Shown piece by piece: positions 1 through 64,000 of a stretch of 64,000 nt of DNA (within the stretch, counting starts at the first letter, position 1; each line of letters begins with the position of its first letter). The position numbers and the translations under genes are program-made. The notes beneath the pieces were generated by a model. That model was not told the DNA's origin and made no database searches. It saw nothing but the letters and a program-made list of their open reading frames with translations. Where the stretch lies: positions 14,320 to 78,319 of IMG/VR virus record IMGVR_UViG_3300023179_000074; one strand, given 5' to 3'. This stretch comes from a virus.

Positions 1-642
1 AAAAAAATTTATCTTGTCCCTATAAACTAGTCCATCCATTCTTCCAGTATAATTATTATTGATAAATTTATATTTGTTAAGATCTAACCCCGGGGTGCCT
101 CTCCAAGGCCCAGACGATCGAATCGGTGCAATAGTTTCAAGTAAATCAAAAATTTTAGCCCTATCATCATTATGTGAGCCCTGTACTATACTACAAAAAT
201 ATTTTTTGTCCGTTATTATTTTTTCAGGATCTTTAGGTTCAACCAACCAATTAAAGGGTGTATCAAATATTCTGCTTTCATCAAAAAGTGTCCAGCAATC
301 TAATACACATGTAGGGAATCTTAGATATCTAGGATGGTCTATTTCTTCTACCCCTAAAACATAATTTTTATCAGATTCATTTAAAATACCATAATAATCT
401 TTAAAAATTTCTCCGGATATAAAAATCTTTTTACAGTTTTTATACATTCCTATTTCTTTATAATTGTCTCTTAAAAAATCATCGTAATCATTAACATTTG
501 CGTGAAGATTGGTCCATAAAACTATATCCGGGGTTTTTCCATCAGGAATAACATGATATTTTTTATTTAAAACAAATCTAAAATAATTAATCCATGAATA
601 CATTTGAAAAAAGTTTGCTCTTGAAAGTCTAACTAATTTCAT
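1..642 (-). CDS. Glycosyltransferase family 10 (alpha-1,3-fucosyltransferase-like), 3' end runs off the window; not in the ORF track
   Basis: Manual translation from ATG 642: MKLVRLSRANFF...KKYFCSIVQGSHNDDRAKIFDLLETIAPIRSSGPW...RDKINF, resembling the GT10 C-terminal FCS...R..F..L...SG motif; TAAATA lies 6 nt upstream. Confidence 0.65.
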   Translation of the reverse strand, partial: MKLVRLSRANFFQMYSWINYFRFVLNKKYHVIPDGKTPDIVLWTNLHANVNDYDDFLRDNYKEIGMYKNCKKIFISGEIFKDYYGILNESDKNYVLGVEEIDHPRYLRFPTCVLDCWTLFDESRIFDTPFNWLVEPKDPEKIITDKKYFCSIVQGSHNDDRAKIFDLLETIAPIRSSGPWRGTPGLDLNKYKFINNNYTGRMDGLVYRDKINFF

Positions 643-681
643 AAAAAGTATTTACAAAAAAAAATAAATTAATCAATATTA

Positions 682-1314
682 TTAGGTAATCTGTCTAAAA
701 TACTCGTTAATCAACTCTCCATCACTTCTGAACGGTATTCCTTTACCAAATATATAAGAAGGTATTTCATTTTCCCAAAATATACATAGCTCTTTTCCTT
801 TATAGTTGTTTCTTATTTGTTCTGAATTTTTATTCGTTTCAATAAATGAATATTTTGGAAACAAAAATAAGTTATCTTCTTTTACATCAAAAATAGTCTT
901 GTGATGTGAGTTACCTAGAAAATTATTACCATTTAAATAATTAAATTCATCATATTTTGAAGGAATGGCAATAAATCCTCGTTTAGATATTTTTTGAAGA
1001 AGTTCAATTAAATCTAAAGGATTAAACACATCTTCAAGAGTATGTGAACATATAGTAAAATCAAAAATTCCATTATTTTTTACGTAATCAAAAATAGAGT
1101 TATACTGATTTTTATTTTCAATATCAATTTCAAATTGTAAAACGTCGGGTTTGTTAATTTTTATTGAATCTGCTATTATTTTACACTCCGGATAAGACCA
1201 GTAATAAGCTGCAGCACCTATATCGATAGATTTAAAATTGTTAGTTTCTATTATTTTTTTAACTCTATTTCTTATTCCATCTATATCATTATTATAAAAC
1301 CATTCAGTAATCAC
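682..1314 (-). CDS. Class I SAM-dependent methyltransferase-like protein
   Basis: SIDIGAA (motif I) and FDFTICSHTLED (motif typical of Methyltransf_11/23); GTG start 5 nt after TAAATA. Confidence 0.65.
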   Translation of the reverse strand: MITEWFYNNDIDGIRNRVKKIIETNNFKSIDIGAAAYYWSYPECKIIADSIKINKPDVLQFEIDIENKNQYNSIFDYVKNNGIFDFTICSHTLEDVFNPLDLIELLQKISKRGFIAIPSKYDEFNYLNGNNFLGNSHHKTIFDVKEDNLFLFPKYSFIETNKNSEQIRNNYKGKELCIFWENEIPSYIFGKGIPFRSDGELINEYFRQIT

Positions 1315-1325
1315 AGAATTATTTA

Positions 1326-2603
1326 TTAACTTACTCTATTACCAATAACACCAGTGATAGGTTCTGCCCATCCTTTAGAAAGACTGTGCGGCCATACTAT
1401 CCAGCTATGAGGCATCTTCTCACTATTAAATTCTCTCCAAACCTTACAATAACCATCCGGGTCTTTCATCATTCTATCAATTTCTTCTTTATCTGCATCT
1501 TTGCGATATATATCTTGGCCTTTTTCATCTTTAAAAGCAACACACCAGAAATTATAGTCTTTCTCAGGCACTTGATCATAACGAATATCTATGCAATGTT
1601 TAAAAATGCTTAGTAAAGAATCTTCAAACTCTTCTTCCGAAAGATTGTCATTAGGATTTGGTGCATATTTATTTTCTAAAGTGTGTCTTTGAATAGCCCT
1701 CTTCTTAAAGCAAAGACCGGAGTAGCGTTCATAATCTCTTAGGGTTCGCTCTTTACCGAAGTCAAATTTTCCAAAATCAATATCTTTCTTTTCATTGTCC
1801 ATTTCAAATAATTTTCTATTACGAAGATGTGATTTATTATTCATTTCACCCCATAGAGGAATATCATCCCAGTGTTTTGTACGGCCTTTACGAGTGTATT
1901 CATGCCACATAACAACTATATGAGGATGGAATAAATCGTACCCGTGTGTGTAAGATCTTACTGCTAAATTAATCTCTTCTCCATGAAAATAATAATACGG
2001 GTCATAGGGTACCTCTTTAATCCATTTACCAAGCGTAAAGATAAAATGGGCAGATACAAAGCGAGCGGGTACCGGGCAGCTTAATTCTTTATACTCATCA
2101 ATAGATGCGGGTAAAAAAAATACAGCGCCTTCGGGAATAAATCTATCAAAATTCATTTTCCATGGAACGTTAATTCTTGCTTGTGGATCATTATCCGGAT
2201 CAAAACTTGAAATGTAGGCTGTAAGAAGAGGTTTTTTGTGACCTTTTTTCTGTAACTGCTTAATCATATCAATACACTTAACATCCCAATTTTGTGCAAA
2301 ACGGTGATGACTGTCTAATTGAAGATGGTACTTTTCGTTTTTATAAAGAGATTGAATTTTATTTCTAGCCCAGCATGTGCCTTGACTTTCTTTATAAGGA
2401 ATATCTAGTACGCGAAAACGTTTATCTGTAGTAAATTCTTCTAAAGATTCCTTTTCATCTCTTTGCCAAGCAATTCCAAATCTTAAATTTTCAGGATATT
2501 TTGCATTCTTAATACAATCTCTTAAAGTAGGTAATAGCTGAGGATCCCTATAAGAAGCAATTGATATAAAAATAGTATTTTTTGAGTTAATCTCTTTGGT
2601 CAT
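1326..2603 (-). CDS. GT60-like polypeptide N-acetylhexosaminyltransferase (Gnt1/Skp1 GlcNAc-T family)
   Basis: IFISIASYRDP, GTCWAR, LQLDSHHRF (DxH) and YFHGEE motifs characteristic of the GT60 / Pfam GlcNAc family. Confidence 0.8.
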   Translation of the reverse strand: MTKEINSKNTIFISIASYRDPQLLPTLRDCIKNAKYPENLRFGIAWQRDEKESLEEFTTDKRFRVLDIPYKESQGTCWARNKIQSLYKNEKYHLQLDSHHRFAQNWDVKCIDMIKQLQKKGHKKPLLTAYISSFDPDNDPQARINVPWKMNFDRFIPEGAVFFLPASIDEYKELSCPVPARFVSAHFIFTLGKWIKEVPYDPYYYFHGEEINLAVRSYTHGYDLFHPHIVVMWHEYTRKGRTKHWDDIPLWGEMNNKSHLRNRKLFEMDNEKKDIDFGKFDFGKERTLRDYERYSGLCFKKRAIQRHTLENKYAPNPNDNLSEEEFEDSLLSIFKHCIDIRYDQVPEKDYNFWCVAFKDEKGQDIYRKDADKEEIDRMMKDPDGYCKVWREFNSEKMPHSWIVWPHSLSKGWAEPITGVIGNRVS

Positions 2604-2609
2604 TGTTAT

Positions 2610-2637
2610 ATTTTATAAGACTATTAAAAAAAATCAA
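2610..2637 (-). promoter_or_regulatory. Sigma70-type promoter of the GT60 gene
   Basis: TTGATT-N16-TAAAAT-N6-ATG. Confidence 0.7.
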
Positions 2638-5289
2638 TTATCTGCTTGTTAATCTTATTGCGTTTAGATATGCATTAGATCCAGTGCAAAGAGAGGCAAG
2701 AATAGTAAGCCTACCACTATCTCTTGGAACTAAGTTATTAATTCTAAACACATTGTAATTATTTGCACTTAGCGAAGGTATACCTGATCCGGGTCCGGAA
2801 GTTTGAACACCGTAAGAACTTGTACCAGAATTATAACTTACTACATATTCAGTTTCACTTAAAAGAGCCGCAGAAGCTGATCCAAAAATACTTAGATCAT
2901 ATATTTTATTTGTATTTAGGTTGTAGAATTCTAATTCAAAATACGAATTTCCATAAATGTAATCTTCAGTTGCCGATTCTATGGCTAAGTTTCCTAAGTA
3001 AGCAGGGCTAGGGAATAATAGCCCTGGGTTAGTCGGGGCCCCGTCAGCACCTGTATAGTTACTAGCGCTTAAACCAAAGCCAGTTGATGTATTAGTTGTA
3101 TCAACAAGATTATTTACATCATTTACTAGTTCAGTTATATTGTTCCAATACTTCGAATTTGAATCAATCGTAGTTTGATCAGTGCTTAATCCTAAATCTA
3201 CTAAAATTTCAATAGGTACTCTGGTTTGCGTTACTGTAGGTGTTGGTGTTTGCGTCGGTGTTTCGGAAATTGTAGGTGTTACAGTCACAGTTGTAGATGG
3301 TGTTAGCGTTATGCTAGGGGTAATTGTAATTGTGGGTGTCGGTGTCATGGATGTAGTAGGAGTAATAGAAGGTGTTTGGGTTACCGTAGGTGTAAGTGTT
3401 TCTGTTGGTGTTACAGATATTGTAGGTGTGGGGGAGAAAGTCGGGGTTATAGATGGTGTTGGCGAATTAGATGTTGTTATTGTTGGTGTCACGGTTGGGG
3501 TTACAGAAGGTGTAGGGGTAACAGGAGCAAAGTTATAAATCGCTCCGTCAGCGAATACATTAAAATAAACTGTACCAGTATCCGTGGGTGAGAAACCAAA
3601 AGTAGTTCCATCTCTTGTATAGTCGTAAACAACATACATATAAATAACATTTTGATATTTTAACACCATTGTGGATTCAGATGTAACGGTGGAAGGACCT
3701 GCGTTAAAATATAAAGTTGATGTGTTATCTGGAGCGCTAATAAAGATTTCCTGGCCTTCTTGTGTTTTATTACCCGGGCCGGATAACTTATATAAGAAAG
3801 GAGTAATAGTTATTGTAGGTGTTACTGTTATCGTTGGTGTTATGGATGGTGTAATAGATATCGTTGGTGTTATGGAAGGTGTAATCGATATCGTTGGTGT
3901 TATGGAAGGTGTTATAGTTACTGTTGGTGTTTGAGAGACAGTAGGAGTAACTGTTAGAGTTACAGTCGGGGTAACTGTAGGTGTTTCTGTAACAGTAACT
4001 GTAGGAGTTATTGTTGGAGTAATAGAAGTAGTGGGCGTTATAGTGGGTGTAATGCTAGAAGTGGGTGTAACCGTTGGAGTTAATGTAGGTGTAGAAGAGA
4101 TGGTAATTGAAGGTGTTATAGAAATTGTCGGTGTCGGTGTTGGCGAAATAGGTATTATAGGCGTTTCGGTAATAGTAGGTGTTATAGAAATTGTCGGTGT
4201 CGGTGTAAGTGAAGTAGTAGGTGTAATTGACGGAGTAATAGATATAGTAGGTGTTATCGTAGGTGTAATAGAAATTGTTGGAGTAATAGAAGTTGTTGGA
4301 GTAATAGTAGGCGTTATTGAAGGGGTTATCGTTGGCGTTGTTGTTGTAGTAGGTGTAATAGAAATAGTAGGCGTAATCGAGGGGGTGATAGATATGGAAG
4401 GTGTTATTGTAGGGGTTACCGTTGGCGTTGTTGTTGTGGTAGGTGTAACTGCAGATGTATTCGTAACAGTTGGGGTAGCAGTTGCAGTTTTTGTGATAGT
4501 AGGTGTTTGGGTTCTAGTAGGTGTAATAGAAATTGTCGGTGTTATGGTAGGTGTAATAGTTACAGTGCATGTTGGTGTAAGGGTAACGGTTGGTGTAATG
4601 GTAGGAGTGGGAGTTAAAATAAAAGAATTTACATTTAAATTTTTAACGTAAAGATTAGTAGGGTATGGGCCGTTTGCAAAACCTAAACAGGGAAATACAG
4701 TAGGTGGTAATCTATAGGGTAATTTAAAATTTACATAATTTGTAAAGCTAGATCCATCATTATGATCTATAATAATACGATCGCCAATATCAGTTATACG
4801 AACTCTAAATACTGTATAATCACTACTAGCAATATTTGTATAAAGAGTTAATGGTTTTTTAAACGATGTAGATGTTAAGTTTTCTGATCTATAGAGTAAG
4901 TCATAGTTTCTATCTTCACTACTACGAATAGATATTGTATTAGGCAGTGGGGTGGAAAATCCGTTTAATTGCAAAATATCAGAACCAAAATTACCGGTTA
5001 TGTCAAAGCCTATACCCAATGCACCTTTTTTAATTCCATTAAAAAAAGTTAAAGCGGATGAGGAAAGAGCTGTTAAGCTAGTATAGGCTAACCCCGGGCC
5101 CGGCGAACCACCCGATAAATAATCTATACTAGCGTCTACAAAAAATAAGCAGAATCCTTCTGAGCCGCTTAGTTGTGTGCCGATACATTTATATTCGAAA
5201 GAAATAATACAATCACGCGTAGTGTCAAGCGTATCGAGCCTGTATAAAACAGATGTATCGTTATCATGATTTAAATTATAAAAAGCCAT
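2638..5289 (-). CDS. Putative virion fibre/adhesin: N-terminal L-type lectin-like domain, two long Pro/Thr/Ser mucin-like tracts, C-terminal beta-sandwich domain
   Basis: GSEGFCLFF...GLAY...LGIGFD..GNF legume-lectin-like motifs and more than 350 aa of TP repeats; start refined to MAFYNL (ATG 5289), just after the upstream stop at 5291. Confidence 0.65.
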   Translation of the reverse strand: MAFYNLNHDNDTSVLYRLDTLDTTRDCIISFEYKCIGTQLSGSEGFCLFFVDASIDYLSGGSPGPGLAYTSLTALSSSALTFFNGIKKGALGIGFDITGNFGSDILQLNGFSTPLPNTISIRSSEDRNYDLLYRSENLTSTSFKKPLTLYTNIASSDYTVFRVRITDIGDRIIIDHNDGSSFTNYVNFKLPYRLPPTVFPCLGFANGPYPTNLYVKNLNVNSFILTPTPTITPTVTLTPTCTVTITPTITPTISITPTRTQTPTITKTATATPTVTNTSAVTPTTTTTPTVTPTITPSISITPSITPTISITPTTTTTPTITPSITPTITPTTSITPTISITPTITPTISITPSITPTTSLTPTPTISITPTITETPIIPISPTPTPTISITPSITISSTPTLTPTVTPTSSITPTITPTTSITPTITPTVTVTETPTVTPTVTLTVTPTVSQTPTVTITPSITPTISITPSITPTISITPSITPTITVTPTITITPFLYKLSGPGNKTQEGQEIFISAPDNTSTLYFNAGPSTVTSESTMVLKYQNVIYMYVVYDYTRDGTTFGFSPTDTGTVYFNVFADGAIYNFAPVTPTPSVTPTVTPTITTSNSPTPSITPTFSPTPTISVTPTETLTPTVTQTPSITPTTSMTPTPTITITPSITLTPSTTVTVTPTISETPTQTPTPTVTQTRVPIEILVDLGLSTDQTTIDSNSKYWNNITELVNDVNNLVDTTNTSTGFGLSASNYTGADGAPTNPGLLFPSPAYLGNLAIESATEDYIYGNSYFELEFYNLNTNKIYDLSIFGSASAALLSETEYVVSYNSGTSSYGVQTSGPGSGIPSLSANNYNVFRINNLVPRDSGRLTILASLCTGSNAYLNAIRLTSR
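3190..4615 (-). repeat. Low-complexity (T/S/I/V)-T-P coding repeats, including three near-identical 30-bp units at 3831-3920 (ISITPSITPT)
   Basis: Directly visible: tcgttggtgttatgga(t/a)ggtgt(a/t)at repeated three times. Confidence 0.9.
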
Positions 5290-5290
5290 A

Positions 5291-8200
5291 TTAAATTCCA
5301 AATACAAAGGCTCCGTTAGAAACATAACCTGGATTATTGCCAAGTATGTTGTATGTTAAAAAGCTTGATGATAGTGTATTGCTAAAATTAACAGAATCGA
5401 CATCTGGAGCTAATTTATACATAGTATTAGTTATATTAATTATTTTACCGTTTACATATTTAAATATAGTTTTAAAAATATAGAATACGTTAGAGATATC
5501 TCTACCTAGATAACTTATACAGTATTGACCGGTGTCGTCATTATAATTAAATAATGGCTTGTCTATCTCAACAATATTTACATTAATACTATTTCCAGAT
5601 AACGAAAACAATCTTAAATGTTCAAAAGTAAGTGTGTTGCTAGATTCTAAAGGATATATTTTATTATAAGCTAGTGTATCAATATTAACTGTATAAATTT
5701 CTGGATAAATTATTTTATAATTTGTAGCGCTTAATTCGTGAAATAGTATTGTTTTGCAGAAGAATAAAACATTATCTGTCTCGTCAAACCAAACTGTAGA
5801 AATTTTTTCTAATTTTTTATAATCACCCCTTAAAAAGAAACAATCATTTCTACTTCTGTTTATTATAATATTATTTTCATAATCAAATATTATTTTATCA
5901 AAAACTAAGTAGTTTTCTGTATCAAATTGTATTGTATCGTAATAAAGATCAAAATTAATTAATTTATTTTTTAATTCATTATTAATACCGTCATTATATT
6001 TTGTATACATACCACTTAATGCCGCAGAAGCAGGTATAATTATAGAAGAATTAGAATTTCTATAATACAACTCTCCATAATCTAAATATTTTACTTGATA
6101 TAAACTTCTTTTTCTATCTAAACCAGATAAACCTTCAATGACTTTTGTATCTCTTTGAGGAATGTGATAATCTAAGTATAGACTTTTCTCATCGTAAGAA
6201 ATGTTAAATTCAAGATCATTACCACAAGGTTCAGCACTGTTAACAAGAAAATAAGTACCATCATAAATAGTAATAGCGGAAGCCGGTGGTGTAAATAGAA
6301 AGTCACCTGAATATACAAAATTAGCTCTAAACGAAGGGCCGTTTTTATTTAACCCTGCATCAATTAATATATTATAATAAAGCGACCCGTCTTCAGGGTT
6401 GTACCCGGGGTCATCAGAAGAATAGTCTGTTAAAGGTACGCCTTCTACTGTAAAAGTAACACCATCATAAACATTGCATAAGAATGTTAATTGTACGTAT
6501 GATGGGCAAAAAGATTCGGGGTAGAATCTATATGATACAACCGGATATGTTATGCTTGTTAAAGCAAACGTGGGTGTTCCATTATTATAAGCGATACCTG
6601 AAAGGGGAGAAGGTGAGATAAAAGATGATCCTTGTGTATAATAACCGGAGCCGGGTGGTATATTATCTGTAGTTTTTAGAATAATACCGGAATAGCCTTT
6701 ATCTGCATCTATAGTAGTGTAATCAAAATTTGCCCCTGAAATACTGTCATTTAAAACATGACCATCTAATAATAAGCAAAAGAAAATATCTAAATTTTGA
6801 TCACCACGGATATTAGATGCTTGCTTTAATGGATGTACATCTTTATAAAGACTAAATTCGTTACCATATATATCACTTTTTAGCTGAACAAGTGTTTTGT
6901 TAAGGGAATATAGTTTTTCTAATCTATTATCAATAGGAAATAGGTTAGAAGGTATTTTAGGGTAAATGTCTTCATTGGACCAAATATTTTTTAAGTCGCT
7001 TTTAAAAAAGTCTTGAGGGTCTGTGTAACGAGATAATCCCTGGTTTGAATAATTTAATGATTGCTCTCTGGTTTGATATGGTCTAAATGTTTGAAAGTAA
7101 GAGCTGGTTTCTGAATCACCAAATAAAAATTGATTAGAAAAATCTATTTTATTAAAATAATTATTTTCTAAAAATGTAAGAGGTGAGGTAAATTCTTCTT
7201 CTGTCAAGCCGGAGACATTTTCAAATTTTTGAGGATCGGGAAAAATGTAGATTGTATTTGCGCTTAAAGAATCACGATTTATTGTAACGGTTAGGCCGAA
7301 GTTAGAAAAATTAGAAAAACCTATTTTATCGGGTTTAAAAAATAGCCCTATATCTTTTGAAGTGCGTAAAAATTCTTCGCTCGGTACAGCAGCAACACTA
7401 GGAAATCTTTTATTAATATAATTTGCAAATTCATTGTTTGCAGTAAAGAGAAGCCCAGATAAAAATTGATTAGATGTATTTCCGGTAGAAAGATAATAAA
7501 AATCTGTACCTATATATTTTTGAATAAGTTCTTTATTTAAATTTAAATTTAAATTATTACTATTATTATTATTGACCGTATTAATAAAATCACTATCTTT
7601 TAAAAACGATAAATTACTGCTGTTTACGGTTGGTGAAATAGAAAAATTATTATTGCCTAGCTCAATTAAATAAAAAGGATAGCTTGTAATTGCATTAACA
7701 ATTGAATAATTAAAATTTAAAAATAAATTAGGATCAATATTGTATTGATTTAAATTAAAATAATCTTTTAATAAACCGGATTGAGTATCATAACTAGAAA
7801 AATTAAAATTAAAACTTGTATCTAAATAATTTGTATAGGTGTCGTATAAATCCTCAACATCAATAACCATATTGTTGCGAATAGAGGAAAGAGAAAGATT
7901 TAAGTTTTTTATAAAATCTGTTAAATCTTCGGTTTCTAAGGATTTTGATATTTCATTATAAATTAATTTTTGTATACCGAAATTTGATCCTTTTAAGTTA
8001 TACCTGGTAACACCTGTTTTTACATCATCGCGCAAAGTACTATAGTATAAACAAATTTCTTTTATTTTTTCTGCAAAAAACGGCACAGCAACTGCCAGAT
8101 CTCTATTATTATTAAAATCTATATTCTTTAAAAATCTTTTCTCATCACTCGTAGTATAGTTAAGTACGATTTCATTAATTAATTCCGTGTATAATGACCG

Positions 8201-8431
8201 GGTAGTAAGTTCCTGTACTTCGCGTTGAATATTTTTAACCTCATACCAGTTATTAAGATAAGACTGATATCTAGAAAGAAAATCTTCTGAACTAGTGAAC
8301 AAACTATTATTATACTTTAACCATTGTTGAAAGGTAAGTGGTTCAATGAAATCTATAGGATTTGTAGGGGGGACTAAAGAAGTTATTGATACTGAAAGTC
8401 TTTCGTCAATAAATCTACTAGAGCGTAACAT
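5291..8431 (-). CDS. Large virion structural protein (baseplate/tail-associated)
   Basis: 1046 aa, Asn/Ser/aromatic-rich, downstream of baseplate wedge genes, TAAATA 5 nt before ATG. Confidence 0.5.
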   Translation of the reverse strand: MLRSSRFIDERLSVSITSLVPPTNPIDFIEPLTFQQWLKYNNSLFTSSEDFLSRYQSYLNNWYEVKNIQREVQELTTRSLYTELINEIVLNYTTSDEKRFLKNIDFNNNRDLAVAVPFFAEKIKEICLYYSTLRDDVKTGVTRYNLKGSNFGIQKLIYNEISKSLETEDLTDFIKNLNLSLSSIRNNMVIDVEDLYDTYTNYLDTSFNFNFSSYDTQSGLLKDYFNLNQYNIDPNLFLNFNYSIVNAITSYPFYLIELGNNNFSISPTVNSSNLSFLKDSDFINTVNNNNSNNLNLNLNKELIQKYIGTDFYYLSTGNTSNQFLSGLLFTANNEFANYINKRFPSVAAVPSEEFLRTSKDIGLFFKPDKIGFSNFSNFGLTVTINRDSLSANTIYIFPDPQKFENVSGLTEEEFTSPLTFLENNYFNKIDFSNQFLFGDSETSSYFQTFRPYQTREQSLNYSNQGLSRYTDPQDFFKSDLKNIWSNEDIYPKIPSNLFPIDNRLEKLYSLNKTLVQLKSDIYGNEFSLYKDVHPLKQASNIRGDQNLDIFFCLLLDGHVLNDSISGANFDYTTIDADKGYSGIILKTTDNIPPGSGYYTQGSSFISPSPLSGIAYNNGTPTFALTSITYPVVSYRFYPESFCPSYVQLTFLCNVYDGVTFTVEGVPLTDYSSDDPGYNPEDGSLYYNILIDAGLNKNGPSFRANFVYSGDFLFTPPASAITIYDGTYFLVNSAEPCGNDLEFNISYDEKSLYLDYHIPQRDTKVIEGLSGLDRKRSLYQVKYLDYGELYYRNSNSSIIIPASAALSGMYTKYNDGINNELKNKLINFDLYYDTIQFDTENYLVFDKIIFDYENNIIINRSRNDCFFLRGDYKKLEKISTVWFDETDNVLFFCKTILFHELSATNYKIIYPEIYTVNIDTLAYNKIYPLESSNTLTFEHLRLFSLSGNSINVNIVEIDKPLFNYNDDTGQYCISYLGRDISNVFYIFKTIFKYVNGKIINITNTMYKLAPDVDSVNFSNTLSSSFLTYNILGNNPGYVSNGAFVFGI

Positions 8432-8439
8432 TTAAATAT

Positions 8440-10905
8440 TTAATTGTTATATACGATGTCGCTAGCACTTAATATCAATCTAAGACCTTTAGTCAACTCA
8501 TAATTTATTAAACTATCCATTATTCCATTTGTTTTGGTCCATTCTTTAAATGAACTGTTTGTAAAGTTAATGGTGGTAAACGGTGATTCCCAGTCAATTA
8601 TATTATTAAAGTAATTATCGTTATAAACATCAACAAATTCATAAAATTTATAAAAATCACTAATTCTTGAGCCAGACAACTTTCCTGGTATAACCAAACT
8701 CCAACCCCAACTGCTATTAAACGATGAAAGAGGTATAACATCACCGTAGCTATACCCTTGTATAGTTATGCTATTAACTAACGAGTATAGCCCTGAAAAT
8801 GTCTCATACGCGACTACTGGGTAACCGGCTGTAATATATGAAGTTTTAGTAGAGAGTTCAGAACCTCTATTCTTTGCATAATTATCATTAAATTGTGTAC
8901 CTTTTTTACTAAAATCTAAATTAAATCTATTTCTATTTCCCCATAAATTAGAATGTTTTATTGATAAAATATTTACTAATCTCGTTAGTTGAGGTGGAAA
9001 GGGATAGTTGTATTGTTCGAACTGTATAGACAGTTCTTTACAAAAAGAAATTAATGCGTCAAGATTACATTTATCAATATCTGATTTATTACTCACAAAG
9101 TTTGCTATTTTTTCATATACTGTTTTACCTAATTCGTAGGGCTGTGCGGTAATACCTCCTACTATTGTACCTATAAAACTATTAAAAAGATTAAATTTAT
9201 CTTCTAAAACTTCACTGAAAATTAACGACTTATAAAACCCAGCTGCATCAAAATTTTCATTTACTTTACTAATGCTATATTGACCTGAGAGAGGTAATAT
9301 ATTAAAGAAATTGCTTTCACCGGTTATAGTTCTTACTAGTGTTGTAGGTATCATTCGCTTATTAATCCATCTTGTGCCTAACCAGTCACCGTAAGCTTGA
9401 AAGCTACGCTCAGCGAATGTGCTTAAAATATTTGTAGGTGATTCACCGGGTAGAATTAAATCAACACTATTTAAATAATTTACACTACTTACTTTAGGTG
9501 CTAAGGTATCTATAAAATATAATTTTTGATCAAAGTTATTTAAAATCCATAAGAAATCATTTGTATCACTTGCTAGTCCGCCTATACTTCCTATATAACT
9601 TGTAGAGTTAGCTGAACCTGCAATATAATTTGATGTACTACCATTTACACCATCAATTCTTGTTATAGTATCTCTATCTTGCGCAACCCATAAATTTTGA
9701 AACATATCTGTTGTTGCATTATGAATAAATTTAAATCCTGATATAGGATATCCAGAAGATAAATCCCCACGAGTATTAAATTTATAAACATAGTCATTTC
9801 TACCTGATAGGGTATATCCAGAAGCGGCTAAATTATATGCTGTTACCCATACGTTTTTATTTCTATCAATAATAATTTCTGCGGGTGAATGAAGAGGTAT
9901 AAATGGTACAACACAAAGCAACGAACCGTATGTACTATATTTTGCAATAAAACCGCAAACCGGGTGTGTATATGAAACCCATATATCATTATTAAAATCT
10001 GAATCTATACTTACGGGGTATACAAGATTTTCTCCAGCAAACCCGCTCAAAAACGGTAAGTGGTAATCTCCACTAAGAAAATAACATATATTTGTTACAT
10101 CTGGATATGCATTTGAAAGCATGTAGCCGGATTTACCATCTATTTTAATACTTGAAACAGCATCAGCTAAGCAAAACCATAAATTATTTTCTCCATCTAA
10201 AGTAATAGATGCAGGGGCAGCGCTACTTAAAATTGGATTAAGTAGGTTTACATATTCTTTAATACCAGTGTTAGGGTTTATATATGGGTAAGCAGAAAGA
10301 GTGAAAGATGAGAGAAGTACACCCTCAGCGGTAAATTTAATTAATGAATCTCTCGAACCATCAGCAAACCACGCTTGATAATCTTCTCCTATACCTGCGC
10401 CGGAGGGAGCAACTTGAATTGCATATACATTTCTATTATTATAGTTATAAACAAAATTTTTAGCGGCAGATATACTTAGAGTCACCCCACCTAAGCAGGA
10501 GCCATAAATTTGTTCTCTAAATAATCTTACTAAAACATCATACTGAGGTACTGCTGCCCATCCGATGAAGGTATCTTTAGGATAATTAATCGGGTCCTTA
10601 ACTGTCATTCTAGCAGTTAATTGCAAGTTGTAAGTAGGTTCATTAACTATAAAATAACCTTTAAAAAACGCACCGATACTTCTAGGTATTTCATCGTTAA
10701 AATCATCAAAAAATTGTACCCCGGTGACCGGATAAAAATTACTACCTTCTTTTCTTTGTAGACCAAAGTTTACATTAAAAGATGTTAGTCCAGATAAAGA
10801 AGAATCCGTAACAGATGAATAGATTGGAGGGTAGGTTTTTGTTGTAAAATTATCCGCATCTTTCATTTTAATAAGAAAAGGAATTTCAGTATTTTGCCAA
10901 CTCAA
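8440..10905 (-). CDS. C-terminal part of a baseplate-associated protein with NHL/beta-propeller repeats; probably joined to 10902-11900 by a frameshift
   Basis: Repeats such as ITLDGENNLW, SIDSDFNNDIW, IIDRNKNVW; weak TTG start with no promoter; frame stays open upstream to 10947. Confidence 0.55.
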   Translation of the reverse strand: MSWQNTEIPFLIKMKDADNFTTKTYPPIYSSVTDSSLSGLTSFNVNFGLQRKEGSNFYPVTGVQFFDDFNDEIPRSIGAFFKGYFIVNEPTYNLQLTARMTVKDPINYPKDTFIGWAAVPQYDVLVRLFREQIYGSCLGGVTLSISAAKNFVYNYNNRNVYAIQVAPSGAGIGEDYQAWFADGSRDSLIKFTAEGVLLSSFTLSAYPYINPNTGIKEYVNLLNPILSSAAPASITLDGENNLWFCLADAVSSIKIDGKSGYMLSNAYPDVTNICYFLSGDYHLPFLSGFAGENLVYPVSIDSDFNNDIWVSYTHPVCGFIAKYSTYGSLLCVVPFIPLHSPAEIIIDRNKNVWVTAYNLAASGYTLSGRNDYVYKFNTRGDLSSGYPISGFKFIHNATTDMFQNLWVAQDRDTITRIDGVNGSTSNYIAGSANSTSYIGSIGGLASDTNDFLWILNNFDQKLYFIDTLAPKVSSVNYLNSVDLILPGESPTNILSTFAERSFQAYGDWLGTRWINKRMIPTTLVRTITGESNFFNILPLSGQYSISKVNENFDAAGFYKSLIFSEVLEDKFNLFNSFIGTIVGGITAQPYELGKTVYEKIANFVSNKSDIDKCNLDALISFCKELSIQFEQYNYPFPPQLTRLVNILSIKHSNLWGNRNRFNLDFSKKGTQFNDNYAKNRGSELSTKTSYITAGYPVVAYETFSGLYSLVNSITIQGYSYGDVIPLSSFNSSWGWSLVIPGKLSGSRISDFYKFYEFVDVYNDNYFNNIIDWESPFTTINFTNSSFKEWTKTNGIMDSLINYELTKGLRLILSASDIVYNN

Positions 10906-11900
10906 TTCGGGAAAATAAAATTTTGTAGTGGATAGTACTCCTTCACATCAATACCTGTAGTGGTGATATTAAGTTTTTCAGCGGGGTTGTGTCTAACTTT
11001 AATAATAGGCAGTACAGCTGGCTTAATATTATTATACCCATAAGGTGGGTAAGATATATCTCTGTATGAATCGCTGTTTATAGTATATCTATCGGGAAAT
11101 TTTGAATTATCTAAAGTTGCAAATATAAAAATAGGTGGTTCTCGTGAAGTATAGTTTTTAGTTACATCGTCAACATAAAAAAATTCGTATGAAGCGGTTG
11201 TACCTACAAAAAAACTACCAATATCATTTTTATTACAAATTCTAAAAGACTTATTATCTATTTTAGCAAAAATAGGTTCACCGGCTTTAGTTATCCTATC
11301 AACTGATTGATACTCAAACGAGTCGCCAACAGGAGTTTTTATATAAAACCGACTTAATGCTCTTAAATGAGACCATTTATCATCATAAAAATTATCTATA
11401 TTTTGAAATTGCCCTAGAGCTCCGGATGCATAGAGATGGACAGTGTATCCCGTACTACTCAATGCATTGTAAGACTGCCAGCTTGTTTGTCTTAATAATT
11501 CTATAGGCTCAATAATCTTACTAGCTGGAACATCGTAAATAAAACGTCTAAAATCTTTAAAAACTAATTGATCTCTTATAAAATCATAAACCTTTATGGT
11601 AGGTTGATATGAACTATCGTAAGCATTACCGAATTTATCATATACTGTGAGTCTTACTTTGTAGTCACCGGGCCACTTATAATAATGAGTTGCAGTTAGA
11701 AGACTTGAAAAAGTACCATCACCAAAATCCCATCTTAACAATTTATTAGAAATAGAGTCATCAGAAGAGAGAACTGGAGAGGTAAGAAAATCGGGAACAA
11801 AAGTTAGTGAAGTTTGTGGAAGTGTGAAGGCAGAAAGTACAGCTCTACCTGTAAAGTCATTAGCTCTAAAATATACATAAGTATAATTTACAGAAGCCAT
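10902..11900 (-). CDS. PKD-domain structural protein, N-terminal part of the split gene
   Basis: WDFGDG...HYYKWPGDYKVRLTV PKD signature; AAGGAG 5 nt upstream of the ATG. Confidence 0.7.
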   Translation of the reverse strand: MASVNYTYVYFRANDFTGRAVLSAFTLPQTSLTFVPDFLTSPVLSSDDSISNKLLRWDFGDGTFSSLLTATHYYKWPGDYKVRLTVYDKFGNAYDSSYQPTIKVYDFIRDQLVFKDFRRFIYDVPASKIIEPIELLRQTSWQSYNALSSTGYTVHLYASGALGQFQNIDNFYDDKWSHLRALSRFYIKTPVGDSFEYQSVDRITKAGEPIFAKIDNKSFRICNKNDIGSFFVGTTASYEFFYVDDVTKNYTSREPPIFIFATLDNSKFPDRYTINSDSYRDISYPPYGYNNIKPAVLPIIKVRHNPAEKLNITTTGIDVKEYYPLQNFIFPN

Positions 11901-13759
11901 TAATACTCCTTAGTTAGTGATGTTATAGAAGGCGTAATTATTCTTATCTTATTTGCAAAATCAAGAGAATTATTAAGAAATGGGTATTTAAAGTAAGGCA
12001 GTTGATAATCTTGTGTTGTTACAGTTATATCTTTTTCGGGATATACGGGATTATAAACTACTAAACAAACTCCTGGGATTGTAATTGTTGTATCACCTTC
12101 AATTCTTTTAGTATTAATATCAATAATTCCGGATTCAGGAATTGCTAAAATTTGATTGGTAATTTCGGTAATATTTATTACAGATCCTAAATTGTCTCTT
12201 AGAGTAGAAAAATAATTTCTAAAAATTTTCGTAATTTGATCTTTTAATGCTTCTGGGTTTCTTTTAGAAGTAATGTCACGTGAGATTTCTAGAAAACTGT
12301 TGTCTGAAATACTGGGTGATAAAGGCTCTCCAGGAAAATTAGTACCTATATCTACAGCTACATAGACGGGATCATTAACTATAATTTCAGAAGTGGTTAC
12401 TTTTACTTTTTGCAAGTCATTTAATATAAGTTGTTTTTGCGCGGAGTTTAAATAGCTACCTCTGGTTGTGAGTGATGTGAGTTTTTCGAGCTTAGGTACA
12501 GCATACAAATATATATTATTAAAATTACAAGAGTCAGCAAATTTTACTTGATTAAAAAGAACTCTACTTTCGAGATTAGGCCTAGAAACACCCAAATCAA
12601 AGTAATATTTTAAATGACCTGAAATATAATCCCAATTATTTACCGCTTTAACAGACGAAATAATATTACTGTAGTTTTTACTTACATAATTTATAAAATC
12701 TTCAGCGGTTATAAGCCTATATTGACTTCTAAATGTATTGGATGCATTGTTTTTTATGTTCGATACGGATTCTCTAGGTATATAAGTTGTACTCGCATCT
12801 ATATTACTAAACTCTATATTATTAACTTGCTGTGTAGTAATAATATTAAGATTTTCTGGTGTTGTATCGGTTCGAATGGTATTAAATCTTGTTGTGTTAT
12901 AGAAAAACATTTTATTATTGTTTAGTAACCCGGGACCTACTTCACCGATAACACCATTGGTCTTTAAATAATATATTGCAACTTCATCACCGGGATTTAA
13001 CTGCTTTCCAGTTACGTTATTACCAAATCTTATTTCATATCTCTCATTTTCGTTTAATCTAATTTCATAAACTTCAGAGTTACTTCTTTCTAAAAATAAA
13101 GACTGGACAGGCGACCATTTAGACCACTTAGGACTATCAACCGTATTATCTTTTACGTAAACATCTATATTAAAATGATCAATAGGTACGTTTTGGCCTG
13201 TAGCGTCAACCACAGTAAGGGTTAATGTTTCGAAAGGCTCACCTACTCCAACATAAATAGGATATTCTGAATATATACCTTGATATAATAGATTATTATC
13301 TTGAAGATCGGTTAAAATTTCAGTATCACTAGAATTTTTTATAAACGTAACGTCTTTATTAAAGCTATAATTTGTACCGTTTATAGAAAAATATGAATAT
13401 CTCGGAATCGTATATGTGTTAGGTGGTAGAGAAGCATTAGCTTGTGCTAAAAAAGAAAGTATAGCAGTTTGATTGCCTACGGGATTATAATTTAAAATTT
13501 TTACTATTTTGTTTACGTTTTCAAATAATTCAGCAGTAGTAAAGGTGCTTTCAGAACCAGTTCTATTAAGATAAAATAAGAGAACATGATATGCATAAGC
13601 AATAATATCTATTAAGGAAGAAAGATTACTACCTTCAAAGTTTTGATCAGTAAAAAAATTATTAGAGTTTAATCGAGTAATTATTAGACTCTTTAAGCTT
13701 TGTGCATCAAACGCAACATAGCTATCTTTCTCTAAAGTAAAATCGTTAAATTCAGCCAT
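11900..13759 (-). CDS. Baseplate wedge subunit, T4 gp6-like
   Basis: FTDQNFEGSNLSSLIDIIAY, YEIRFGNNVTGK and QYRLITAEDF motifs; adjacent to gp25. Confidence 0.85.
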   Translation of the reverse strand: MAEFNDFTLEKDSYVAFDAQSLKSLIITRLNSNNFFTDQNFEGSNLSSLIDIIAYAYHVLLFYLNRTGSESTFTTAELFENVNKIVKILNYNPVGNQTAILSFLAQANASLPPNTYTIPRYSYFSINGTNYSFNKDVTFIKNSSDTEILTDLQDNNLLYQGIYSEYPIYVGVGEPFETLTLTVVDATGQNVPIDHFNIDVYVKDNTVDSPKWSKWSPVQSLFLERSNSEVYEIRLNENERYEIRFGNNVTGKQLNPGDEVAIYYLKTNGVIGEVGPGLLNNNKMFFYNTTRFNTIRTDTTPENLNIITTQQVNNIEFSNIDASTTYIPRESVSNIKNNASNTFRSQYRLITAEDFINYVSKNYSNIISSVKAVNNWDYISGHLKYYFDLGVSRPNLESRVLFNQVKFADSCNFNNIYLYAVPKLEKLTSLTTRGSYLNSAQKQLILNDLQKVKVTTSEIIVNDPVYVAVDIGTNFPGEPLSPSISDNSFLEISRDITSKRNPEALKDQITKIFRNYFSTLRDNLGSVINITEITNQILAIPESGIIDINTKRIEGDTTITIPGVCLVVYNPVYPEKDITVTTQDYQLPYFKYPFLNNSLDFANKIRIITPSITSLTKEY

Positions 13760-13760
13760 A

Positions 13761-14246
13761 TTATTTATTTACAAAATTAAACCCAGAATTACTTAATATT
13801 CCGGATATACTAAAGCTAGAGTCAGTGCGTATAGAAGGAACGGAGATAATAAGAGTAATTAAGTACTGTGAGTTTGCCTCGTCTACAACAACATTTATAT
13901 TTTGCAATACTACTCTTGGTTCAAAAGTACTTATCCCCTCTAAAATTTTAGTTCCAATTTGGTTTGCAGTAATTTCATTTAATGGTTGAAACAAATATTG
14001 TACTAAATTAAGGCCAAATAAAGGGTTTAAAATTTTTTGCCCAGGTAATGTGTTGAAAAGATTAAAAATAGAGTTTTTAACTGCACCGTAATCGTAATTA
14101 ATAATTAAATCTCTTACTTCTTTTCTTTTTTGAAACTCATTATTTCTTGTATAATCGAATTCAATATCAAGCTTTAAATCTGTGTAAGTAAACGAGCTAT
14201 TACTCTTTATAGGTTGCTTAATAGAGTTAACTTTTATTGTAGCCAC
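13761..14246 (-). CDS. Baseplate wedge subunit, T4 gp25-like
   Basis: AVKNSIFNLFNTLPGQKILNPLFG...FEPRV; start refined to GTG 14246, 5 nt after TAAATA. Confidence 0.85.
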   Translation of the reverse strand: MATIKVNSIKQPIKSNSSFTYTDLKLDIEFDYTRNNEFQKRKEVRDLIINYDYGAVKNSIFNLFNTLPGQKILNPLFGLNLVQYLFQPLNEITANQIGTKILEGISTFEPRVVLQNINVVVDEANSQYLITLIISVPSIRTDSSFSISGILSNSGFNFVNK

Positions 14247-14316
14247 AATAGTATTTATCTGCATTTAATTGGTTTAAAAACAGTTTTATACTATATCAAA
14301 ACAATAAATAATTTAA

Positions 14317-14925
14317 ATGAGTAAGAAATTTGTCAAGATATACGAATCTCACATGCAACGGTATACAGGACAGGGTTTTTTAGCTGGAGACGTTGTAGTT
14401 TTTAAGAAAGATGCACTTAAGGATACGTGGTTCCAGTCATTAGGTTCTAATACACAGGAGAAAATAAAAAGTATGATTTCTAGCGGACTAAATTTAAGGA
14501 TATCAGCAATTAAAAATATTTACCCCAATGTAAAGGGTGCAGGTAATACGGATTATACGGGTAGTGATGTTAATGTAGATATTACTTCTGAAATAGCCCC
14601 GGGCAGATATATGGATTTTGTAACTGTACCGGGCAGAATGCTAGAGCCTGTAAGTTCATACCCTAATTTACCTGATGTACCTGAAAAGTTCAAAGCAGAT
14701 GATCCTTCAAAGAGAGTAAATATTAAACCAAAGAAAGTAAAGGACGAGCAACAAGAAGTTCCATTTTATTCGCCAATGAATACCCGTTTATCTGATTTAG
14801 GTAATAAAAAGCTATCTACGGGTGATAGGGTTTTAAATAATACTAATGTAAGGATACCTTCTAAGCCTGCAGAAGGTGCATCTGATCCCGCGTCATACAC
14901 AGCTAACTACCTGCCTAAAAGCTAA
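14317..14925 (+). CDS. Late hypothetical protein, possibly an internal head protein
   Basis: TAAATA-N6-ATG; N-terminus MSKKFVKIYES. Confidence 0.5.
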   Translation: MSKKFVKIYESHMQRYTGQGFLAGDVVVFKKDALKDTWFQSLGSNTQEKIKSMISSGLNLRISAIKNIYPNVKGAGNTDYTGSDVNVDITSEIAPGRYMDFVTVPGRMLEPVSSYPNLPDVPEKFKADDPSKRVNIKPKKVKDEQQEVPFYSPMNTRLSDLGNKKLSTGDRVLNNTNVRIPSKPAEGASDPASYTANYLPKS

Positions 14926-15851
14926 AATACATCAGACAGGCTTATTAGGCAAGAATAGCAATTAATTTCCTGATCAGCAACAAAAGAACTTCTATAAATA
15001 TGCTCAGCAACTACTAAGAGACATTTCTTTTTTTGAATATTATCAATGTTAAGAGTATCGATGTAATTAAACAAATCTCTTAAAAGAGTAAGATAGTCAG
15101 AATTAAAGGAATTCTCATTTTCAATAAGAGCTCTTCTAATAGATGTAATGTTTTTCTTTGCTATTTCGTTAAAAATAAGCTCGCAAACATCGTTCTTGTT
15201 ACTTTCAGGGAGTAATAATGAGCCAGAGCTTGAAAATTTTTGTAGTTCATTAATAATCTTTCTTAAGTCTGGATAAAGCCTCTTAATAAATGATAAGAGC
15301 TTTGCTTTTTCACCTTCATTTACTGAGATTTTTTCATTTTTAAGAATAAATGCACATCTCTTTAAGACACCATCAAACGGGGGTGTAAGATCTAATGCTT
15401 GACAACGACTTTGTAGCGGTAAAATAACCTTGTATGAATAATTAGCTGTAAGAATAAAGCGGGTAATATGAGCGAATTCCTCCATTGTATTTCTGAGTGC
15501 GCGTTGAGCATCAATAGACAAGCCGTCTGTCTCATCTAAAATAATTACTTTAATTTTACCATCAATACTCCTAGTTTGCGCAAAGCTAGTAACTTTACTT
15601 CTGATAGTGTCAATACCGTTTTCATCGCTTGCATTAATATAAAGATATTGACAATCTAAAATACTGTTAACAATAATTTTAGCTAATGATGTTTTACCGA
15701 GCCCGGGGGTACCTGTAAATAAAAGGTTAGGTATTTCTTTAGTGGTTTTATAGGTTTCTATTATTTTTTTGTTAGATTCTGTAACAATAAAACTAGATAT
15801 ATCTTTTGGACGGTATTTCTCTACCCACAGACTGTTAAAGTCGGTATTCAT
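14922..15851 (-). CDS. Clamp loader ATPase subunit (T4 gp44 / RFC small subunit-like)
   Basis: LWVEKYRP, GTPGLGKT, ILDETD, LQSRC. Confidence 0.92.
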   Translation of the reverse strand: MNTDFNSLWVEKYRPKDISSFIVTESNKKIIETYKTTKEIPNLLFTGTPGLGKTSLAKIIVNSILDCQYLYINASDENGIDTIRSKVTSFAQTRSIDGKIKVIILDETDGLSIDAQRALRNTMEEFAHITRFILTANYSYKVILPLQSRCQALDLTPPFDGVLKRCAFILKNEKISVNEGEKAKLLSFIKRLYPDLRKIINELQKFSSSGSLLLPESNKNDVCELIFNEIAKKNITSIRRALIENENSFNSDYLTLLRDLFNYIDTLNIDNIQKKKCLLVVAEHIYRSSFVADQEINCYSCLISLSDVF

Positions 15852-16330
15852 TACTTCCCGGAAGACCCGAATCCCTTTTCTCCGCGTAATGATGCTTGTG
15901 GCTCACCCCATTCTACAGGCATTGATATATTAAAATACAGTACAAATTGTGCTATTCTATCACCCGCGGCGACTTTATAATCGGTATCAGAAAAATTATA
16001 AAGCTTAATACCTGCGTCACCTCTATATCCGCAATCAATAATACCAGGGTGGGCAAAGATACTATGCTTAAATCCGAGGCCGCTACGAGATTCCACCTTA
16101 ATCCAATAACCTTCTGGAATATCAGCAAATTTTAATCCAACACCCACGATTGCATAATTTTTTGCAGGAATAATCTTATCTTCAACAGAAAAAACGTCAT
16201 ACCCCGTGTCTGATTCATGGTTTTTTACTGGTAATTTTGCAAGTTCGTGCGTCTTTTCAAATTTTAAGACAGGTAAAAATCTAAGATTTGGATCGGTATC
16301 AGCGTTATTTACAGATTTTATAGAATACAT
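15851..16330 (-). CDS. dut: Trimeric dUTPase
   Basis: GYD, RSGLG, GIIDCGYRG, RIAQ and RGEKGFGSSG motifs; start refined to ATG 16330, 6 nt after TATAAT. Confidence 0.95.
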   Translation of the reverse strand: MYSIKSVNNADTDPNLRFLPVLKFEKTHELAKLPVKNHESDTGYDVFSVEDKIIPAKNYAIVGVGLKFADIPEGYWIKVESRSGLGFKHSIFAHPGIIDCGYRGDAGIKLYNFSDTDYKVAAGDRIAQFVLYFNISMPVEWGEPQASLRGEKGFGSSGK

Positions 16331-16378
16331 ATCTGTATTATATAATAGATTCGATAAAATCAATGTATAAATATCATT

Positions 16379-16861
16379 ATGAGTGAAGAATTAAATGAAA
16401 TGGTCGGAGATTTGTTGTCTCAATTAAATGATGCTAATAAAAAAGCCGAAAAAATTCAAAAAGAAACAGATTTATTAAGCAAAGAAAACATGGAAAAATT
16501 TGTAATTGAGAATGCAGGTAAGCTCATTAAAGAAAGTCTTGAAGTTGTTACTAACGTTAAGGATTACATTTCTTCTGCACCAGAAAGTAAAGATGTGAGT
16601 AGTTTAGCTGATTTAATTGCTGCAACTTCCACAGCAATTGAAACGCTAAATAAAATTATTGTATCTGATAAAAAGAACGAAACTATCATAAAAGCAAAAG
16701 ACATGGATTTAAAGAGTAGAAAGGAACTAAAAGAAAGTGACAATACTACAAAACTACTAGCAACAAGAGAACAGGTGTTTAAGATGCTTATCGATAGTGC
16801 TAATAAAAGTGCAAAAATTATTGATGCTGAAATAATAGAAGATAAAAAATTAGAAAATTAA
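16379..16861 (+). CDS. Possible terminase small subunit (T4 gp16-like)
   Basis: 160-aa coiled coil, perfect TATAAATA promoter, helical pattern and C-terminal ATREQVFKML reminiscent of gp16. Confidence 0.4.
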   Translation: MSEELNEMVGDLLSQLNDANKKAEKIQKETDLLSKENMEKFVIENAGKLIKESLEVVTNVKDYISSAPESKDVSSLADLIAATSTAIETLNKIIVSDKKNETIIKAKDMDLKSRKELKESDNTTKLLATREQVFKMLIDSANKSAKIIDAEIIEDKKLEN

Positions 16862-18531
16862 CATTCAAACAACTTTTTGTAGATATTTTTAAATATACTC
16901 TTAAAGTCGGGCACAAGATTTTTCATAAATTTAACAAAATCATCCTTCTTAGGGAATTTAGGAATCATACTCTTTAATTTAGCAAGTATTGTTTTTGGAT
17001 TAAATTCCATATTAATAAAGTCAGAGAAGTCTATTTTACCTATTATAGGTAATTTAAAATTACATATAATATTTTTTATACTTTCTATTGAACTTAGTAC
17101 ACTCATAGGATCTAGGTTTTTTAAATTAGTAGAAGTTATAAGCGATGCAATTTCCGGAAAACTACCTAAATCATCAATAGGTAGAATATTAGGAATACCT
17201 TTTGTACCAGTAAAGCTAATACTATCAGAAAGTATACTAAACGGATTAGTCGCTAAAGATGTAAATCCGGCAATTGAATCGGTAATAGGAGATAAAATAA
17301 AATTAGATATTGAATTTAAATTACCGGTGGGGTCTAAACTCCCTAATCCAAAAGTATTTAAAGTATTGCTGATTTGAGAATTATTTAATGCTGAGGAAAA
17401 CCCGGGTATATTATCTGGTCCTATTTTATTAAAAATTTCATTAACTTTACTTAACGTATTATTAGGAATTTGCATTAGATTAGAATTATTATTTAAAAAA
17501 GAATTATTATTAATGGATATAGGAACAGGTATTTTAAATTCTTGAACTCCTCCTAAATATCTTTCATTAATTGTATTAGTATTGTAAATCACATTTCCAG
17601 AATTTAATCTTTCTACACTAATAGAGTTTTTTATAGATTTAAAGGACATTGAATTTATAAGCTTTTTTTGTAATAAATCTACTCGTTGCATAGTGCCTTC
17701 TATGTCTATTTCAAAAAATAAATTAGTAATAAACTGTAAATTTAAATAGCTTCTAGGATTATAACCTATTTTATCATTAATATTGCTAAAATAACATACA
17801 AATTCATAATAATCATTAGAGAAGCTATTTTTTAAATTGTTTATTATAGATTGTAATTGGGTAAAAAAATCTTCGTAAAACTTTATATCGGTTATTAAAT
17901 TATTCGAATGTGATTGTGTAGGGTCTGCAGCAACCTGTTGTAACTGTTTATCCAATTTTGTAGTTTGTGAAATTAAATTCTTCAAGTTATTTCTCATTAA
18001 ACTAGTATTTTTTTTCTGAAGTTCAAAAGAAAGCTCTAAAGTATTATTGCTAATTTTATTGTTTAGTTGAACTGCATGGGGAAAAGGTATGCCGAACTTA
18101 TCTAAATTAAAATCCCAAATAGGACCGGTGTTATCGCTCATTTTGTTCATCATATTTGCCATAATACCAATACTGTCGCTTATTTCGCTAAAATAAGAAT
18201 TTTTATTTTTATTAATTTTATTTTTTATTACATCCGGTAAGGTGTGATATTTTTTTACCCAATAGTAAACATAGTCTAAATTTAAGTTTTTAAACTGTTT
18301 TTTGTCTAGATCGTTAAAAAACTTAGAAATATTATTTACCGGATCACCAGATTTTAAATTATTTCTATAATCAATGCTAATTTGAGCTTCTTCAGTTAAA
18401 TCCTCATTGGAACCTGCAGAGCTCATTCCAATACTTTTTAGAAATGTTGTATAATTTTGTAGAAACTCTAGCGAATTAGTTATATTGGCATCTACCAATT
18501 CTGGATATAATGTTTTTGTGGGTGTTCTCAT
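16858..18531 (-). CDS. Hypothetical protein in the baseplate module
   Basis: 557-aa ORF with ATGA overlap to the hub gene. Confidence 0.45.
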   Translation of the reverse strand: MRTPTKTLYPELVDANITNSLEFLQNYTTFLKSIGMSSAGSNEDLTEEAQISIDYRNNLKSGDPVNNISKFFNDLDKKQFKNLNLDYVYYWVKKYHTLPDVIKNKINKNKNSYFSEISDSIGIMANMMNKMSDNTGPIWDFNLDKFGIPFPHAVQLNNKISNNTLELSFELQKKNTSLMRNNLKNLISQTTKLDKQLQQVAADPTQSHSNNLITDIKFYEDFFTQLQSIINNLKNSFSNDYYEFVCYFSNINDKIGYNPRSYLNLQFITNLFFEIDIEGTMQRVDLLQKKLINSMSFKSIKNSISVERLNSGNVIYNTNTINERYLGGVQEFKIPVPISINNNSFLNNNSNLMQIPNNTLSKVNEIFNKIGPDNIPGFSSALNNSQISNTLNTFGLGSLDPTGNLNSISNFILSPITDSIAGFTSLATNPFSILSDSISFTGTKGIPNILPIDDLGSFPEIASLITSTNLKNLDPMSVLSSIESIKNIICNFKLPIIGKIDFSDFINMEFNPKTILAKLKSMIPKFPKKDDFVKFMKNLVPDFKSIFKNIYKKLFEC

Positions 18532-20132
18532 GCACTATTAGTATTTAAAAACAAATTATTATAGCTATACGTTTTTATGCACCGTAGTTCATTAAAATAT
18601 TCATTTCCTTTAAATATATGCTTTACTTGCACCACAAGATAAACACCCAGCATCTTGCTATCAAAATCACTGTAAACCATAGACCCATCTCTATCTATAC
18701 CTATAAAGACACCTGCAGTTCTGTGTGTTGAACCTGGTACTTTAAACGAAATAGTATTGTTTAAAAAGATAGAATTAAATAAAACTTCATTTCTACCATC
18801 GCTTAATCTTTGATCTCTATCTTCTATATTTGAAAAAACGTTTTTTATATTTTTTTGTAATAATCTATTTTGACCGGGAAAAAAATTAGGATACGCTGTA
18901 CCGTTAACACTGAGTTGATCAAACGGCTTAACATAATTCTCTGTATAAACATCAGTTATGTGTTTAATATCATTTTTTTCTAAGTCTATAGCAAATAATT
19001 TTTCTGTTTCACTATAACTGTGTACTGCGGTTGTACATATTTTTTGCTGTGTATACATACCTGGCATAGGATCGTAAACCATATTATTAATTGTACCGTA
19101 TTTGTCCAAAAATAATGCAATTTTTGGTGTAAAGCTTACCGGTTCTAGCAAATACTGTTCGTCTACATTAGAATACAATCCGAGTTTAAAAGTCTCATAA
19201 TATTCTGAACCACCAGCAATCTCTGTAGAATTATTGCTGTTATTACTTTTAATAGCTGATTCAAAAGTTTTCTTAAGACTGGTTAAACTAAATTCGTATT
19301 TATCTCTTCGTAACCTTAAAAAAGCTCTATCAAAATTACTATCTTCATCTGAAATATGTCTATCTAAAATATAAGTTAAAGTATCAATACCTTTAAACCG
19401 AGCAGGTGAAGAAAAGAAAATTTCTCTACTTCCTTCATCAAAGTTTTGATTAAAAGTAACTGTGTCATTTTCAGTATTAAAAAACTCATTTAAAAAATAT
19501 TTTATTGCTAGTCCTGTCTTAAGACTTCTTTCATCGTTACTTTGATTATTAATATTATCAGTGTCTATATATTTTGATGTAGTAAAATATGAATTTTTTT
19601 CTATTAAAGAATTATATGTCCAATCATGAAAGTATAGTTTTTTAAATTTTTGTCCAGGTTCTTCGCCTTGAATTTCTTCTGTATTATAAATAACAAAAGT
19701 TAAAGAAATTTTAAATGCATTATTTTCGGTATCCCCGGTAAAAAATTTTTCACTGAATTCAGACTCATCTAACTTCGGTAAAATATCTACTATAAGTAAA
19801 TCTCTACTATCACCTTTAAAAATAAACCCTTTACTTGGCTTAAATGACTCAGTAGCAGCTCCCTTCAATAAATTAGTGTTATCAAAATCAACCATTCGTT
19901 CAACTGCATCAAAAACATTATTAATAACAATATAACCTTTAGTATAAAAATCTGTAAAATTTTCTTCAATAACTAATGAATTTATAGAACCTATTTTAAG
20001 TTCCTGAAGCCTATCATCAGAAGAAAGCAATCTTATATTAAAATAATAAGGATTATTATTTATTGTATCGCTAAATTCATATTTTTTAGAATATAAATTA
20101 GAAATTTCAGCATTTGTAAATTGCGTGCTCAT
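18528..20132 (-). CDS. Baseplate hub protein (gp27/GpD-like)
   Basis: C-terminal ISFKVPGS...AGVFI...GVYLVVQVKHIF; synteny after gp53. Confidence 0.6.
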   Translation of the reverse strand: MSTQFTNAEISNLYSKKYEFSDTINNNPYYFNIRLLSSDDRLQELKIGSINSLVIEENFTDFYTKGYIVINNVFDAVERMVDFDNTNLLKGAATESFKPSKGFIFKGDSRDLLIVDILPKLDESEFSEKFFTGDTENNAFKISLTFVIYNTEEIQGEEPGQKFKKLYFHDWTYNSLIEKNSYFTTSKYIDTDNINNQSNDERSLKTGLAIKYFLNEFFNTENDTVTFNQNFDEGSREIFFSSPARFKGIDTLTYILDRHISDEDSNFDRAFLRLRRDKYEFSLTSLKKTFESAIKSNNSNNSTEIAGGSEYYETFKLGLYSNVDEQYLLEPVSFTPKIALFLDKYGTINNMVYDPMPGMYTQQKICTTAVHSYSETEKLFAIDLEKNDIKHITDVYTENYVKPFDQLSVNGTAYPNFFPGQNRLLQKNIKNVFSNIEDRDQRLSDGRNEVLFNSIFLNNTISFKVPGSTHRTAGVFIGIDRDGSMVYSDFDSKMLGVYLVVQVKHIFKGNEYFNELRCIKTYSYNNLFLNTNSA

Positions 20133-20498
20133 TTATTTTGTATTTAAATAATTTTTTATATCTTTTATAATGTCATTTACGTAAATAGACTTTATAACTC
20201 TTATTGACGCACCGGCTTTTACAAATTCCACAGGATTATAGATACTGTTAGCTAAACAAAGCAACCACCATAAATCTATAGTCTTATAAGCATTATAGCT
20301 TATAGAGGTCCAGGGCATTCTATTTGAGATAACCATATAATATACTTTTTCTTCGTCAATATTACTAGGTAAATATATAGATTGAATAAGATTGTAGTAA
20401 TAAAATTCGTTTTCTTTATATACTTTAAATATATTTTCATACCTAGTGCTATTTAGCTTAGGTAATTCTTTAATATTATTTTGAAAATTGCCTTCCAT
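20133..20498 (-). CDS. Baseplate wedge protein, gp53/LysM-like
   Basis: ISYNAYKTIDLWWLLCLANSIYNP. Confidence 0.75.
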   Translation of the reverse strand: MEGNFQNNIKELPKLNSTRYENIFKVYKENEFYYYNLIQSIYLPSNIDEEKVYYMVISNRMPWTSISYNAYKTIDLWWLLCLANSIYNPVEFVKAGASIRVIKSIYVNDIIKDIKNYLNTK

Positions 20499-20502
20499 AT
20501 AA

Positions 20503-21834
20503 TTATCTTGTATTTACATCTGCGGGCCTAAAAGGTGTATTGGCGCTGGGATTTGTTTGTTGTGGAATTAAACCTTGGAGAATAACATTTGCGTTTAATG
20601 AAGAGGTGGTTACTATAGGATTAGGGTTAATAAGTTCATACATAAAATTTTTCGTTTCAGCTAGTAGGCTTTTTAGTGTAACTCTTACCATGTAAGCATC
20701 AGGTACTATAGTAGTAATATTACGTGAAACTTCTCTGTTAGTAAAATCTCTTAAAGTTGTAGTAACAGGTGTTTGTGGTCCTACTTCATCATCTCTAAGT
20801 TGTCTTCCTGTTACATTTAGCTGTTGTATAACATTTAAATTATCAATAGTAGAGAGGCTAAGTGAAAGTTCTCTTCTAGATCCTTGAAATTCTATAGCAA
20901 TATTACTTATGTAACAAAAAGGTAAAAATTTTGACCCAGGAATAGATACTTGGTAAAGCACCGGGGGGTCTATTACTGAAACACTTCTTCGGGAAGGTTT
21001 GTTATTATATAAAAGTAAAAATAATAATTCCCAATTTCTTACAACATCTTCATAGCTAGCGCTTCCTGTATTAATTAAAGGAAAATTAAAGCTAAACTCT
21101 TCACCCTCCATAGGGTAATTATAAAGTTTAGCTTTTTCAACAAATGTTATATCAGCGGGATTTCTTAATGTATTAACAAAATCAGCAATACCCGTAAAAA
21201 ACTCAGCACCGGTTTTTACTAAACCTGAATAAGGTGTATTTGCATCACCAGAAAAAATATTTTGTTGAGCATTATAATAATTATCAAAATAGGGAAGAAT
21301 AAAATTCCAGCCTGTATCCTCCGTAATATATAAGTTTTGATACGGTTTTAAATAACTGTCTTTTCTGTTAAAAATCGAATTGTTATCTAGTGAGCTGGGA
21401 AGAAATCTGCCCAGTAATTCATTGGCTCCTCTTGAAACGCTATCTAACTGATCTGCAGAAGCGTTTAAAAAACTTAATGCAGGTCCTTGATTAGCTAAGT
21501 CTCTAAGGCCTCCGGATACACCGGCAGCAGACGCTCCAAATGAATATTTTAATTGAGAAATTAATGTATTTACTTTTAAACGCTTTTCTTGTAAAATAAT
21601 TTTAGGTACTTCTTCGCGTGCTTTTTCTCCTGTTTTTGAATAGGTCCAATAAAAATCCTGTACAACATTAACAGTTGTGCCGTTAACTACAGATCCATCA
21701 GAATTAGTAGCACCTCCATAAGAAGTATTACTCGGAGAAACTAAAAAAGGCGTTGAAACGTCTGTATCGTCTAATTTGCTTTTTGAAGCATCGCTAAAAT
21801 TTCTACTCTTAGAAATAGAAAATACGTGATTCAT
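20503..21834 (-). CDS. Putative baseplate tail-tube cap/initiator (gp48-like)
   Basis: Tube-fold-like FSFNFPL...PPVLYQV.IPG...FCYISNIAIEF; synteny. Confidence 0.45.
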   Translation of the reverse strand: MNHVFSISKSRNFSDASKSKLDDTDVSTPFLVSPSNTSYGGATNSDGSVVNGTTVNVVQDFYWTYSKTGEKAREEVPKIILQEKRLKVNTLISQLKYSFGASAAGVSGGLRDLANQGPALSFLNASADQLDSVSRGANELLGRFLPSSLDNNSIFNRKDSYLKPYQNLYITEDTGWNFILPYFDNYYNAQQNIFSGDANTPYSGLVKTGAEFFTGIADFVNTLRNPADITFVEKAKLYNYPMEGEEFSFNFPLINTGSASYEDVVRNWELLFLLLYNNKPSRRSVSVIDPPVLYQVSIPGSKFLPFCYISNIAIEFQGSRRELSLSLSTIDNLNVIQQLNVTGRQLRDDEVGPQTPVTTTLRDFTNREVSRNITTIVPDAYMVRVTLKSLLAETKNFMYELINPNPIVTTSSLNANVILQGLIPQQTNPSANTPFRPADVNTR

Positions 21835-21845
21835 AATATTACTTA

Positions 21846-23906
21846 TTAAGCGTTAACTAGGTCAGCCCTATATTCAAAATTAGAAACCGTTTTATCTGTT
21901 AAAACAAAATTACGTGAATTATTGCTTATAATTGTAGGGGCCTTAGATGAAGTTGAACTAACCATAAAAGCTTCAAGATTTTTATTTAGTACTTGATCCA
22001 TCTTAAACATAGATTCATAAAATCTTAGTTGCTTGGCAAATAATTCTTTTACATCTTCTAATTCTTTTAGCATCTTCTGCTGAATATTTGCTTGATCATC
22101 TTTTTTCTTTACATCGTCCATTTTATTTTCTACGGGCTTAGCTTCATTAAGCTTGAAAAAATCATTATCTATTTGTTGAGAGCCTGCTTCATTTATTGCT
22201 TTTCTTGTTTGTTGTTGTAATTCAACACTTTTTTCCAAAGATTCAATTCTTTTACTTCTATCTTTATCACTACCAAACATGTCCTTGTAAATTTCTCTTG
22301 ATCCGCTCATTATAAAAGTACCTGCGCTTGATAATACTCCTGTCACAATTCCATATAACACAGACGCTGTTAAAGGTTGTCCAAAAAACGGAGTGCCGGG
22401 TATTGCTGATGTCGCCAAGCCTACAACACTACCCGCAGCGGTTCCATATGTACCGCCTTTTAATGTATCGGTTAATACTTTTTTGTTAGGATCTTTTTCT
22501 TCCTTTATTTTTTTCTTAAGTCTTTTTTCTTCTTCTTGAGATTCTTTATATTGCATCGAATAAGATTCAGGATCTTCATAATCTAATCCTTCTTTTCTAT
22601 CTAATGCAGCGGGTTTAGAGTATTTGTTAGGGCCAGTAAAAGCTTTATAAATTGCTTTAAGAGTGTTTATAGGACCATCCGCTGAGCTTATTAAATAAAT
22701 ATCATCCATTATTTCTCTTGCAGCTCTTAGACCATCAGAAAGCCCGGGGGCATATTTGTCTAAAATAGCAAACCCTTTTGAAGCTGCTGCTGTATCTTTA
22801 CTAAAAATTAAAGATATGGCATTACCAATATCAACAATTGTAGAAATAACATTGTTTATGGATTCAGAAATTTCAGTAAAAACTGAATTAAAAATATCTC
22901 CTAAATTTATATCTTTAATTTCTTTACTAGTATCTTTTCCCGCTTGCCATACAAAAGCTTTTTCGGTAAGCATTTTAATAAATCCTGTTATTTTAGAAAC
23001 AGAGGGAAAATAAACTTCTATTTGATTTAATAACCCTATTACATCATCAAAGTTTATACCCGAGCCTTTAACTGCTACTTGATATAGCTGTACAAATATT
23101 TTACCAATTTTTTCAAAAAAGTCTGTAATTCCAATAAACGCGCCCTCTAATCCTTTAGTTAAATTTTGAAAGAGTTGCTCCATAGTAAAGTCAATACCAA
23201 ACATACTAAACTTTTTACTTTTATCCCCTCCCATATCATAATCTTGTAAGAGACGTTGTTTAGTAGTACCGAAAAACTGAGCTATAAATTCTGCACCTGG
23301 TATTGCAAACGCAAGATATTTTAAACCTTTACTCACATCACCACGAGCAATTAATCTAAACCCATCAAAAGCATCGATCAGACGCCCTACAAACGGTATG
23401 CTTCTAATAAACTCTTTATACTCTAATCCTTTTTTATTGAATACGCTTGTTAAGTTCTTCAAACTACTCATTACCGAGCCTTGTTTAAACTGCTCAAATA
23501 ATTTTTTAACTACTGGTATTTTTTCAACGCCAAAGGCTAAACCAGCGACACCACCGAGCAATAATAGTATAGGGCTTAGAAATTTAAAAATAGATCCGGA
23601 TTCTTTTTTCTGTGATAATTTTATTTCTTTTAAAATAGCGCTATATTTTTCCGATTGATCTAAGGACTGTAGTTGTTTTTGTGCCTTTCTTGAAAATTCT
23701 ATTTGTTTAGGCTCGCTTTCTTTACGTTCTTTTCTAGCATCTTCTGCTCTTTGTATTTTGTATCTATCGTCATCTAATGAAAATCTTTTATCTAGCACTG
23801 CTTGAATTTTCTCTAAAGATTTATATTGCTGTAAGCTTGAAGCTTTTAGATCTTCAAAACCTTTACCAAAAACAGTAATCAACTGTTCATTAGATAACTC
23901 TTCCAT
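21846..23906 (-). CDS. Putative tape-measure protein (gp29-like)
   Basis: 686-aa helical protein with hydrophobic Gly/Ala segments, in the tail module. Confidence 0.5.
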   Translation of the reverse strand: MEELSNEQLITVFGKGFEDLKASSLQQYKSLEKIQAVLDKRFSLDDDRYKIQRAEDARKERKESEPKQIEFSRKAQKQLQSLDQSEKYSAILKEIKLSQKKESGSIFKFLSPILLLLGGVAGLAFGVEKIPVVKKLFEQFKQGSVMSSLKNLTSVFNKKGLEYKEFIRSIPFVGRLIDAFDGFRLIARGDVSKGLKYLAFAIPGAEFIAQFFGTTKQRLLQDYDMGGDKSKKFSMFGIDFTMEQLFQNLTKGLEGAFIGITDFFEKIGKIFVQLYQVAVKGSGINFDDVIGLLNQIEVYFPSVSKITGFIKMLTEKAFVWQAGKDTSKEIKDINLGDIFNSVFTEISESINNVISTIVDIGNAISLIFSKDTAAASKGFAILDKYAPGLSDGLRAAREIMDDIYLISSADGPINTLKAIYKAFTGPNKYSKPAALDRKEGLDYEDPESYSMQYKESQEEEKRLKKKIKEEKDPNKKVLTDTLKGGTYGTAAGSVVGLATSAIPGTPFFGQPLTASVLYGIVTGVLSSAGTFIMSGSREIYKDMFGSDKDRSKRIESLEKSVELQQQTRKAINEAGSQQIDNDFFKLNEAKPVENKMDDVKKKDDQANIQQKMLKELEDVKELFAKQLRFYESMFKMDQVLNKNLEAFMVSSTSSKAPTIISNNSRNFVLTDKTVSNFEYRADLVNA

Positions 23907-23929
23907 TAATAATATTTAAGAGATATTAT

Positions 23930-24682
23930 TTAAATTGAAAAAAATGATCCGTCTACTTCCAGGTTTTGCCCGTTAATTTGTGTAAACTTGCTTTCTATAT
24001 CTCTATACTGTTTAATAAATTCTAAAATGTTGTTAGTCAAGGTTGAAGGGAACTTTTCTATAACTTTTATTTGTTCAGGTACAGCGGTAGAAGAAAATTC
24101 TAATGAAAGAGGTTTTTCGCCTTCAAAAGAAACAGATTTTATAAACTTAGATATCTCTTGAACGAACAATTCACCAATAATATTCTTAAAATCTTTATCT
24201 TCTGTTTGTTTTAGATTATCTAAACTAAATTGACTTAATTTTAAATCAACATCAAGACGAGGTGCTTGAAGAATGACCTTTAAATTATTAAGTTCAATTA
24301 CTTTTTCTGTATTAAACTCAGTAGAAATGTTAGGGTATTCTTTTACTTTATCAAATAAATTAATTTTATTTTCATTTAAAGTATAGTTAGCATCTAAGCA
24401 GTGTGCTCTTAAAGCAATAGCTATTGCTGTTCTATCAAAAGTATAAAGATCATTTATCTTTATATCGTCGAGTATATTTTCTTTTAAAATACTGTAGAAA
24501 TTAATAATAAATGATAATTTAGTTAAAGTTTCATCAATAGAAGTTTTTAATAAATTTTTTTGTTGTCTTAATGTAATATTTTTAATTTTGACTTCTTTTT
24601 TTAAGGAAGGAACAAAAACAGAAATTGAGTTTGTTTTATTTAGTTCTTCCAATTGTCGTAACAGTTCTGCAGAATTACTCAT
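23930..24682 (-). CDS. Baseplate hub assembly protein (gp26-like)
   Basis: VFVPSLKKEVKIKNITLRQQKNLL...TFDR..IAIALR. Confidence 0.55.
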   Translation of the reverse strand: MSNSAELLRQLEELNKTNSISVFVPSLKKEVKIKNITLRQQKNLLKTSIDETLTKLSFIINFYSILKENILDDIKINDLYTFDRTAIAIALRAHCLDANYTLNENKINLFDKVKEYPNISTEFNTEKVIELNNLKVILQAPRLDVDLKLSQFSLDNLKQTEDKDFKNIIGELFVQEISKFIKSVSFEGEKPLSLEFSSTAVPEQIKVIEKFPSTLTNNILEFIKQYRDIESKFTQINGQNLEVDGSFFSI

Positions 24683-25544
24683 TATGGGTATTTAGGTTAG
24701 AAGAAGGGAGATTCAAGTTATTACCTTTTTGTTGTTTATTTTTATCTTCTATATCTTTCTTAAAGATATTCATAAAAACATTTAATTCAGCAGGCGTGGA
24801 ATTATAAAGTAAGTCATAAGTTAAATTTGCTTTTGAAATAAAAAAATATTCAAATTCGTATAGTGATAATAAATCTCTTTTAAATAGAATTTTTAAAAAT
24901 TCAATAATAGTATTATCTTTTAAAGAAAGAGGCAGTTCTATTTTTTCACTATCACCAAAACTTATTTGAATTAAAAATATTTTAGATAAATTTTCATGTA
25001 TTTTGTCAAAAAAGTCTTTTGCATATTTTAAAGTAGTGGTAGGAAGTATTTCTAAAATTTTCATATCATCGACTTGATAGGTGTTATTATCTACTGTCAC
25101 ATTTTGAATAGTAGAAAGATATTGTTCTTCCAGTGTATTTAAAAAGAGTTTAGAAGTTAAAGAAAAATTAATTTTTACGTTTTCAATAGTTTGTATTTCA
25201 TTAATTTCTGTATCAAAATTTTGAAGTTTTTCTAAAAGTTTAGTAAGATCTATAGAAATTAATTGCTGTTTTTTATTTTTATCTTGAATATTAAATTCTA
25301 GTACCGGGCTAATGCAGATTATTCTTAACACTAGTAAAATAATTAATTTTTCTAAGAAATTAAAATTATTAAAATTGTTATTCGAATGAGTAGCAATTAG
25401 ATTATCTAAAAACTCGCAAATATCGAGATTATTGTTATTAAGAATAGTTTTTGCTAAATTTTTATATGTTTTGTATTTTATTTCTCTAAAATTAAAATAT
25501 TCTTTTCTGTTTTTTAAAAAAACTTTTATATTAAAGTCTTCCAC
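24675..25544 (-). CDS. Baseplate hub assembly protein (gp26/gp51-like)
   Basis: Similar N-terminal pattern to the neighbour and a gp51-like C-terminal TPAELNVF; synteny. Confidence 0.4.
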   Translation of the reverse strand: MEDFNIKVFLKNRKEYFNFREIKYKTYKNLAKTILNNNNLDICEFLDNLIATHSNNNFNNFNFLEKLIILLVLRIICISPVLEFNIQDKNKKQQLISIDLTKLLEKLQNFDTEINEIQTIENVKINFSLTSKLFLNTLEEQYLSTIQNVTVDNNTYQVDDMKILEILPTTTLKYAKDFFDKIHENLSKIFLIQISFGDSEKIELPLSLKDNTIIEFLKILFKRDLLSLYEFEYFFISKANLTYDLLYNSTPAELNVFMNIFKKDIEDKNKQQKGNNLNLPSSNLNTHNE

Positions 25545-25564
25545 GGAACTATTTAAAACAAAAA

Positions 25565-26473
25565 TTATAAAAATCCAAGTGGATTTATACTACCAATACC
25601 ATTTTGAAAGCTTGTAATTCTAGGTATTTCTCCGTTTGAAATTCTATTAACTATATCAGCAATAGGAAGATATAAGTTATTTTCAACCGTATAATTTGAG
25701 TATGTCCATCTAGTAGAATAAGTTGTAAGTTTATCATCTGTATAATCTAAGTTTTGTTCAGAAACTTGAAAGGGCACACAGTTGTAAAAATTAAAAACCT
25801 TTCGAGGAATCATAGATATACTATGATATGTTCTTGTATATTCCAATAAAGTCATATTAACTTTCATATTTTTAAACCCTCTTCTTCCCCTTACGTCATC
25901 GGGACGTGCTGTCATACCGTAATGCGATGCTAAAATAACCCATGGTCTTATTACAAAATCAATAAAAGAAGTATTTGTTTCTCTAAAATCAATTACCAGA
26001 TTAGGTGGTTCTGTGGATCTACCGCTACCTAAAATACCGGGTAAAAATCCTCTATTATTATTTACGGATACTGATGTCACATCATATTGTTCAGTGGGAA
26101 CAGTTATTTGATGTGCAAATAGACATCCTATCACACGCTGAAGGGGGTAACTATTAAGTATTGTAACAGCGCTATTTATATCATATCCTTTTTTAGCACC
26201 GTCTGTTCTTTCTAATCCTTGAATAACACTAGTTCTTAAAGCTGCAGGGTAATTATCAATTACAATAATCCATTGTGAGGAGTTAGGAATCGAGGTAAAC
26301 CACGATTCCATTTGAAACAGAAAATAATCTCTTACACTAACTATTGGAACACCGGGTATATTAAACCCAAAAAGATTAGTTACTTGGGGGGCAAATAAAG
26401 GATTAGTGCCTGTAGCTAGCCCTGTGAAATTATTACCTAAAGCATTTAATGCATTAGTAAATGGATTGTTCAC
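25565..26473 (-). CDS. Tail tube-like protein (gp54/gp19 fold)
   Basis: LVIDFRETN..FIDFVIRPW...FNFYNCVP; follows gp19. Confidence 0.55.
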   Translation of the reverse strand: MNNPFTNALNALGNNFTGLATGTNPLFAPQVTNLFGFNIPGVPIVSVRDYFLFQMESWFTSIPNSSQWIIVIDNYPAALRTSVIQGLERTDGAKKGYDINSAVTILNSYPLQRVIGCLFAHQITVPTEQYDVTSVSVNNNRGFLPGILGSGRSTEPPNLVIDFRETNTSFIDFVIRPWVILASHYGMTARPDDVRGRRGFKNMKVNMTLLEYTRTYHSISMIPRKVFNFYNCVPFQVSEQNLDYTDDKLTTYSTRWTYSNYTVENNLYLPIADIVNRISNGEIPRITSFQNGIGSINPLGFL

Positions 26474-26499
26474 CTAAATATTTAGGTAAAAAAGGTTAT

Positions 26500-27048
26500 T
26501 TAGGATAATTTTCTCCAATAATGAAACGAAACTGTAGCAGTAAATTCTATTGTGTTACCGGTGCCTTCTGCGATATTGTAAGCTAAAGGGCCTACGCTTC
26601 TAACTGATACACCTACCAATTGATACTGACCTACCTTGTTCATTTGATTATCAAGCTGAACTAAATCAATAATAGCTGTTTGCTTTGGAGCAAAATAGTT
26701 ACCGGTAGAATTAGAGTCATCAAATATATCGGTAGACCATTGCTCGAATTTTTGTCTTATTTGTGAATTTGCATCAGCATAAAATGTTAAGGTGTAAGCT
26801 TCACTTCCCGGGTATGTTGCATTACCGGGGAGATTAAAATTTAACCCCATATAAGGTACCGGAATATTTGTTATGGCCCTCTCAGGAAGAGTAGCTGTTT
26901 TTACATATACTAAATCATTCTCGTCAAATGTAACTGTACTGGCTCCTCCGGTGTTAATCGAGAGTACTCTAAAATTAAAATCGCGTGCAAACTCTCTAGT
27001 TGCTGCTACTCTGTAAAAGTCGGTTATAAGTTGATTTACATCTGCCAT
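26500..27048 (-). CDS. Tail tube protein gp19
   Basis: TATLPERAITNIPVPYMG...PG..TLTFY.D...IRQKFEQW; follows the sheath gene. Confidence 0.85.
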   Translation of the reverse strand: MADVNQLITDFYRVAATREFARDFNFRVLSINTGGASTVTFDENDLVYVKTATLPERAITNIPVPYMGLNFNLPGNATYPGSEAYTLTFYADANSQIRQKFEQWSTDIFDDSNSTGNYFAPKQTAIIDLVQLDNQMNKVGQYQLVGVSVRSVGPLAYNIAEGTGNTIEFTATVSFHYWRKLS

Positions 27049-27053
27049 AAAAT

Positions 27054-27059
27054 TATTTA
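27054..27059 (-). promoter_or_regulatory. Late promoter of the tail tube gene
   Basis: TAAATA-N5-ATG. Confidence 0.8.
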
Positions 27060-27072
27060 TTCCTTAAATTGG

Positions 27073-29367
27073 TTATGTAATAATCTCCTGGAAATTTGTA
27101 CCGGTTCTAGTTGCGTAGAAGTTGCAAAGTATATACTCTGCAGTACGTACCGGTTTAATATAGATATCAACTACCAAAGTATTATCATCTATAACTTCAG
27201 GTGGGTTATTTCTCTCGTCACATATAATAAGATAATCATAAATTCCTTGTGTATTTTTTGCATTATCAAATATAGGTGTAATTGTATTTAAAACCTGTGT
27301 GCGGGTAAATAATGTATTCGGTTCAAAAACAAAGTACTTGATAGTATCTCTTGTAGATGATTCGAGACTCAAGAACAGTCTGCGAACATTAATACGATCA
27401 AATGCGCTTGGTTTCTTTTGTAGCGTTTTTTGCCCGAAGATTACAAACCCTTCTGCTGGGAAGAACGTTACAGGGTTAAGACTTGCTTTGTAAAGCTGAT
27501 CGCGTTGTTTTTGCTTAGGATAAATTGCGATATCATTTACACCGGCTAAAATACCGCGAGTAAACCCAGCTGGTGCATACCATGGCTGATAATTACTATC
27601 AGTATTTGCCATTGCAGCTGCAGCAAAGCCAGAGAAAGGTACCCAAACATCTTCAGATGAAGCAACATCAGTTACTTTAGCACAATTTGCAAATGTACAG
27701 GCATAACTAGTATTAATACCAGCAAATTGATTCTTCAGCGGCCAGTAAATATTATTAGAGAATGTATTTGTAGGTAAATCCAAGGTCTTTACATTAGAGC
27801 CCTGCACAAATATATTTGTAATTGGATCAGCTATAAAGATAAGATCTTTTCTATTGTTGGCGAGCGCTATAAACGTATTAGCAACTGCATTATAGCGTGT
27901 TATTGCAACTGGTGTGACACTAGCATTTTGTGACGTCAGCGAATTGACCATAGAATCGTAAGGTACACTATCATCAAAATAATTTAAAGTACGTGGGTTA
28001 AACGAATTTACATATACTGTACCTAAGCCGGCCTCAACTGCGATATTAATTGGAAATAGATCTGTGTTATTAACTTTATCTAAAGCTATCGAAAGCTTAG
28101 TAGGTAGCGTTCCAATTTCCTTGGTTGCAAGATCTTGATCATTATAATCGCCTAGTGCGACTAATGAATCAGTGCTCCCGTAATCAGCAATTAAGCTCTG
28201 TACTACAGCAGATGGTGCCCCTACTCTCTCTTCATATTCTGCTTCTGTCTCGCCAGCAAGTGGGGAAGACATTGGCGTACTTAAAAATCTTGCTTTTTTC
28301 TTTGGAACACCATTAGAATCTAGCCATGTAACACTGTTTTTACTGGAAATATTAGGATTTACAATAACAGTAACGTTAGCAGAAGCATTATCAATTTGCT
28401 CAATATAAAAACTCGTTGCTGGGCCACCGTTTTCGTTATTTATTTGACGATGATAATCTAGAGACCCTACATATCCCTCTTGAAAGACATAATCTAAAGT
28501 AATTGTATCAGGAGAATAAACTGATTGACGTAATTTAAATACACCAACAGTTATTGTATCATTATACTGATTAGTAGAGATATCAAAGTTCGAAACATTT
28601 TCCATTACTTCGGAAACACTTCCAGACGCACCACCGGGTGTAGCGGAGAGAGGAAAGTTTAAACGTACACCGGGGAGAGAAATATATGCATTACCAGAAA
28701 TAGTAGATGCATTAGTATTAATAGAAAGTATGCTATTAACATTATCAAAATTTGTAGCAGGGTTTAAGTTAGTATTATCGATAATCCCTACATATGTACC
28801 TTCATATTTGGTATTAATTGTTGTTTGAGCCTTGTTTAAAACAAGGAGACCGGCACCTGCAAACGAAGCAACCGAATTAAAAGAATTGGGTGCACCAGCA
28901 GTAGATGACCACGAATATGCATCCCCGCGTAGTATTGATAAATATTGAGCTTGTGTAAGTTTTACATGTGTCGGTTTACCAAAGAAATAAGTTCCAGTGG
29001 GTGAAACAGTTAAAGAAGTAGAGCTTGCACCATTTACATAAGTTACAACAGGGTAGACGAGGGCAGAATAATCATCAGTATAATCTAATCCTGCGCCGGC
29101 ACCATAAGGAAGTCTGTAAACTACAACGCTAGCGGGGGACTGAAGCACTGCTTTAGTTGTGTGATAAAAATATCTTTCAGCAGCATTTGTTGGCACTCCA
29201 AAGACCTGTTCAAATTCAGAAAGAGATGCAATGCTAATTGGTTCGGATGTAGGTCCTTTTTCGGCAAAGCCTGGAATAAAAACAGTAGTCGGTGGCGTCC
29301 CCGCTGCGCCTAACGAAAGATCTACTTCACTAATTTGAACACCGGGGCTTTGAATTGTACGTGCCAT
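27073..29367 (-). CDS. Contractile tail sheath protein gp18
   Basis: SPGVQISEVDLS, WYAPAGFTRG, FGQKTLQ...FDRINVRRLF, FEPN. Confidence 0.95.
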   Translation of the reverse strand: MARTIQSPGVQISEVDLSLGAAGTPPTTVFIPGFAEKGPTSEPISIASLSEFEQVFGVPTNAAERYFYHTTKAVLQSPASVVVYRLPYGAGAGLDYTDDYSALVYPVVTYVNGASSTSLTVSPTGTYFFGKPTHVKLTQAQYLSILRGDAYSWSSTAGAPNSFNSVASFAGAGLLVLNKAQTTINTKYEGTYVGIIDNTNLNPATNFDNVNSILSINTNASTISGNAYISLPGVRLNFPLSATPGGASGSVSEVMENVSNFDISTNQYNDTITVGVFKLRQSVYSPDTITLDYVFQEGYVGSLDYHRQINNENGGPATSFYIEQIDNASANVTVIVNPNISSKNSVTWLDSNGVPKKKARFLSTPMSSPLAGETEAEYEERVGAPSAVVQSLIADYGSTDSLVALGDYNDQDLATKEIGTLPTKLSIALDKVNNTDLFPINIAVEAGLGTVYVNSFNPRTLNYFDDSVPYDSMVNSLTSQNASVTPVAITRYNAVANTFIALANNRKDLIFIADPITNIFVQGSNVKTLDLPTNTFSNNIYWPLKNQFAGINTSYACTFANCAKVTDVASSEDVWVPFSGFAAAAMANTDSNYQPWYAPAGFTRGILAGVNDIAIYPKQKQRDQLYKASLNPVTFFPAEGFVIFGQKTLQKKPSAFDRINVRRLFLSLESSTRDTIKYFVFEPNTLFTRTQVLNTITPIFDNAKNTQGIYDYLIICDERNNPPEVIDDNTLVVDIYIKPVRTAEYILCNFYATRTGTNFQEIIT

Positions 29368-29373
29368 ATAAAG

Positions 29374-29379
29374 TATTTA
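29374..29379 (-). promoter_or_regulatory. gp55-type late promoter TAAATA of the tail sheath gene (representative of about 26 copies)
   Basis: TAAATA-N6-ATG; core of the T4 late consensus TATAAATA; gp55 is encoded in the window. Confidence 0.8.
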
Positions 29380-29408
29380 TTGTTTTTTGGATTAAACTTT
29401 TTAATTTT

Positions 29409-30017
29409 TTACAAACTATCTATAGTATCGACTAAAGAAACTATTAAACGAGAGTAATTAAATGTAAAATATGTTTCGATTTCACCGGGATCCCTATTAT
29501 TAAATGTAATTCCTCCTAAAGCTGTAGGAAAAGCATTAATGTATTTAAATTCAACTGATCTTTTATCATATTCATCTAATGCAAAGATAGATATATTTGC
29601 AGCATATACTAATATATTTTTATTATTATACTGTGATTCTGGTAATAAATTTGTAGGGTCATATATACCAGTCTCATCATCGTTTAATATGTTTAACCAT
29701 TTGTAGATTGTCCAGTAATTGTTAAATCTATTATCAACAGTAAAATTTACTGTAACGGGAGGATACGGATTACGTGCTTGGCTTGATGTTGTATGTGTTT
29801 GCCCGGAATACCTAATATTCAAAGCGGGTACTTCTACTTCCGGTACTAAAGAACCATAAACAGAGAATTGTATTGCATCAGGAAAAATAGACTCATCATT
29901 TCTTGTCATTTTACGAGCTATAGATTTTAAGCCGTCAGGAAAATTTAAAACTAGTAAAAATTTATCTTTTCTAGATTTATTAAAGGGGCTTTGTGTATAG
30001 TTAACTAAGTTTGCCAT
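29409..30017 (-). CDS. Tail completion / tube terminator (gp3-like)
   Basis: VTVNFTVDNRFNNYWTIYKW...AFPTALGGITF; start refined to ATG 30017 (TAAATA-N5). Confidence 0.65.
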   Translation of the reverse strand: MANLVNYTQSPFNKSRKDKFLLVLNFPDGLKSIARKMTRNDESIFPDAIQFSVYGSLVPEVEVPALNIRYSGQTHTTSSQARNPYPPVTVNFTVDNRFNNYWTIYKWLNILNDDETGIYDPTNLLPESQYNNKNILVYAANISIFALDEYDKRSVEFKYINAFPTALGGITFNNRDPGEIETYFTFNYSRLIVSLVDTIDSL

Positions 30018-30025
30018 ATATATAT

Positions 30026-31741
30026 TTAACCTAATCTCCTCCAACCTTCTGCCTCTAAGTCAGCTATTTCATTTTTAGAAAAATCATTACTATTAGGTAT
30101 ATAAATAGGAAGGGGGCTGCCTCCTAAATTTTCCTTTTCGTTACTGTAAATAGAAGCTGGGTTAATAAAATTTTTAATTCCAAAATCCAAAGAGCGTAAT
30201 TTTAAAGGCTTTTTGTTGGCATCAAATTGTTCTATTTCATAATATTTGTCTACCAAATCATTTTCTAATATCATTAAACACCACACTAAACTCATAACGC
30301 GGTCATCCCAGCTATCAGCACCAGGCTTTGCAGCCCACGTACCGTTGGGATAGCGGACAAAAGATTTTAATTCATTTAAAGTTTTTAAATCATAAATTTT
30401 TAAAGCTTTAACCTCATTACACCAGTATCTCATATTCATTACGCCTTTATACTTTGAATTAGTGTGGGCTTGAACTCCTATTTTATTATATTTGTTTCCA
30501 TTTATTTTAGCTCCGTATGAAATTAAATTTTCATAGTGATGTACATTTTTAAGTTGATCAACCACCTGAGCTCCGCAATTATTTCTTTCAACTAATGCGG
30601 GTGGTGACCCCCAATGCTGTAAAATTTCAAAAAGTTTTGTTGTGAAATTGTATGGGCTAATTTCTCTGTTATGATAAACTGCGACTTGTTTTATTTCCCT
30701 TAAATCCGTAATATCTAAAATTTGTATTACACTTGCTGCTTCCCCAACACCTTCACTTATATCAACACCCGCGACATAAAGATTATCTTTTTGCGGTTCA
30801 TCCCATAATAGATATTTACCTTCTTCAAAAACAAATTTTGGTTCAATACAATTTTCTTTCATTTCTTCAAAAAGTTTTTCATCAAGCGCACTTTCACCTG
30901 TTTGCAAGAATACATTGCCAAACTCTTGATCAAATACATCTCTACTGCCTAAAGTTCGGATAGTTTTTTCTTTCCAGTTTTCGTCACGACCGGGGAATTC
31001 CCACCAATCGACTTTTTCAGCATGCCAATCGTTTTTTCTTTCAACTGCACCAGTATAAAGTTCATGAAATAAATTACCGGTACCGTTTGGTGTTGAAGCA
31101 ACAAATATTTTAGATTTCTTAGAGGATGAAATAATAGGGTAAACAGAGCTCCAAAATTGTTCAACAAGATGGTTGTCAATAAATGCTAACTCATCTAATA
31201 TAAGGACGTTGCAGCTATCTCCTCTCCCTGCATCACTACTGGTTGTCGAAATACCAATACTCGACCCGTTTCCTAACGACATTGATGTTTTACCGTATTC
31301 TACGGTTCCTGGTTTTAAATAATTAGGTAGCTTCTCATAAGCTAAACGAACTCTCTTAAAAATATTAATAGCTGTTTGCTCTTTATTAGCTACAATAAGA
31401 ATGCGTTGATCTTCAAAAAAACAAGCAATCCATAATGCGTATATTGTCATTAAAGTCGTTTTTCCCACTTGCCTCGAGGCTAACAGGCATACAAATCTAT
31501 TATCTCTTAAACTTCTTAAAATACGTTTTTGATAAGAATGAAGCTTTATCTTCATTTTACCCTCATCAAGATTAGTAATATAAAAAAAGTTTTCTGCAAA
31601 GTATAATATATTTTTTCTACATTTAGCTATATCCTCTACCCATTCCGGATGTGCTTCATAATCAAATACGGCTTCTGTGGTAGGTAAGTTTTGATTACCT
31701 AGATAAAATTTACTTTCTTGGTTTTTAGGCATATGTAGCAT
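30026..31741 (-). CDS. Terminase large subunit gp17
   Basis: YLGNQNL, SRQVGKTT (Walker A), LILDELAF (Walker B), STPNG, GVDISEG nuclease motif, DDRVMS; the start may be ATG 31732. Confidence 0.95.
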   Translation of the reverse strand: MLHMPKNQESKFYLGNQNLPTTEAVFDYEAHPEWVEDIAKCRKNILYFAENFFYITNLDEGKMKIKLHSYQKRILRSLRDNRFVCLLASRQVGKTTLMTIYALWIACFFEDQRILIVANKEQTAINIFKRVRLAYEKLPNYLKPGTVEYGKTSMSLGNGSSIGISTTSSDAGRGDSCNVLILDELAFIDNHLVEQFWSSVYPIISSSKKSKIFVASTPNGTGNLFHELYTGAVERKNDWHAEKVDWWEFPGRDENWKEKTIRTLGSRDVFDQEFGNVFLQTGESALDEKLFEEMKENCIEPKFVFEEGKYLLWDEPQKDNLYVAGVDISEGVGEAASVIQILDITDLREIKQVAVYHNREISPYNFTTKLFEILQHWGSPPALVERNNCGAQVVDQLKNVHHYENLISYGAKINGNKYNKIGVQAHTNSKYKGVMNMRYWCNEVKALKIYDLKTLNELKSFVRYPNGTWAAKPGADSWDDRVMSLVWCLMILENDLVDKYYEIEQFDANKKPLKLRSLDFGIKNFINPASIYSNEKENLGGSPLPIYIPNSNDFSKNEIADLEAEGWRRLG

Positions 31742-31752
31742 AAATACTTAAT

Positions 31753-32643
31753 ATGAATCAAACCAGAACGCTAGTAGAAATGGGTGATGTTTATGAAAAG
31801 ACTGTAATTGAAGAGAAGAAGTCCATATTTCCTCCTAAAGATACTTTTAAAATAGCAACAGATAAAAAGCCCGTTGAAGCTAAAGCAGATCCTAAGGCAT
31901 TTGTTCCTAAGAATTCAGGCCCTGAGAATGCTGATAATTTTAACAAAAATGTAGTCGATCCTGAAACATCAAAAAATGACAATTTTTACGAACCAAAAAA
32001 ATTCTCACAAAATCTTGAAAAAACAGAAGTACAAACAATAAATAATTTTATGAGCAAATCTATTTTTGATAAACTTTACGAAGATGTAATGGGTGGACAG
32101 CCCGTTGACCAGGAAGTCAATGACGCAGAAGCCCTTGGTTTACCCGGTGAAGAGGGTGGAGCAGATGAAGGAGAAGTAACCCTTACACTCTCCCGCGAAC
32201 ATGCCCAAGCTCTTTGCGATGCTCTTAAAGCAGTTTTAGGCGATGAAGAAGTTGGCGGTGATGAAGAAGTCGGCGGCGAAGAAGAGGTTGGTGGTGAGGA
32301 AAAAGAAGAAGCCAACGAAGAAAAAGATAAAAAAGAAGATAAAGAAGAAAAAGACGAAGATGCAGAAGGTGTTGCTAAGGAAGCAACAGAATTAAAAGAA
32401 CTACCTGCCTCTGCTGGTCAGTCTCTTCAAAAGAAAGATAATAAGGTTGGCGATGTAACAAAGAGCTTAGCTTCTAGCGGTGCTGGTGATGCAAAAGTCA
32501 CCGACAAAGTTGGTAATGATGGTGAAAAAGGCCATGCTCTAGTAGGTGCTGGTGTAAAGGGTGCAACAGCATTTACCGGCAAGGACAATAAAGTAGCTAG
32601 CAAGACGAGCAAAGTAGGTGCTTATCTAGCTGGTCTGAAGTAA
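31753..32643 (+). CDS. Acidic late protein, probable prohead core/scaffold-type protein
   Basis: Glu/Lys-rich, GDEEVG repeats, late promoter, followed by a strong terminator. Confidence 0.45.
   Translation: MNQTRTLVEMGDVYEKTVIEEKKSIFPPKDTFKIATDKKPVEAKADPKAFVPKNSGPENADNFNKNVVDPETSKNDNFYEPKKFSQNLEKTEVQTINNFMSKSIFDKLYEDVMGGQPVDQEVNDAEALGLPGEEGGADEGEVTLTLSREHAQALCDALKAVLGDEEVGGDEEVGGEEEVGGEEKEEANEEKDKKEDKEEKDEDAEGVAKEATELKELPASAGQSLQKKDNKVGDVTKSLASSGAGDAKVTDKVGNDGEKGHALVGAGVKGATAFTGKDNKVASKTSKVGAYLAGLK
32039..32044 (+). promoter_or_regulatory. Intragenic late promoter before an in-frame ATG (32050)
   Basis: TAAATA-ATTTT-ATG, identical to the gp19 start context. Confidence 0.65.
32239..32292 (+). 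repeat. Three 18-bp imperfect tandem repeats encoding G(D/E)EEVG
   Basis: ggcgatgaagaagttggc / ggtgatgaagaagtcggc / ggcgaagaagaggttggt. Confidence 0.85.
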
Positions 32644-32667
32644 TAGAATCAAAAAATAGTAAAAATT

Positions 32668-32697
32668 GGGCCTAATGTAAATTAGGCCCTTTTTTTT
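32668..32697 (+). terminator. Rho-independent terminator
   Basis: GGGCCTAAT-GTAA-ATTAGGCCC followed by T8. Confidence 0.9.
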
Positions 32698-32711
32698 GCT
32701 TAAATATCTAT

Positions 32712-33056
32712 ATGACTTTTAAAGACTATTTCCATAATAAAATAAAGTCAAAGGAAAAGCCTTTACAGACCAAAAAAAGACATATGCATCCTGTTTTAAG
32801 GGATGTAAGCTCTCATCCTAAAAACCCGGGTAGAACAGTTCCGTATATGCATAGAACTTTTAAAGAAAATCAAAAAGTAAAATCATTAAAAAATAAAAAC
32901 AATGGAAGATACGTATGTAACAATAACGATATAGCAGAAATTGAAAAGGAGTTTAACTTAAAGTATGATATAAAGAATTCTAAAAATTTAGGTAACACTG
33001 GTATAACTCTAAGATATGATTCTGTTTTAGGAGCACCGGTAATAGAAAAATTATGA
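32712..33056 (+). CDS. Basic late hypothetical protein
   Basis: TAAATA-N5-ATG; N-terminus MTFKDYF. Confidence 0.55.
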   Translation: MTFKDYFHNKIKSKEKPLQTKKRHMHPVLRDVSSHPKNPGRTVPYMHRTFKENQKVKSLKNKNNGRYVCNNNDIAEIEKEFNLKYDIKNSKNLGNTGITLRYDSVLGAPVIEKL

Positions 33057-33781
33057 TCGCTAAAGATTATTACACAGGCAGTCCTGATCCAAAGGTTTAC
33101 CCTTTTTTTTATACAGATAATCCATGTATTAGATTTACTGCAAAAGAAAATAATCAAAGCGAACGCCTTATTATTAGTAATTATTGGAAAGAACAAATCA
33201 ATCTTTATGGGCAACAAGTAGGGTATATAGTTAATAATACAACAACTTTAAGCGCTGATATGCTGTATGGAGAACAACCGACTCAGCAATATTCACCGCC
33301 TGTAAATTTAATAATAGCTATTAATTTAAATGAAAATGCACTTATGCTTAGTAAGTTTGGCTTAGTATCGGATGATGAAGTTACAGCTTTTGTACATATT
33401 AGTTCATTTTACGAAGTTTTTGGTTATGGTAAAGAGCCTAAATCAGGAGATCTATTTCAACTAACAGAGTATGGTAATGATAGGCCGGGGGGTAGAAACG
33501 GAAACATTTATGAAATAACACAAAGACTAGACCAAGATATAGCCCAAATAAATCCTCTTGCCGGGCATTATGTATGGTTAATAAAGGCAAAACGGTTTGA
33601 ATATTCTTTCGAACCAGGTCTATCTGGTGAAGCTGTTAACGACCAGGTTTTTGAAGACACCAGGCAACCTGGTGTGTCGGGGGCAGATAAACCCTATGAT
33701 TATAATGTAGATAATGCTTCAAAAGGTATTTTTGACTATTCACAAACTGATTATGGTAATGTGTACGGTGGGTATTATTAA
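33053..33781 (+). CDS. Neck / head-completion protein (gp14-like)
   Basis: EQINLYGQQVGY...LYGE...LSKFGL..DDE...EPKSGDL. Confidence 0.7.
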   Translation: MIAKDYYTGSPDPKVYPFFYTDNPCIRFTAKENNQSERLIISNYWKEQINLYGQQVGYIVNNTTTLSADMLYGEQPTQQYSPPVNLIIAINLNENALMLSKFGLVSDDEVTAFVHISSFYEVFGYGKEPKSGDLFQLTEYGNDRPGGRNGNIYEITQRLDQDIAQINPLAGHYVWLIKAKRFEYSFEPGLSGEAVNDQVFEDTRQPGVSGADKPYDYNVDNASKGIFDYSQTDYGNVYGGYY

Positions 33782-34053
33782 TCATCGATAGCAGTAATCT
33801 CTTCTTCTACTTTCTCATAATCAGGAAGTTTTTCTCCTCTTAAAATAGAAATAAATTTATCACCTTCGCGGCAATTATTAAAATTGCATTCAATTATACT
33901 CCTATCAGAGCCAAGAAATTTATAAAAATATTTTTCTTCTTTTTTTATAATATTAAAAAGCTTGTAAATAATTCCTATTTTAAATCGTTTATCTTTATTA
34001 GATAAATTAATTTTAGGTGTTATACTGAAACTTGTTCCGACGATGTAATGCAT
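33778..34053 (-). CDS. Hypothetical protein
   Basis: ORF in a tightly overlapping operon. Confidence 0.5.
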   Translation of the reverse strand: MHYIVGTSFSITPKINLSNKDKRFKIGIIYKLFNIIKKEEKYFYKFLGSDRSIIECNFNNCREGDKFISILRGEKLPDYEKVEEEITAIDD

Positions 34054-34319
34054 GGTACGCTATTGTTAGGTGTTTCATTTAAAATAACTTCGTCTTTCAT
34101 AGATTCAAATCTATCGGTAATATATTTTTGAAATGCTAGAGGTTTTACCCAGTCGACGTCTTTATCATGAAGATTAACTTTAAACTGTTGTGCTTTTTTA
34201 GAAATAAAATCTAAAGCTTCAATTAAACAAAGCCACCTTGTATATTCATCTAAAGCAAGCTTTTCTTTTTTATCTTTACAATCAACTGTTATGTGTTTTT
34301 TTGAGCGTACTAAGGGCAT
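34020..34319 (-). CDS. Hypothetical protein
   Basis: ORF in a tightly overlapping operon. Confidence 0.55.
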   Translation of the reverse strand: MPLVRSKKHITVDCKDKKEKLALDEYTRWLCLIEALDFISKKAQQFKVNLHDKDVDWVKPLAFQKYITDRFESMKDEVILNETPNNSVPCITSSEQVSV

Positions 34320-34737
34320 ATCCTATAATAATGGCTGTAATAAAATTTTTATCAAGAAAATAATTTTGTTTATTAATATTATATATAATATTGTAAAGTG
34401 AATCAAAAGAATCTCTTAAAGTCTCAATATTTTTTTTAAAATTGACAATAATTTCATTTTTAATTTCTTCATTAATATGAGGGCTTGCTCTTAATGCAGA
34501 GCAAAGCGTATCTATTATTAGATTAGTAAAATTCTTTAAAATATTTTTATCATTAGACATATCGTTTTTCATAAATGCTAGACCACGTTCAAAATAATAT
34601 AGTGTTTTAATGTCTAAGTTTTTCTTAAAAAGCAAAATAATTTCATCTATAGGTATAGATAGAGTTGCAGGACTTAAATCAATAAAAGAAGCAGGAACTG
34701 TTGTTGTTAGATTTTCAATACTATCAGGTATTTTCAT
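34282..34737 (-). CDS. Hypothetical protein
   Basis: ATGA overlap with the upstream gene. Confidence 0.55.
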   Translation of the reverse strand: MKIPDSIENLTTTVPASFIDLSPATLSIPIDEIILLFKKNLDIKTLYYFERGLAFMKNDMSNDKNILKNFTNLIIDTLCSALRASPHINEEIKNEIIVNFKKNIETLRDSFDSLYNIIYNINKQNYFLDKNFITAIIIGYALSTLKKTHNS

Positions 34738-35165
34738 TTACTTACTATCTGCTTTAAAATCTCTTCATTTATTAATGGTAGATCGGTTGTGGCAATCGGT
34801 TCAGTGGTAATAGCTGTTTCAGAGAAGACCTGAATACTAATGTTCTTATTACATTCTTTACATTTGTAATAATTTGATGTATTAAGTTTTACAGGAATAA
34901 AATCTACAATTTTTTTATAACACGGACATGTGACTTCAAGACTCTGAAAAGATAATTCTTTTAATCTTTCATTTTCAATTTTTTTTAGCTTCAATGAAAT
35001 AAAAGTTGTAAGTAAGGAATTAAATGCGGAAAAACAAACGATTTGAAGAAATAAGCCGGATAATATACCAATTAAAAGATTGACTCCGAAGCTAGAAAGT
35101 AGCAGACCAATTAAAATACTAACAGTAGATAAAGCAAGTATCTGAAAAGCGATCTTTCTAAGCAT
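34734..35165 (-). CDS. Membrane protein with zinc ribbon
   Basis: Two N-terminal hydrophobic helices and CPC...CKEC; sigma70-type promoter 6 nt upstream. Confidence 0.6.
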   Translation of the reverse strand: MLRKIAFQILALSTVSILIGLLLSSFGVNLLIGILSGLFLQIVCFSAFNSLLTTFISLKLKKIENERLKELSFQSLEVTCPCYKKIVDFIPVKLNTSNYYKCKECNKNISIQVFSETAITTEPIATTDLPLINEEILKQIVSK

Positions 35166-35171
35166 AATATT

Positions 35172-35199
35172 ATTATAAAGGAAATATATTATTTTGCAA
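35172..35199 (-). promoter_or_regulatory. Sigma70-type promoter of the 33778-35165 operon
   Basis: TTGCAA-N16-TATAAT-N6-ATG. Confidence 0.75.
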
Positions 35200-35560
35200 C
35201 CTTTTTATTAGTTGTATATATAATAGACTTTAATATTTTGTTTATTATTTCCAATCTTTTTAAAATAGAAATAATTTTAATTTTTGCATCTTTATTTTTC
35301 TGTATAATAGGGTTTTTTAAGGACTGTTTAAACAATTGAATGGAATTACCCGTTTTTATATAAAGATCGCCAAGCTGCTCTATTGTACTGGGTATAGGGT
35401 AAGGCAATACTTTGTCAGCTCTTACATCGTTAGGATTCTGATATACTGTTTTATTAAATAAATCTTTAAGTGTAACTCTTTGGGTTGCAAGTTCTCTTGA
35501 AGCGACTCCAGATGTCCATTTGTTATATTGTAAAATTTCTTCAAACAGCAATTTCTTCAC
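35189..35560 (-). CDS. Late hypothetical protein
   Basis: TATAAATA-N5-GTG. Confidence 0.55.
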   Translation of the reverse strand: MKKLLFEEILQYNKWTSGVASRELATQRVTLKDLFNKTVYQNPNDVRADKVLPYPIPSTIEQLGDLYIKTGNSIQLFKQSLKNPIIQKNKDAKIKIISILKRLEIINKILKSIIYTTNKKVAK

Positions 35561-35563
35561 ATA

Positions 35564-35579
35564 AATATTTATAAATATT
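35564..35579. promoter_or_regulatory. Palindromic bidirectional late promoter (two overlapping TATAAATA)
   Basis: AATATTTATAAATATT is a perfect 16-bp palindrome; each TATAAATA is 5 nt from a start codon (35560 and 35583). Confidence 0.8.
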
Positions 35580-35582
35580 AGT

Positions 35583-35987
35583 ATGAAGCTTTTTGAAAAT
35601 CGTTTTTGTTCTATACTAGAAGCCGATGAAGCTACGCCAACCCCGGCACCTGTTGATGATAAAGAGGCTATGGCTCAAACATTACAGACAGCAGAACCTT
35701 CAGATTTTGACGTACAAGCAGGGGAGCGCGAAAAGCGTGTTGACCAAGAAAAAATAAATCAGGTAAATAAGCTCAAAGAATGGGTTGGTAAAATAGACGA
35801 ATTTATAAATTATTTAAACGGCACTGAACCGACTTCTATTCAGATGCAATTACATGCAGCTCCTTGCGAAACTATATTCGAAGACATAGCAAGAAGTGAA
35901 AAAAAGAAAATTTCTAGATTAGCAGCAGAGTTGAGTTCCTTAAGTGAATCTCTTAAGGGTTATTTAATTTCATCTAACGATAGATAA
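35583..35987 (+). CDS. Late hypothetical protein, possibly an internal head protein
   Basis: TATAAATA-N5-ATG; N-terminus MKLFENRFCSILEA. Confidence 0.55.
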   Translation: MKLFENRFCSILEADEATPTPAPVDDKEAMAQTLQTAEPSDFDVQAGEREKRVDQEKINQVNKLKEWVGKIDEFINYLNGTEPTSIQMQLHAAPCETIFEDIARSEKKKISRLAAELSSLSESLKGYLISSNDR

Positions 35988-36998
35988 TTTTAGCTTAGCT
36001 TTTAAGCTATTAAAACTATTTTCTAATATTAAATTCGTATCAACTTCTAAAGTATTTTTTTCAATACAAATATCATTAAAATCTTTAAATGATTTTTTAA
36101 ATATTTCAGGCCATATAAAAACAGTTTCACCGTTATCAATTAATTTTTGAGTTTTATTATAACTAGCATCATCTATCCATTGATTATCGAGAACCCACAC
36201 TTTTTTATGAAGAGGATACTGAGATAATTGTGTTTCTTGAAATTTAGAAAACATAGCAGAGCTATTCTCTTGAATGCCGGCAACAGCAACCCCGTTTCTT
36301 ACGAAAAAAGAGTCTATAGGCCCCTCAAAAATAAAAATAAAGTCTAAATTCGAATCTATTTTATCTATGTTAAAGATTGATTTTTCACCATTTATTTTAC
36401 TAAGATACTTCGGAAAGAGTTTAATATCTTTAGCAAGTAAAGACCGGGATTGATAAAATACAATATCTTTATTTTGATTATAAAAAGGTATAATTAATCT
36501 GTTTTTGTGAATCTTATCTTCAAGTGAAATGTAAAGAGCATCCGGGCGGTTAATCGCTTTATCGAGTAAGCGAGTTTTTATAAGTTTAAGAGCTTCTTGT
36601 ACAGCTATATTATTTTTATAGAAATTTATTTGATTAGTGTCATATAAATTTATTGAGTCTTTAGGGAGTTTTTCGATTATTTTAGTAATTGGTTTTTTAT
36701 CTTCAGAATAAACCTCTAATGGCAATATTTCAAAGTTTTTTGTTTCGTTTATTATTTCATTAAAAGAAAGGCCAGATACTTCCTGTATCCATTTTATAGG
36801 ATCACTGTACCACCCACAGTTATGACAACAAATTATATTATCATCTATAATGTAAATACATCTTCTTTTTTTAAGCCAAGACTTACCCTCTCTGCAAATA
36901 GGGCAGCCTGCAATATATGTATTCGAAAATCGTTTAAATTTAGGGTAACCCGCGTATTGGTAAAATTTTTGAACAGTATATTCTTGAGGTAAAATCAC
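35970..36998 (-). CDS. DNA primase gp61
   Basis: CPIC...CHNC zinc finger, RLIIPF, FEGPIDS TOPRIM motif, KDFND. Confidence 0.92.
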   Translation of the reverse strand: MILPQEYTVQKFYQYAGYPKFKRFSNTYIAGCPICREGKSWLKKRRCIYIIDDNIICCHNCGWYSDPIKWIQEVSGLSFNEIINETKNFEILPLEVYSEDKKPITKIIEKLPKDSINLYDTNQINFYKNNIAVQEALKLIKTRLLDKAINRPDALYISLEDKIHKNRLIIPFYNQNKDIVFYQSRSLLAKDIKLFPKYLSKINGEKSIFNIDKIDSNLDFIFIFEGPIDSFFVRNGVAVAGIQENSSAMFSKFQETQLSQYPLHKKVWVLDNQWIDDASYNKTQKLIDNGETVFIWPEIFKKSFKDFNDICIEKNTLEVDTNLILENSFNSLKAKLKLSIVR

Positions 36999-37040
36999 AT
37001 CTTATTATAATACAATAACAACAAAAAAACAATAAAATTA

Positions 37041-37223
37041 TTATGTTTTATTATTAATGTCTTTTATTGAAACAACACCTTTTCTAATAAACGTACCAGA
37101 AGCAGGATCTATATAATGTGCTTCTGTGATCTCTTTACCTTCGCGGATATAAGTCTTTAGAATGGGTTTTACTGTTTGACCGCTAATGGGAGAAACAATA
37201 GGTTTTGGCGAAATAATATCCAT
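37041..37223 (-). CDS. Small late hypothetical protein
   Basis: TATAAATA-N5-ATG, 60 aa. Confidence 0.6.
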   Translation of the reverse strand: MDIISPKPIVSPISGQTVKPILKTYIREGKEITEAHYIDPASGTFIRKGVVSIKDINNKT

Positions 37224-37253
37224 AAAAGTATTTATAAAAAAGTATAATAAAGT

Positions 37254-37511
37254 CTACTTATTTTTATTGTACTGTTTAATGCAAACTTTGTATACATAAG
37301 AAGGTATTTTTTGTACAATCTCTATAATTTTATTATCTAGACCAAAGTCAAATTTTTCTTGAGGCACATCTCTTACTTTCATATCAGGTAAAGACAAAAA
37401 AGAATAATTTTCTTTATTTTTTTCAATAAAAACAAAAAGCTCTCCTAAAAATTTACCACCGGTGATCGCGTATAAATATTTTTTCTTAGGATGTTTAAGA
37501 TTAAAAATCAT
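37254..37511 (-). CDS. Hypothetical protein
   Basis: ATGA overlap with the upstream gene. Confidence 0.55.
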   Translation of the reverse strand: MIFNLKHPKKKYLYAITGGKFLGELFVFIEKNKENYSFLSLPDMKVRDVPQEKFDFGLDNKIIEIVQKIPSYVYKVCIKQYNKNK

Positions 37512-38383
37512 AACGCTTCAATACATTTTAAAAGCGACTCTTCAACAGGTGGAAGCAATAATCCTAATGAATCAATTTTATTTGTAGAGAGTATACAATT
37601 GCTTCTTTTAGCTTTTAGCTTAAGACTATCTATTTCAACAAACTCCCAGTTAGGGTTAATATGATTGTTTTTAGATAAGTTTTCTACAATAAATTTTGCA
37701 TTTGATATACCTGGATTGACAACATTGTATATACCGGGCAATGTTTTATAAAAATCATTTTTTATAAATTGATCAACAAACAAAATAAAATCTTCTAAAC
37801 ATGTATAGCTATTATTAAAATTTACTAATTTAGGATATTTTAAAATTTTATTTAAAATATTTTTAGATGTATTAAATGAACAAAAGGGCATTCTCACTCT
37901 TAATATAGAACTCTTAGACGTGGTAAGAAGTAATTCAGACAAGTGTTTAGTTTTAGAATAAAAACTACTTTGTTCATTAAAAAACCCAAAATTAGGAATA
38001 TCTTCTTCTGTATACTCTTTTTCATAGCCCGAATATATACAGCCGCTACTAACATTTATAAGCCATGCGTTGTTTTGATTACAAAATGTATTGAGAATAA
38101 CGGGTAGCTTTGTATTGTAAAGAAAGCAATTTTCCTTGTCCTCTTCGCAAGCATCGACATTAGGAATCCCTGTATACCCTGAGCAATTTATAATAATGAC
38201 ATCATCTAATAAATTACCATTAAAATCAGTAAAATAGCTTCTGATAAATTTCTTTAATTGTATAGGTGAAAAATAATCTAGTTCTTTTCTCGAAACAATA
38301 ACAGACTTATAATTACTTTGAGCTAGCTTTTTATGAAGAGGTATACCTATAAATCCTTTACCCAGTAATAAGATATTTTTCAC
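37508..38383 (-). CDS. NDP-4-keto-6-deoxyglucose 3,5-epimerase/4-reductase (RmlD / NRS-ER-like)
   Basis: GKGFIG Rossmann motif, GYTGIPNVDACE, SSGCIY, YSKTK, LRVRMP. Confidence 0.85.
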   Translation of the reverse strand: MKNILLLGKGFIGIPLHKKLAQSNYKSVIVSRKELDYFSPIQLKKFIRSYFTDFNGNLLDDVIIINCSGYTGIPNVDACEEDKENCFLYNTKLPVILNTFCNQNNAWLINVSSGCIYSGYEKEYTEEDIPNFGFFNEQSSFYSKTKHLSELLLTTSKSSILRVRMPFCSFNTSKNILNKILKYPKLVNFNNSYTCLEDFILFVDQFIKNDFYKTLPGIYNVVNPGISNAKFIVENLSKNNHINPNWEFVEIDSLKLKAKRSNCILSTNKIDSLGLLLPPVEESLLKCIEAL

Positions 38384-38392
38384 AAAAAAAAA

Positions 38393-38722
38393 TTAGTCGT
38401 CTAAACTATTATTATTAGCGTGAAATACAAATTTGTTTAATAATGCTCCTAGAGAATCAGCTTCTTGTTGATTATGAGCAGATATTAATGTGATTGGCTT
38501 GCCATCAAAATTGTAACCGATTAAAATAAAACAGTTTAAAAATTCTAATATTTGAGCTGTAAGAACATCAAGATCTTTTTTATGATTAGCCTGATCTGAT
38601 ATTTGTTCCTTTAAAAAAGAAACTAAAGCTTTATGAGTTAAATCTTTAACATCCTTATTTGCATTAGGATCAAATGGGACGTTTTTATTGTTTTTGTTCG
38701 ATGAATTTTTGTCTTTCATCAT
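38393..38722 (-). CDS. Hypothetical protein
   Basis: TAAATA 6 nt before the second ATG (38719). Confidence 0.55.
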   Translation of the reverse strand: MMKDKNSSNKNNKNVPFDPNANKDVKDLTHKALVSFLKEQISDQANHKKDLDVLTAQILEFLNCFILIGYNFDGKPITLISAHNQQEADSLGALLNKFVFHANNNSLDD

Positions 38723-39077
38723 AATTATTTAGTCTCTCCTTTAAGTATCTATCGCGACCGGGGTAATCAGAATTATTAGAAACCCCGTGTCTAATAAGAA
38801 AATCAATAATTACTTCAATACTGTCAGTTTTAATAAAGAAATTTGTTGCTATCTTTCTTCCCCCATCATTAAATTCAAACAACACTTCATCTAAATCGTT
38901 TTTATTTGCATAACATGTGACAAAAACTGAAGCTTCGCTTGGATTTACTAAAACAGTCCATCTTCTTGGATCGGTTTTCGAAAAAATAGAAAACATTTTA
39001 ATAACTACAAAACCGTTATCGCGAAGCCTTTTAATAAAATATCCAGGGGTTTTTAATTTGTTTTTTACAATTTTCAT
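38685..39077 (-). CDS. Hypothetical protein
   Basis: TAATG overlap with the clamp gene. Confidence 0.55.
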   Translation of the reverse strand: MKIVKNKLKTPGYFIKRLRDNGFVVIKMFSIFSKTDPRRWTVLVNPSEASVFVTCYANKNDLDEVLFEFNDGGRKIATNFFIKTDSIEVIIDFLIRHGVSNNSDYPGRDRYLKERLNNYDERQKFIEQKQ

Positions 39078-39808
39078 TAATTTGATAATGCAGATATAAG
39101 AAATTTAAATTTAGAATTATCTAAGTTTAAATCAAACGTAAGCACCCCCATCTTAGTAATAAGATTAGCTGATATATCCTTAAACCTCATAGAAGAAATT
39201 ATTCTAAATATCTCAAAATTCAAGGGTATAGGTAATGCGACCTGTGTTCCGGTATAATTTTCTGAAATTTGAATCCCATAAGAATCAACATTACTTCTAG
39301 TTTTATCGGTTAATTCACCGAATACTGTGCTATCTTTAACAGAGATGTACAGCTTATTTGAGTCTGTACTGATTGTACTGCCTTTTATTAAATTAATAAC
39401 AGCGGAATGAGATAATGTAAATTGACCATCAAAAACGAGGGAATTTAATTTATCAAGATTTACTTTTGGTGTGTTTATAATATTATCGTCATATAAATGA
39501 TATTTAAATCTTAAGGAGGAAGAATTAAAATTAATATTATTAGACGAAATATCTAAGGAAAGATCACTATGTTCAACACATTGTAAGACGCGGTTAAGTT
39601 TTTTAAGATCTGGAATATTTAAAATTTTTTCAACATCTATATTTTCATCAGAATAATTAGCACTTATAATAATTGTATTATCTGAAGTAGAAACTAAACA
39701 ACTTATACTTCCTTTAGTAAGTTTTAATACAGCGCTATCTGTAACTTTACTTAGAGGGCCGATAAAATTATTTAAAAATTTATCTTTATCGGTAATGCGC
39801 AGTATCAT
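39077..39808 (-). CDS. DNA polymerase sliding clamp (gp45-like)
   Basis: 243 aa, LNIPDLKKL..VL and FKYHLYD..II patterns; lies in the replication module. Confidence 0.65.
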   Translation of the reverse strand: MILRITDKDKFLNNFIGPLSKVTDSAVLKLTKGSISCLVSTSDNTIIISANYSDENIDVEKILNIPDLKKLNRVLQCVEHSDLSLDISSNNINFNSSSLRFKYHLYDDNIINTPKVNLDKLNSLVFDGQFTLSHSAVINLIKGSTISTDSNKLYISVKDSTVFGELTDKTRSNVDSYGIQISENYTGTQVALPIPLNFEIFRIISSMRFKDISANLITKMGVLTFDLNLDNSKFKFLISALSN

Positions 39809-39838
39809 TTCATTATAATAATATGAAATAATTAATAA

Positions 39839-40240
39839 TCAATTGTTTTTTAAAGATTCAATAATTTTATTTAATTTTGAATCTATAGAATCTAATCTAT
39901 TAAAAATAGTATCTAAATCGGTTTGCTTAAAATTAAATTCAAGCTGATCAGGATTATAATTATTTGTTTCTTGAGATACTATCTGTGGGGGAGAGGATTG
40001 TACGGCAATAGGCGGGCTATGATGTATGTTTATACCTGCGTTTACTGTATTGGCATTACTTCTACTTGGCGAAATCGTATTAATGACTCTTACAGGATCT
40101 AAAGTCATACCTTGAAGAGTTTGGTTTTGACTGATGATGTTTTTATTAAGTTCTTTTAAATCGCCAGTCAAATGTTGACCCATAAACTGCAAAGCAAAAA
40201 GCTTTGCCTCTTCAGGTGAGACGTCCCTAAAAGTATCCAT
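39839..40240 (-). CDS. Hypothetical protein
   Basis: ORF between ssb and the clamp; C-terminal coiled coil. Confidence 0.55.
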   Translation of the reverse strand: MDTFRDVSPEEAKLFALQFMGQHLTGDLKELNKNIISQNQTLQGMTLDPVRVINTISPSRSNANTVNAGINIHHSPPIAVQSSPPQIVSQETNNYNPDQLEFNFKQTDLDTIFNRLDSIDSKLNKIIESLKNN

Positions 40241-40242
40241 TA

Positions 40243-41085
40243 TTACAGATCTTTTAACAATTCATCTATACTCTCATCTTCAGTAGATGGTTTAGATGTC
40301 TTGTTTGCCTTAACCTCAACAACAGGTACAGGAGCGGATGTCTTAGCGGGAATTTCCTCAATATCATCTGCATCCTTAGTACCGTGATAATGTGTGTCAA
40401 GCAAATCCTTTAATTCCTCATATCCTTTTACAGTAATGTAAGACTCGAGATCAAAAATACTGGAGTAAAGCTTCTTAATACTATCTGCATCCAGATTTTC
40501 AATTTCTTTAGGAGTAGTAAATTTTGAAGAGACGTAGGTTGGATAATCGCCTTGCTTTTCTACCTTAATCTTTAAGCTACAGCCTTTAGGAGATAAATCA
40601 AAAATTCTCGGACCAAGCTCAGAAGCTTCCTCGCCTTCAATAGCATCCATAATAATCTTATGGAGCTGCCTTCCGAATCTTAGAATTTTAATCTTATTAT
40701 TGTTATCAGAATTAACTGGGTCATTAACTACATAGACATTTACCAGCCAATTTTCCCTACGAATAATTGCAGAGGCTTTTTTCTTTTCCTCTTCAGTACC
40801 GTTACGCAAAATACGATAACGTTCCTCAGCAATAGGGTCCCTCTGATTCCACGTAGTAGGGCTAACGGCCGTAATTAACTTACCAGTAGTAAAACTATTC
40901 CAACCATAATTATAATAATGGAAAAACGTCTTAGAGGGATCCTTAATATTGGGCAACAAACGAACTGTATAGGTATTGCCGGGTTCAGTCCTAATATAAT
41001 CTTTTAGCTTAGACGGGCCGGATTCGTTTTCCTTAGTCAAAGCGCTCTTAATACTCTCAAACATCGATGTGGTAAATGTACTCAT
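40243..41085 (-). CDS. Single-stranded DNA-binding protein gp32
   Basis: TVRLLP, NVYVVNDP, YPTYVSSKF, acidic tail DESIDELLKDL. Confidence 0.88.
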   Translation of the reverse strand: MSTFTTSMFESIKSALTKENESGPSKLKDYIRTEPGNTYTVRLLPNIKDPSKTFFHYYNYGWNSFTTGKLITAVSPTTWNQRDPIAEERYRILRNGTEEEKKKASAIIRRENWLVNVYVVNDPVNSDNNNKIKILRFGRQLHKIIMDAIEGEEASELGPRIFDLSPKGCSLKIKVEKQGDYPTYVSSKFTTPKEIENLDADSIKKLYSSIFDLESYITVKGYEELKDLLDTHYHGTKDADDIEEIPAKTSAPVPVVEVKANKTSKPSTEDESIDELLKDL

Positions 41086-41091
41086 ATTTTT

Positions 41092-41119
41092 ATTATACTT
41101 GAAAATATCTAACGTTCAA
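41092..41119 (-). promoter_or_regulatory. Sigma70-type early/middle promoter of gp32
   Basis: TTGAAC-N16-TATAAT-N6-ATG. Confidence 0.8.
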
Positions 41120-41780
41120 CTATTTTTTTAGATATTTTTTGCAACCCTAATGTAACGAGGTTTAATGCTCGTTTAGAATTTAAAAACTTTGTCTTAAAGA
41201 CAAAAAAATTATTATAAAAATCTTCTCCTATAATAAATTTTAAGACTTCCGAATCTTTAGATTTTATGATAGAATCTATTCCGCTAAATCCAAATAAAAT
41301 ATAAACAGAAATTTTTCTATCTCTTAAATGTAAAATAAAAGAATATTCATTATTTGTCCTGTGGTTTAAATATTGATTAATCTGTATATTATATTTTTTG
41401 CAAAAGTTATATATAAAAACGATTGACTCTTTTATAAACTTTATTTGTTCGGGGTTATCAGGGTCTGTCATAGCTAATTGCTTTTGAGTCAAGGTATAAG
41501 CTTTAGTTGCTTTTAAAGAAGTATAAAATTCGAGAGGAAAAAATGTCTCGTCTTTGTATAATCGGTAGGGAGCAGAAAAAAAATCTTCTATTTTTATATT
41601 AGGAAATCTTTTAAAAAAAGAAGATAAGCGCTTAAGAGAAACAAAAATATTTTCATCTAGCTTAGTGAAATCTTTTCTTAATTTAAAAGGTGTATTTTTT
41701 GCGCTTCTAGTTACTTTTAAAAACGAATTATAAATGTGTTTGTCAAATTCAGTTATCACTACTTTTAATAAAACTTCCAT
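41109..41780 (-). CDS. Hypothetical protein, possibly helicase loader gp59-like
   Basis: Size and position upstream of gp32 as in T4; probable true start GTG 41759. Confidence 0.35.
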   Translation of the reverse strand: MEVLLKVVITEFDKHIYNSFLKVTRSAKNTPFKLRKDFTKLDENIFVSLKRLSSFFKRFPNIKIEDFFSAPYRLYKDETFFPLEFYTSLKATKAYTLTQKQLAMTDPDNPEQIKFIKESIVFIYNFCKKYNIQINQYLNHRTNNEYSFILHLRDRKISVYILFGFSGIDSIIKSKDSEVLKFIIGEDFYNNFFVFKTKFLNSKRALNLVTLGLQKISKKIVER

Positions 41781-41977
41781 TTATTTCTAGTTACTTCTTT
41801 TTTAAATTTTTTAAACGCGCTAGGCTTTAAATACCGTCTCTTAAGTCTAACTTCATCTAAAATACCAGATTTAAGAACTTCAGAGCTAAATTTTCTGTAA
41901 GCCTTATCAAAATAAGTCTTATCAGTACTTTTCTTTTTGTCAAGATTAACCACGACATTAGTTGTATAATTTCTCAA
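41765..41977 (-). CDS. rpsU: Ribosomal protein bS21 homologue
   Basis: FDKAYRKFSSEVLKSGILDEVRLKRRYLKPSAFKKFKK matches the bS21 pattern (ALRRFK..v.k.Gil.e.r.r..YeKPS); 70 aa, basic. Confidence 0.8.
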   Translation of the reverse strand: MRNYTTNVVVNLDKKKSTDKTYFDKAYRKFSSEVLKSGILDEVRLKRRYLKPSAFKKFKKEVTRNKWKFY

Positions 41978-42258
41978 AATAATTTTCCTTTCTTACTGTT
42001 TAAAAATTTCATTATATACTTACTTTTATAAAGGCTAGAGTCAAACTGAAGAAAAAATTTTATTGCAGAGTAATCATTTTTAAAATCACAGTAGTTTTTA
42101 AAAAGATCTCTAACATTATTGTCTTTAAGCAAGCAAATAAAAACATTTGCTAAGTTAAGCTTTTTTGTATTGTTTAATGAGACGAATGAACAAAAGGAAA
42201 GAAATAAGTGTGTTTGTTCAAAGCTTGTAATATGCTCGGCTGGGTCAAAACCTCTCAC
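41974..42258 (-). CDS. Hypothetical protein
   Basis: 4-nt overlap with the bS21 gene. Confidence 0.55.
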   Translation of the reverse strand: MRGFDPAEHITSFEQTHLFLSFCSFVSLNNTKKLNLANVFICLLKDNNVRDLFKNYCDFKNDYSAIKFFLQFDSSLYKSKYIMKFLNSKKGKLF

Positions 42259-42312
42259 TAAATCTAATTATTAAATAATTTATATAAATCAATCAGATTA
42301 AAGTTTTTAATA

Positions 42313-43635
42313 CTAGATTGATAGCTTAGTTAGAGTATTTACTGTGCTAGCGCTTCCCTCTGTATCGTTAGTATGCTCATCTTCGTAAATTGTTAATGTA
42401 GAGTAATCTATTCTCATAGAACAATATCCATAATTAGGACCAAATCTATTCTTCATCATCCCCATCTTAATAACTCCAAGTTCTTTATCTGTATCTTCTT
42501 GCCATATGCTTAAAATAACGTCACCTGTCATAGCAAGTCCCATACTTTCAGAAATAGTCTTAAGACCTGGATCAGTGATGTCGTAGCCTTCTCTATTTAA
42601 TTGCGTAGCAGATATAACCGGGCAATTAAAAAAATAAGAAAGAGCTCGTAATTGTTCTGTACAGTTTTTAATTCTTTCGTAACTCGTGTCACCGATAGAG
42701 GAATAAAGAAGATTTACATAATCTAATACGATTGCATCGATTTTAATACCTTTCTGAGTAAGTTTTTTAATAAACGCCTTAAGATTATTAACACTTATAG
42801 AAGCGGGAGGAAACTCTTTAATAATAATTTTAGAATTTGGATTTTCGACGCAATATTCAGTAATCTGAGTCTTAAGAGTGTCCGATTCAATCTTTAATTG
42901 AGAAAGTGGAATCTTAGATACAGTAGAGCAAAGTCTTTTTGCATAGACTATCTCAGGCATTTCTAATGTTACTAGCAAAACTGTTTTACCTTGATCTGCA
43001 ATATTAATAGCGACGTTTCCTAGGAAAATACTTTTTCCAATGTTGGTTTCACCGGCAAACAAATAAAGCGCTCTACCACTTTCCATAAAGCCGCCACCTA
43101 TTTTATCATCCAACCACTTCCACTTCGAAGAAATATATTTCTCAGTAGAGTTTAAATCTGAAATAACTTTATCTACATCGGTGTACAAATCTAATCCAGT
43201 ATTCGTTACTAACGATATACCGCAAGCTTTTTCAAATTTATCAAGAATTTTTGCTGTATCTAGCGTCTCTTTATTTAAATCCTCCACCACATCCATCATA
43301 GTATGATATACGGCTTTTTCTTTTAAAAAGATTTCCGTGTTTGTTTGAAGTTCGTCGTTATTTAAGTTTTTATCAATGCCATTAAACATATTAACAACAG
43401 TCTTTAAAGAATTTTTTAATTCATCTGTAGTTAAATATGTTTTAATTTCAGTTATTGTTGGTTTTGTCCCTCTTTTTTCGTAAAAATCTCTTATAATAGC
43501 AAAAAGACTTTTTATATCTTTGTTTTTGAAGTAAACTGGCTTTATATAGTCAACGATAGAACCGAGATAAGTATCATCAGTAAGGCTTTTATATGCAATT
43601 ATAATTTCAAAATAATCTAAATCTAACTTCTGCAT
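42313..43635 (-). CDS. Replicative helicase gp41 (DnaB-like)
   Basis: GETNIGKS, TLEM, IVLDYVNL, SATQLNR, SESMG, KNRFG. Confidence 0.95.
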   Translation of the reverse strand: MQKLDLDYFEIIIAYKSLTDDTYLGSIVDYIKPVYFKNKDIKSLFAIIRDFYEKRGTKPTITEIKTYLTTDELKNSLKTVVNMFNGIDKNLNNDELQTNTEIFLKEKAVYHTMMDVVEDLNKETLDTAKILDKFEKACGISLVTNTGLDLYTDVDKVISDLNSTEKYISSKWKWLDDKIGGGFMESGRALYLFAGETNIGKSIFLGNVAINIADQGKTVLLVTLEMPEIVYAKRLCSTVSKIPLSQLKIESDTLKTQITEYCVENPNSKIIIKEFPPASISVNNLKAFIKKLTQKGIKIDAIVLDYVNLLYSSIGDTSYERIKNCTEQLRALSYFFNCPVISATQLNREGYDITDPGLKTISESMGLAMTGDVILSIWQEDTDKELGVIKMGMMKNRFGPNYGYCSMRIDYSTLTIYEDEHTNDTEGSASTVNTLTKLSI

Positions 43636-43647
43636 TTTGTAATTATA

Positions 43648-44313
43648 CTATAAGTTAGAGTAATTTCTAATAAATTTTTCTTGGCTTTGTAAAAAAGTCT
43701 TGTCATTTAAATTTAAGAGACCTGGTGATTTATGAATTACATGTATAGGATACACTCCAAGCTTTAACTTTTTAAAATTAGCATCAATAGAGCTAGCAAT
43801 ATCATAATGATGAAAAGTGTAGTCCTCGTTGAACTCCCAACCGCTATTAACAATAGCTTTTGTTGAAACGCTTAAAAATAATCCGTCTAAAATAGTTACA
43901 CGGCTAGGCGTAAGCCCAAAATTTGTAACAAAATATTGTTCGGTGTTTGCATAGTGTGCAACAAACCCCCTTAAGTTAGGACCGAACCCACCGCACATTA
44001 AATGCCATAATGCTGGTTCTTTAACAACAGGGTTAATACCACCTGCAAGACCAACAATATCATATAACCTATGGGCGGTAACTAACTTTTCACAAATATT
44101 ATAATCATCTACAAATACATCATCATGTAAAAAAATAATATAATCAAAATTATTAGAATTTTTATTTAAAAATTCATTGTATTTTTTACTAAGACCCTCT
44201 TTATTATTGCAAGAATAAAAAATTTTACCCGGGCTTATCTTACTTAAAGATTTAAATGCAAGAGTATTGTCTGGCTTATTTTCTTTAGTACAAAAGTAAA
44301 AAGCAAATTTCAT
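43648..44313 (-). CDS. GT2-like (GT-A fold) glycosyltransferase
   Basis: IIFLHDDV, ILDGLFL, FHHYDI, HKSPG. Confidence 0.7.
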   Translation of the reverse strand: MKFAFYFCTKENKPDNTLAFKSLSKISPGKIFYSCNNKEGLSKKYNEFLNKNSNNFDYIIFLHDDVFVDDYNICEKLVTAHRLYDIVGLAGGINPVVKEPALWHLMCGGFGPNLRGFVAHYANTEQYFVTNFGLTPSRVTILDGLFLSVSTKAIVNSGWEFNEDYTFHHYDIASSIDANFKKLKLGVYPIHVIHKSPGLLNLNDKTFLQSQEKFIRNYSNL

Positions 44314-44990
44314 TAAAAAAACGGTGAGTTGGTTTTAAACTTACCTACAGATGTAATGCCTTCAGGCGTTAAGTAATACAGAAGTCCTTCCTCTAAAGGA
44401 ACAAAATCCTGTTCTTTTAGTGAAGAAAATTCATTGTTTAGGAAATCTGCATAAATTGTACTTCCACTTCTTGCAATATATACATGTGCATTTTTTTGAT
44501 TATAAATCCATAGCCCAAATGTACCTTCAAGTAAAGATAGCGCTTTACATATACCGAGTATTTCATCACCGTGTTCTTTAACGGAATTAAAAATTAGTGG
44601 TGGTATCACAGATGAATCTACAGTATTAAATGACTTTTTATCTGTTATTGTTTTCTTTAAAATTTTATCATTTGTAAGTACCCCGTTGTGTGCTATAATC
44701 CAATTTTTATATTGAAATGGATGTGTTGTGTTAGGGGAAAACTCTCTTTTTGATGACGTTGGGGCTTGTGTATGGCCTAAAAAATAATTAAAATCTGTAA
44801 TACTTTTTTTACTTTTTCCATATTCTATAATAAGTTTTTTGGAGAGCTTTACTACATTTGGGCTTTTTAAAATAGCATGTACTTTGGTGTTAATTAGTAA
44901 TCCCCCGTAAGAAAACGTACCTCTTTTCTTATTACTATCATAAAGCTTTACGTATCTTGTAAAGTCTTTAGCGCCAAATATTCCGCAAAT
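44313..44990 (-). CDS. Class II (Ntn) glutamine amidotransferase, 225 aa, with non-canonical ATT start
   Basis: Open frame (M)CGIFGA...KRGTFSYG...GHTQAPT...HPF...AHNGVL...VDSSVIP...LEGTFG; no in-frame ATG/GTG/TTG between the Cys codon and the upstream stop; AAGGAGG 8 nt before ATT. Confidence 0.85.
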   Translation of the reverse strand: MCGIFGAKDFTRYVKLYDSNKKRGTFSYGGLLINTKVHAILKSPNVVKLSKKLIIEYGKSKKSITDFNYFLGHTQAPTSSKREFSPNTTHPFQYKNWIIAHNGVLTNDKILKKTITDKKSFNTVDSSVIPPLIFNSVKEHGDEILGICKALSLLEGTFGLWIYNQKNAHVYIARSGSTIYADFLNNEFSSLKEQDFVPLEEGLLYYLTPEGITSVGKFKTNSPFF

Positions 44991-44998
44991 ATTATAAA

Positions 44999-45037
44999 CC
45001 TCCTTAATTATTATATTACAAAGAATAAATAATTCAA
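44999..45037 (-). promoter_or_regulatory. Sigma70-type promoter (TTGAAT-N16-TATAAT) plus perfect Shine-Dalgarno AAGGAGG
   Basis: -35 at 45032-45037, -10 at 45010-45015, SD at 44999-45005. Confidence 0.75.
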
Positions 45038-45038
45038 G

Positions 45039-45923
45039 ATGAATAAGGATACAAAGCTTATATTCGAGGCTTATTTAAATAAAAAAATTGTCACGGAAGC
45101 TCCTATCTATGCTGATGATTTAGGGTTAACAGGAGATATTGAGAAGTCCCCAGGTAAGGGCTATGGAATTGGCAAAGTAGCTGCTAAAACAGGCAAGTCG
45201 ATGACAGAAGTCGCTAATAATTTATTAAAAGTAATACAAACTAAACTTTTTAAGCCTGAACCGCATACTGTAGATGGAAAAGAGTATTCTTTATATTACC
45301 CTGGGTCAAAATTAAAGTTTAGAGCAGAATTAGAAAATTTAATTAAGAATGAGCTTAAATTAGGTACTACAGAGGCAAGATATACGGCTAGAGTTGTTGA
45401 TAATTTATTGAACGTAACGCGTGTAGATGCAGATGGCGGTACAGCCGCGACACCCGTTGATGTTAAAAAAGCTGTGGTTGCGGGGGTACAAGGTAAAGCT
45501 ATTACTCCGGGTTCAGAAGCCCCGGTAGCAGCGCCCGCTAATAATGTATTTGTAAAAAATCCTAACGTTAGGTTTATTAAGGAATGGATGCCTATTTTTG
45601 TTGAGCTTCCTGATGAAATAACGTATACGGGTTCTGATTTTTACGATTCTAAAGAATTGCGTAATGAGGTTGTAGAAGCTATAACTCGTGCATTTGATGA
45701 GAATGCGGCTAAAGACAAAGAAATGATTCAGGATTTTATTGATTCATTGAAATTTAAAAATAGCTACACACCGGCTAGTGAGAAAAAAGAAGGTGAAGGT
45801 ACTGGTGAAGAACCTACGATTGAAGAATACCCAGAAGAAGATGAGCCTACATCAATAGCTCGTGAATTAGGATATAAGGGGGGAAGAAGTTTTGACGAAT
45901 TTGATAAATACAGTACTATTTAA
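45039..45923 (+). CDS. Late hypothetical protein, possibly an internal head protein
   Basis: TAAATA-N7-ATG; N-terminus MNKDTKLIFEAY...VTEA; acidic C-terminus. Confidence 0.55.
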   Translation: MNKDTKLIFEAYLNKKIVTEAPIYADDLGLTGDIEKSPGKGYGIGKVAAKTGKSMTEVANNLLKVIQTKLFKPEPHTVDGKEYSLYYPGSKLKFRAELENLIKNELKLGTTEARYTARVVDNLLNVTRVDADGGTAATPVDVKKAVVAGVQGKAITPGSEAPVAAPANNVFVKNPNVRFIKEWMPIFVELPDEITYTGSDFYDSKELRNEVVEAITRAFDENAAKDKEMIQDFIDSLKFKNSYTPASEKKEGEGTGEEPTIEEYPEEDEPTSIARELGYKGGRSFDEFDKYSTI

Positions 45924-46660
45924 TTAATTAGTTTGCAGTTGTATTTTTCCCAAGGTATTGCAATTCTATAAGGCAATGGGTCTATAAAACCGGCATCTAT
46001 GAAGCCTTTTATCCTCAAAGAGCATGCAGTACATTCACCACAAGCGATTTCTTCTCCCTCATAACAAGTCCAGGTCTGGCTAAAATTAACCCCGAGCTTT
46101 ACCCCGAGTTTAATGATTTCCGCTTTAGATTTATCAATTAACGGTGCTTGAACTGTAATTCTGTTTCTTCTGTTAAGCGATGACACTTTATTAATTTGCT
46201 CTAAAAATTCATCACTTCCATCCCAAAAGCCTGCAACGCTATCAGCTTGCGCGGCTCCATGAAAAACAGTGCTAGCTCCGTAGTTTTCTGCTATTGCGAG
46301 GGAAATACTAAGCAGCATTAGGTTCCTATATGGAACGTAGTTAACCGTCTGCGGATCACCCATCACATCTTTAGCCTTAGCAACTGCAACCTTGTTATTA
46401 AGGAGTGAAGAAACCTGACAAATATCTCTAAAAAAAGGTAATTTTAAGTGTAAACTATCAACCGGCATATCAAGCGATTCAATTTGAAATGAAGCGCAAT
46501 TTATTTCTTTATCACGATGCTTCTGCCCGTAATCATAATTAACTGAAATTATTTTATCATACCTACTTGCAGCTAAGTGTAACAGTACAGAGCTATCCAT
46601 TCCCCCAGAGATGGGGACTACTACTTTACTCGACGGGCTCTTCTTCAGTTTGCGCTTCAT
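45920..46660 (-). CDS. queC: 7-cyano-7-deazaguanine synthase QueC
   Basis: SGGMDSS PP-loop, DYGQKH, YVPYRN, TWTCY...CGECTACSLR zinc site. Confidence 0.9.
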   Translation of the reverse strand: MKRKLKKSPSSKVVVPISGGMDSSVLLHLAASRYDKIISVNYDYGQKHRDKEINCASFQIESLDMPVDSLHLKLPFFRDICQVSSLLNNKVAVAKAKDVMGDPQTVNYVPYRNLMLLSISLAIAENYGASTVFHGAAQADSVAGFWDGSDEFLEQINKVSSLNRRNRITVQAPLIDKSKAEIIKLGVKLGVNFSQTWTCYEGEEIACGECTACSLRIKGFIDAGFIDPLPYRIAIPWEKYNCKLIN

Positions 46661-47747
46661 TTGCGTTATATTTGTATTCCTCTGCTAAGCGCTTGTCGAG
46701 TTCCGGAATAATAAATTCCTCGTAAAAAGCGGGGTCTTTTGCAAAGGTCTTTGCATAACCCAGTTTATCACCTTTCTTATACTTACCACTAGTAACACCA
46801 ACAGTATAGGTAGCTCCGTTTTGCTCAATAATACCTCTTGCAGCTGCCATACCAAGAAGACCACTATACTTGTTAAGACCGGTTTTAAAGGAAAGATACA
46901 TTTCAGTCTCTAAAAACGGTGGGAGAAAGCGGTTCTTTACAGTCAATGCGCGAAGAGTTGTACCGCTATACTTATTTGCTTCAGCGAGCTTTTTATCCTC
47001 AACATCCATAGAATCGCCTTCGCCTTCCTTTTCATGGCGCTTAGCAAGCTGTACAAGAATACTCGCCATATATACAGGTCCAGAGCCTCCAGCTTGGTTT
47101 TTTACTAGACTCGGGAACATTGCAGCCGGGTCATCATAGGTGTGGTTAGTAAAAAGAATTGTTACTCCTGCTTTAGCAGCTTTAAACGTGAGAGTACGAA
47201 ACATACTCTTTAAAGATTTAGCACGTAAACCCATATCTGCGGCAGATTTATCCTTAGCAACGTCATCAAGCTCTTTTTGCGAGGCAAGATTACCCAAACT
47301 ATCAATACTTAAAATAAATTTACCTTTAGCGTTATTTTCAATAATACTATCTAATAAAGCACTAATTTGATTGCGACACTGATCTATAGTATCAACTGGT
47401 ACATATTTTACTGTTTCCGGGTCCAACCCAACGCCTTTAGTGCTATTTTCATCAATGGCAATTTCAGTATCAAATATAACAGGTGTAAGTCCCTTCTTCT
47501 GAGCTGTAGCTAAAATTTTATTAACTATAAATGTTTTACCGGTCTGACTAGGTCCAGAAAAACCTATTATTCTCCCTTTAGGAACGCCACCATTGCGGCA
47601 ACTCCCACCGAGTATAGCGTTAAGAGCGTAGCATCCAGTATCAAACCACTCATCAACTTTACTAAGTGCATTTTCTTTTAAAAAAGTAGCTTCAGAATTT
47701 AATTTATCTAAAGACGCAAATATCTTATTAAGATCTTTATTACTCAT
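46626..47747 (-). CDS. uvsX: RecA-like recombinase UvsX
   Basis: DTGCYALNAILGG, GPSQTGKT, FDTE, IDSLGNL, KNRF. Confidence 0.9.
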   Translation of the reverse strand: MSNKDLNKIFASLDKLNSEATFLKENALSKVDEWFDTGCYALNAILGGSCRNGGVPKGRIIGFSGPSQTGKTFIVNKILATAQKKGLTPVIFDTEIAIDENSTKGVGLDPETVKYVPVDTIDQCRNQISALLDSIIENNAKGKFILSIDSLGNLASQKELDDVAKDKSAADMGLRAKSLKSMFRTLTFKAAKAGVTILFTNHTYDDPAAMFPSLVKNQAGGSGPVYMASILVQLAKRHEKEGEGDSMDVEDKKLAEANKYSGTTLRALTVKNRFLPPFLETEMYLSFKTGLNKYSGLLGMAAARGIIEQNGATYTVGVTSGKYKKGDKLGYAKTFAKDPAFYEEFIIPELDKRLAEEYKYNANEAQTEEEPVE

Positions 47748-47753
47748 AAGCTT

Positions 47754-47781
47754 ATTATACGAACTTTGAGAAAAAAATCAA
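47754..47781 (-). promoter_or_regulatory. Sigma70-type promoter of uvsX
   Basis: TTGATT-N16-TATAAT-N6-ATG. Confidence 0.8.
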
Positions 47782-47787
47782 TAAAAA

Positions 47788-48156
47788 TTATTCGTCAAAT
47801 AGCTTGATAACTTTATCCGATTTAGGAGCAGTTGTTCCTGTTGTAGCTAGAGGAGCAGTAAAAATTTTATTATACTGATCGATGAGTCTCGGATCATTAT
47901 CAATATCAACACCGAGAACAACAGTATCCAAATTAAACTTCCATACTGTACCATCAGTTTTAGCCTTTTCACCAACAAACTCTCTAAAATAGAGAGGAAT
48001 GGTTTGCACGTTCAACTGCCCTTGTTGTGTGGGTTGCACGTGAATGATTGCCGGGTTCTTTATAAGAAGAAAATTCTTTTCAGTCTTAACTTCTTCTCCA
48101 AGAATTGTACGGCCAATGTGATCAATAAAGGTAATAATTTTTTGTTTGTCGCTCAT
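47788..48156 (-). CDS. Hypothetical protein (Sm-like fold possible)
   Basis: Own sigma70-type promoter; LLIKNPAII motif. Confidence 0.55.
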   Translation of the reverse strand: MSDKQKIITFIDHIGRTILGEEVKTEKNFLLIKNPAIIHVQPTQQGQLNVQTIPLYFREFVGEKAKTDGTVWKFNLDTVVLGVDIDNDPRLIDQYNKIFTAPLATTGTTAPKSDKVIKLFDE

Positions 48157-48193
48157 ATGTTTAATTTAAATCATAAATAGAAAAAATCAACTA

Positions 48194-50782
48194 TTAAACA
48201 CTTAATAATTCAAATAGATCTGTCTGTACTTGAGATCCAGGTGATTGTAGCTTCCAATTTACTGCTTCGTAAAATCTGTCAATAACAGAAAAAATAATTT
48301 TTTCAAACATTAATTCATGATCGATTTCAAACGTATCGTTAAATTCTTTAGGAAAATTATATTTGTAGCCGATGGTTGAGATTCCATACTTATTAGGTTG
48401 TCTTGTATAAAAAAATCGCACTTTGTCACCGGAAGATATTTTTTCATACTTTTTACCAGTATTAAATCTATCTAGTAAAAGATTGTAAAAATATGCTGCT
48501 TTAACGTGTATAGGCATGTGTTTTGCAGTTTTAAATGAATCACATTGAGATGCATATTTTTCATATCCTTTAACACCCATAACAAAAGCAATATCTTCTA
48601 TAGGGAGGGTTTTAAATAAATCATATGTCTCGTTAAAAACCTTATTTGTTTCTGAGAGATCGCGTGTTAATAACATCGTCTCAATAATTTTCTTTACATA
48701 TGGCTTAATAGGCGCTGGCATTGTTGTTCTCACAACTTCAACACCAGTATATTTAAATTTATTGCAAGGTATGCCTTCCTCATCAAGTACGTGTAGAACG
48801 TATCTTTTTTTCTGTAAAAAAATGCCTGAATCAGAAATTGCTTCTCTCTTAAAATTTAATCTACAATCTTTTGAACCTAGTGCTTGTTTTCCCCAGATAA
48901 CAATATTTTCATTTAAAAAGTCCTCAATATCCTGTACAAGCTTATAATATTCAGCTGTTATTTTACCCTTCTTATCAAGCATAGAAATATTATTGCTTTT
49001 AACTATGTGTCTGAGCGAAATGTACGAGCTATCTGTATCATTATAAATAATAGGAGTATCATTAATGATTTCTTCCTTTGTGAGGTTAGAGTGTTTGCTT
49101 ACATATTCTTCTAGGAGTCTATTTGATTCTTTAATTACAGCTTGACCGGTTAAAGTAATTGATTCAGCGAGTTCATCATCGCCAAGAGGACTATGCTTGT
49201 TGCCAAAATACCCATAAATCGTATTAATAAGAATCTTAATGGTATGTTGTGTGATATTAAGGTTATCAATCTCATGCTTAAGTAAAGCATATTCTTTATC
49301 TTCTTTAGAAATATTAACAGCTTTTCTCTTTAGAGAAGATAATCTCTTTTTAATTTCAACACGTTTTTTATAATAGTAATCTACAGTAATTGGAATGATT
49401 CCTTTTTCTTTTTGAGTAAAAAGCACCTTTGCCTTAGATATGGCAATTTCTTCTTTCTTGATAAACTCAACAAAATTTTTAAGAGATAAAGTAAACGTTT
49501 GCCCGTTAACGTGTTTAATTGTTACGTCTTTATCAGTCTTATCAACTATAGAACCTATCTTTGTCTCCGGAGATAAATTAAGAGTTATCATTACATTTGG
49601 ATATAGACTATTAGCATCAAAAGAAACGATATACTCTTGAAACCCTCGCTTGGGCTCCCCTACATATGCACCAGCATTTTGCTGATCGTTAGAATTTGTT
49701 CCTTTATTAAAAGTGGGAATTCTTTGATTGCGAGAGCGCGCCTTGATAGCACATAATCCAGTAATCACAGAAAGAGACCCCAAAGCACCTTCAAAAGTAG
49801 TAAGCCCCGCATAAGCTATCATACGTAAAAGCTGTAAGTATTGTAGCTTAGTTTCCAATCTTACAAGTAAATTAACGTCTTGTACGTTGTAATCAACAAA
49901 AAGCTCCCAATTATCATCAGCTAAGCTAGAAAGATTTGTATCGCCGTAATCAATTTTATTCTCTTTTAATTCTATTTCACCAATAGTGTCGAGCTTGTAT
50001 GATTCTCTTAATACCGGGCAAAAGCGCTTATAGATGTCGAGATAGTCGACACACGACACGCCTTCAATATGCCAATGTACTTGTTCCCTGCCAAACTTAC
50101 CTGTAAAAACAATAGGTCTTATGTAATTGACGGGAGAAAGTTTTTTTGTTTCTTCTTCACCTAATATTTTTGTAATTCTATTAATGATGTAAGGTACATC
50201 AAAAAATTCACTATTCCATCCGGACAAAATATCAGGATAATCGGAAGAAAAATAACTAATAAATTTAGATAATAAATCCTTTTCTGACTTACAATACAAA
50301 TAAGTATGGTTTTCATTTTTTTTATGATAAGGTTTTAATCCCCAGGTGATAAAATGTTTTCTAATAGAATCGTAAACTGTAATAATATTAATAGGGTGTT
50401 CAGGATTATCAGGCTTAGGAAAATCAACAGGGCTATAAGTTTCAATATCAATAAACAAAACCTTTAATTCGTGTTTACTAAATTCTTCTTTTTCGTTATC
50501 CTTCCAAAAGCTATCAATAAGAAACTGTTGCTGTATATTTAAATTTTCAAAAACCCTTGTAACTTTATTATCTTTTAAATATCTAGATCTTTCTCCTTGA
50601 TTACGAAATTTTTTCTTTTTTAGTTTAGTATTAAAAATACTCGTAGCGTCTGCATGATTATTAGTTTCAAGATATATGTAAGGTTCAAAAGTTGTGTCTA
50701 CACAAATACGGTTACCGCTTTCATCCCAAGTAAATAAGCGCATTAATTGATCTTTTGGAAGATAGGCAACGCTTCTATACAT
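48194..50782 (-). CDS. Family B DNA polymerase gp43
   Basis: DIET, GWNSEFFD, FDANSLYP, KILINTIYG, YNDTDS, KKRY. Confidence 0.97.
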   Translation of the reverse strand: MYRSVAYLPKDQLMRLFTWDESGNRICVDTTFEPYIYLETNNHADATSIFNTKLKKKKFRNQGERSRYLKDNKVTRVFENLNIQQQFLIDSFWKDNEKEEFSKHELKVLFIDIETYSPVDFPKPDNPEHPINIITVYDSIRKHFITWGLKPYHKKNENHTYLYCKSEKDLLSKFISYFSSDYPDILSGWNSEFFDVPYIINRITKILGEEETKKLSPVNYIRPIVFTGKFGREQVHWHIEGVSCVDYLDIYKRFCPVLRESYKLDTIGEIELKENKIDYGDTNLSSLADDNWELFVDYNVQDVNLLVRLETKLQYLQLLRMIAYAGLTTFEGALGSLSVITGLCAIKARSRNQRIPTFNKGTNSNDQQNAGAYVGEPKRGFQEYIVSFDANSLYPNVMITLNLSPETKIGSIVDKTDKDVTIKHVNGQTFTLSLKNFVEFIKKEEIAISKAKVLFTQKEKGIIPITVDYYYKKRVEIKKRLSSLKRKAVNISKEDKEYALLKHEIDNLNITQHTIKILINTIYGYFGNKHSPLGDDELAESITLTGQAVIKESNRLLEEYVSKHSNLTKEEIINDTPIIYNDTDSSYISLRHIVKSNNISMLDKKGKITAEYYKLVQDIEDFLNENIVIWGKQALGSKDCRLNFKREAISDSGIFLQKKRYVLHVLDEEGIPCNKFKYTGVEVVRTTMPAPIKPYVKKIIETMLLTRDLSETNKVFNETYDLFKTLPIEDIAFVMGVKGYEKYASQCDSFKTAKHMPIHVKAAYFYNLLLDRFNTGKKYEKISSGDKVRFFYTRQPNKYGISTIGYKYNFPKEFNDTFEIDHELMFEKIIFSVIDRFYEAVNWKLQSPGSQVQTDLFELLSV

Positions 50783-50788
50783 TCTTTT

Positions 50789-50816
50789 ATTATAGTAACA
50801 AAAATATAAAGTACAA
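50789..50816 (-). promoter_or_regulatory. Sigma70-type promoter of the DNA polymerase gene
   Basis: TTGTAC-N16-TATAAT-N6-ATG. Confidence 0.8.
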
Positions 50817-50996
50817 TTACAAATGTAAGACTAGTTTAAAAAGAACAATTGCAGAGCAAATAGCTGCAATTAAGCTGGTAAAAGTTCTTAATAATTCTAA
50901 TTTATGATTGTGGCGGTCAACCCAAATTTCAACTAAATCACGCAGTCTCCCTTCTTCTTCTAATCTTTTAATTTCTTTTTTAGATAATTTTCTCAT
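50817..50996 (-). CDS. 59-aa C-terminally anchored membrane protein; not in the ORF track
   Basis: MRKLSKKEIKRLEEEGRLRDLVEIWVDRHNHKLELLRTFTSLIAAICSAIVLFKLVLHL; ATGA overlap with the upstream stop; fills the gap exactly. Confidence 0.7.
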   Translation of the reverse strand: MRKLSKKEIKRLEEEGRLRDLVEIWVDRHNHKLELLRTFTSLIAAICSAIVLFKLVLHL

Positions 50997-52204
50997 TTTA
51001 TATTGTTAATAGCGTTCAAAAGTTTTCTTTGGGGGTCAGCATATGAAAAATTATAAAGCTCGTAATATTTGTTAATATTATCTTCAGTTTCTAACCATCG
51101 ACTCTCAGCAACTTTTCTTGCCTTAGCGCATATATTCATATATTTGCCTTTTTTCTCTAATGTTTCTTCTACTCTTCCAATCATTTCATCGCCCGTCTTA
51201 AACTTAATAGGAGCATCTTCATACGTACACATATCTTGACAAGCAATAGGAAGACCATAACAGCTGGCTTCTATATATTTTAGATCACTTTTAGCCCTAT
51301 TAAACGTATTATCTTGAAGAGGTGCAACTAACATATTAGCGTTTAAATTAAAAATTTTCTCTGGATAATGATATAAATTAGCCCAGGGATGAAATTCGAA
51401 CGTACCATTCATAACATATGGTCTTAAAGGTAAAGGAAATGCACCTAGGAATACCCACTGAAACTTGTCTTTTGTCCTAACAATAGCATCCAGAACATGA
51501 CGAAAATCGTCGTTTTGATTTACACGATTATCGACATCAAAGTGAGCGCCTGATCCTGCGTATAGAATTCTAGGCTTAGACTTATACTTATCATAATTAT
51601 CAGAAATACGCTTTTCGTTGTAAAAATGGCCCATCCACCACTTTGGTGGGTAATTAGGTATTACTGTAACATTCTTATTATTAGTTTTGCTTTGATAATA
51701 TTCTTTCATGAAATTACATGTGACAGTAATTTCATCGCATAGCTCCATAATTGTCTGAGCAGTTCTGCGTATTTCTGGATCTGTAAATGCTGGTTTAAAT
51801 TTATTATACTCTGGTATATCTTCACTAAAGACCAAGTCATCAATTTCATAGATTAATCTAAATCCTATTTTAGAACTAAGTTCTTTTAAAAACTGAACAA
51901 ATTTTAATTGCTGCACCGTTGCTTGTCTTTGTATTCTAATAGTTTTTACGCCTCTATAATAATTTGGGTCAAAGCACATAACTGTGCTACCGTGAACTAC
52001 CATTTTATTATGAGCATTTAAAAGATGCTCTGGCCATATCAAACGCCAAAATCCGCACCCACTATAATCAGCATAATAATTTAAGCTACGATTTAAATCT
52101 AATTCTGGAGGGTGGGGTAAAGATTCTTGTGGTCCGGGTTGAAATGTGGGGAATGGTGATACAAAAGGCGAAGTAAAGGGCTGTACAAACGGAGATGCAA
52201 TCAT
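50993..52204 (-). CDS. GT-B (GT4-like) glycosyltransferase
   Basis: GCGFWR..WP, YEIDDL, VIPN, APLQDNTFNRAKSDLKYIE. Confidence 0.75.
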   Translation of the reverse strand: MIASPFVQPFTSPFVSPFPTFQPGPQESLPHPPELDLNRSLNYYADYSGCGFWRLIWPEHLLNAHNKMVVHGSTVMCFDPNYYRGVKTIRIQRQATVQQLKFVQFLKELSSKIGFRLIYEIDDLVFSEDIPEYNKFKPAFTDPEIRRTAQTIMELCDEITVTCNFMKEYYQSKTNNKNVTVIPNYPPKWWMGHFYNEKRISDNYDKYKSKPRILYAGSGAHFDVDNRVNQNDDFRHVLDAIVRTKDKFQWVFLGAFPLPLRPYVMNGTFEFHPWANLYHYPEKIFNLNANMLVAPLQDNTFNRAKSDLKYIEASCYGLPIACQDMCTYEDAPIKFKTGDEMIGRVEETLEKKGKYMNICAKARKVAESRWLETEDNINKYYELYNFSYADPQRKLLNAINNIK

Positions 52205-52216
52205 TAGTTTAATTTA

Positions 52217-54025
52217 TTAATTATATTCTTTATAATCAACTCTTTTAGTAATGCCGTTAGTTTTTTCAAGAAAAATAATCTCTCCGGTTGCAGCTTTGAT
52301 GCTTTCTTTACGATGGCTAATTACCATAATACATTCATTAAATTTATCTACACGTTCTTTTAAAATACTAATAACTAATTCTACACCTTTTTCATCTAAA
52401 CTAGAATCAAACAATTCATCATAGATGCTAAAATTAAATGAAACGTCGCCTTGAAGTCTTCTGATATCCATGAATGTAAAGAGACACGCTAAATCAATAT
52501 TTTTACGCTCTGCGCCACTAAAATTAAAATAAGAACATTCTTTACCCTTATTATCAATAATTTGTTCTTCAAAATACTCATTAAATATACAAGTACAATT
52601 AGCATCCATCTTCTTTAAATAATAAGCTAGCTTATTGTTGAATAGCTGAAGAATCTTCTTCACAATATATGACTTTACGCCTTCCTCAGAAATAACAAAT
52701 TTAACTATATCTAAAATATGCATTTGTTCTTTTAGCTGTTCAACTTTTACTTTTGTATTGTTGAGGTGTGTTTGCTGTTCTTGAATAAGTGCATCAAAAG
52801 CATTATTATCTTTCTCTATATCCTTGAGGTCTTGCTCAAGCTCCAATTGCCATTTATGTAATTGCTCTAAGCGAGCTAGGAGTGAATTTTTTTCATTAAC
52901 TTTATGTTTATAGCTACTAACCTCTTCTCTATATTTTTGAATCTTATTTTGAATTTTTTCTTGAATATCAATAAACTGTTTGACTTCTTTATTATGCAAT
53001 TCAATACTCTTTTCGTCTGTTGTAATATCGTTTTTAAGTTTTTTAACTTCTTCATGAATATGATTACGATCCTTATCGTGAATAGATCTTAAGCATGTCG
53101 GACAAACGTCTTCATCGGTACCAATAGTTCCAAGTTTTTTTGTAGTTTGTGTTATAAGTGTCTTTTTTTCTGAAATTAAATGTCTTATTTCTTGCAATTT
53201 TTTATCTACTTTTTCAGTATTAATTTCCTGTTCTGAGATTTGTTTGTTTAATAAATCGACATCTGGAAGTACAAAGCTAGTTAATTTTTTGTCTATATCA
53301 TTAATCTCTTTCTTATTATTTGAAAAACGGAATGAATATTTTTCCTTTTTAGCTTGTCTTTCCAGCTGCATATTTTCTTTTTGTTTTTCTAAAGTATTAA
53401 TATTTTTTTGAATCTCATCTTGACGCGCTCCTTCTATATCGAATATTTTTTTTGCTTCGTTAACATCTGTCTTAAGAAGCGTCGACATATCACTGAAAAC
53501 TCTTAAATTAAAAATATCTTCAATAAACTTTCTCTTTTCTTGCTTCTTTTTAGCCATAAAAGGTATAGTATTATTCACAGTCATAATAACACAGTTTTGA
53601 AATAATTCTGGTGAACTGTTAAACTTTTGCATAATAACACTATTAGTATTAGTAATGCTATCTCTTGTCTTATCCTCACCGTTAACATAAAGATAGCATT
53701 TAGAAGGCTCAAGAGTTCTTATAATTTGTATATTTTCCTGTAGATCTAGGGTTTTAATTGCTACATCTAAAATGACTTCGCAGCTTTTTCTGTTAACATT
53801 ATTAATAATATTTTCTTTTTTAAGCTCCCTCAATGTATCGCCGAAAACTGCAAAATATATAGCGTCGGCGACGGTCGATTTACCCACGCCGTTTCTTCTA
53901 TCCTCCTTATCACGATTAAGACCAGTAATAATATTAAGACCCTTTTTAAAATCTATTACTACCGGTTGATTACCAACAGATAAAAAGTTCTTAATACTAA
54001 TTTTCTTAAAAATTACTTGCTTCAT
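52217..54025 (-). CDS. Recombination endonuclease ATPase subunit gp46 (Rad50/SbcC-like)
   Basis: KNFLSVGN, NGVGKS, CPTC zinc hook, FSGAE, YDELFDSSLD, ISH; start refined to 54025 (ATGA overlap). Confidence 0.93.
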   Translation of the reverse strand: MKQVIFKKISIKNFLSVGNQPVVIDFKKGLNIITGLNRDKEDRRNGVGKSTVADAIYFAVFGDTLRELKKENIINNVNRKSCEVILDVAIKTLDLQENIQIIRTLEPSKCYLYVNGEDKTRDSITNTNSVIMQKFNSSPELFQNCVIMTVNNTIPFMAKKKQEKRKFIEDIFNLRVFSDMSTLLKTDVNEAKKIFDIEGARQDEIQKNINTLEKQKENMQLERQAKKEKYSFRFSNNKKEINDIDKKLTSFVLPDVDLLNKQISEQEINTEKVDKKLQEIRHLISEKKTLITQTTKKLGTIGTDEDVCPTCLRSIHDKDRNHIHEEVKKLKNDITTDEKSIELHNKEVKQFIDIQEKIQNKIQKYREEVSSYKHKVNEKNSLLARLEQLHKWQLELEQDLKDIEKDNNAFDALIQEQQTHLNNTKVKVEQLKEQMHILDIVKFVISEEGVKSYIVKKILQLFNNKLAYYLKKMDANCTCIFNEYFEEQIIDNKGKECSYFNFSGAERKNIDLACLFTFMDIRRLQGDVSFNFSIYDELFDSSLDEKGVELVISILKERVDKFNECIMVISHRKESIKAATGEIIFLEKTNGITKRVDYKEYN

Positions 54026-55095
54026 ACAGTCGACACTGCTTTCTTGTATAATTGATTGCAATATCTAGAAACTTCTTGTTTTTTATCTATATCTAGGATA
54101 TTAATAAATTCATCAATAGTTTTTTGCATATCGACACCGGAGAGATCAACATTCGAATCCTCATTAATAGAGATTGAATTGTCAAATAAAGAATAATCTA
54201 CAGAAATAGTAAATGGCTTATAAGCAGATAATTTTTGAAGAAGTATATCTATATTATCACTATTAATTTTCTTATCTACAATAAGCTTAACTGTATTATT
54301 GTTAATAAGCTTTTCAAGTTCTGATTTATCACTAATCTTTTTTTCTGTAATTTCAGAAAGTAGTATTTTTTTATGTTTTGGAGAGACGGGGTTATTAAAA
54401 AAGTTATATTCTAGCTTAGAAATATCGAGTATGTAGTATCCTTTTGTTGAATCTATATCACCGAAATCCATCTCAAACGGGTTGCCCACATAAACTATAG
54501 TTTTTTTATCATACTGTCTTTCATCCCTTAGGTGAAAGTGACCAGTCATAATTAAATTACCTCTTTCAAGTAAATCTTGCGTTTTAATGCCGTGATCACA
54601 ATGCTTGTGTGAATTCATCTTAAAACTTTCAATTTCAAAATGTCCAAAAATAATATCAGATTTTTCTATTTTCTTTACTTCTGTTCCCCACGGGATAAAA
54701 CTACATTTTTTACCATATAAAATAGACATAATAGGCTCACTTACAACGGTAATATTACGCCATCCATTTAAAATGGATAATGAATTGACATCTGCTCGAT
54801 CTTTATAAAAAGAATCATGATTACCAACGATAACAACAATATTAAATTCTTTCCATAGATTAAGAATTTCATTAACAATATGTATTGTGTTTACAGCTAT
54901 CTCATCTCTATAATGATAGAGATCACCGAGAATAAAAATATCCTTAATATTTTTTTGAATTAGCTCTTCTTTTAGCCATCTCGCCCATGTTAAAGATGTT
55001 TCATGCCAAAAAATACTATTTTGATGAACCCCGATGTGAAGATCAGCAATACAGCAAACATTATTAGAAGTTAAATTTATTTCAACATTTTTCAC
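54022..55095 (-). CDS. Recombination endonuclease nuclease subunit gp47 (Mre11/SbcD-like)
   Basis: DLHIG, GDLYH, GNHD, GHFH. Confidence 0.93.
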   Translation of the reverse strand: MKNVEINLTSNNVCCIADLHIGVHQNSIFWHETSLTWARWLKEELIQKNIKDIFILGDLYHYRDEIAVNTIHIVNEILNLWKEFNIVVIVGNHDSFYKDRADVNSLSILNGWRNITVVSEPIMSILYGKKCSFIPWGTEVKKIEKSDIIFGHFEIESFKMNSHKHCDHGIKTQDLLERGNLIMTGHFHLRDERQYDKKTIVYVGNPFEMDFGDIDSTKGYYILDISKLEYNFFNNPVSPKHKKILLSEITEKKISDKSELEKLINNNTVKLIVDKKINSDNIDILLQKLSAYKPFTISVDYSLFDNSISINEDSNVDLSGVDMQKTIDEFINILDIDKKQEVSRYCNQLYKKAVSTV

Positions 55096-55694
55096 TGAAT
55101 AGAATTATAATTATCCTCGTCATTCCCACAAGCGGATGGCTCAACATAAATATGTGCTCCGCCCATTTTTTCCGGATCTATCATATGATCGGTATACACT
55201 TTTTCCTTATACTCATTCAAGACTTCATGATGCTTGTTTTCTTTTTTAATTCTATTGATAAAAGCATGAAAGGCAATTGTTGTAAAGTAAGAGAACGGGC
55301 TAAACCCAGTATCAAGTTTAAATTTTTTATTTCTTAACGCGGAGAACATCTTAACAATAGCATCGCCGATCATATCATCTTTATAAGAATAGTTAATAAA
55401 ATTGGGAGCGTAACTTAAGCCATTAGCAATTTTAGTCAAACTCTCTCCTAATTTTTGAGTAATATGACCTGTCTTATAGTACGATCTAATTTCCTCTTCA
55501 AATTCTTTACCATTAACGTAGTGTATCTTTTCTTTACCCTTGGGTTGCTTTTCAGTTGTCTTATTCTGAGTAAGCAGTTTATTTAGCGCTGAATCTGTAG
55601 GATCTTCTTTCTTGACACGTCTAGCCCCTTTCATTATAGGAGTTTTAGATTTCTTGTATTTTTTTGATGTTATAATTGATTTTTTCTTTTTCAT
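55092..55694 (-). CDS. Late-transcription sigma factor gp55
   Basis: HYVN.KEF, IANGLSYAPNFINYSYKDDMIGDA, PFSYFTTIAFHAFINRIKKE; upstream of gp47 as in T4. Confidence 0.9.
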   Translation of the reverse strand: MKKKKSIITSKKYKKSKTPIMKGARRVKKEDPTDSALNKLLTQNKTTEKQPKGKEKIHYVNGKEFEEEIRSYYKTGHITQKLGESLTKIANGLSYAPNFINYSYKDDMIGDAIVKMFSALRNKKFKLDTGFSPFSYFTTIAFHAFINRIKKENKHHEVLNEYKEKVYTDHMIDPEKMGGAHIYVEPSACGNDEDNYNSIQ

Positions 55695-57114
55695 ATAAAT
55701 TAATTCGTTTTTGCATATGGATATCGCTATACTTTAAATTATCTGCAATATCGAATATTATAAGCTTATCTTTATCTTTATGCAAGCGAAGACCTCTTCC
55801 TATAGATTGTACAATCTTAATTTTAGCCTTTCCGCCGCAAGCAAAAATTATAAAATGTAGGTTCTTTATATTAATTCCGGTAGAAAATATTTTCGAAATA
55901 GCGATAACAATAATGTCAGTGCTATTTTCCATTAAATTTCTAATTCGCTCTCTCTCAGTTATTTCAACTTCACCTCTTATAAAATAGATTTGTTTATGCT
56001 TACATATTTCTTTAAGTGTATTAAAAAGATTCTCGCCGTGTTCAATAAAATCTACTAATATTAACGTATTATTTTGTAATTTACATGCGACTTTACCAAT
56101 AAAATTATTTCTAAAATTATTTCTAATTAAAAAGCGTTGTTCTTCTCTAAACAAATTAGCAGACGAGATTACTAGATCTTCAAATGGATCTTGCCTATAT
56201 ATAATTTTTAAGATCTGTATTTGAACATTACTAATATAATTTTCCAGTCTTAGCTCATGGCTGTTCTTTTCATAAATAATTGGTCCTATCTTACCAATAA
56301 TATTCCATTGGTCTATAAAATTTTCAGGCATAGTTCCTGTAAAACCAAATCTAACATGTGTTTTAACTAATTTTAAAATTTTGTTTATTTCGTTGCCCTT
56401 TCTTATTTTATGAACTTCGTCAACAACTAAAGCATCTATATCACCTAACCATGTAAGGTCAGTATTTTTGCTCTGTAATATGCCTAGATTTGCAACAATA
56501 ACATTATAGAGTTCATTTTTATTAAATTTAAAATCGATTCCACCAGACCATCTAATAGTATTAAAAGGTACATTGTAGCTTAAAAAATCTTTAGATGTTT
56601 GCTCTACGAGACCGAGATCAGGCACAATGTATAAGCATTTAAATGATGAACCGTGTAAAAGAAAAAGTTTTGTAAGTAAGGAAGCAGCGGTTAAAGTCTT
56701 ACCACCTGCAGTAGCGAGTACTATAGTGCCTCTACCGATACCTAGTGCTTTCTTAACAATTTCTTCTTGATATTCTCTTAAAGGAAGTGCAAGTGGAATA
56801 ATGTCAGTAGTAAATTGAGTTTTTTTCTCCCATTGTTTAGATGGTTTAATAATATCTAAAAAACTATCGTCAGTAACTATATCACCGTTATATTGTTTGG
56901 ATAAAAGATATTTTCTAATCTCAAAATATAATCCGGGCTCAAATTTACCTGTAGGTGTTATTGAGTAAATCCTCTGAGGTAGAAACCTGCCGTATTTTTT
57001 TCTTACAAAAAAAGCTGCATCATTTTTTACAGAAAAATGCTCTCTTATATCTTGAAACAAGTCACCAGAGATTTGACCAAGGTTTTTTTTATTGTCGAAA
57101 GTAAATTGAATCAT
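55645..57114 (-). CDS. uvsW: SF2 DNA helicase UvsW
   Basis: LREYQ, ATAGGKT, DEVH, GFTGT, QSIGRGLR. Confidence 0.9.
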   Translation of the reverse strand: MIQFTFDNKKNLGQISGDLFQDIREHFSVKNDAAFFVRKKYGRFLPQRIYSITPTGKFEPGLYFEIRKYLLSKQYNGDIVTDDSFLDIIKPSKQWEKKTQFTTDIIPLALPLREYQEEIVKKALGIGRGTIVLATAGGKTLTAASLLTKLFLLHGSSFKCLYIVPDLGLVEQTSKDFLSYNVPFNTIRWSGGIDFKFNKNELYNVIVANLGILQSKNTDLTWLGDIDALVVDEVHKIRKGNEINKILKLVKTHVRFGFTGTMPENFIDQWNIIGKIGPIIYEKNSHELRLENYISNVQIQILKIIYRQDPFEDLVISSANLFREEQRFLIRNNFRNNFIGKVACKLQNNTLILVDFIEHGENLFNTLKEICKHKQIYFIRGEVEITERERIRNLMENSTDIIVIAISKIFSTGINIKNLHFIIFACGGKAKIKIVQSIGRGLRLHKDKDKLIIFDIADNLKYSDIHMQKRINLYEKEKINYNIKKIQEI

Positions 57115-57503
57115 GTAGTTTCTAATTTAATAATGTCAACAAGGTTTTTTAAATCAAATGATGCTGAGCTAAGTGTTTTTTCGGATTTCTCTAACAACTC
57201 AACAATTAATTCAAGTTCTTTTATTTTACTATTAATTTCAACAAATTCACTGTGCTTTTCAGCAGTTCTTTCAATAACTGGAGTTGCTAGCTTTACCGGG
57301 CTTTGCTCTTGAATTTTTTCAACTATATTTTTCTTTATAACATCTTTTTTTCTTTGAAGATCAATAAGTTCTAGTTTATGTCTAACACATCTGCCAGCCC
57401 ATTTATGCTTAATACCAGGTAATTTAAGTTGATAATCTTTAAGACAAAGCTCATCAATTTTTAAATCATTTTCAAGCTCTTTTATATAGTCATCTAGAAG
57501 CAT
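57111..57503 (-). CDS. uvsY: Recombination mediator UvsY
   Basis: ENDLKID...LPGIKHKW...SFDLKNLVDIIK; adjacent to uvsW. Confidence 0.75.
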   Translation of the reverse strand: MLLDDYIKELENDLKIDELCLKDYQLKLPGIKHKWAGRCVRHKLELIDLQRKKDVIKKNIVEKIQEQSPVKLATPVIERTAEKHSEFVEINSKIKELELIVELLEKSEKTLSSASFDLKNLVDIIKLETT

Positions 57504-57528
57504 TTATTAAATAATAGTATAAATCACT

Positions 57529-57792
57529 ATGAAATCAAATAATTTATTTGCAGAGAGGTTTTTAAAAATAATCTCTGAAGATAATGTCTCTGGGGGCTCG
57601 GGTAGTGTGTTCGGAGGGGGCACAGCAACAGCACCAGGTAATACCGGAAATCAATTCCCTTCACAAAACGATTTAGCCTATGCCCCGGGTGATGCAAGAG
57701 TTCAGTTCCCTTTAGGGGCAACGGGTACGAGAAAAAAGAAAAAGAAAAAAAATAAATCAATATTTCAAAAAAGAAAATTTTCAGGTTTATAA
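57529..57792 (+). CDS. Small hypothetical protein
   Basis: N-terminus FAERFLKIISED, Gly-rich middle, poly-Lys tail; TAATG overlap with the next gene. Confidence 0.55.
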   Translation: MKSNNLFAERFLKIISEDNVSGGSGSVFGGGTATAPGNTGNQFPSQNDLAYAPGDARVQFPLGATGTRKKKKKKNKSIFQKRKFSGL

Positions 57793-58202
57793 TGGATCTA
57801 GGGCATTGGAGTTTAAGTGATGGTTTAGAATTTGTAACTGAGGCATTTGGATTTATTTACGAAATAAAAAATAACGTGACTAATAAAAAATATATTGGTA
57901 AAAAACAATGTATTTCAAAAATTAAAAAAGCACCTTTAAAGGGTAGAAAGAACAAAAGAATTACTCTAAAAGAATCAGATTGGAAAGAATACACAAGCTC
58001 TTCAGCTGAACTCAACAATGATATTATAAAATATGGAAAAGAAAACTTTACATTTAAAATATTAAGATTTTGTAATTCAAAATGGGAGTTAGCATACTAT
58101 GAAATAAAAGAACAAATAGAAAAAGAGGTTTTATTTAAAGAGGAATATTATAACGGTATTATTAATGTACGTATAGGCAGGCCTCCAAAAAAATTGTCTT
58201 GA
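57792..58202 (+). CDS. GIY-YIG nuclease-domain protein
   Basis: GFIYEIKN...KKYIGKK...ESDWKEY.SS...YYNG. Confidence 0.85.
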   Translation: MDLGHWSLSDGLEFVTEAFGFIYEIKNNVTNKKYIGKKQCISKIKKAPLKGRKNKRITLKESDWKEYTSSSAELNNDIIKYGKENFTFKILRFCNSKWELAYYEIKEQIEKEVLFKEEYYNGIINVRIGRPPKKLS

Positions 58203-58232
58203 TTGCTTGGGTTTTTTATCTTATACTATATT

Positions 58233-58799
58233 GTGATTGAAAAAATAGAACTTAAGTCTAACAATATAATAATTCATAATTTCGAAAGTATTTTTTTAGA
58301 AAAAATAGATATAAAACTTTTAAATGAACTTCATAGTTATAATTTGCTAAAAGAAAGAATTAATAGTGATGCGAGAAAATTCTTTTTTCATTTTATTTTT
58401 TTTGAAACTTGTGAATATCTATTAAATTTAAAAAATAAAGAAAAAAATATAATTTACTTTGATTATAAACAGATTAATAAACCTTATCATATTTTAAAAC
58501 ATTTTAAAGAAGAAGAAGTTATTAAAAATATTTACAGTATTATTTTAAAAATGATTCGTTTATTGCCCATTAGAATATATGCGTCAAAGTATTCGTTTGA
58601 CTATTTTAATCATCTACTAGGAAAAAATGATGGAAAAGCTAGAGAAACACTTAACTTTATAAAGCATAGTATAAATTTAACAACCTTCGAAAAGTATACA
58701 TTTGCAAAATTAAAAAGATTTACATTTAAAAATAATCTTGTTTTTTTAAATCAAACATATTTTAACCAATTAAAAACCAAGCAACTTCTCATTAATTAA
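58233..58799 (+). CDS. Hypothetical protein
   Basis: Start refined to GTG 58233 (TTGATT-N17-TATACT-N5-GTG). Confidence 0.55.
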   Translation: MIEKIELKSNNIIIHNFESIFLEKIDIKLLNELHSYNLLKERINSDARKFFFHFIFFETCEYLLNLKNKEKNIIYFDYKQINKPYHILKHFKEEEVIKNIYSIILKMIRLLPIRIYASKYSFDYFNHLLGKNDGKARETLNFIKHSINLTTFEKYTFAKLKRFTFKNNLVFLNQTYFNQLKTKQLLIN

Positions 58800-58815
58800 T
58801 TAAATAAATAATATT

Positions 58816-59253
58816 ATGGCATTTCATGATATTTTAAATCGTTATTCCAAGTTAATTAACGAGCAGGAACCGGTACCTGCAGATGCTGCAGCTCCTGCCC
58901 CGCAAGCTGCTCAGCCTCAAGAACTTCCAAAGAATGAGCCAACTGCTGTGCCCCCTGAAGGGTATGTTGATATGGTAAGATTACTAGCTAAAGCTTTGAT
59001 AATGAATGTACCGTCTGGCTCGGTTGATGCATTATTTTCCCAGCCTATAACAAAAGAAAATGCTGTAGCTGTAAGAGAGGGCTTACAAAATGCCATAAAC
59101 ACAAGCGAAACTTTTGAGGACAATCCTCAAAGATTAGAGAATACTCATTACAGGGAATTTGCAAATTCTATTAATGAAAATAACTTTATGTTCAAATATA
59201 AACAAATTCTTTCCATGATGAAGAAATATAGTAATGATCCAAAACTATCATGA
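58816..59253 (+). CDS. Late hypothetical protein, possibly an internal head protein
   Basis: TAAATA-N5-ATG; MAFHDIL...LINEQ followed by a Pro/Ala linker. Confidence 0.55.
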   Translation: MAFHDILNRYSKLINEQEPVPADAAAPAPQAAQPQELPKNEPTAVPPEGYVDMVRLLAKALIMNVPSGSVDALFSQPITKENAVAVREGLQNAINTSETFEDNPQRLENTHYREFANSINENNFMFKYKQILSMMKKYSNDPKLS

Positions 59254-59254
59254 T

Positions 59255-60652
59255 ATGGAAAATAAAAAACAATATAAAAGCTTATCGGATGTTTATTTAA
59301 AAGAATCATTCGCTAAGCCTGTACCTCTTTTACCTAGACAAACTATCCTAAAAGAAGCAAAAGTACATATTACTTTTGATGATGGGAGAGTAAAGGAAGT
59401 TGTTACAAGCGATTATACAGCTAGTAAATTACTGGGTGTAGAGACAAAAATAACTTCTAATATTAATGAGCTGATTAAACAATGGTTTCAAGCTGGGGGT
59501 TGGGGTAATGAAGCTATAGGGATAGGTGTTCCACTTTTAATGACGATAATAGAGCGTAACTTAAAAACTAATAATACAGGTGTTGTAAAAGAAATAATTG
59601 AAGATATAAATGCTATTTTAAAAATAAAAAAATCTCTCAATAATTTTAAAGATAGCTTATCCGAGAAAAATTACAGTAGTTTTGTTAAAAATTTTCCTGT
59701 TAAGCTCAAACAACTAGGCGCTGCAAATCTCATAAAAGATATTGAAAAAAATTTAGTATTTATGGAGGGTAGTGTAGCTATAGGGCCCGGTGAGGTTTTA
59801 GCTACATTATACAGTGAAATGGTTAATCCTGAGAAAGGTGATTTAATGTTTCGTGATGGGCGTAAGGTGGAAGTCAAGGGCTCAACAACTGAGAAAAGTG
59901 GAGGCCGCCCGGGTGGAAAGAGTGCAGTTGATGCTGCTACAAGGGTATTAGCCACATTAAGAAAAGAATATGGAGTGCAATTGCAGCAAATGGATATGAA
60001 GACAAGTGAAGAGCTTAAAAAACTTTTTAGTCAAGCTAGAGAAAGAATCGATCCAAACATTAAGTTTCCTTCTAGTCAAAAAAATAAGAGCTTATTCATT
60101 GACATAACAAACAGATACCTCGCAGGTACTTTTAATTTAAATAACATTAAGGAAATAGGAAATTTAAAAGCGTTTGCAAAAGCAGGCGATGTATTAACTC
60201 AATCTAACATCGGTACGCAAATAATAAATCAGGTAGAAGCGTATAAGGAAGGAAGAGAAGGTAAAGAGATGAAAACATTTACAAATTATTTTAATGCCAC
60301 AAAGGACCCAATTGAATTAGCTAATAAAATTGTACTTTTTTCTGTTTATCCTGAAAATGTTAATAAAAATTTAATTTTAAAATATATAAATGATATAGGT
60401 AATAAGTTTGATTCTAGTTACGCTGCAAAAATTGTATCAGCAATTCAAATAGCAGATTATCAAGTAGAAGAGAAATTTAGTTATATTATATTTTTTAATG
60501 GCGTTACCGATAATCAAGTAGTAATAGGTGAATTTTCTGCAAACTATAATGATAATTTAAACAAATGTATAGCTAAATCATTAGAATTTAAGAATGTAAG
60601 TCCGGGAACTGGAGGAACGGTAGCGCGCGGTGGCTTTAATGTAATTGTATGA
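59255..60652 (+). CDS. Putative PD-(D/E)XK nuclease-fold protein
   Basis: GPGEVL...KGDLMFRDGRKVEVKG; start refined to ATG 59255, just after the upstream stop. Confidence 0.55.
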   Translation: MENKKQYKSLSDVYLKESFAKPVPLLPRQTILKEAKVHITFDDGRVKEVVTSDYTASKLLGVETKITSNINELIKQWFQAGGWGNEAIGIGVPLLMTIIERNLKTNNTGVVKEIIEDINAILKIKKSLNNFKDSLSEKNYSSFVKNFPVKLKQLGAANLIKDIEKNLVFMEGSVAIGPGEVLATLYSEMVNPEKGDLMFRDGRKVEVKGSTTEKSGGRPGGKSAVDAATRVLATLRKEYGVQLQQMDMKTSEELKKLFSQARERIDPNIKFPSSQKNKSLFIDITNRYLAGTFNLNNIKEIGNLKAFAKAGDVLTQSNIGTQIINQVEAYKEGREGKEMKTFTNYFNATKDPIELANKIVLFSVYPENVNKNLILKYINDIGNKFDSSYAAKIVSAIQIADYQVEEKFSYIIFFNGVTDNQVVIGEFSANYNDNLNKCIAKSLEFKNVSPGTGGTVARGGFNVIV

Positions 60653-61869
60653 TGACATTTAAGCAATTTCTTTTAGAAGGGGGTGTTGCTGGGCATATGG
60701 CACATCCTTTCGATCTACCTGCAGTAAATACCGGTAAAGATTTAATTAATATTTTTAATAAAATAGTTAAAAGTTTAAAAAAAACACCTTCTTCTGTGAA
60801 AATAGATGGTGTAAATGCTTCAATAAAGCTTATTACTAATTCAGAAGGAAATAAAGAATTTGCTATGGATAGAGGTTCTAATAAACCGGAAGATGTTGAG
60901 GGTGTTACTATAAGTAGGCTAACTTCAAGATTTCCGGAAGGACACGGTATGATTGAAACGGGTAAAACAGTTTTAAATATTTTTAATAAAGCAATACCTA
61001 GTATTGAAAGTGATCTTAAAAAATTAAAAATGTGGGATAATTCAAATATTCTTTTCAATATGGAATATGTCAAGGGTTCTACCAATGTAATTGGTTATGC
61101 TAATAACTTTTTAGCTATTCATGGTTTAAATGAAATTGTTGAAGTAAGAAGCCCCGTTCGCGGAAGTATAAGAAGAGCATCTAGGGAAATAAACTATGAT
61201 AAAAAAGCTCTACAGTCGTTAATAAGTAAAGTCGATCCTATTGCAAAAAAAGAAGGTTTTGATGTAGAGCATGAATTTAGTGTCAATCTTAATGATATTA
61301 ATTTTAATAAAGCTCTTAATAGTAATTTTACTGTAAATTATGATACAAAAAATATAGTAACAAAACCTCTTAGTTCTTGGTTACAGACTGCAAAAAATCC
61401 AAAAGCTGAAAAAATAAAATTAGCTTCAGGTAAAACTATTAGTGCAATGAGTTTAGAAAATTATAAAAATATAATTGGTGGTATTCCTATGAATCATTAT
61501 CTTGGCGATAATATAGATGCAATTGAAAAAGCTATTAATGGGGCTGTTTTTTATCATGCTACTATTCTTATGGGTGATACTTTGAAAGCTGGAGCGACGT
61601 CAAAGCTTGGAGGATTACAGAATCAAGAAGGTATTGTAATAAGAGATAGATCTATTTCTCCTAATCCGTTAAAAATTACTGGTAGCTTTATTACCGGTAA
61701 AGAAGCAGGAAAATTTGCAAGTATAAAGAAAACGGAAAACGAAGAGTACGGGATCAAAGGTCAATTAAAAAATATATCAAATATTAATAATATACATAAT
61801 TATGAAACTAACCCTCCTTTTAGTAAAGCAATATTGAGAGGGACGCTTACCCCGGGAATGTCAATATGA
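60649..61869 (+). CDS. Conserved phage protein with ATP-dependent ligase/nucleotidyltransferase-like motifs
   Basis: GHMAHPFD, SVKIDG (motif I KxDG), FNMEYV (III), EGIVIR (IV), LKITG (V). Confidence 0.55.
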   Translation: MMTFKQFLLEGGVAGHMAHPFDLPAVNTGKDLINIFNKIVKSLKKTPSSVKIDGVNASIKLITNSEGNKEFAMDRGSNKPEDVEGVTISRLTSRFPEGHGMIETGKTVLNIFNKAIPSIESDLKKLKMWDNSNILFNMEYVKGSTNVIGYANNFLAIHGLNEIVEVRSPVRGSIRRASREINYDKKALQSLISKVDPIAKKEGFDVEHEFSVNLNDINFNKALNSNFTVNYDTKNIVTKPLSSWLQTAKNPKAEKIKLASGKTISAMSLENYKNIIGGIPMNHYLGDNIDAIEKAINGAVFYHATILMGDTLKAGATSKLGGLQNQEGIVIRDRSISPNPLKITGSFITGKEAGKFASIKKTENEEYGIKGQLKNISNINNIHNYETNPPFSKAILRGTLTPGMSI

Positions 61870-62519
61870 AATTTGATGTATTGGTAAATGAAATTCTAAA
61901 AAAAGATAATAATCTGGTAGTTATTTTCCCGGGTAGATTTCAACCTTTTCATGTGGGGCATAAAAAATTTTATGAACTTGCAAAAAAGCAATTTCCAGGA
62001 GCGGATTTTTACATTGCAACATCAGACATACCTTTAAAAGCAGGTACTCAAGAACCAGAAAGATACCCCTTTAACTTTGAAGAAAAAAAAGCTATTATGA
62101 TAGCAGCAGGTATACCAGAATCGGAGATTGTCCAGACAGTGCAGCCTTATAAACCTGTTGAAATTTTGAGTAAATATGATCCAAATTTTACGAAAGCTAT
62201 ATTTGTTGTAGGTGAAAAGGATATGAAAGAAGATCCAAGATTTAAATTTGGTATTACTAAAAAAGGAACACCTTCTTATTTTCAGCCATTTAAAAATTTA
62301 AATGATATGGTTCCCTTTAAAGAACCGGATGGACATGGTTATATTTACTCTCCGGGAACTATATCCTTTCAGATAAATGGAAAGAATATTTCAAGCGCAT
62401 CAGAATTGAGAGAACTATTTAAAAAAACAAAGGAAAAAGAAAAAAAGAATATTGTAACGTCTATATTGGGTAAATTTGATCCAAAAATATATAATTTATT
62501 TTTAAATAAACTAAAGTAA
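61866..62519 (+). CDS. HIGH-motif cytidylyl/adenylyltransferase family protein
   Basis: FPGRFQPFHVGH, YPFNFEEK, VGEKD, ISSASELR. Confidence 0.85.
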   Translation: MKFDVLVNEILKKDNNLVVIFPGRFQPFHVGHKKFYELAKKQFPGADFYIATSDIPLKAGTQEPERYPFNFEEKKAIMIAAGIPESEIVQTVQPYKPVEILSKYDPNFTKAIFVVGEKDMKEDPRFKFGITKKGTPSYFQPFKNLNDMVPFKEPDGHGYIYSPGTISFQINGKNISSASELRELFKKTKEKEKKNIVTSILGKFDPKIYNLFLNKLK

Positions 62520-62520
62520 T

Positions 62521-63075
62521 TTATTTTTTTTCTAGTAAAATTATTGTTTCTAAGAGCACTTTTTCCAAAACTTCTCTAGATTCTTTCTTTAAAGTAGATC
62601 TTAATAGCTTAAGAATATTATCACTACCATTAGAAATAGCGTTAGTTAAAGTTTCTTCATTATTTTCCTCTACTTCAGAGAGACCGGAGCTATTCAATGC
62701 GCTTTCATAGTCTTCATAACCGAATGCTGATTCTAGTTGATCATGAGCATTAGTTATTTTGCTTAAAACCCAGGCTTCTACATTATCTTTGTTATTTAAT
62801 AAATCATGTAACATTGCAGAAAGTTTATGAATTCTAAATAGAAGCTGTCTAGACATCCTGCTATTACTATCGTAAGTTGCTGCATCGAATCCTTCACAAT
62901 CTTCATTTTTTTCTTCATTTTCACCTTTCATACAAGTGCGTTGAGGTACTTTTATCTTCTGAATCTGAGAAGGGCTCGGTAAAACGTCCTCATTATCACC
63001 ATGAGGACCAACATTCATTTCATTTATTTTATTAGAATAAATTTCATTTAAAAGGTGATAGTCTTTTGCAAACAT
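62521..63075 (-). CDS. Late hypothetical protein
   Basis: Start refined to ATG 63075 (TAAATA-N5); VEAWVLSKIT motif. Confidence 0.55.
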   Translation of the reverse strand: MFAKDYHLLNEIYSNKINEMNVGPHGDNEDVLPSPSQIQKIKVPQRTCMKGENEEKNEDCEGFDAATYDSNSRMSRQLLFRIHKLSAMLHDLLNNKDNVEAWVLSKITNAHDQLESAFGYEDYESALNSSGLSEVEENNEETLTNAISNGSDNILKLLRSTLKKESREVLEKVLLETIILLEKK

Positions 63076-63107
63076 ATAAATATTTATTAAAAACATTAAA
63101 TATTTTT

Positions 63108-63395
63108 ATGTTATTTGAAAGAGCGTTTATTAATCAATTAGAACACGATATAATAGAAGAAAAGAAAAATTCTAGATGTACAAAGGTCACAGGCCAACAA
63201 TCATCAACAAGATCAGACAAAAAATATATGAGATGCGCAAGAGTTAACGGTAAACTCAAAAGAGTGCATTATGGTGATCCAAAATTAAGAATAAAAAAAT
63301 CAAATTCAAAAAAAAGAAAATCATTTAGAGCAAGACATAAGTGTAGTTCTGCAAAACCCGGTACACCGAAATACTACAGTTGTAAGAATTGGTAA
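63108..63395 (+). CDS. Small basic late protein (FGDP...SFRARHKC type)
   Basis: Start refined to ATG 63108 (TAAATA-N5); VHYGDP...RKSFRARHKC...YYSCKNW. Confidence 0.65.
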   Translation: MLFERAFINQLEHDIIEEKKNSRCTKVTGQQSSTRSDKKYMRCARVNGKLKRVHYGDPKLRIKKSNSKKRKSFRARHKCSSAKPGTPKYYSCKNW

Positions 63396-63781
63396 TCTTT
63401 ACCTGTAGAATAAAAAACTCTCTTAAAATTAAGTTGATCTAAGAGAGATGTACAGCCCTCACACGGTTTTGAAAGATCTAATTTATGATTTCTATTAATA
63501 CGAGTATTGACTAATGTAAATCTTGAACAATCCTCATCTCCTAATTTTAGGATAGCAGACAATTCACTATGTACGCCTATAGTATCTGAAATATCCTCTC
63601 CTCTTCTATTAAAAAAACCTATTTTTAAATTTTTTGGATGGGTTTTATTGGGATTATTAAATCCTATAGAAATTAATCTATTTTTATGAAAAATAAATGA
63701 AAAATGCTTGCAACGATAATTACCATGCTTCTTTAAAAGAGCATACGAAATTTCTGTACATTTCTTAAATATATTATCCAT
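63374..63781 (-). CDS. Zinc-dependent cytidine/dCMP deaminase-fold protein
   Basis: VHSE...SKPCEGC (HxE...PCxxC). Confidence 0.8.
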   Translation of the reverse strand: MDNIFKKCTEISYALLKKHGNYRCKHFSFIFHKNRLISIGFNNPNKTHPKNLKIGFFNRRGEDISDTIGVHSELSAILKLGDEDCSRFTLVNTRINRNHKLDLSKPCEGCTSLLDQLNFKRVFYSTGKDYQFLQL

Positions 63782-63828
63782 ACTAACATGTTAAATGAAA
63801 AGATAATTAAAATCAATAAATATCTTAT

Positions 63829-64000
63829 ATGGAACCTTTTAAGGATTTTTTCAAAAGACCAATTTTCGGCGTTACCGAAATTATTGATATTAATGGTATT
63901 GGAAGGCTTAAGGCAAAAATTGATAGTGGTAATGAAGCTTATAATGTTTTGCATGGGGTGGATATCTCTGAAGACGGTGAAAATATTTCTTTTACTACCG
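63829..64000 (+). CDS. Retropepsin-like protease (RimK-associated / Zn_protease type), partial; not in the ORF track
   Basis: MEPFKDFFKRPIFGVTEIIDINGIGRLKAKIDSGNEAYNVLHG with the AKID(T/S)G motif; TAAATA-N6-ATG. Confidence 0.7.
   Translation, partial: MEPFKDFFKRPIFGVTEIIDINGIGRLKAKIDSGNEAYNVLHGVDISEDGENISFTT

Follow-up and report, generated by a model that had tools for sequence, protein, structure and literature searches.

An uncultured, lytic, T4-like phage carries a glycosylation island which is best read as, and in our judgement probably is, a phage-encoded cytoplasmic system that O-glycosylates fibre-like proteins of the phage itself. The sequence was taken from IMG/VR record IMGVR_UViG_3300023179_000074; the window (the whole stretch of 64,000 nucleotides analysed, to which coordinates refer) starts at base 14320 of this 78,319-bp contig. 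The locus was placed in the baseplate/fibre module because a gp6-like baseplate wedge subunit is encoded at 11900..13759 (phrog_219, E 2.1e-46; approximately 25% identity to cyanophage gp6 by tblastn), followed by a 332-aa PKD-domain protein (10902..11900; PF18911, E 4.7e-11), an 821-aa structural-module protein that is syntenic in relatives (8440..10905), and a 1046-aa structural-module protein (5291..8431), a synteny anchor directly upstream of the repeat protein TP883; all four genes are on the minus strand.

The island comprises eight closely spaced enzyme genes on one strand, lying between Thr-Pro proteins and downstream of the gp6 baseplate genes. The preliminary description had listed a GT60-like, a methyltransferase and a GT10-like gene after the repeat protein, and all three are present in that order; it had also ended the structural operon at the repeat protein, whereas the contig runs on beyond the window edge with five further enzyme genes (two methyltransferases and three glycosyltransferase genes) and then with more fibre-like genes, three of which carry Thr-Pro tracts. 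The island is embedded in the fibre module rather than terminal to it, and the window holds less than half of a system that totals eight genes for enzymes and four for tract proteins. The motif TAAATA was found at -11 or -12 ahead of gp6, the genes for the 1046-aa protein (-11), the methyltransferase (-11) and GT10 (-12), and two fibre genes; this promoter-like motif suggests that the island may be expressed late. The exact motif is absent ahead of the GT60 gene, which counts against our reading.

The proposed initiating enzyme is a soluble GT60 polypeptide glycosyltransferase of 425 aa (1326..2603, minus strand; PF11397, E 1.7e-72; phrog_24687, E 4e-163), in which neither a signal peptide nor a membrane anchor was found. 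Residues D97-S98-H99 (DxH), H234 and the YRD at the nucleotide-binding start were invariant in 84 homologues, including those of jumbo phages. When the AlphaFold model (pLDDT 87.9) was compared with solved structures using VIA-align, the top 29 PDB entries were all polypeptide GalNAc-transferases (ppGalNAc-Ts; Z 19-22, rmsd 3.3-4.0 over 270-280 residues, 12-17% identity), and the next-best structures were generic GT-A folds with Z of 17.2 or less; the suggested kinship to mucin-type initiating transferases is upheld by the fold. At its C-terminus the enzyme has an additional beta-rich domain, also conserved (residues ~336-425).

The conserved core is not the set of GT60, methyltransferase and GT10 but GT60 with a two-domain HtrL_YibB + GT2 fusion protein of 555 aa, a pair found in 73 of 80 related loci and in all three cultured jumbo phages (39-48% identity), and the other enzymes are variable accessories. 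Here these are GT10, a PLOD-type GT, a GT8-like GT-A protein, an FkbM methyltransferase, a CmcI/Methyltransf_24-like methyltransferase and a class I methyltransferase. The GT10 (fucosyltransferase-family) gene, present in 11/80 related loci, contributes its first 214 aa to the window (1..642, minus strand), and the full protein of 323 aa (L003:13990-14961) matched PF00852 (E 8.9e-10, 39 bits against a cut-off of 23.9). The class I SAM-dependent methyltransferase-like protein of 210 aa (682..1314, minus strand; 2/80 related loci) had no match in Pfam or NCBIfam, but the ESM Atlas grouped it with class I SAM methyltransferases (Methyltransf_11/23 clusters; features 0.95-0.98, TM 0.65-0.78). A possible sugar-donor supply gene, located 35 kb from the island in the replication region (37508..38383, minus strand), was confirmed as an RmlD-type NDP-6-deoxyhexose reductase by PF04321 (58.5 bits against a cut-off of 27), with TIGR01214 under its cut-off (E 7e-15). 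The families assigned in the preliminary description to its named enzymes all hold.

Enzymes of this kind could also remodel a glycan of the host envelope (LPS/LOS core, O-antigen or capsule), for superinfection exclusion or so that progeny do not re-adsorb to debris. HtrL_YibB is known from LPS/LOS core loci (TIGR02192 match; A. baumannii OC locus papers), O-antigen loci often contain GT10 and methyltransferases of the FkbM and CmcI-like kinds, and the accessory genes differ among relatives, as in serotype loci. We nevertheless regard this as distinctly unlikely: the island enzymes include no lipid-carrier transferase (initiating phosphoglycosyl transferase), flippase, polymerase or ABC exporter, the lead enzyme belongs by both family and fold to those directed at polypeptides, the island of this lytic T4-like phage lies within a structural module bearing late-type motifs, and the coupling to phage-encoded tracts described below spans phages of very different hosts. 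Modification of phage DNA or of a nucleotide-linked metabolite is scarcely credible; T4-like phages do add glucose to DNA, a PHROG named for a T4-type HMC glucosyltransferase was a weak match to the GT2 portion of the 555-aa protein (E 3.9e-5), and a separate GT-A, amidotransferase and QueC-like set is found in the replication region (43648-46660), but GT60 is protein-directed by family and by fold, the island is in the structural module, and those candidate DNA-modification genes stand elsewhere in the window.

TP883, a fibre-like protein of 883 aa (2638..5289, minus strand, as are all its parts), most likely starts at the ATG at 5289, 1 nt past the stop codon of the preceding gene for the 1046-aa protein, and its homologues occupy the equivalent position in relatives. 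Residues 1-224 (4618..5289) form an L-type (legume) lectin-fold domain (AlphaFold pLDDT ~90), for which Foldseek returned VIP36, ERGIC-53 and peanut/legume lectins (E 2e-8 to 1e-6, target TM 0.54-0.64). The domain is conserved across 28 homologues, and the C-termini that follow it vary (LRR, LamG and MBG domains); of the "lectin-like head" described previously, the lectin fold stands, but the domain is conserved and N-terminal and is no distal head. The first Thr-Pro tract, a proposed O-glycan acceptor, follows (273 aa, residues 225-497, 3799..4617; 116 T, 27 S, 53 P), encoded by imperfect DNA repeats (62-96% matches). A globular module of 90 aa (residues 498-587, 3529..3798) separates it from the second tract (102 aa, residues 588-689, 3223..3528; 42 T, 11 S, 22 P); in hmmsearch with a profile of its five paralogous copies in the contig (E 1e-20 to 1e-37), the module, which comes after Thr-Pro tracts, was limited to the present phage and its two closest relatives. 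The C-terminal 194 aa (residues 690-883, 2641..3222; pLDDT <50) may be the distal part that binds the receptor. The tract proteins matched no known family of fibre or virion proteins; from gene position, they may belong to the virion.

Together the two tracts amount to 375 aa, in agreement with the "more than 350 aa" of Thr/Ser/Pro repeats first noticed. Thr or Ser occupies 98% of alternate positions and Ile, Val or Leu approximately 25% of the remainder; Pro is preceded by Thr in more than 90% of cases and followed by Thr/Ser. Such tracts far exceed chance expectation, as a reversed-pattern control gave approximately 0 hits compared with tens of tract-pattern hits per record. The strict alternation with Ile/Val/Leu/Pro could point to an oligomer folded as a beta-rod instead of a mucin-like coil: as a two-faced beta-strand grammar, it would allow an unglycosylated rod with Ile/Val/Leu/Pro inside and Thr outside, in which case the link to GT60 would reflect shared ancestry of a broad freshwater/soil phage group. 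We consider this very unlikely, given that prolines spaced 4-6 residues apart are unfavourable to regular sheets and that a Thr-lined rod could still carry glycans; AlphaFold gave no structure to the tracts (the first had a pLDDT below 50 and no secondary structure), which is weak evidence as the alignment was shallow.

The co-occurrence of GT60 and Thr-Pro repeats, a check proposed in the preliminary description, was strongly positive in both directions. The pattern TPTxTPT was present in 30/42 GT60-bearing viral records, including 11/11 near-complete ones, compared with 1/29 random records (Fisher p = 3.6e-9); conversely, PF11397 was present in 17/48 pattern-selected records and 0/29 random records (p = 1.2e-4), although both tests overstate independence because the records share kinship, a point in favour of the rod with common ancestry. 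Against that ancestry, the association spans GT60s of 43-90% identity and phages of 108-385 kb, and the Thr-Pro sample also yielded divergent GT60s (E 1e-12 to 1e-37). A contrast between sister lineages points the same way; the gp25-gp6-PKD-821-1046 module recurs in records G120 and G121 (41-60% identity), which have neither GT60 nor tracts, whereas G124 has a GT60 and 55 tract-pattern hits. The single near-complete GT60 record that lacks TPT tracts encodes (PPS)n proteins and Thr/Ser/Gly-rich ones in their place.

The coupling also bears on whether the island instead targets other phage proteins (such as those of capsid or sheath, or decoration proteins, in the manner of mycobacteriophages and chloroviruses), the tracts being unglycosylated spacers common in the same large phages. 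The documented phage case, in mycobacteriophages, is glycosylation of the capsid and tail tube, and 6/9 near-complete pattern-selected genomes had tracts without a GT60, so that tracts do not need GT60. However, a Thr-Pro ORF ends just before GT60 in at least 15 of the 20 closest loci, with a second one after the HtrL/GT2 gene; a tract ORF immediately adjoins GT60 in L078, and a divergent GT60 directly adjoins a tract in a MAG contig. As GT60 and tracts are also jointly missing from the sister records, and the nearest structural relatives of GT60 act on Thr/Pro-rich mucin tracts, we give this alternative a small chance.

Among cultured phages, the GT60 and HtrL/GT2 pair was found in one cluster in the Xanthomonas phage XacN1, in Xoo-sp13 and in Stenotrophomonas phage RAS14. 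These jumbo phages, whose hosts are gammaproteobacterial, resemble the present phage in the pair itself (GT60 43-48%, HtrL/GT2 39-43% identity) and in having a giant tract-bearing ORF beside the baseplate wedge, with 22-51 TPTxTPT hits per genome; they differ in genome size (309-385 kb) and in their accessory enzymes, which include a carbamoyltransferase and no GT10. In XacN1, ORF334 is the GT60 homologue, and ORF325, of 3313 aa, adjoins the baseplate wedge and contains Pro-Thr tracts. At least two Schiff-stained glycoprotein bands were reported from XacN1 virions, lending the proposed virion glycosylation support from a cultured phage with the matching enzyme pair; the portion of that paper available to us gives the bands no identity, as other acceptors would allow, and names the enzyme only "glycosyltransferase family protein", without a link to tracts (PMC5852040).

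Returning to glycosylation of the phage's own fibres, we infer which sugar is used, where it is attached, in what order the steps run and what the phage gains as follows. Late in infection, soluble GT60 would draw on a UDP-HexNAc of the host, probably the UDP-GlcNAc used by protist GT60s, and start the glycan on Thr/Ser residues within the (X-Thr)n tracts, with their strict alternation, of at least four baseplate/fibre-module proteins, namely TP883 and three encoded just outside the window. The HtrL_YibB + GT2 partner would lengthen the chain, and the variable accessory enzymes would complete the glycan. The product may be an extended, glycan-sheathed stalk that spaces and protects the lectin domain, the 90-aa modules and the C-terminal domain. 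The "eukaryote-style" mucin glycosylation proposed at the outset stands in part, as to enzyme families, fold and co-occurrence, in a system bigger than first noticed and with the lectin at the N-terminus; the term denotes an analogy of fold and substrate grammar, and is no evidence for a eukaryotic origin. No prior paper on such a phage system was found in the literature.

The protist enzymes of CAZy GT60 (PF11397) are UDP-GlcNAc:polypeptide alpha-GlcNAc-transferases; Dictyostelium Gnt2 acts on PTVT-type repeats, Trypanosoma cruzi OGNTs on mucins, and Gnt1 is the cytoplasmic Skp1 hydroxyproline enzyme. The phage GT60 shares with them the DxH motif and a PF11397 match well above cut-off, and with Gnt1 a soluble cytoplasmic form, and the protist repeats resemble the proposed acceptor grammar of Thr flanked by Pro and Val/Ile. 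Unlike them, it is encoded by a bacteriophage, would act in the bacterial cytoplasm, and has the beta-rich C-terminal domain and the HtrL/GT2 fusion partner. Since a prolyl hydroxylase was found in only 1/5 complete genomes, a Thr/Ser linkage is likelier than one to hydroxyproline. The GT27 polypeptide GalNAc-transferases of animals and Toxoplasma, which initiate mucin-type O-glycosylation on Thr/Ser in Pro-rich tracts, share the GT-A fold and DxH metal site and, of solved structures, come closest along the entire catalytic domain, whereas the phage enzyme belongs to the GT60 sequence family, has no membrane anchor and aligned with no ricin-type lectin domain.

Viral self-glycosylation offers further parallels. 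In mycobacteriophages, the phage's own glycosyltransferases, encoded beside structural genes as in the present phage, modify phage structural proteins in the cytoplasm; the GT families are different, the hosts are actinobacterial, and the acceptors are extensions at the C-termini of capsid and tail-tube subunits rather than long Thr-Pro tracts of fibre-module proteins. The chlorovirus PBCV-1 capsid and mimivirus fibrils are likewise surface structures decorated by virus-encoded, host-independent cytoplasmic machinery that includes methyltransferases, although these are eukaryotic viruses with other GT families and acceptors and atypical N-linked or fibril-protein glycans. Finally, the Pro-Thr linkers of bacterial and fungal cellulases, in which O-glycosylation protects against proteases and keeps the chain extended, are similarly Pro/Thr-rich and extended between globular domains, but they belong to secreted host proteins modified by membrane PMT-type or Golgi enzymes, and they run to tens rather than hundreds of residues without the strict X-Thr alternation of the phage tracts.

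The 425-amino-acid transferase encoded at window 1326-2603 (-) belongs to family GT60, as the preliminary description had proposed; it matched PF11397 at 245 bits (E 1.7e-72; cut-off 21) in an alignment that takes in positions 1-44 and 95-350 of the 352-position profile, and phrog_24687 at E 4e-163. Across 84 homologues, jumbo phages included, the D97-S98-H99 motif, H234 and an N-terminal YRD are invariant, as are many aromatic residues among the last 90. Sequence searches against solved structures, whether with the single sequence or with a 41-sequence profile, returned nothing for this enzyme or for the 210-residue protein encoded after it, and GT60 was placed among solved structures by fold comparison only. 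When its AlphaFold model (pLDDT 87.9, pTM 0.82) was compared with the PDB by Foldseek, nearly all listed matches were polypeptide GalNAc-transferases (ppGalNAc-Ts), with the GlfT2 galactofuranosyltransferase at rank 50. In VIA-align, the first 29 entries were all ppGalNAc-Ts (Z 19-22, rmsd 3.3-4.0 Å, 270-280 residues), onto whose catalytic domains model residues 6 to about 330 were aligned; the next entries were generic GT-A enzymes with Z of 17.2 or less. The modelled enzyme adopts a GT-A fold, has a DxH (Mn2+) motif and resembles the catalytic domains of GT27 ppGalNAc-Ts most closely. The protein opens with strand one of its GT-A fold and so lacks a signal peptide or anchor. Residues from about 336 to 425 (window 1326-1595) constitute a conserved, Trp-rich and beta-rich C-terminal domain that lies outside all ppGalNAc-T matches; a role in substrate binding is possible, analogous to that of the ppGalNAc-T lectin domain.

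The contig, 78,319 bp long and covered by the window from base 14320 to its end, is that of a low-GC (about 30%) T4-like myovirus, with a gp6-like baseplate wedge, tail sheath, large terminase, UvsX, gp32 and family B polymerase; its completeness is 36% (CheckV), and comparison with cultured phages at the DNA level found no close one. Every gene in window 1-31741 is on the minus strand. On this strand the gp6-like wedge (11900-13759, -) is followed by a PKD-domain protein (10902-11900, -), an 821-residue protein, a 1046-residue protein and TP883 (2638-5289, -), an 883-residue fibre-like protein with a lectin domain and two Thr-Pro tracts. That this repeat protein had seemed to end the structural operon was an effect of the window edge, since both enzyme genes and fibre-like genes continue in L003, the first 15 kb of the same contig. 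GT60 and the 210-residue protein (window 682-1314) are followed by a GT10 enzyme that spans the edge; the full 323-residue protein (L003:13990-14961) scored 39 bits against PF00852 (cut-off 23.9), with the match in the C-terminal catalytic region, bearing out the family assigned earlier to its first two thirds (window 1-642), a fragment which by itself has no PF00852 match. Beyond GT10, L003 encodes an FkbM methyltransferase (PF05050) and then a Methyltransf_24/CmcI-like methyltransferase, together with a PLOD-type glycosyltransferase domain (PF25342), a 236-residue GT8/Nucleotid_trans-like GT-A protein (Atlas TM 0.65-0.67, DADWD motif) and, as the last enzyme before the fibre-like genes, a 555-residue fusion of HtrL_YibB and GT2-like domains (HtrL/GT2). 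The 210-residue protein matched no Pfam, NCBIfam or PDB sequence; it contains an IDIGAA motif and falls in the ESM Atlas among Methyltransf_11/23 clusters (features 0.95-0.98, structure TM 0.65-0.78), which makes it a putative class I SAM-dependent methyltransferase. The fibre-like genes that follow encode, in order, proteins of 519 (219-residue tract), 1115, 536, 178 (95-residue tract), 672 (427-residue tract) and 104 residues. Four tract proteins, with about 1,100 tract residues together, thus flank the eight enzyme genes on both sides, which places this island within a fibre module.

The NDP-rhamnose gene at window 37508-38383, previously counted with these enzymes, does encode an RmlD-type reductase (PF04321, 58.5 bits), but its neighbours are replication genes, and no link between it and the island was seen. 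Also in the replication region, a GT-A protein (PF13712) adjoins a QueC-like/amidotransferase gene (phrog_1550) at window 43648-46660; the two are candidate DNA-base modification genes, unrelated to the island.

An island of transferases might remodel a host surface glycan; against this reading, the lipid-carrier and export genes on which a surface-polysaccharide pathway depends are all absent from the island. The reaction characteristic of family GT60 is the transfer of alpha-GlcNAc from UDP-GlcNAc to Thr, Ser or hydroxyproline in a polypeptide. We consider it probable that the island is instead a cytoplasmic protein O-glycosylation system, in which GT60 would start glycans on Thr and Ser residues of the tracts, HtrL/GT2 would extend the glycans so initiated, and lineage-specific accessory enzymes would finish them.

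TAAATA, the core hexamer of T4 late promoters, is found 11-12 nt upstream of the start codons of six genes, namely gp6, the 1046-residue protein gene, the gene of the putative 210-residue methyltransferase, GT10 and two fibre genes. Throughout window 1-31741 the hexamer stands at this distance ahead of many start codons, leaving no Shine-Dalgarno space; the arrangement was confirmed at six locus genes. Since GT60 has only a variant of the hexamer upstream (TATAAAATA), and since a sigma-70-like site before it is no better than chance, we infer rather than conclude that the island and fibre genes are co-expressed late. The site in question, TTGATT-N16-TAAAAT, matches at 9 of 12 positions and was rejected as an 'early promoter', such sites numbering 29 against 26.5 ± 5.2 in shuffled sequence.

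The most likely start of TP883 is the ATG at 5289, one base past the preceding stop. The protein comprises a lectin domain (residues 1-224), a first tract (225-497; window 3799-4617), a 90-residue module (498-587; window 3529-3798), a second tract (588-689; window 3223-3528) and a C-terminal domain of 194 residues (690-883). In an AlphaFold model built from a 31-sequence alignment, residues 1-225 reached a pLDDT of about 90, the tracts remained below 50 with no secondary structure, and neither the C-terminal 194 residues nor the 90-residue module was modelled confidently. The N-terminal domain has the L-type (legume) lectin beta-sandwich fold, with Foldseek matches to VIP36, ERGIC-53 and legume lectins (E 2e-8 to 1e-6, probability 1.0, target TM 0.54-0.64); D96, G94/G99 and N117 are invariant. 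It is this domain that is conserved in the TP883 family, the C-termini of 28 homologues being varied (LRR, LamG and MBG domains), a pattern which fits a fibre with a constant N-terminus and a variable C-terminus. TP883 and the other tract proteins matched no structural family in Pfam or PHROG (phrog_15511 is a function-unknown PHROG), and it is their position behind gp6/gp25 that supports a structural role. The 90-residue module is present as five paralogues in 20 kb, namely the copy in TP883, the C-termini of the proteins encoded at L003:577-2595, 2595-3131 and 8103-9662, and a stand-alone 104-residue gene at L003:258-572. In each of the four tract proteins the module comes after a Thr-Pro tract (tract 1 in TP883), and beyond this phage its family was seen in the two closest relatives and nowhere else.

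In both tracts of TP883, alternate positions are 98% Thr or Ser; Thr precedes Pro in more than 90% of cases, Thr or Ser follows it, and the remaining positions are Ile, Val, Leu or Pro. The underlying DNA repeats are imperfect (62-96% matches), which indicates that the composition is kept at the protein level rather than being the product of recent expansion. Plus-strand 'VGV' ORFs (3182-3538, 4031-4651 and others) were rejected as genes, being antisense readings of the Thr-Pro repeats. The alternation of Thr/Ser (98%) with a partner residue runs without register slip for up to 273 residues (window 3223-3528 and 3799-4617; L003:577-2595, 2595-3131 and 8103-9662). Judged from sequence, such a pattern is typical of a beta-strand with two faces and not of a random mucin coil. 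With its hydrophobic partners, the alternation could represent the acceptor register of the enzyme, or a beta-rod that exposes Thr on its outer face; both are compatible with glycosylation.

The association of GT60 with Thr-Pro proteins, predicted at the outset, was borne out across IMG/VR. Relatives of GT60 were found in at least 397 stretches, the best 80 of the 397 being 65-90% identical. A tract ORF ends just ahead of GT60 in at least 15 of the 20 closest relatives, and a second tract ORF comes after the HtrL/GT2 gene, with synteny as in this contig. HtrL/GT2 is present along with GT60 in 73 of the best 80 loci; the accessory enzymes are sporadic in the same 80 (210-residue putative methyltransferase 2, GT10 11, FkbM 2, Methyltransf_24-like 23, PLOD-type transferase 6, GT8-like 11). 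A DNA pattern for TPTxTPT was matched in 30/42 GT60-bearing records, including 11/11 that were at least 90% complete, with tens of matches per GT60 record and about none for a reversed-pattern control. Conversely, PF11397 was detected in 17/48 records of an arbitrary IMG/VR sample picked by a longer tract pattern, three of the proteins being much more divergent. In a random control, for which a meaningless pattern of similar design selected records no shorter than 25 kb, PF11397 occurred in 0/29 and the tract pattern in 1/29, as a single match. Fisher tests gave p = 3.6e-9 for tracts in GT60 records and p = 1.2e-4 for GT60 in tract records, values which overstate independence because the records are related.

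Two sister-lineage records (G120, 90 kb; G121, 79 kb) share the gp25-gp6-PKD-821-1046 module at 41-60% identity, but in them GT60 is absent, the module is not followed by a tract protein, and the tract pattern matches nowhere; G124, a similar fragment with GT60, has 55 matches. Tracts without GT60 are common (6/9 near-complete pattern-selected genomes), and the one nearly complete GT60 record that lacks TPT tracts encodes three proteins rich in Thr, Ser and Gly (780-828 residues) as well as a (PPS)n protein. At G020:C1:119705-122119 the end of the contig truncates an extensin-like (PPS)n protein of a phage that has GT60 but no TPT tracts.

Three cultured jumbo phages of 309-385 kb, XacN1 and Xoo-sp13 (Xanthomonas) and RAS14 (Stenotrophomonas), encode GT60 at 43-48% identity and HtrL/GT2 at 39-43%; the two are separated by only a few genes, one of which encodes a carbamoyltransferase. 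Tract-pattern matches numbered 51, 51 and 22, respectively, and 0 in the control. In XacN1, where the GT60 homologue is ORF334, the tract proteins are large hypothetical ones: ORF325 (3313 residues) adjoins baseplate wedge genes, ORF350 is beside a structural protein, ORF369-372 are beside the sheath completion gene, and ORF384 is a further example. The XacN1 paper describes at least two virion bands positive with a periodic acid-Schiff glycoprotein kit, and suggests that the phage's two glycosyltransferases make the stained glycoproteins (PMC5852040). Directly after GT60 in XacN1 is ORF333 (L323:16415-18712), a 765-residue carbamoyltransferase with equivalents in the loci of the other cultured jumbo phages (L324, L325); this adjacency suggests that glycans may be carbamoylated in these phages.

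Close relatives of GT60 are essentially confined to viral contigs, with only 7 MAG contigs carrying them. The 400 Bacteroidota genomes sampled gave only marginal, generic GT-A matches, except for one MAG, and no bacterial reservoir of GT60 was seen among these genomes and the MAG contigs. In that MAG, a contig (G127:C98:9396-11265) carries a divergent 330-residue PF11397 gene (E 3e-26) directly beside a Thr-Pro tract, and is probably of phage origin.

A broader reading, to which we give slightly less than even weight, is that GT60 and HtrL/GT2 are the conserved core of a widespread, phage-specific protein O-glycosylation system, by which (X-Thr)n fibre tracts become true mucin-like, glycan-sheathed stalks. 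The phages concerned are drawn from at least 397 IMG/VR contigs, range from about 108 kb to 385 kb and have unrelated hosts. Under such a system, each lineage would have a glycan 'serotype' of its own, set by interchangeable accessory transferases and methyltransferases, and the conserved lectin domain might dock the fibre on glycans of the host or of the phage itself. If this is true, the long low-complexity 'linkers' of environmental phage fibres would be read differently, with a bearing on phage stability, protease resistance, adsorption and immune recognition. It would also offer a new way to O-glycosylate proteins densely in the bacterial cytoplasm, using soluble enzymes and acceptor tracts that are themselves gene-encoded, which is of use for glyco-engineering. 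Lake and soil viromes commonly carry the system, and its presence in the cultured phages XacN1, Xoo-sp13 and RAS14 makes it directly testable.

Glycosylation of phage virions is known, and so, separately, are GT60 enzymes and glycosylated Pro-Thr linkers; in the literature searched (GT60/Gnt1-Skp1 in phages, phage O-glycosylation), no description combines GT60, glycosylation and Thr-Pro tracts in phages. To our knowledge, glycosylation of the phage particle has been demonstrated for few phages, via other enzyme families. In the Skp1/Gnt1 pathway a prolyl 4-hydroxylase acts ahead of GT60, whereas the contig described here (36% complete) has no PF13640 prolyl hydroxylase. Such an enzyme was found in only 1/5 complete GT60-bearing genomes; because of this distribution, we rate a hydroxyproline linkage less likely than one to Thr or Ser. 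One complete carrier has a prolyl-hydroxylase-type 2OG-Fe(II) oxygenase (G011:C1:122733-122951; PF13640, E 8.8e-9) about 9 kb from GT60, and may have a version of the system that works through hydroxyproline. Should the broader reading given above prove true, bacteriophages would be a third, independent home of mucin-type glycosylation, beside animals and protists.

Follow-up and report, generated by a model that had tools for sequence, protein, structure and literature searches.

Promoters abutting start codons point to leaderless messages in a deep-branching T4-like phage

Introduction

How are genes translated when their promoters lie so close to the start codon that a Shine-Dalgarno (SD) sequence has no room between the two? 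The question is raised by a 64-kb window (the whole stretch of DNA analysed here) out of a 78-kb freshwater (lake) contig from an uncultured phage. The phage is a deep-branching T4-like myovirus, and the GC content of the window is 31%. A preliminary description had noted TAAATA 5-7 nt before about 26 start codons and had proposed leaderless transcription of late genes. Our analysis points to two promoter classes, both placed so that transcription should begin on the start codon; this reading, in which the mRNAs would be leaderless, is given a probability of roughly 0.75.

Results and Discussion

A hexamer at a fixed distance from start codons

Read on the correct strand, TAAATA precedes ATG or GTG at all 26 sites listed previously, with 5 nt (N5) between box and codon at 16 sites, 6 nt (N6) at nine and 7 nt (N7) at one (45039; Table 1). 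The start codon is ATG at 21 sites and GTG at five (1314, 14246, 25544, 26473 and 35560). Twenty-four sites head a gene call, and at 19 of these the start is the first ATG, GTG or TTG past the upstream in-frame stop; a later in-frame start is used at the other five (14246, 30017, 38719, 63075 and 63108). Together with 63829, the ORF of which is cut by the window end, these five correct the starts of the ORF track, as had been suggested. The remaining site, 32050, lies within a gene, as an in-frame start that is conserved, and is not the start of a gene.

The distance is sharply defined. TAAATA-Nk-ATG occurs 13 times at k=5 and 12 times at k=6, against only 0-5 times at every other k within 0-25, and TAAATA-Nk-GTG occurs six times at k=5. 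Over the whole window, TAAATA followed at N5 or N6 by ATG or GTG was observed 32 times, compared to 9.5 +/- 3.1 in 300 dinucleotide shuffles. The box stands at N5 or N6 in 23 of 72 gene-call starts, whereas 2000 local shuffles of the 40-nt region upstream of each start yielded a mean of 0.57 and a maximum of 5; offsets of 5 and 6 account for 15 and eight starts, respectively, and no other offset for more than one. The positional enrichment over an AT-matched background that the preliminary description called for is therefore present.

It could be argued that the pattern arises by chance in an AT-rich genome, in which TAAATA occurs 168 times, or that it is an artefact of start choice. However, the hexamer is depleted overall (168 versus 219 +/- 13), so that the peak at starts is not an effect of AT-richness, and the prevalence of first in-frame starts among the gene-heading sites speaks against an artefact. 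In addition, box and spacing are common to hundreds of relatives in IMG/VR, with flanks that vary freely: in 864 kb of their sequence TAAATA-N5-ATG is found 209 times and TAAATA-N6-ATG 173 times, versus 6-72 times at other spacings. The box is retained at N5 or N6 in 35 of 36 distinct orthologue upstream regions of the tail tube gene (27048), and box, N5 and GTG are all kept in 46 of 48 for gene 26473. Shuffles and orthologue footprints already refute chance and artefact, the likelihood of which we regard as negligible.

Outside promoter positions there are 144 further TAAATA sites; the 6-mer alone thus cannot specify promoters, and extra determinants are needed. T occupies the second and third positions after the box at 79% and 75% of promoter sites, compared to 39% and 35% at other TAAATA. 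No conservation was found upstream of the box at promoter sites, which have no -35 element.

Table 1. Promoters of the late (L) and early/middle (E) classes and associated features of the window.
Feature	Start	Coordinates	Strand	Remarks
L TAAATA-N6-ATG	642	640..654	-
L TAAATA-N5-GTG	1314	1312..1325	-
L TAAATA-N5-ATG	8431	8429..8442	-	1046-aa protein
L TAAATA-N6-ATG	13759	13757..13771	-	baseplate wedge
L TAAATA-N5-GTG	14246	14244..14257	-	gp25-like; corrects ORF start 14264
L TAAATA-N6-ATG	14317	14305..14319	+	divergent from 14246
L TAAATA-N5-ATG	16379	16368..16381	+
L TAAATA-N6-ATG	23906	23904..23918	-	box kept in 4/4 distinct orthologue upstreams
L TAAATA-N6-ATG	24682	24680..24694	-	baseplate hub-like; within upstream gene's end
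L TAAATA-N5-GTG	25544	25542..25555	-
L TAAATA-N5-GTG	26473	26471..26484	-
L TAAATA-N5-ATG	27048	27046..27059	-	tail tube
L TAAATA-N6-ATG	29367	29365..29379	-	tail sheath
L TAAATA-N5-ATG	30017	30015..30028	-	tube-like; corrects ORF start 30044
L TAAATA-N6-ATG	31753	31741..31755	+
Internal in-frame TAAATA-N5-ATG	32050	32039..32052	+	within gene 31753-32643; conserved in relatives
Intrinsic terminator		32668..32697	+	9-bp GC-rich stem, T8; ends 3 nt before next TAAATA
L TAAATA-N5-ATG	32712	32701..32714	+	directly 3' of terminator
L TAAATA-N5-GTG	35560	35558..35571	-	back to back with 35583
L TAAATA-N5-ATG	35583	35572..35585	+
L TAAATA-N5-ATG	37223	37221..37234	-
L TAAATA-N6-ATG	38719	38717..38731	-	or N3 to 38722
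L TAAATA-N7-ATG	45039	45026..45041	+	kept in 21/27 distinct orthologue upstreams
L TAAATA-N5-ATG	58816	58805..58818	+	first of 4-gene overlapping operon
L TAAATA-N5-ATG	63075	63073..63086	-	corrects 63096
L TAAATA-N5-ATG	63108	63097..63110	+	corrects 63066
L TAAATA-N6-ATG	63829	63817..63831	+	ORF leaves window
E TTGATT-N16-TAAAAT-N6-ATG	2603	2601..2637	-
E TTGATT-N15-TATAAT-N6-ATG	16330	16328..16363	-	dUTPase, then gp44 clamp loader; corrects TTG 16363
E TTGCAA-N16-TATAAT-N6-ATG	35165	35163..35199	-
E TTGTTT-N17-TATAAT-N5-GTG	36998	36996..37032	-	primase; pattern kept in 8/9 orthologue upstreams
E TTGATT-N16-TATTAT-N6-ATG	39808	39806..39842	-	sliding clamp; 23/29 orthologues
E TTGAAC-N16-TATAAT-N6-ATG	41085	41083..41119	-	gp32 SSB; 25/43 orthologues
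E TTGATT-N16-TATAAT-N6-ATG	47747	47745..47781	-	UvsX
E TTGATT-N16-TAAATT-N6-ATG	48156	48154..48190	-
E TTGTAC-N16-TATAAT-N6-ATG	50782	50780..50816	-	DNA polymerase; 35/53 orthologues, mostly GTG starts
E TTGATT-N17-TAAATT-N6-ATG	52204	52202..52239	-	glycosyltransferase
E TTGATT-N16-TATTAT-N7-ATG	57503	57501..57538	-	operon UvsY, helicase, gp55, gp47, gp46; 17/24 orthologues
E TTGATT-N17-TATACT-N5-GTG	58233	58199..58235	+	alternative to TTG 58203
E TTGATT-N17-TAACAT-N6-ATG	63781	63779..63816	-	dCMP deaminase-like
Exception: TTGAAT-N16-TATAAT, AAGGAGG, 8 nt, ATT-TGC start		44988..45037	-	class II glutamine amidotransferase
Class II glutamine amidotransferase gene		44313-44990	-
Clamp loader large subunit (gp44-like)		14922..15851	-	phrog_168 E 7e-75
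Sliding clamp (gp45/PCNA fold)		39077..39808	-	AlphaFold pLDDT 90.7; Foldseek to PCNAs E 1e-13, TM 0.7-0.8
Phage-encoded ribosomal protein bS21		41765..41977	-	PF01165 38.8 bits, cut-off 27
gp55-type late sigma factor gene		55092..55694	-	phrog_234 E 8e-27

Relationship to the late promoters of T4

Late promoters of T4 have their box at positions -13 to -6, an AT-rich segment downstream of it and no -35 element (PMC2988020). TAAATA is the 6-bp core of this promoter, while only three of the N5 sites in the phage studied here carry the whole T4 octamer, TATAAATA. The proposal that TAAATA is a gp55-type -10 element agrees with the presence of a gene for a gp55-type late sigma factor, which shares 44% identity with the late sigma of HTVC008M over 124 aa; no homologue of gp33 was found. 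We infer that the L class (consensus aTAAATAnTTnt, no -35) is read by the host RNA polymerase together with the phage sigma factor, probably activated by the clamp as in T4. Judging from the promoter geometry, since the T4 box lies at -13 to -6, a box ending 5 nt before ATG or GTG would put +1 on the A or G of that codon, and with N6 spacing +1 would fall on the same base or one base earlier. In a few late-region genes (18531, 20132 and 20498) the distance between box and start is 8-12 nt, which implies that short leaders occur too.

The contrast with T4 drawn in the preliminary description was confirmed: T4 has SD-bearing leaders and gaps of 14-28 nt, as opposed to 5-7 nt and almost no SD here. 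HTVC008M, unlike this phage, is mostly SD-led, and S-PM2 and RM378 lack the N5/6 peak of TAAATA. We found no published description of start-codon-abutting promoters for T4-like phages.

Sigma70-like promoters at replication genes

A second, early/middle (E) class consists of sigma70-like promoters. Thirteen of 71 genes have the pattern TTGnnn-N15-17-TAnnnT ending 5-7 nt ahead of their start codon, where 0.66 would be expected. For ORFs of 50 aa or more, TATAAT precedes the start at N6 in eight cases and at each other spacing in 0-2. All 13 genes with the -35/-10 pattern serve replication or nucleotide metabolism, including those for polymerase, UvsX, gp32, primase, clamp and dUTPase/clamp loader as well as the UvsY-helicase-gp55-gp47-gp46 operon, whereas L boxes precede genes for sheath, tube, baseplate and others of the virion region. 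Promoter-abutted starts are therefore not specific to late genes; the earlier account of a "late" layout holds for the virion genes but not as a late-only rule. In the E class, with the form TTGATT-N16/17-TATAAT-N6-start, a sigma70-type holoenzyme would likewise place +1 on the start codon. Taken together, about 40 transcription units in the 64 kb would give rise to mRNAs that are leaderless or have leaders of 1-2 nt.

The -35 box of the E class is not explicable as a translation signal. This bears on a different reading, in which TAAATA acts mainly in translation, as an enhancer or as a ribosome-binding element other than an SD in mRNAs that have leaders, of the kind found in SD-poor hosts. 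The box is A/U-rich and takes the position expected of a ribosome-binding site, no SD is used, and the phage encodes a ribosomal protein bS21 (with a TTG start that overlaps the upstream stop) which may help. Nevertheless, -35/-10 promoters take the same position in replication genes, TAAATA is the core of a gp55-dependent promoter in a phage that encodes gp55, the box at 32712 directly follows a terminator, and it is missing from almost every overlapping gene inside an operon, where the need for a ribosome-binding site would be greatest. We consider a translation signal very improbable.

Translation of promoter-abutted genes

At -18 to -5, 3 of 71 genes contain an SD-like word; a control window gives 2 of 71. 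No SD enrichment is thus seen, in keeping with the original remark that there is no room for one. Among the 37 promoter-abutted starts 30 are ATG, seven GTG and none TTG, while the other genes include five TTG starts; the absence of TTG fits an initiator codon at the 5' terminus as well as a purine at +1. In Escherichia coli, a model organism that may not be the host of this phage, leaderless mRNAs with GUG starts are translated poorly. Translation would begin at the 5'-terminal AUG or GUG without an SD. Roughly one gene in two lacks a promoter, and almost all of these genes overlap or abut the upstream gene; they are probably translated by coupling, the downstream genes of each unit being reached by termination-reinitiation where they overlap their predecessors.

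The sheath and tube genes and the four that follow them are each preceded by a box of their own, as had been claimed for the first two. Terminator prediction gave none within this run of six tail genes, from 29367 to 23906, so nested read-through transcripts must exist. TAAATA might be a late promoter that was brought next to starts only by genome compaction. Most productive mRNAs would then be longer polycistronic messages, arising by read-through or from upstream initiation, and their translation would depend on coupling, on 70S scanning or on unstructured AU-rich (S1-type) initiation regions instead of a 5'-terminal AUG. Several boxes do fall within the last part of the preceding gene (24682, 38719), and the boxes at 8-12 nt are likewise consistent with such an origin. 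Compaction, however, leaves unexplained the fixed spacing of 5-6 nt amid varying flanks, the same spacing of -35/-10 promoters and the missing TTG starts, and boxes are kept even at intergenic gaps of 20-70 nt, where a leader would have room. On balance this explanation appears unlikely. Leaderless expression is strongly supported in silico if unproven, and most messages very probably start with the AUG or GUG itself.

The gene for the class II glutamine amidotransferase, which starts with ATT, departs from the layout in having an SD between promoter and start. Among 36 distinct orthologue upstream regions, the AGGAGG leader is present in 19 of 19 with an ATT start, whereas SD is absent from 15 of 16 with an ATG start, in 11 of which the -10 box abuts the start (Fisher p = 5e-9 for the covariation). 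Evidently, a canonical AGGAGG is recognised by the host ribosome where the phage requires it, which tells against TAAATA as a replacement for it, and compaction does not account for the switch. Retention of an SD leader may be confined to genes whose start codon would not function at the 5' terminus, such as the amidotransferase gene with its AUU. On the amidotransferase tree three changes of layout are needed, two of them forced by supported branches, indicating at least 2-3 switches.

TAAATA boxes abut the start codons of virion-region genes

The preliminary description listed 26 sites at which TAAATA lies 5–7 nt upstream of an ATG or GTG codon, and proposed that transcription starts on or next to that codon. 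All 26 were recovered as described, the distance between box and start codon being 5 nt (N5) at 16 sites, 6 nt (N6) at nine and 7 nt (N7) at one, with ATG as the start codon in 21 cases and GTG in five. Throughout the window, TAAATA is followed by ATG 13 times at N5 and 12 times at N6, versus 0–5 times at other spacings, and by GTG six times at N5. The supposed enrichment over the AT-rich background is borne out: 23 of 72 gene starts have a box at N5/6, versus 0.57 expected from local shuffles (maximum of 5 in 2000), and window-wide 32 TAAATA-N5/6-start arrangements were observed versus 9.5 ± 3.1 expected. The hexamer itself is depleted in the window (168 occurrences versus 219 ± 13), which is the opposite of what AT-richness would produce and fits selection against stray promoters. 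Twenty-four of the listed sites head a gene call; the start is the first one after the upstream in-frame stop in 19 of these and a later in-frame start in five. Three more such sites are present in the 14 kb of the contig preceding the window.

These boxes, hereafter the L class (late-promoter type), share features beyond the hexamer. T occupies the second and third positions after the box at 79% and 75% of the promoter sites, respectively, but in 39% and 35% of the remaining 144 occurrences of TAAATA in the window; over the 5 nt following the box, AT content is 86% versus 73%. The extended consensus is aTAAATAnTTnt(A/G)TG. Base counts upstream of the boxes are flat and no conserved −35 element is apparent. 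Only the 6-bp core TAAATA is invariant, rather than the 8-bp TATAAATA: the preceding base is A in 13 of 24 sites, the one before that has no T bias, and the full octamer is found at three N5 sites. With 144 other occurrences in the window, the hexamer alone is too unspecific to define promoters.

L boxes precede virion-region genes, often one per gene. As the preliminary description had it for sheath and tube, single genes have their own promoters: these two and the next four genes each possess a box, and no terminator is predicted between them. Upstream of gene 32712 (genes are named by start position) a GC-rich hairpin with a T8 terminator is followed, after three bases, by box-N5-ATG, and the same arrangement is found in relatives, that is, IMG/VR contigs with orthologues of window genes. 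In three late-region genes, 18531, 20132 and 20498, the box is located 8–12 nt upstream, which implies short leaders.

Several further arrangements of the box were observed. The gene at 31753–32643 (+) contains a conserved in-frame internal TAAATA-N5-ATG (32039–32052), and translation from 32050, under a late promoter separate from that of the full gene, would shorten the product from 296 to 197 aa; T4 genes 17 and 21 have annotated internal starts that the 31753/32050 pair resembles. A variant box, TAAGTA-N5-ATG, precedes gene 21834 in the window and recurs in relatives upstream of the orthologues of 21834 and 20498 (−); it may represent a late promoter of lower strength. Divergent promoters lie back to back within a few dozen shared bases at 35558–35585, 63073–63110, 14244–14319 and 44988–45041; at 35560/35583 the two boxes are adjacent on opposite strands, at 35566–35571 (−) and 35572–35577 (+).

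A second promoter class with the same geometry

Thirteen genes that do not have an L box are instead preceded by TTGnnn, a spacer of 15–17 bp and TAnnnT ending 5–7 nt before ATG or GTG, versus 0.66 expected. Measured against a sigma70-type layout (−35 TTGnnn, 16–18 bp spacer, −10 TAnnnT), this E class (early/middle) is of the sigma70 type, its commonest form being TTGATT-N16-TATAAT. Whereas L boxes accompany virion genes, E promoters precede replication genes: almost all of the 13 function in replication, recombination or nucleotide metabolism. Among ORFs of 50 aa or more, TATAAT precedes the start eight times at N6, versus 0–2 times at any other spacing. As a sigma70-type −10 element occupies −12 to −7, +1 would coincide at N6 with the initial base of the start codon. 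Translation could not account for a −35 box at a constant distance, and the geometry is therefore that of promoters. A generic sigma70 consensus scan of 20 kb revealed no enrichment over shuffles (99 versus 98.5); the significance of the E class comes solely from where its elements lie with respect to start codons. Two gene starts are corrected by this class, namely that of dUTPase (16330 rather than 16363), consistent with a PHROG match that covers the longer form only from residue 25 onward, and that of gene 58233. Bacteroidota-type promoters, for which TAnnTTTG is the −7 consensus element, were ruled out, as this element is present at none of the 13 E sites.

Translation signals

Altogether, 24 L and 13 E promoters abut the start codons of 37 of the 71 genes. 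SD-like words at −18 to −5 were found in three of 71 genes, compared with two of 71 in a control window, and the spacing between GGAG and ATG is flat in 1.15 Mb of sequence from relatives. Nearly all genes with neither promoter overlap or abut the upstream gene at ATGA-type junctions, which suit termination-reinitiation. The promoter-abutted starts comprise 30 ATG, seven GTG and no TTG, the latter being used by five other genes; the absence of TTG is expected if the first transcribed base is a purine and the 5′-terminal codon pairs with initiator tRNA. In the T4 register, N5 would likewise put +1 of the L class on the A or G of the start codon. From sequence we infer where +1 lies, that the L class depends on gp55 and how the mRNAs are translated, and we consider leaderless expression from promoters abutting the start codons the probable arrangement, with a likelihood of about 0.75. 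The spacing rule corrects approximately eight starts in the window and, using nothing but sequence, assigns genes to a late or an early/middle regulon, providing a simple and accurate predictor of start codons and promoters for hundreds of uncultured lake phage genomes.

Conservation in relatives

In 864 kb of sequence around tube orthologues, TAAATA-N5-ATG and TAAATA-N6-ATG occur 209 and 173 times, respectively, versus 6–72 times at other spacings. A box at N5/6 precedes the tube gene in 35 of 36 distinct upstream regions; for gene 26473, box, N5 and GTG are all kept in 46 of 48, and the box of gene 35583 is kept in 12 of 12, while the flanks around these conserved boxes vary freely. The E pattern is maintained in the distinct upstream regions of the genes for polymerase (35/53), clamp (23/29), gp32 (25/43), UvsY (17/24) and primase (8/9). 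The DNA polymerase gene, 50782 (−), starts with ATG in the window; of 53 distinct upstream regions of its orthologues, 33 lead to GTG, always directly behind a −10 element.

An instructive exception, and one of the window's roughly three genes with an SD leader, is that for a class II glutamine amidotransferase. Its upstream region consists of TTGAAT-N16-TATAAT, AAGGAGG, 8 nt and ATT-TGC, and the enzyme requires Cys as residue 2. Among 36 distinct upstream regions of its orthologues, an AGGAGG leader is present in all 19 with an ATT start, whereas 15 of the 16 with an ATG start have no SD, the −10 element abutting ATG in 11 of those (ATT with SD versus ATG without SD, Fisher p = 5e-9). A maximum-likelihood tree built from 45 orthologues requires at least three changes of layout, two of the changes being forced by well-supported branches. 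This switch indicates that the host ribosome reads a canonical SD, that the phage uses SD only where the start codon cannot serve at the 5′ end, and that an SD leader and an abutting promoter can replace each other. The L-box spacer of the divergent gene 45039 is the reverse complement of the −35 element, TTGAAT, of the amidotransferase promoter.

The phage and its transcription factors

The window spans bases 14,320–78,319 of a single viral contig of 78,319 bp, estimated to be ~36% complete, and has a GC content of 31%; near-identical DNA is present in several freshwater, pond and lake metagenomes, while among the datasets matching positions 23001–33000 none was of RNA. Judging from its predicted proteins, the phage is a T4-like myovirus. 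Matches were obtained for virion and packaging proteins (tail sheath, tube, baseplate wedge, large terminase and gp25), for replication and recombination proteins (DNA polymerase gp43, gp41 helicase, UvsX, gp32, gp46/47, UvsY, a helicase and primase), and for dUTPase and the gp44 clamp loader. The DNA polymerase is only ~30% identical to that of any cultured T4-like phage, and megablast of 20 kb of the window against 50,697 phage records retrieved no near-identical cultured phage. Relatives in IMG/VR number in the hundreds (421 tube matches, 106 UvsX matches). No tRNA genes were found in the window.

Coordinates of selected genes in the window
Feature	Position	Strand	Remarks
gp44-like clamp loader	14922–15851	−	Operon with dUTPase, inside baseplate/tail region
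Sliding clamp, 243 aa	39077–39808	−	Two-domain PCNA/gp45-type predicted fold, pLDDT 90.7
Phage bS21 (PF01165)	41765–42022 (including upstream box)	−	TTG start overlaps upstream stop (TTGA)
Class II glutamine amidotransferase	44313–44990	−	ATT start, SD leader; promoter region to 45037
gp55-type late sigma	55092–55694	−	phrog_234 'late sigma transcription factor', E 8e-27

Late transcription in T4 depends on the gp55 sigma, the gp33 co-activator and the gp45 clamp (PMC2988020, PMC7892883), and its late promoters consist of TATAAATA at −13 to −6 and an AT-rich downstream segment, with no −35 element (PMC2988020). The gp55 homologue of the window is 44% identical over 124 aa to the late sigma of HTVC008M, a cultured T4-like phage of Pelagibacter (E 6e-26), and also has a weak Sigma70_r2 match. 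Its gene resides in an E-class operon with those for UvsY, a helicase and gp47/46, and the factor would thus be made ahead of the late genes, as in T4. The protein carries a lysine-rich N-terminal extension of ~44 aa that is absent from the HTVC008M protein; its frame and the upstream helicase gene share 50 nt, and the true start may be further in. The sliding clamp matched PCNA structures in Foldseek (E 1e-13, TM 0.7–0.8) and no PHROG or Pfam family; the Pfam gp45 models PF09116 and PF02916 had no match on the contig or on four long relatives. The clamp and clamp loader genes are not adjacent. Among the small proteins scanned, none was recognised as gp33 by a PHROG or Pfam match, the contig representing ~36% of the genome.

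The window resembles T4 in the TAAATA core, the lack of a −35 element, the AT-rich downstream segment, the encoded gp55 homologue, sliding clamp and clamp loader, the placement of the box before virion genes on both strands, and the position of gp55 in an early/middle operon with gp46/47. It differs in box position, 5–7 nt from the start codon and with no intervening SD, in the first two positions of the octamer, which show no conservation, in that almost all late genes have a separate box, and in that no gp33 was recognised. The contrast with the SD leaders of T4, already pointed out in the preliminary description, holds: in 50 kb of the T4 genome every gene-preceding TATAAATA is located 14–28 nt before ATG, with GGAG or AGGA in between. 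The 6-bp box is more similar to the shortened boxes of distant T4-like phages than to that of T4.

HTVC008M shares with the window a related gp55 and an encoded bS21 (PMC7029224), but most of its structural genes are led by an AAGGAG/GGAG SD, with TAAATA 17–28 nt upstream, which is the T4 arrangement. TAAATA-N5-ATG occurs there in only 3–4 cases in 50 kb (locus positions including 9761, 35560 and 35831), so that full sharing of the layout was ruled out; a minority of its genes have it. The N5/6 peak is absent from S-PM2 and RM378. Standard late-promoter prediction is reported to have failed in a pelagimyophage study (PMC7029224).

Known leaderless systems

A −10 motif adjoining an ORF devoid of an SD is an accepted mark of leaderless genes (PMC12340547, PMC4633059; survey, PMC3160421), and in Deinococcus the ORF-adjacent motif has been demonstrated experimentally to act as a promoter −10 element that needs a specific distance to the start codon (PMC12340547). 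Leaderless genes of Deinococcus-Thermus (PMC12340547) and Actinobacteria (PMC4633059) share the signature described here, with TANNNT a fixed few nt before ATG or GTG, no SD and, as in the window, an optional −35 element at ~17 bp. They are, however, genes of host genomes read by the housekeeping sigma, whereas here a virus employs two sigma specificities and includes its most abundant structural proteins. In lambda, the cI mRNA from PRM is the classic leaderless phage mRNA, with +1 being the A of AUG (PMC10491246); promoter placement and translation from a 5′-terminal AUG are alike, but cI is a single regulatory gene with low expression, while the layout in the window spans most transcription units, including those for virion proteins.

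A further parallel is the Thermus phage phiYS40, the middle and late transcripts of which are mostly leaderless according to the summary in PMC3594737 of Sevostyanova et al. (2007). As summarised there, phiYS40 is thought to adjust host translation, IF2 going up and IF3 down (PMC3594737). The likeness, as far as that summary goes, extends to a large myovirus of ~32% GC with −10-type promoters next to start codons. phiYS40 is outside the T4 superfamily and infects a host of the phylum Deinococcus-Thermus, in which leaderless genes are themselves common. Its promoters are reportedly extended −10 promoters read by the host sigma, not a gp55 box. A phiYS40/TMA-like affiliation of the window was ruled out, as the proteins are T4-like. 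A full-text literature search retrieved no account of T4-like phages in which late genes, or genes throughout the genome, are expressed without leaders; what is new is the combination of T4 late promoters with a leaderless architecture, each of which is known separately.

bS21 as a candidate factor in leaderless translation

Outside a few phyla, leaderless mRNAs are usually regarded as a minor or inefficient class. If the leaderless reading is true, the most abundant proteins of the phage (sheath, tube and baseplate) and its replisome would be made from such mRNAs, with two sigma specificities sharing one geometry, and the T4 late-promoter system would tolerate fusion to coding sequence. The efficiency of leaderless translation and its causes would become testable, with phage bS21 as a candidate factor, in place of the IF2/IF3 changes summarised for phiYS40. 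The host would have to translate 5′-terminal AUG and GUG efficiently, yet read a canonical AGGAGG and a TTGATT/TATAAT promoter.

A wider proposal, which we regard as unlikely, is that an abundant freshwater T4-like clade gave up SD-dependent initiation, with bS21-remodelled host ribosomes favouring leaderless phage mRNAs. Early as well as late transcription units would then, almost without exception, begin on the start codon, and bS21, apparently behind a late box, would reposition or sequester the anti-SD. Initiation at 5′-terminal AUG would thereby be favoured and phage mRNAs prioritised over SD-led host mRNAs, and virion proteins could be made in large amounts from mRNAs without leaders.

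In the window, TAAGTA-N4-ATG is found 35 nt upstream of the bS21 gene, inside the preceding gene (box at 42017–42022, ATG at 42010–42012), and relatives have a perfect TAAATA-N4-ATG at this site. bS21 may be expressed late: the last 12 codons of the upstream frame would be read from a leaderless start, with reinitiation then giving bS21. The only match of bS21 among the genome contigs searched, 37% identical and from a MAG of candidate division WWE3, is uninformative for the host; all of its neighbours in the ESM Atlas are viral.

The start of the large terminase gene, 31741 (−), is ambiguous: the first ATG, separated from the divergent gene 31753 by 11 nt, lacks a box of its own, and in some relatives TAAATA is located a few codons further in, which suggests a later start.

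Follow-up and report, generated by a model that had tools for sequence, protein, structure and literature searches.

Can a phage gene begin at an ATT codon placed behind a strong Shine-Dalgarno (SD) sequence when the genome around it seems to be built for leaderless translation, and what would keep such a start in place? The question is raised by a locus of an uncultured freshwater T4-like phage (IMG/VR record IMGVR_UViG_3300023179_000074), of which we analysed a window of 64,000 nt, corresponding to positions 14,320-78,319 of the record. On the minus strand of this window an amidotransferase-fold coding sequence of 225 codons (44313..44990) starts at ATT (44988..44990), places the TGC codon of the catalytic N-terminal cysteine immediately after it (44985..44987; Cys is residue 2) and ends at the TAA in 44315-44313. 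All the elements originally described upstream of it were found in the order TTGAAT-N16-TATAAT-AATT-AAGGAGG-N8-ATT-TGC, and the sequence between AAGGAGG (45005-44999) and ATT (44990-44988) is TTTATAAT.

The frame had been predicted to encode an intact amidotransferase, and the six motifs CGIFG, RG, GHT, HPF, HNG and DS are all present in the translation. The Pfam model GATase_6 recognizes the protein with 33.7 bits (cut-off 27) and GATase_7 remains just under its threshold, with 24.7 bits for a cut-off of 25. An AlphaFold model of good quality (pLDDT 94.2, pTM 0.92) was matched by Foldseek to the glutaminase domains of GlmS (1xff, TM 0.74/0.70) and also of PurF, with E values of about 3e-11. 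In this model Cys1 lies at the beginning of strand 1; HNG and VDS align with HNG and TDT of GlmS, respectively. In an alignment of 41 sequences this cysteine is invariant, and so are N101, G102 and D124, that is the Asn-Gly of the oxyanion hole and the Asp for the amino group of the substrate. Judging from the model and these residues, the protein is an intact class II (Ntn) amidotransferase-fold enzyme. Its HTQAPT motif, however, places Gln74 opposite Arg73 of GlmS, the residue that binds the alpha-carboxylate of glutamine. Since this Gln is nearly invariant in the family and takes the place of the carboxylate-binding Arg, it is uncertain whether free glutamine is the substrate.

A missing canonical start could simply mean a sequencing error or a dying pseudogene, and nothing more speaks for that reading. 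Logan contigs from four runs belonging to four different studies are identical over 44200-45200, so that the ATT is not an error of sequencing. Where the original prediction had considered the possibility of an ATG in close relatives, ATT was found in 45/45 members of the window's clade. With 66 ATT relatives in total, purifying selection and invariant catalytic residues, this explanation was rejected, and its probability is practically negligible.

Concerning the position of the start, it had been proposed that the N-terminal cysteine fixes it at the ATT. ATT followed by TGC is what we read in the window, and in the relatives the Cys never changes, with either TGC or TGT as its codon. Among 41 distinct sequences of the ATT clade the start ATT does not change, whereas the codon of Ile3 varies between ATA and ATT in the very same sequences. 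The first 32 codons are under purifying selection, with dN/dS about 0.16 and dS about 1.35. From the dN/dS and the invariance of ATT it appears that the N-terminus is translated from this codon. An alternative would be that translation begins at some other codon upstream and that a propeptide then cleaves itself off and exposes the cysteine, as happens in the PurF of Bacillus subtilis. Indeed, the frame of the window is open for 29 codons upstream of the ATT, back to the TAA in 45077-45075, and one relative (L211) has an in-frame ATG four codons upstream together with a degraded SD. However, the open stretch of the window holds no ATG, GTG or TTG, canonical starts are almost absent from it in the relatives, and the stretch itself corresponds to the promoter and to the beginning of a divergent gene. 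Furthermore, 17/35 distinct relatives have in-frame stops two to seven codons upstream of the ATT, and the spacer from GGAGG to ATT measures 8, 9 or 10 nt, differing among relatives by 1-2 nt and thus not in multiples of three. Stops and spacer lengths together effectively rule out an upstream start, which we regard as very improbable.

The leaderless background of the genome, which the original prediction had taken as the norm, is confirmed by counts over the 68 genes of the window. [quoted passage not shown] Against this background the SD of the amidotransferase gene (AAGGAGG, 44999..45005, minus strand, 8 nt before ATT and predicted unpaired) had been called an exception, and rightly so: the window has nine copies of AGGAGG, below a chance expectation of 13.1, and only the copy at 45004 precedes the start of a gene. 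The sole other gene start in the window with an SD-like sequence is AAGGAG-5-ATG at 11911.

Upstream of the SD, on the same strand, we find a -10-like TATAAT (45010..45015), with GGAGG beginning 6 nt after it, and a -35-like TTGAAT (45032..45037) that scores 10/12 in a consensus scan. The latter overlaps the late box of the divergent gene, a late-promoter-like TAAATA on the plus strand (45026..45031) located 7 nt before the ATG of that gene at 45039. It should be noted that in this AT-rich window promoter hexamers alone are no commoner than chance (11 found, 13.3 expected), so that support for the promoter rests on conservation in the relatives. Nearly all of these conserve the -35-like block, and in 24/35 distinct upstream regions of ATT genes GGAGG starts 5-6 nt after TAnAAT, which is the position occupied by the ATG in leaderless genes. 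This arrangement suggests that the transcript would start at the SD or inside it; among the sequencing runs listed for the stretch there is no RNA run. A search of 44800-45200 against Rfam returned only a chance-level match (E 5.2), and folding of the leader gave no significant structure (z -1.04); together they argue against control by a riboswitch or by a hairpin.

The claim that homologues would keep a non-AUG start together with an SD was evaluated on 115 non-redundant relatives. ATT precedes the Cys in 66/115, and 65/66 of these have GGAGG 8-10 nt upstream, leaving a single ATT gene without SD; of the ATG genes 47 are without SD and 2 have a distant one. In the ATG relatives 6-9 nt separate the -10 box from the ATG, which is the leaderless layout. 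The 45 members of the window's clade (support 97) all belong to the ATT class. When shared descent is taken into account, however, only six independent contrasts remain, in which the SD changes in the same direction in 3-4 and in the opposite direction in 0 (p about 0.125). The association between SD and ATT is thus overwhelming in raw counts, and in this family of sequences it falls short of proven repeated co-evolution. In one near-isogenic pair of relatives the differences are limited to a single A>G, an insertion of 11 nt and the change ATG>ATT.

A part of the relatives also indicates how the design moves. In 13 of them, all ATT and none ATG, the start is flanked by a divergently oriented gene for a GIY-YIG homing endonuclease, at the same site in all 13 loci, with its ATG 44 nt from the ATT of the amidotransferase. 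The protein, 244 aa long in L061, matches phrog_314, 'homing endonuclease' (E 7e-34 and 1e-34), and the Pfam matches to GIY-YIG and NUMOD1 are weak and under cut-off. Three loci form a series of decay (L060 > L046 > L198): L046 has kept both ends of the endonuclease gene with the middle deleted, L198 has kept only the arm, and SD and ATT are retained in both. From this comparison the SD+ATT design is apparently, in part, a mobile cassette, and the linkage to the endonuclease would mean, for some lineages at least, an origin that has nothing to do with regulation. The free-standing GIY-YIG enzymes of T4-type phages (Seg family) are similar in that GIY-YIG and NUMOD1 also occur there between genes of T4-like phages, present or absent in close relatives and with the flanks moving along. 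They differ in that the predicted endonuclease of our relatives sits exactly at the start codon of its neighbour, with an arm that bears the SD and the ATT of the latter.

It could then be asked whether SD and ATT are purely a footprint, or an immunity mark, of the endonuclease. According to this idea the cassette displaced the gene from its leaderless promoter, making an SD necessary; a G>T in the start codon, or else the insertion itself, makes the allele resistant to cutting; and ATT is kept because phages bearing the endonuclease still circulate, rather than for expression. Besides the exclusive association with ATT in the 13 loci and the remnants in L046 and L198, it is favoured by the same endonuclease-side block occurring in three protein clades, which implies lateral spread, and by the bounds of the cassette, the -10 box and the Cys codon, which are those seen in the pair with the 11-nt insertion. 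Moreover, the metagenome Ga0208257 contains both endonuclease-bearing ATT alleles and ATG alleles, and the feature is confined to this one gene. However, neither the window nor any of the 45 clade members has the endonuclease or a remnant of it, and yet ATT and GGAGG are invariant there, next to synonymous sites that have reached saturation. Single changes rarely stop a GIY-YIG enzyme, and immunity should already follow from the insertion, which would leave the ATT unexplained. In addition, gene 83 of phage phiEco32 has an ATT start with no endonuclease annotated beside it. We consider the footprint unlikely as a full explanation. A more specific form, in which the endonuclease targets the leaderless ATG-Cys junction, SD+ATT alleles, with or without the endonuclease, are immune, and ATT persists as an anti-homing allele while the strong SD makes up for its cost in translation, is likewise conceivable at rather low odds. 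No homology could be shown between the leader of the window's clade and the endonuclease-side leader, and an endonuclease origin of the ATT of the window itself is therefore conjecture.

The original prediction went in another direction, and saw in SD and AUU a purpose-built sensor tying the enzyme, and the glycosyltransferase encoded after it, to the activity of IF3 or to the availability of the anti-SD, perhaps through the ribosomal protein bS21 of the phage. The models for this idea are the infC (IF3) and pcnB genes of E. coli, which also have an AUU start with an SD conserved among orthologues. AUU is a non-canonical triplet against which IF3 discriminates; starts at AUU are IF2-dependent and IF3-repressed, and leaderless translation, which needs a 5' AUG, is likewise IF2-dependent and antagonised by IF3 (PMC4611024). 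In competition with AUG, AUU fares poorly (PMC5499595). In a broader form, the design would keep the gene together with the leaderless AUG messages of the phage, in a class that depends on IF2 and is antagonised by IF3, and the similar behaviour of leaderless AUG and AUU towards IF2 and IF3 (PMC4611024) does give both designs a single factor logic. The family also uses one solution, the strongest SD with AUU, instead of a range of weak SDs or GTG starts. One relative encodes an initiator-like tRNA, and bS21 is encoded in the window on the minus strand (41765..41977; Pfam Ribosomal_S21 E 1.4e-9 at 41795-41911), about 3 kb downstream of the amidotransferase gene; we report this gene as context only.

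Several observations weigh against such a sensor. No gene for IF3 was found in five phage records, and GGAGG-N7-10-ATT is no commoner in these records than a reversed control, so that there is no regulon of SD+ATT genes. bS21 does not follow the ATT state: the gene occupies its conserved site both in the main ATT clade and in the sisters of this clade that have ATG, and it is absent from that site in other clades of both states. Finally, the linkage to the endonuclease offers a simpler origin. The window gene differs from infC and pcnB because it is a phage gene in a leaderless genome and its AUU design alternates with leaderless AUG and is linked to an endonuclease in some orthologues; its product is not IF3, and a feedback loop of the infC type, with autoregulation, does not exist here. 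A purpose-built sensor thus seems doubtful to us. A weaker variant of the anti-homing idea is conceivable, in which the phages maintain SD+AUU and leaderless AUG as two designs of equal standing, both antagonised by IF3. In Streptomyces, the sigR gene has another non-canonical start, GTC, that acts as a layer of translational control; repression by IF3 was established there by experiment (PMC5472188), while the control considered here concerns another codon and another organism and is putative.

We also considered a special decoding of AUU and rejected it: tRNA genes are missing from the window, and among the tRNAs of the relatives none has an anticodon matching AUU in the initiator frame. A model for RegB gave 0 matches in the five phage records, and also 0/14 in controls, none of which was a RegB-carrying T4-type phage. 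In a collection of cultured phages neither a megablast of the region nor a tblastn of the protein (E 1e-5) found a match, and the DNA polymerase of this phage shares only about 30% identity with its counterpart in any cultured phage.

The account that we prefer, and to which we assign a probability of roughly 0.6, combines an AUU start behind a strong SD, two interchangeable designs, a transferable cassette, a throttled output and a QueC pathway. The mRNA would have a very short leader and would be translated from AUU, 8 nt behind a strong SD placed at its predicted 5' end or next to it; fMet would be inserted at AUU and then removed, exposing the catalytic Cys. For the 5' end of this gene a large group of uncultured freshwater T4-like phages has two interchangeable designs: SD+AUU, and the leaderless one usual in the genome, with a -10 box, 6-9 nt and ATG. 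The SD+AUU design would behave as a small cassette that can be transferred and takes the place of the stretch from the -10 box to the Cys codon; in several lineages it appears as an arm of the divergent GIY-YIG gene, whose decayed remnants leave SD and ATT behind. In the lineage of the window, which is without the endonuclease, the conservation pattern indicates that GGAGG and ATT are held by purifying selection. ATT would be retained most likely because with AUG behind an SD of this strength the enzyme and the coupled glycosyltransferase would be made in excess. Against expression level as the only factor speaks that other solutions, for example ATG or GTG with a weak SD, are nearly absent from the family. 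The sequence, the fold, its conservation, the two designs, the link to the endonuclease and the overlap of stop and start are directly shown; we infer the start of the transcript, the reason for keeping ATT, the strength of AUU in the host and the substrate of the enzyme.

For the study of translation, more than 100 natural alleles of a single gene separate cleanly into two classes, with almost nothing between and with near-isogenic pairs. They constitute a natural experiment on how start codon, SD and leader compensate each other, and could serve to test whether, in a host with a preference for leaderless messages, AUU and leaderless AUG depend on the same factors. For mobile elements, the relatives would offer a homing-endonuclease cassette with which the translation signals of the adjacent gene travel along. 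Annotation is affected as well, since gene callers do not try ATT and their automatic calls cut the catalytic N-terminus off an entire family of phage enzymes. The truncation that had been anticipated was found in 49/120 of the best database homologues. The further suggestion that this type of gene is overlooked holds for the family, truncated as it is in the calls, and does not hold in general, because phiEco32 gene 83 (phi32_83, NC_010324), a phage class II amidotransferase, is already annotated from the ATT before its Cys (ATT-TGT-GGC-ATC-GTA), with an SD-like AGGTGGA 7 nt upstream. That gene differs from ours in encoding a GlmS-like two-domain protein of 676 aa, in an E. coli podophage whose genome is not leaderless.

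The neighbouring genes offer an indication of the pathway. Downstream, also on the minus strand, lies a family 2 glycosyltransferase (43648..44313; Pfam Glyco_tranf_2_5, E 3.9e-9), whose ATG overlaps the stop of the amidotransferase as TAATG at 44313. This overlap, on which the predicted coupling of the two genes was based, recurs as ATGA in 76/80 relatives, and from it translational coupling of the glycosyltransferase to the amidotransferase appears plausible. On the other side, the divergent gene of 294 aa (45039..45923, plus strand) has no match in Pfam, PHROG or NCBIfam; it is variable among relatives, being in place in 57/88 loci and elsewhere in L085-L087, and lies outside the module. 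Beyond it, on the minus strand, follows a gene of the QueC (7-cyano-7-deazaguanine synthase) family (45920..46660; Pfam QueC E 8e-55, TIGR00364 158.6 bits for a cut-off of 150.3). Amidotransferase and QueC are thus 930 nt apart in the window, with the divergent gene between them. Their synteny is conserved, and in five relatives (L015 and L085-L088) QueC directly abuts the amidotransferase.

A comparable association is known from the Gat-QueC proteins of phage 9g and of archaea, acting in dG+ and archaeosine synthesis (PMC6884629), where a class II amidotransferase and QueC also occur with genes of the preQ0 pathway. The present case differs in that the two are separate genes, a glycosyltransferase is coupled downstream and the carboxylate-binding Arg is replaced by Gln. 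The amidotransferase did not match the profile of the fused Gat-QueC family, and our search for longer fused homologues found none, which is weak evidence. With the Pfam model TGT, neither TGT nor DpdA was found in the record of the window and in four relatives that are 60-88% complete, although a divergent DpdA may escape this model. From synteny, QueC is probably the partner of the amidotransferase in a 7-deazaguanine-type pathway, and the conserved module of QueC, amidotransferase and glycosyltransferase, placed inside the replication genes, points to an uncharacterised pathway of this type. QueD and FolE are both encoded in 4/4 of the larger relatives.

The amidotransferase gene (44313..44990, minus strand) is preceded in the window by a -35-like TTGAAT (45037-45032) and, 16 nt further on, a -10-like TATAAT (45015-45010); after AATT there follow a Shine-Dalgarno (SD) site, AAGGAGG (45005-44999), the spacer TTTATAAT, the ATT (44990-44988) and the Cys codon TGC (44987-44985), all on the minus strand, as in the original prediction. 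The upstream frame is open as far as a TAA at 45077-45075 and contains no ATG, GTG or TTG, so that a standard start before the Cys is indeed absent. The frame has 225 codons, its terminal TAA overlaps the following gene's ATG and, since a divergent gene begins at 45039, the whole intergenic space measures 48 nt. AGGAGG occurs in the window below chance (9 copies against 13.1 expected), and the only gene starts preceded by an SD are this one and a weaker AAGGAG-5-ATG at 11911, which agrees with the claim that AAGGAGG is unique at gene starts and that a weaker site lies near 11900.

The region 44200-45200 is identical, with zero differences, in Logan contigs of four runs from four studies (freshwater, lake and pond samples; 2015-2019), confirming ATT rather than ATG. 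In 80 loci from IMG/VR and 78 from metagenomes the Cys is preceded exclusively by ATT or ATG; merged and made non-redundant, they give 115 proteins, 66 with ATT and 49 with ATG, and all 45 members of the window's clade (support 97) have ATT, so the non-AUG start is conserved as proposed. An upstream start was considered and rejected: GGAGG and ATT are separated by 8, 9 or 10 nt of freely variable sequence, an in-frame stop is found 2-7 codons upstream of ATT in 17 of the 35 distinct ATT upstream regions, and canonical starts are almost lacking from the open stretches of these regions. The first 32 codons in the ATT clade have a dN/dS of about 0.16 and a dS of about 1.35; Cys1 (TGC/TGT), Ile3 (ATA/ATT), Phe4 and Gly5 change only synonymously, and the start ATT is the same in all 41 distinct sequences. 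Judging from these substitutions the N-terminus is translated, and AUU is almost certainly the initiation codon; fMet would be inserted there and later removed. Gene callers do truncate the gene, as had been suspected: 49 of the best 120 database homologues are called from an internal Met (174-216 aa), and one other call begins upstream, at a Leu codon.

The amidotransferase fold and its nucleophile are certain. The Pfam GATase_6 match exceeds its threshold, strand 1 of the AlphaFold model (41 sequences; pLDDT 94.2, pTM 0.92) starts at the Cys, and Foldseek matches the glutaminase domains of GlmS and PurF (E about 3e-11, TM 0.74). The family shows no variation at Cys1, Arg22-Gly23, His72, Asn101-Gly102 or Asp124; its HNG and D(S) motifs line up with their GlmS counterparts. 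All classic class II amidotransferases possess an Arg binding the glutamine carboxylate (Arg73 of GlmS); this class-defining residue is replaced in the family by a conserved Gln, within the motif LGHTQA (residues 70-75 counted from Cys1; 44766-44783, minus strand). Because of this replacement free glutamine is not certain to be the substrate, which may be a different compound.

The two start codons go with two exclusive 5' designs. A GGAGG core is present 8-10 nt upstream in 65 of the 66 ATT alleles, whereas 47 of the 49 ATG alleles have no SD and carry a -10 box 6-9 nt before their ATG; in the remaining two the SD is at a poor distance (11-13 nt). Among the ATT alleles only L211 lacks an SD; it has an in-frame ATG four codons further upstream and represents a short propeptide form or else an allele in decay. 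Its start (L211:915-1003) reads ATG-GGT-AGT-ACT-ATT-TGC and adjoins a 67%-identical copy of the homing endonuclease described below. The leaderless layout is, from the position of promoter-like boxes, the norm in the window's genome: among 68 genes, 20 have a TAAATA and 8 a TATAAT whose end lies 3-8 nt ahead of the start, where about 0.55 would be expected for each box. With boxes so near the start codons, most first genes must, on this prediction, be leaderless; examples of such starts are 35560/35583, 46626-47747 and 48194-50782. Some late genes (24675-25544, 25565-26473 and 35189-35560) appear to start with a leaderless GTG. GGAGG begins 5-6 nt past the -10 box in the ATT alleles, the exact position of the ATG in leaderless genes, and the predicted transcript would therefore start at or in its SD.

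Both designs are seen in a near-isogenic pair, TATAATATTAATGAA-ATG-TGT (L219, L213) versus TATAATATTAATGGAGGTACAATATT-ATT-TGC (L209, L215), which differ by one A>G, an 11-nt insertion and ATG>ATT, the flanks being otherwise almost identical. In L209 and L215 an out-of-frame ATG overlaps the SD (TTAATGGAGG), about 20 nt before ATT and 4 nt downstream of the -10 box; translation from it would cover an upstream frame of 15 codons extending across the true start, and the window lacks this ATG. The protein tree requires at least 10 changes between ATT and ATG, at least 6 of them forced by well-supported branches. Since correction for descent leaves only 6 independent contrasts, in which the SD goes in the same direction in 3-4 and in the opposite one in none (p about 0.125), repeated co-evolution of SD and start codon is likely, not proven.

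In some relatives the start adjoins a GIY-YIG homing endonuclease gene (phrog_314, E 1e-34; Pfam GIY-YIG and NUMOD1 matches weak), which in L061 and L075 encodes 244 aa and lies directly upstream of ATT, on the opposite strand, 44 nt off. All 13 loci with the endonuclease have ATT and none ATG, and the metagenome Ga0208257 contains endonuclease-bearing ATT alleles together with ATG alleles. The presence of its gene-proximal arm (caggagaggagggtaacgct-ATT) in three different protein clades points to lateral spread. Two remnants, L046, with both cassette ends kept and the middle deleted, and L198, with only a roughly 45-nt arm directly behind a normal TTGAAT...TATAAT block, show that the cassette replaces exactly the stretch from the -10 box to the Cys codon and that its decay leaves SD and ATT. 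As the gene would no longer be leaderless after the insertion, the cassette explains why an SD is needed, and also why the feature is restricted to the amidotransferase gene, but by itself it leaves ATT unexplained. Moreover, neither endonuclease nor remnant was found in the window or its clade, no homology was demonstrable between the window-clade leader and the endonuclease arm, and yet GGAGG and ATT are invariant in this clade amid saturated neighbouring silent sites. A pure endonuclease effect is thus unlikely.

This invariance means, as far as sequence comparison can tell, that selection opposes the one-step change to SD+ATG in the window's clade. Our preferred candidate reason is that SD+ATG would cause harmful over-production; alternatively, it would renew sensitivity to the endonuclease. 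We favour, with a probability of about 0.6, a composite explanation in which over-production harm is the reason for keeping ATT, over the pure endonuclease reading and over the sensor of IF3 level or anti-SD availability first proposed. Leaderless translation needs a 5' AUG, is IF2-dependent and is antagonised by IF3, and AUU starts also depend on IF2 and are repressed by IF3 (PMC4611024); both designs thus obey a common factor logic, in line with a broader form of the sensor idea. In five phage records we found no phage IF3 and no enrichment of the SD+ATT pattern elsewhere; a RegB-type nuclease model gave no match, but then it matched none of the control genomes either, and the amidotransferase leader is unstructured in folding and matches no Rfam family. 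The gene for bS21 occupies a conserved site in the main ATT clade as well as its ATG sisters; in other clades, of either state, that site lacks it. Such a sensor seems to us quite improbable.

The window's own bS21 gene (41765-41977, minus strand; Pfam E 1.4e-9) has a TTG start and comes after the helicase gene; bS21 is also encoded in three of four larger relatives, not always at the same site. A relative's record (G002) carries an initiator-like tRNA(CAT) at L094:1500-1576, with 1:72 unpaired (U-U) and two of the three hallmark G-C pairs left in the anticodon stem (A29-U41, C30-G40, G31-C39), which we take to resemble tRNA-fMet closely. The 78-kb record of the window itself yielded none; an initiator tRNA carried by a phage whose genome is leaderless merits closer study.

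An AUU start served by an SD is classic for infC and pcnB, and a phage class II amidotransferase, phiEco32 gene 83, is already annotated from ATT (ATT-TGT-GGC-ATC-GTA, preceded by AGGTGGA). To our knowledge, within the literature searched, a strict alternation of leaderless AUG and SD+AUU among orthologues, an SD at the predicted 5' end of the transcript and an SD+AUU design carried by a homing-endonuclease cassette are undescribed.

The 64-kb window belongs to a 78-kb IMG/VR record, judged 36% complete, of a T4-like phage with 31% G+C, whose DNA polymerase shares only about 30% identity with its counterpart in any cultured phage. The genes for QueC, the amidotransferase and the family 2 glycosyltransferase form a module (43648-46660, minus strand) that sits among replication genes, flanked by uvsX and the helicase gene; 88 related loci preserve the order UvsX, QueC, a variable divergent gene, amidotransferase, glycosyltransferase and DnaB-type helicase, and in the most distant ones amidotransferase and QueC are directly adjacent. 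The amidotransferase stop and the glycosyltransferase start overlap (ATGA in 76 of 80 relatives, TAATG in the window), which makes translational coupling of the two genes probable. QueC scores over the NCBIfam equivalog cut-off, and FolE and QueD are encoded in all four larger relatives, elsewhere in the genome than the module; no TGT/DpdA gene was found with the Pfam TGT model in the window's record or in these relatives, though divergent DpdA forms may escape that model. Our best guess for the module is a 7-deazaguanine-type pathway akin to the Gat-QueC route (PMC6884629), and it may represent an undescribed base-modification pathway. The relative G003, which holds L073, has 22 tRNA genes within 15-49 kb, mostly in one cluster at 19-23 kb, while the window's record has none. 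The divergent gene (294 aa; 45039-45923, plus strand), which has a late box, moves about within the module: it is missing from many loci, stands upstream of the amidotransferase in most, and in L085-L087 occupies the interval between amidotransferase and glycosyltransferase (around 3360-4530).
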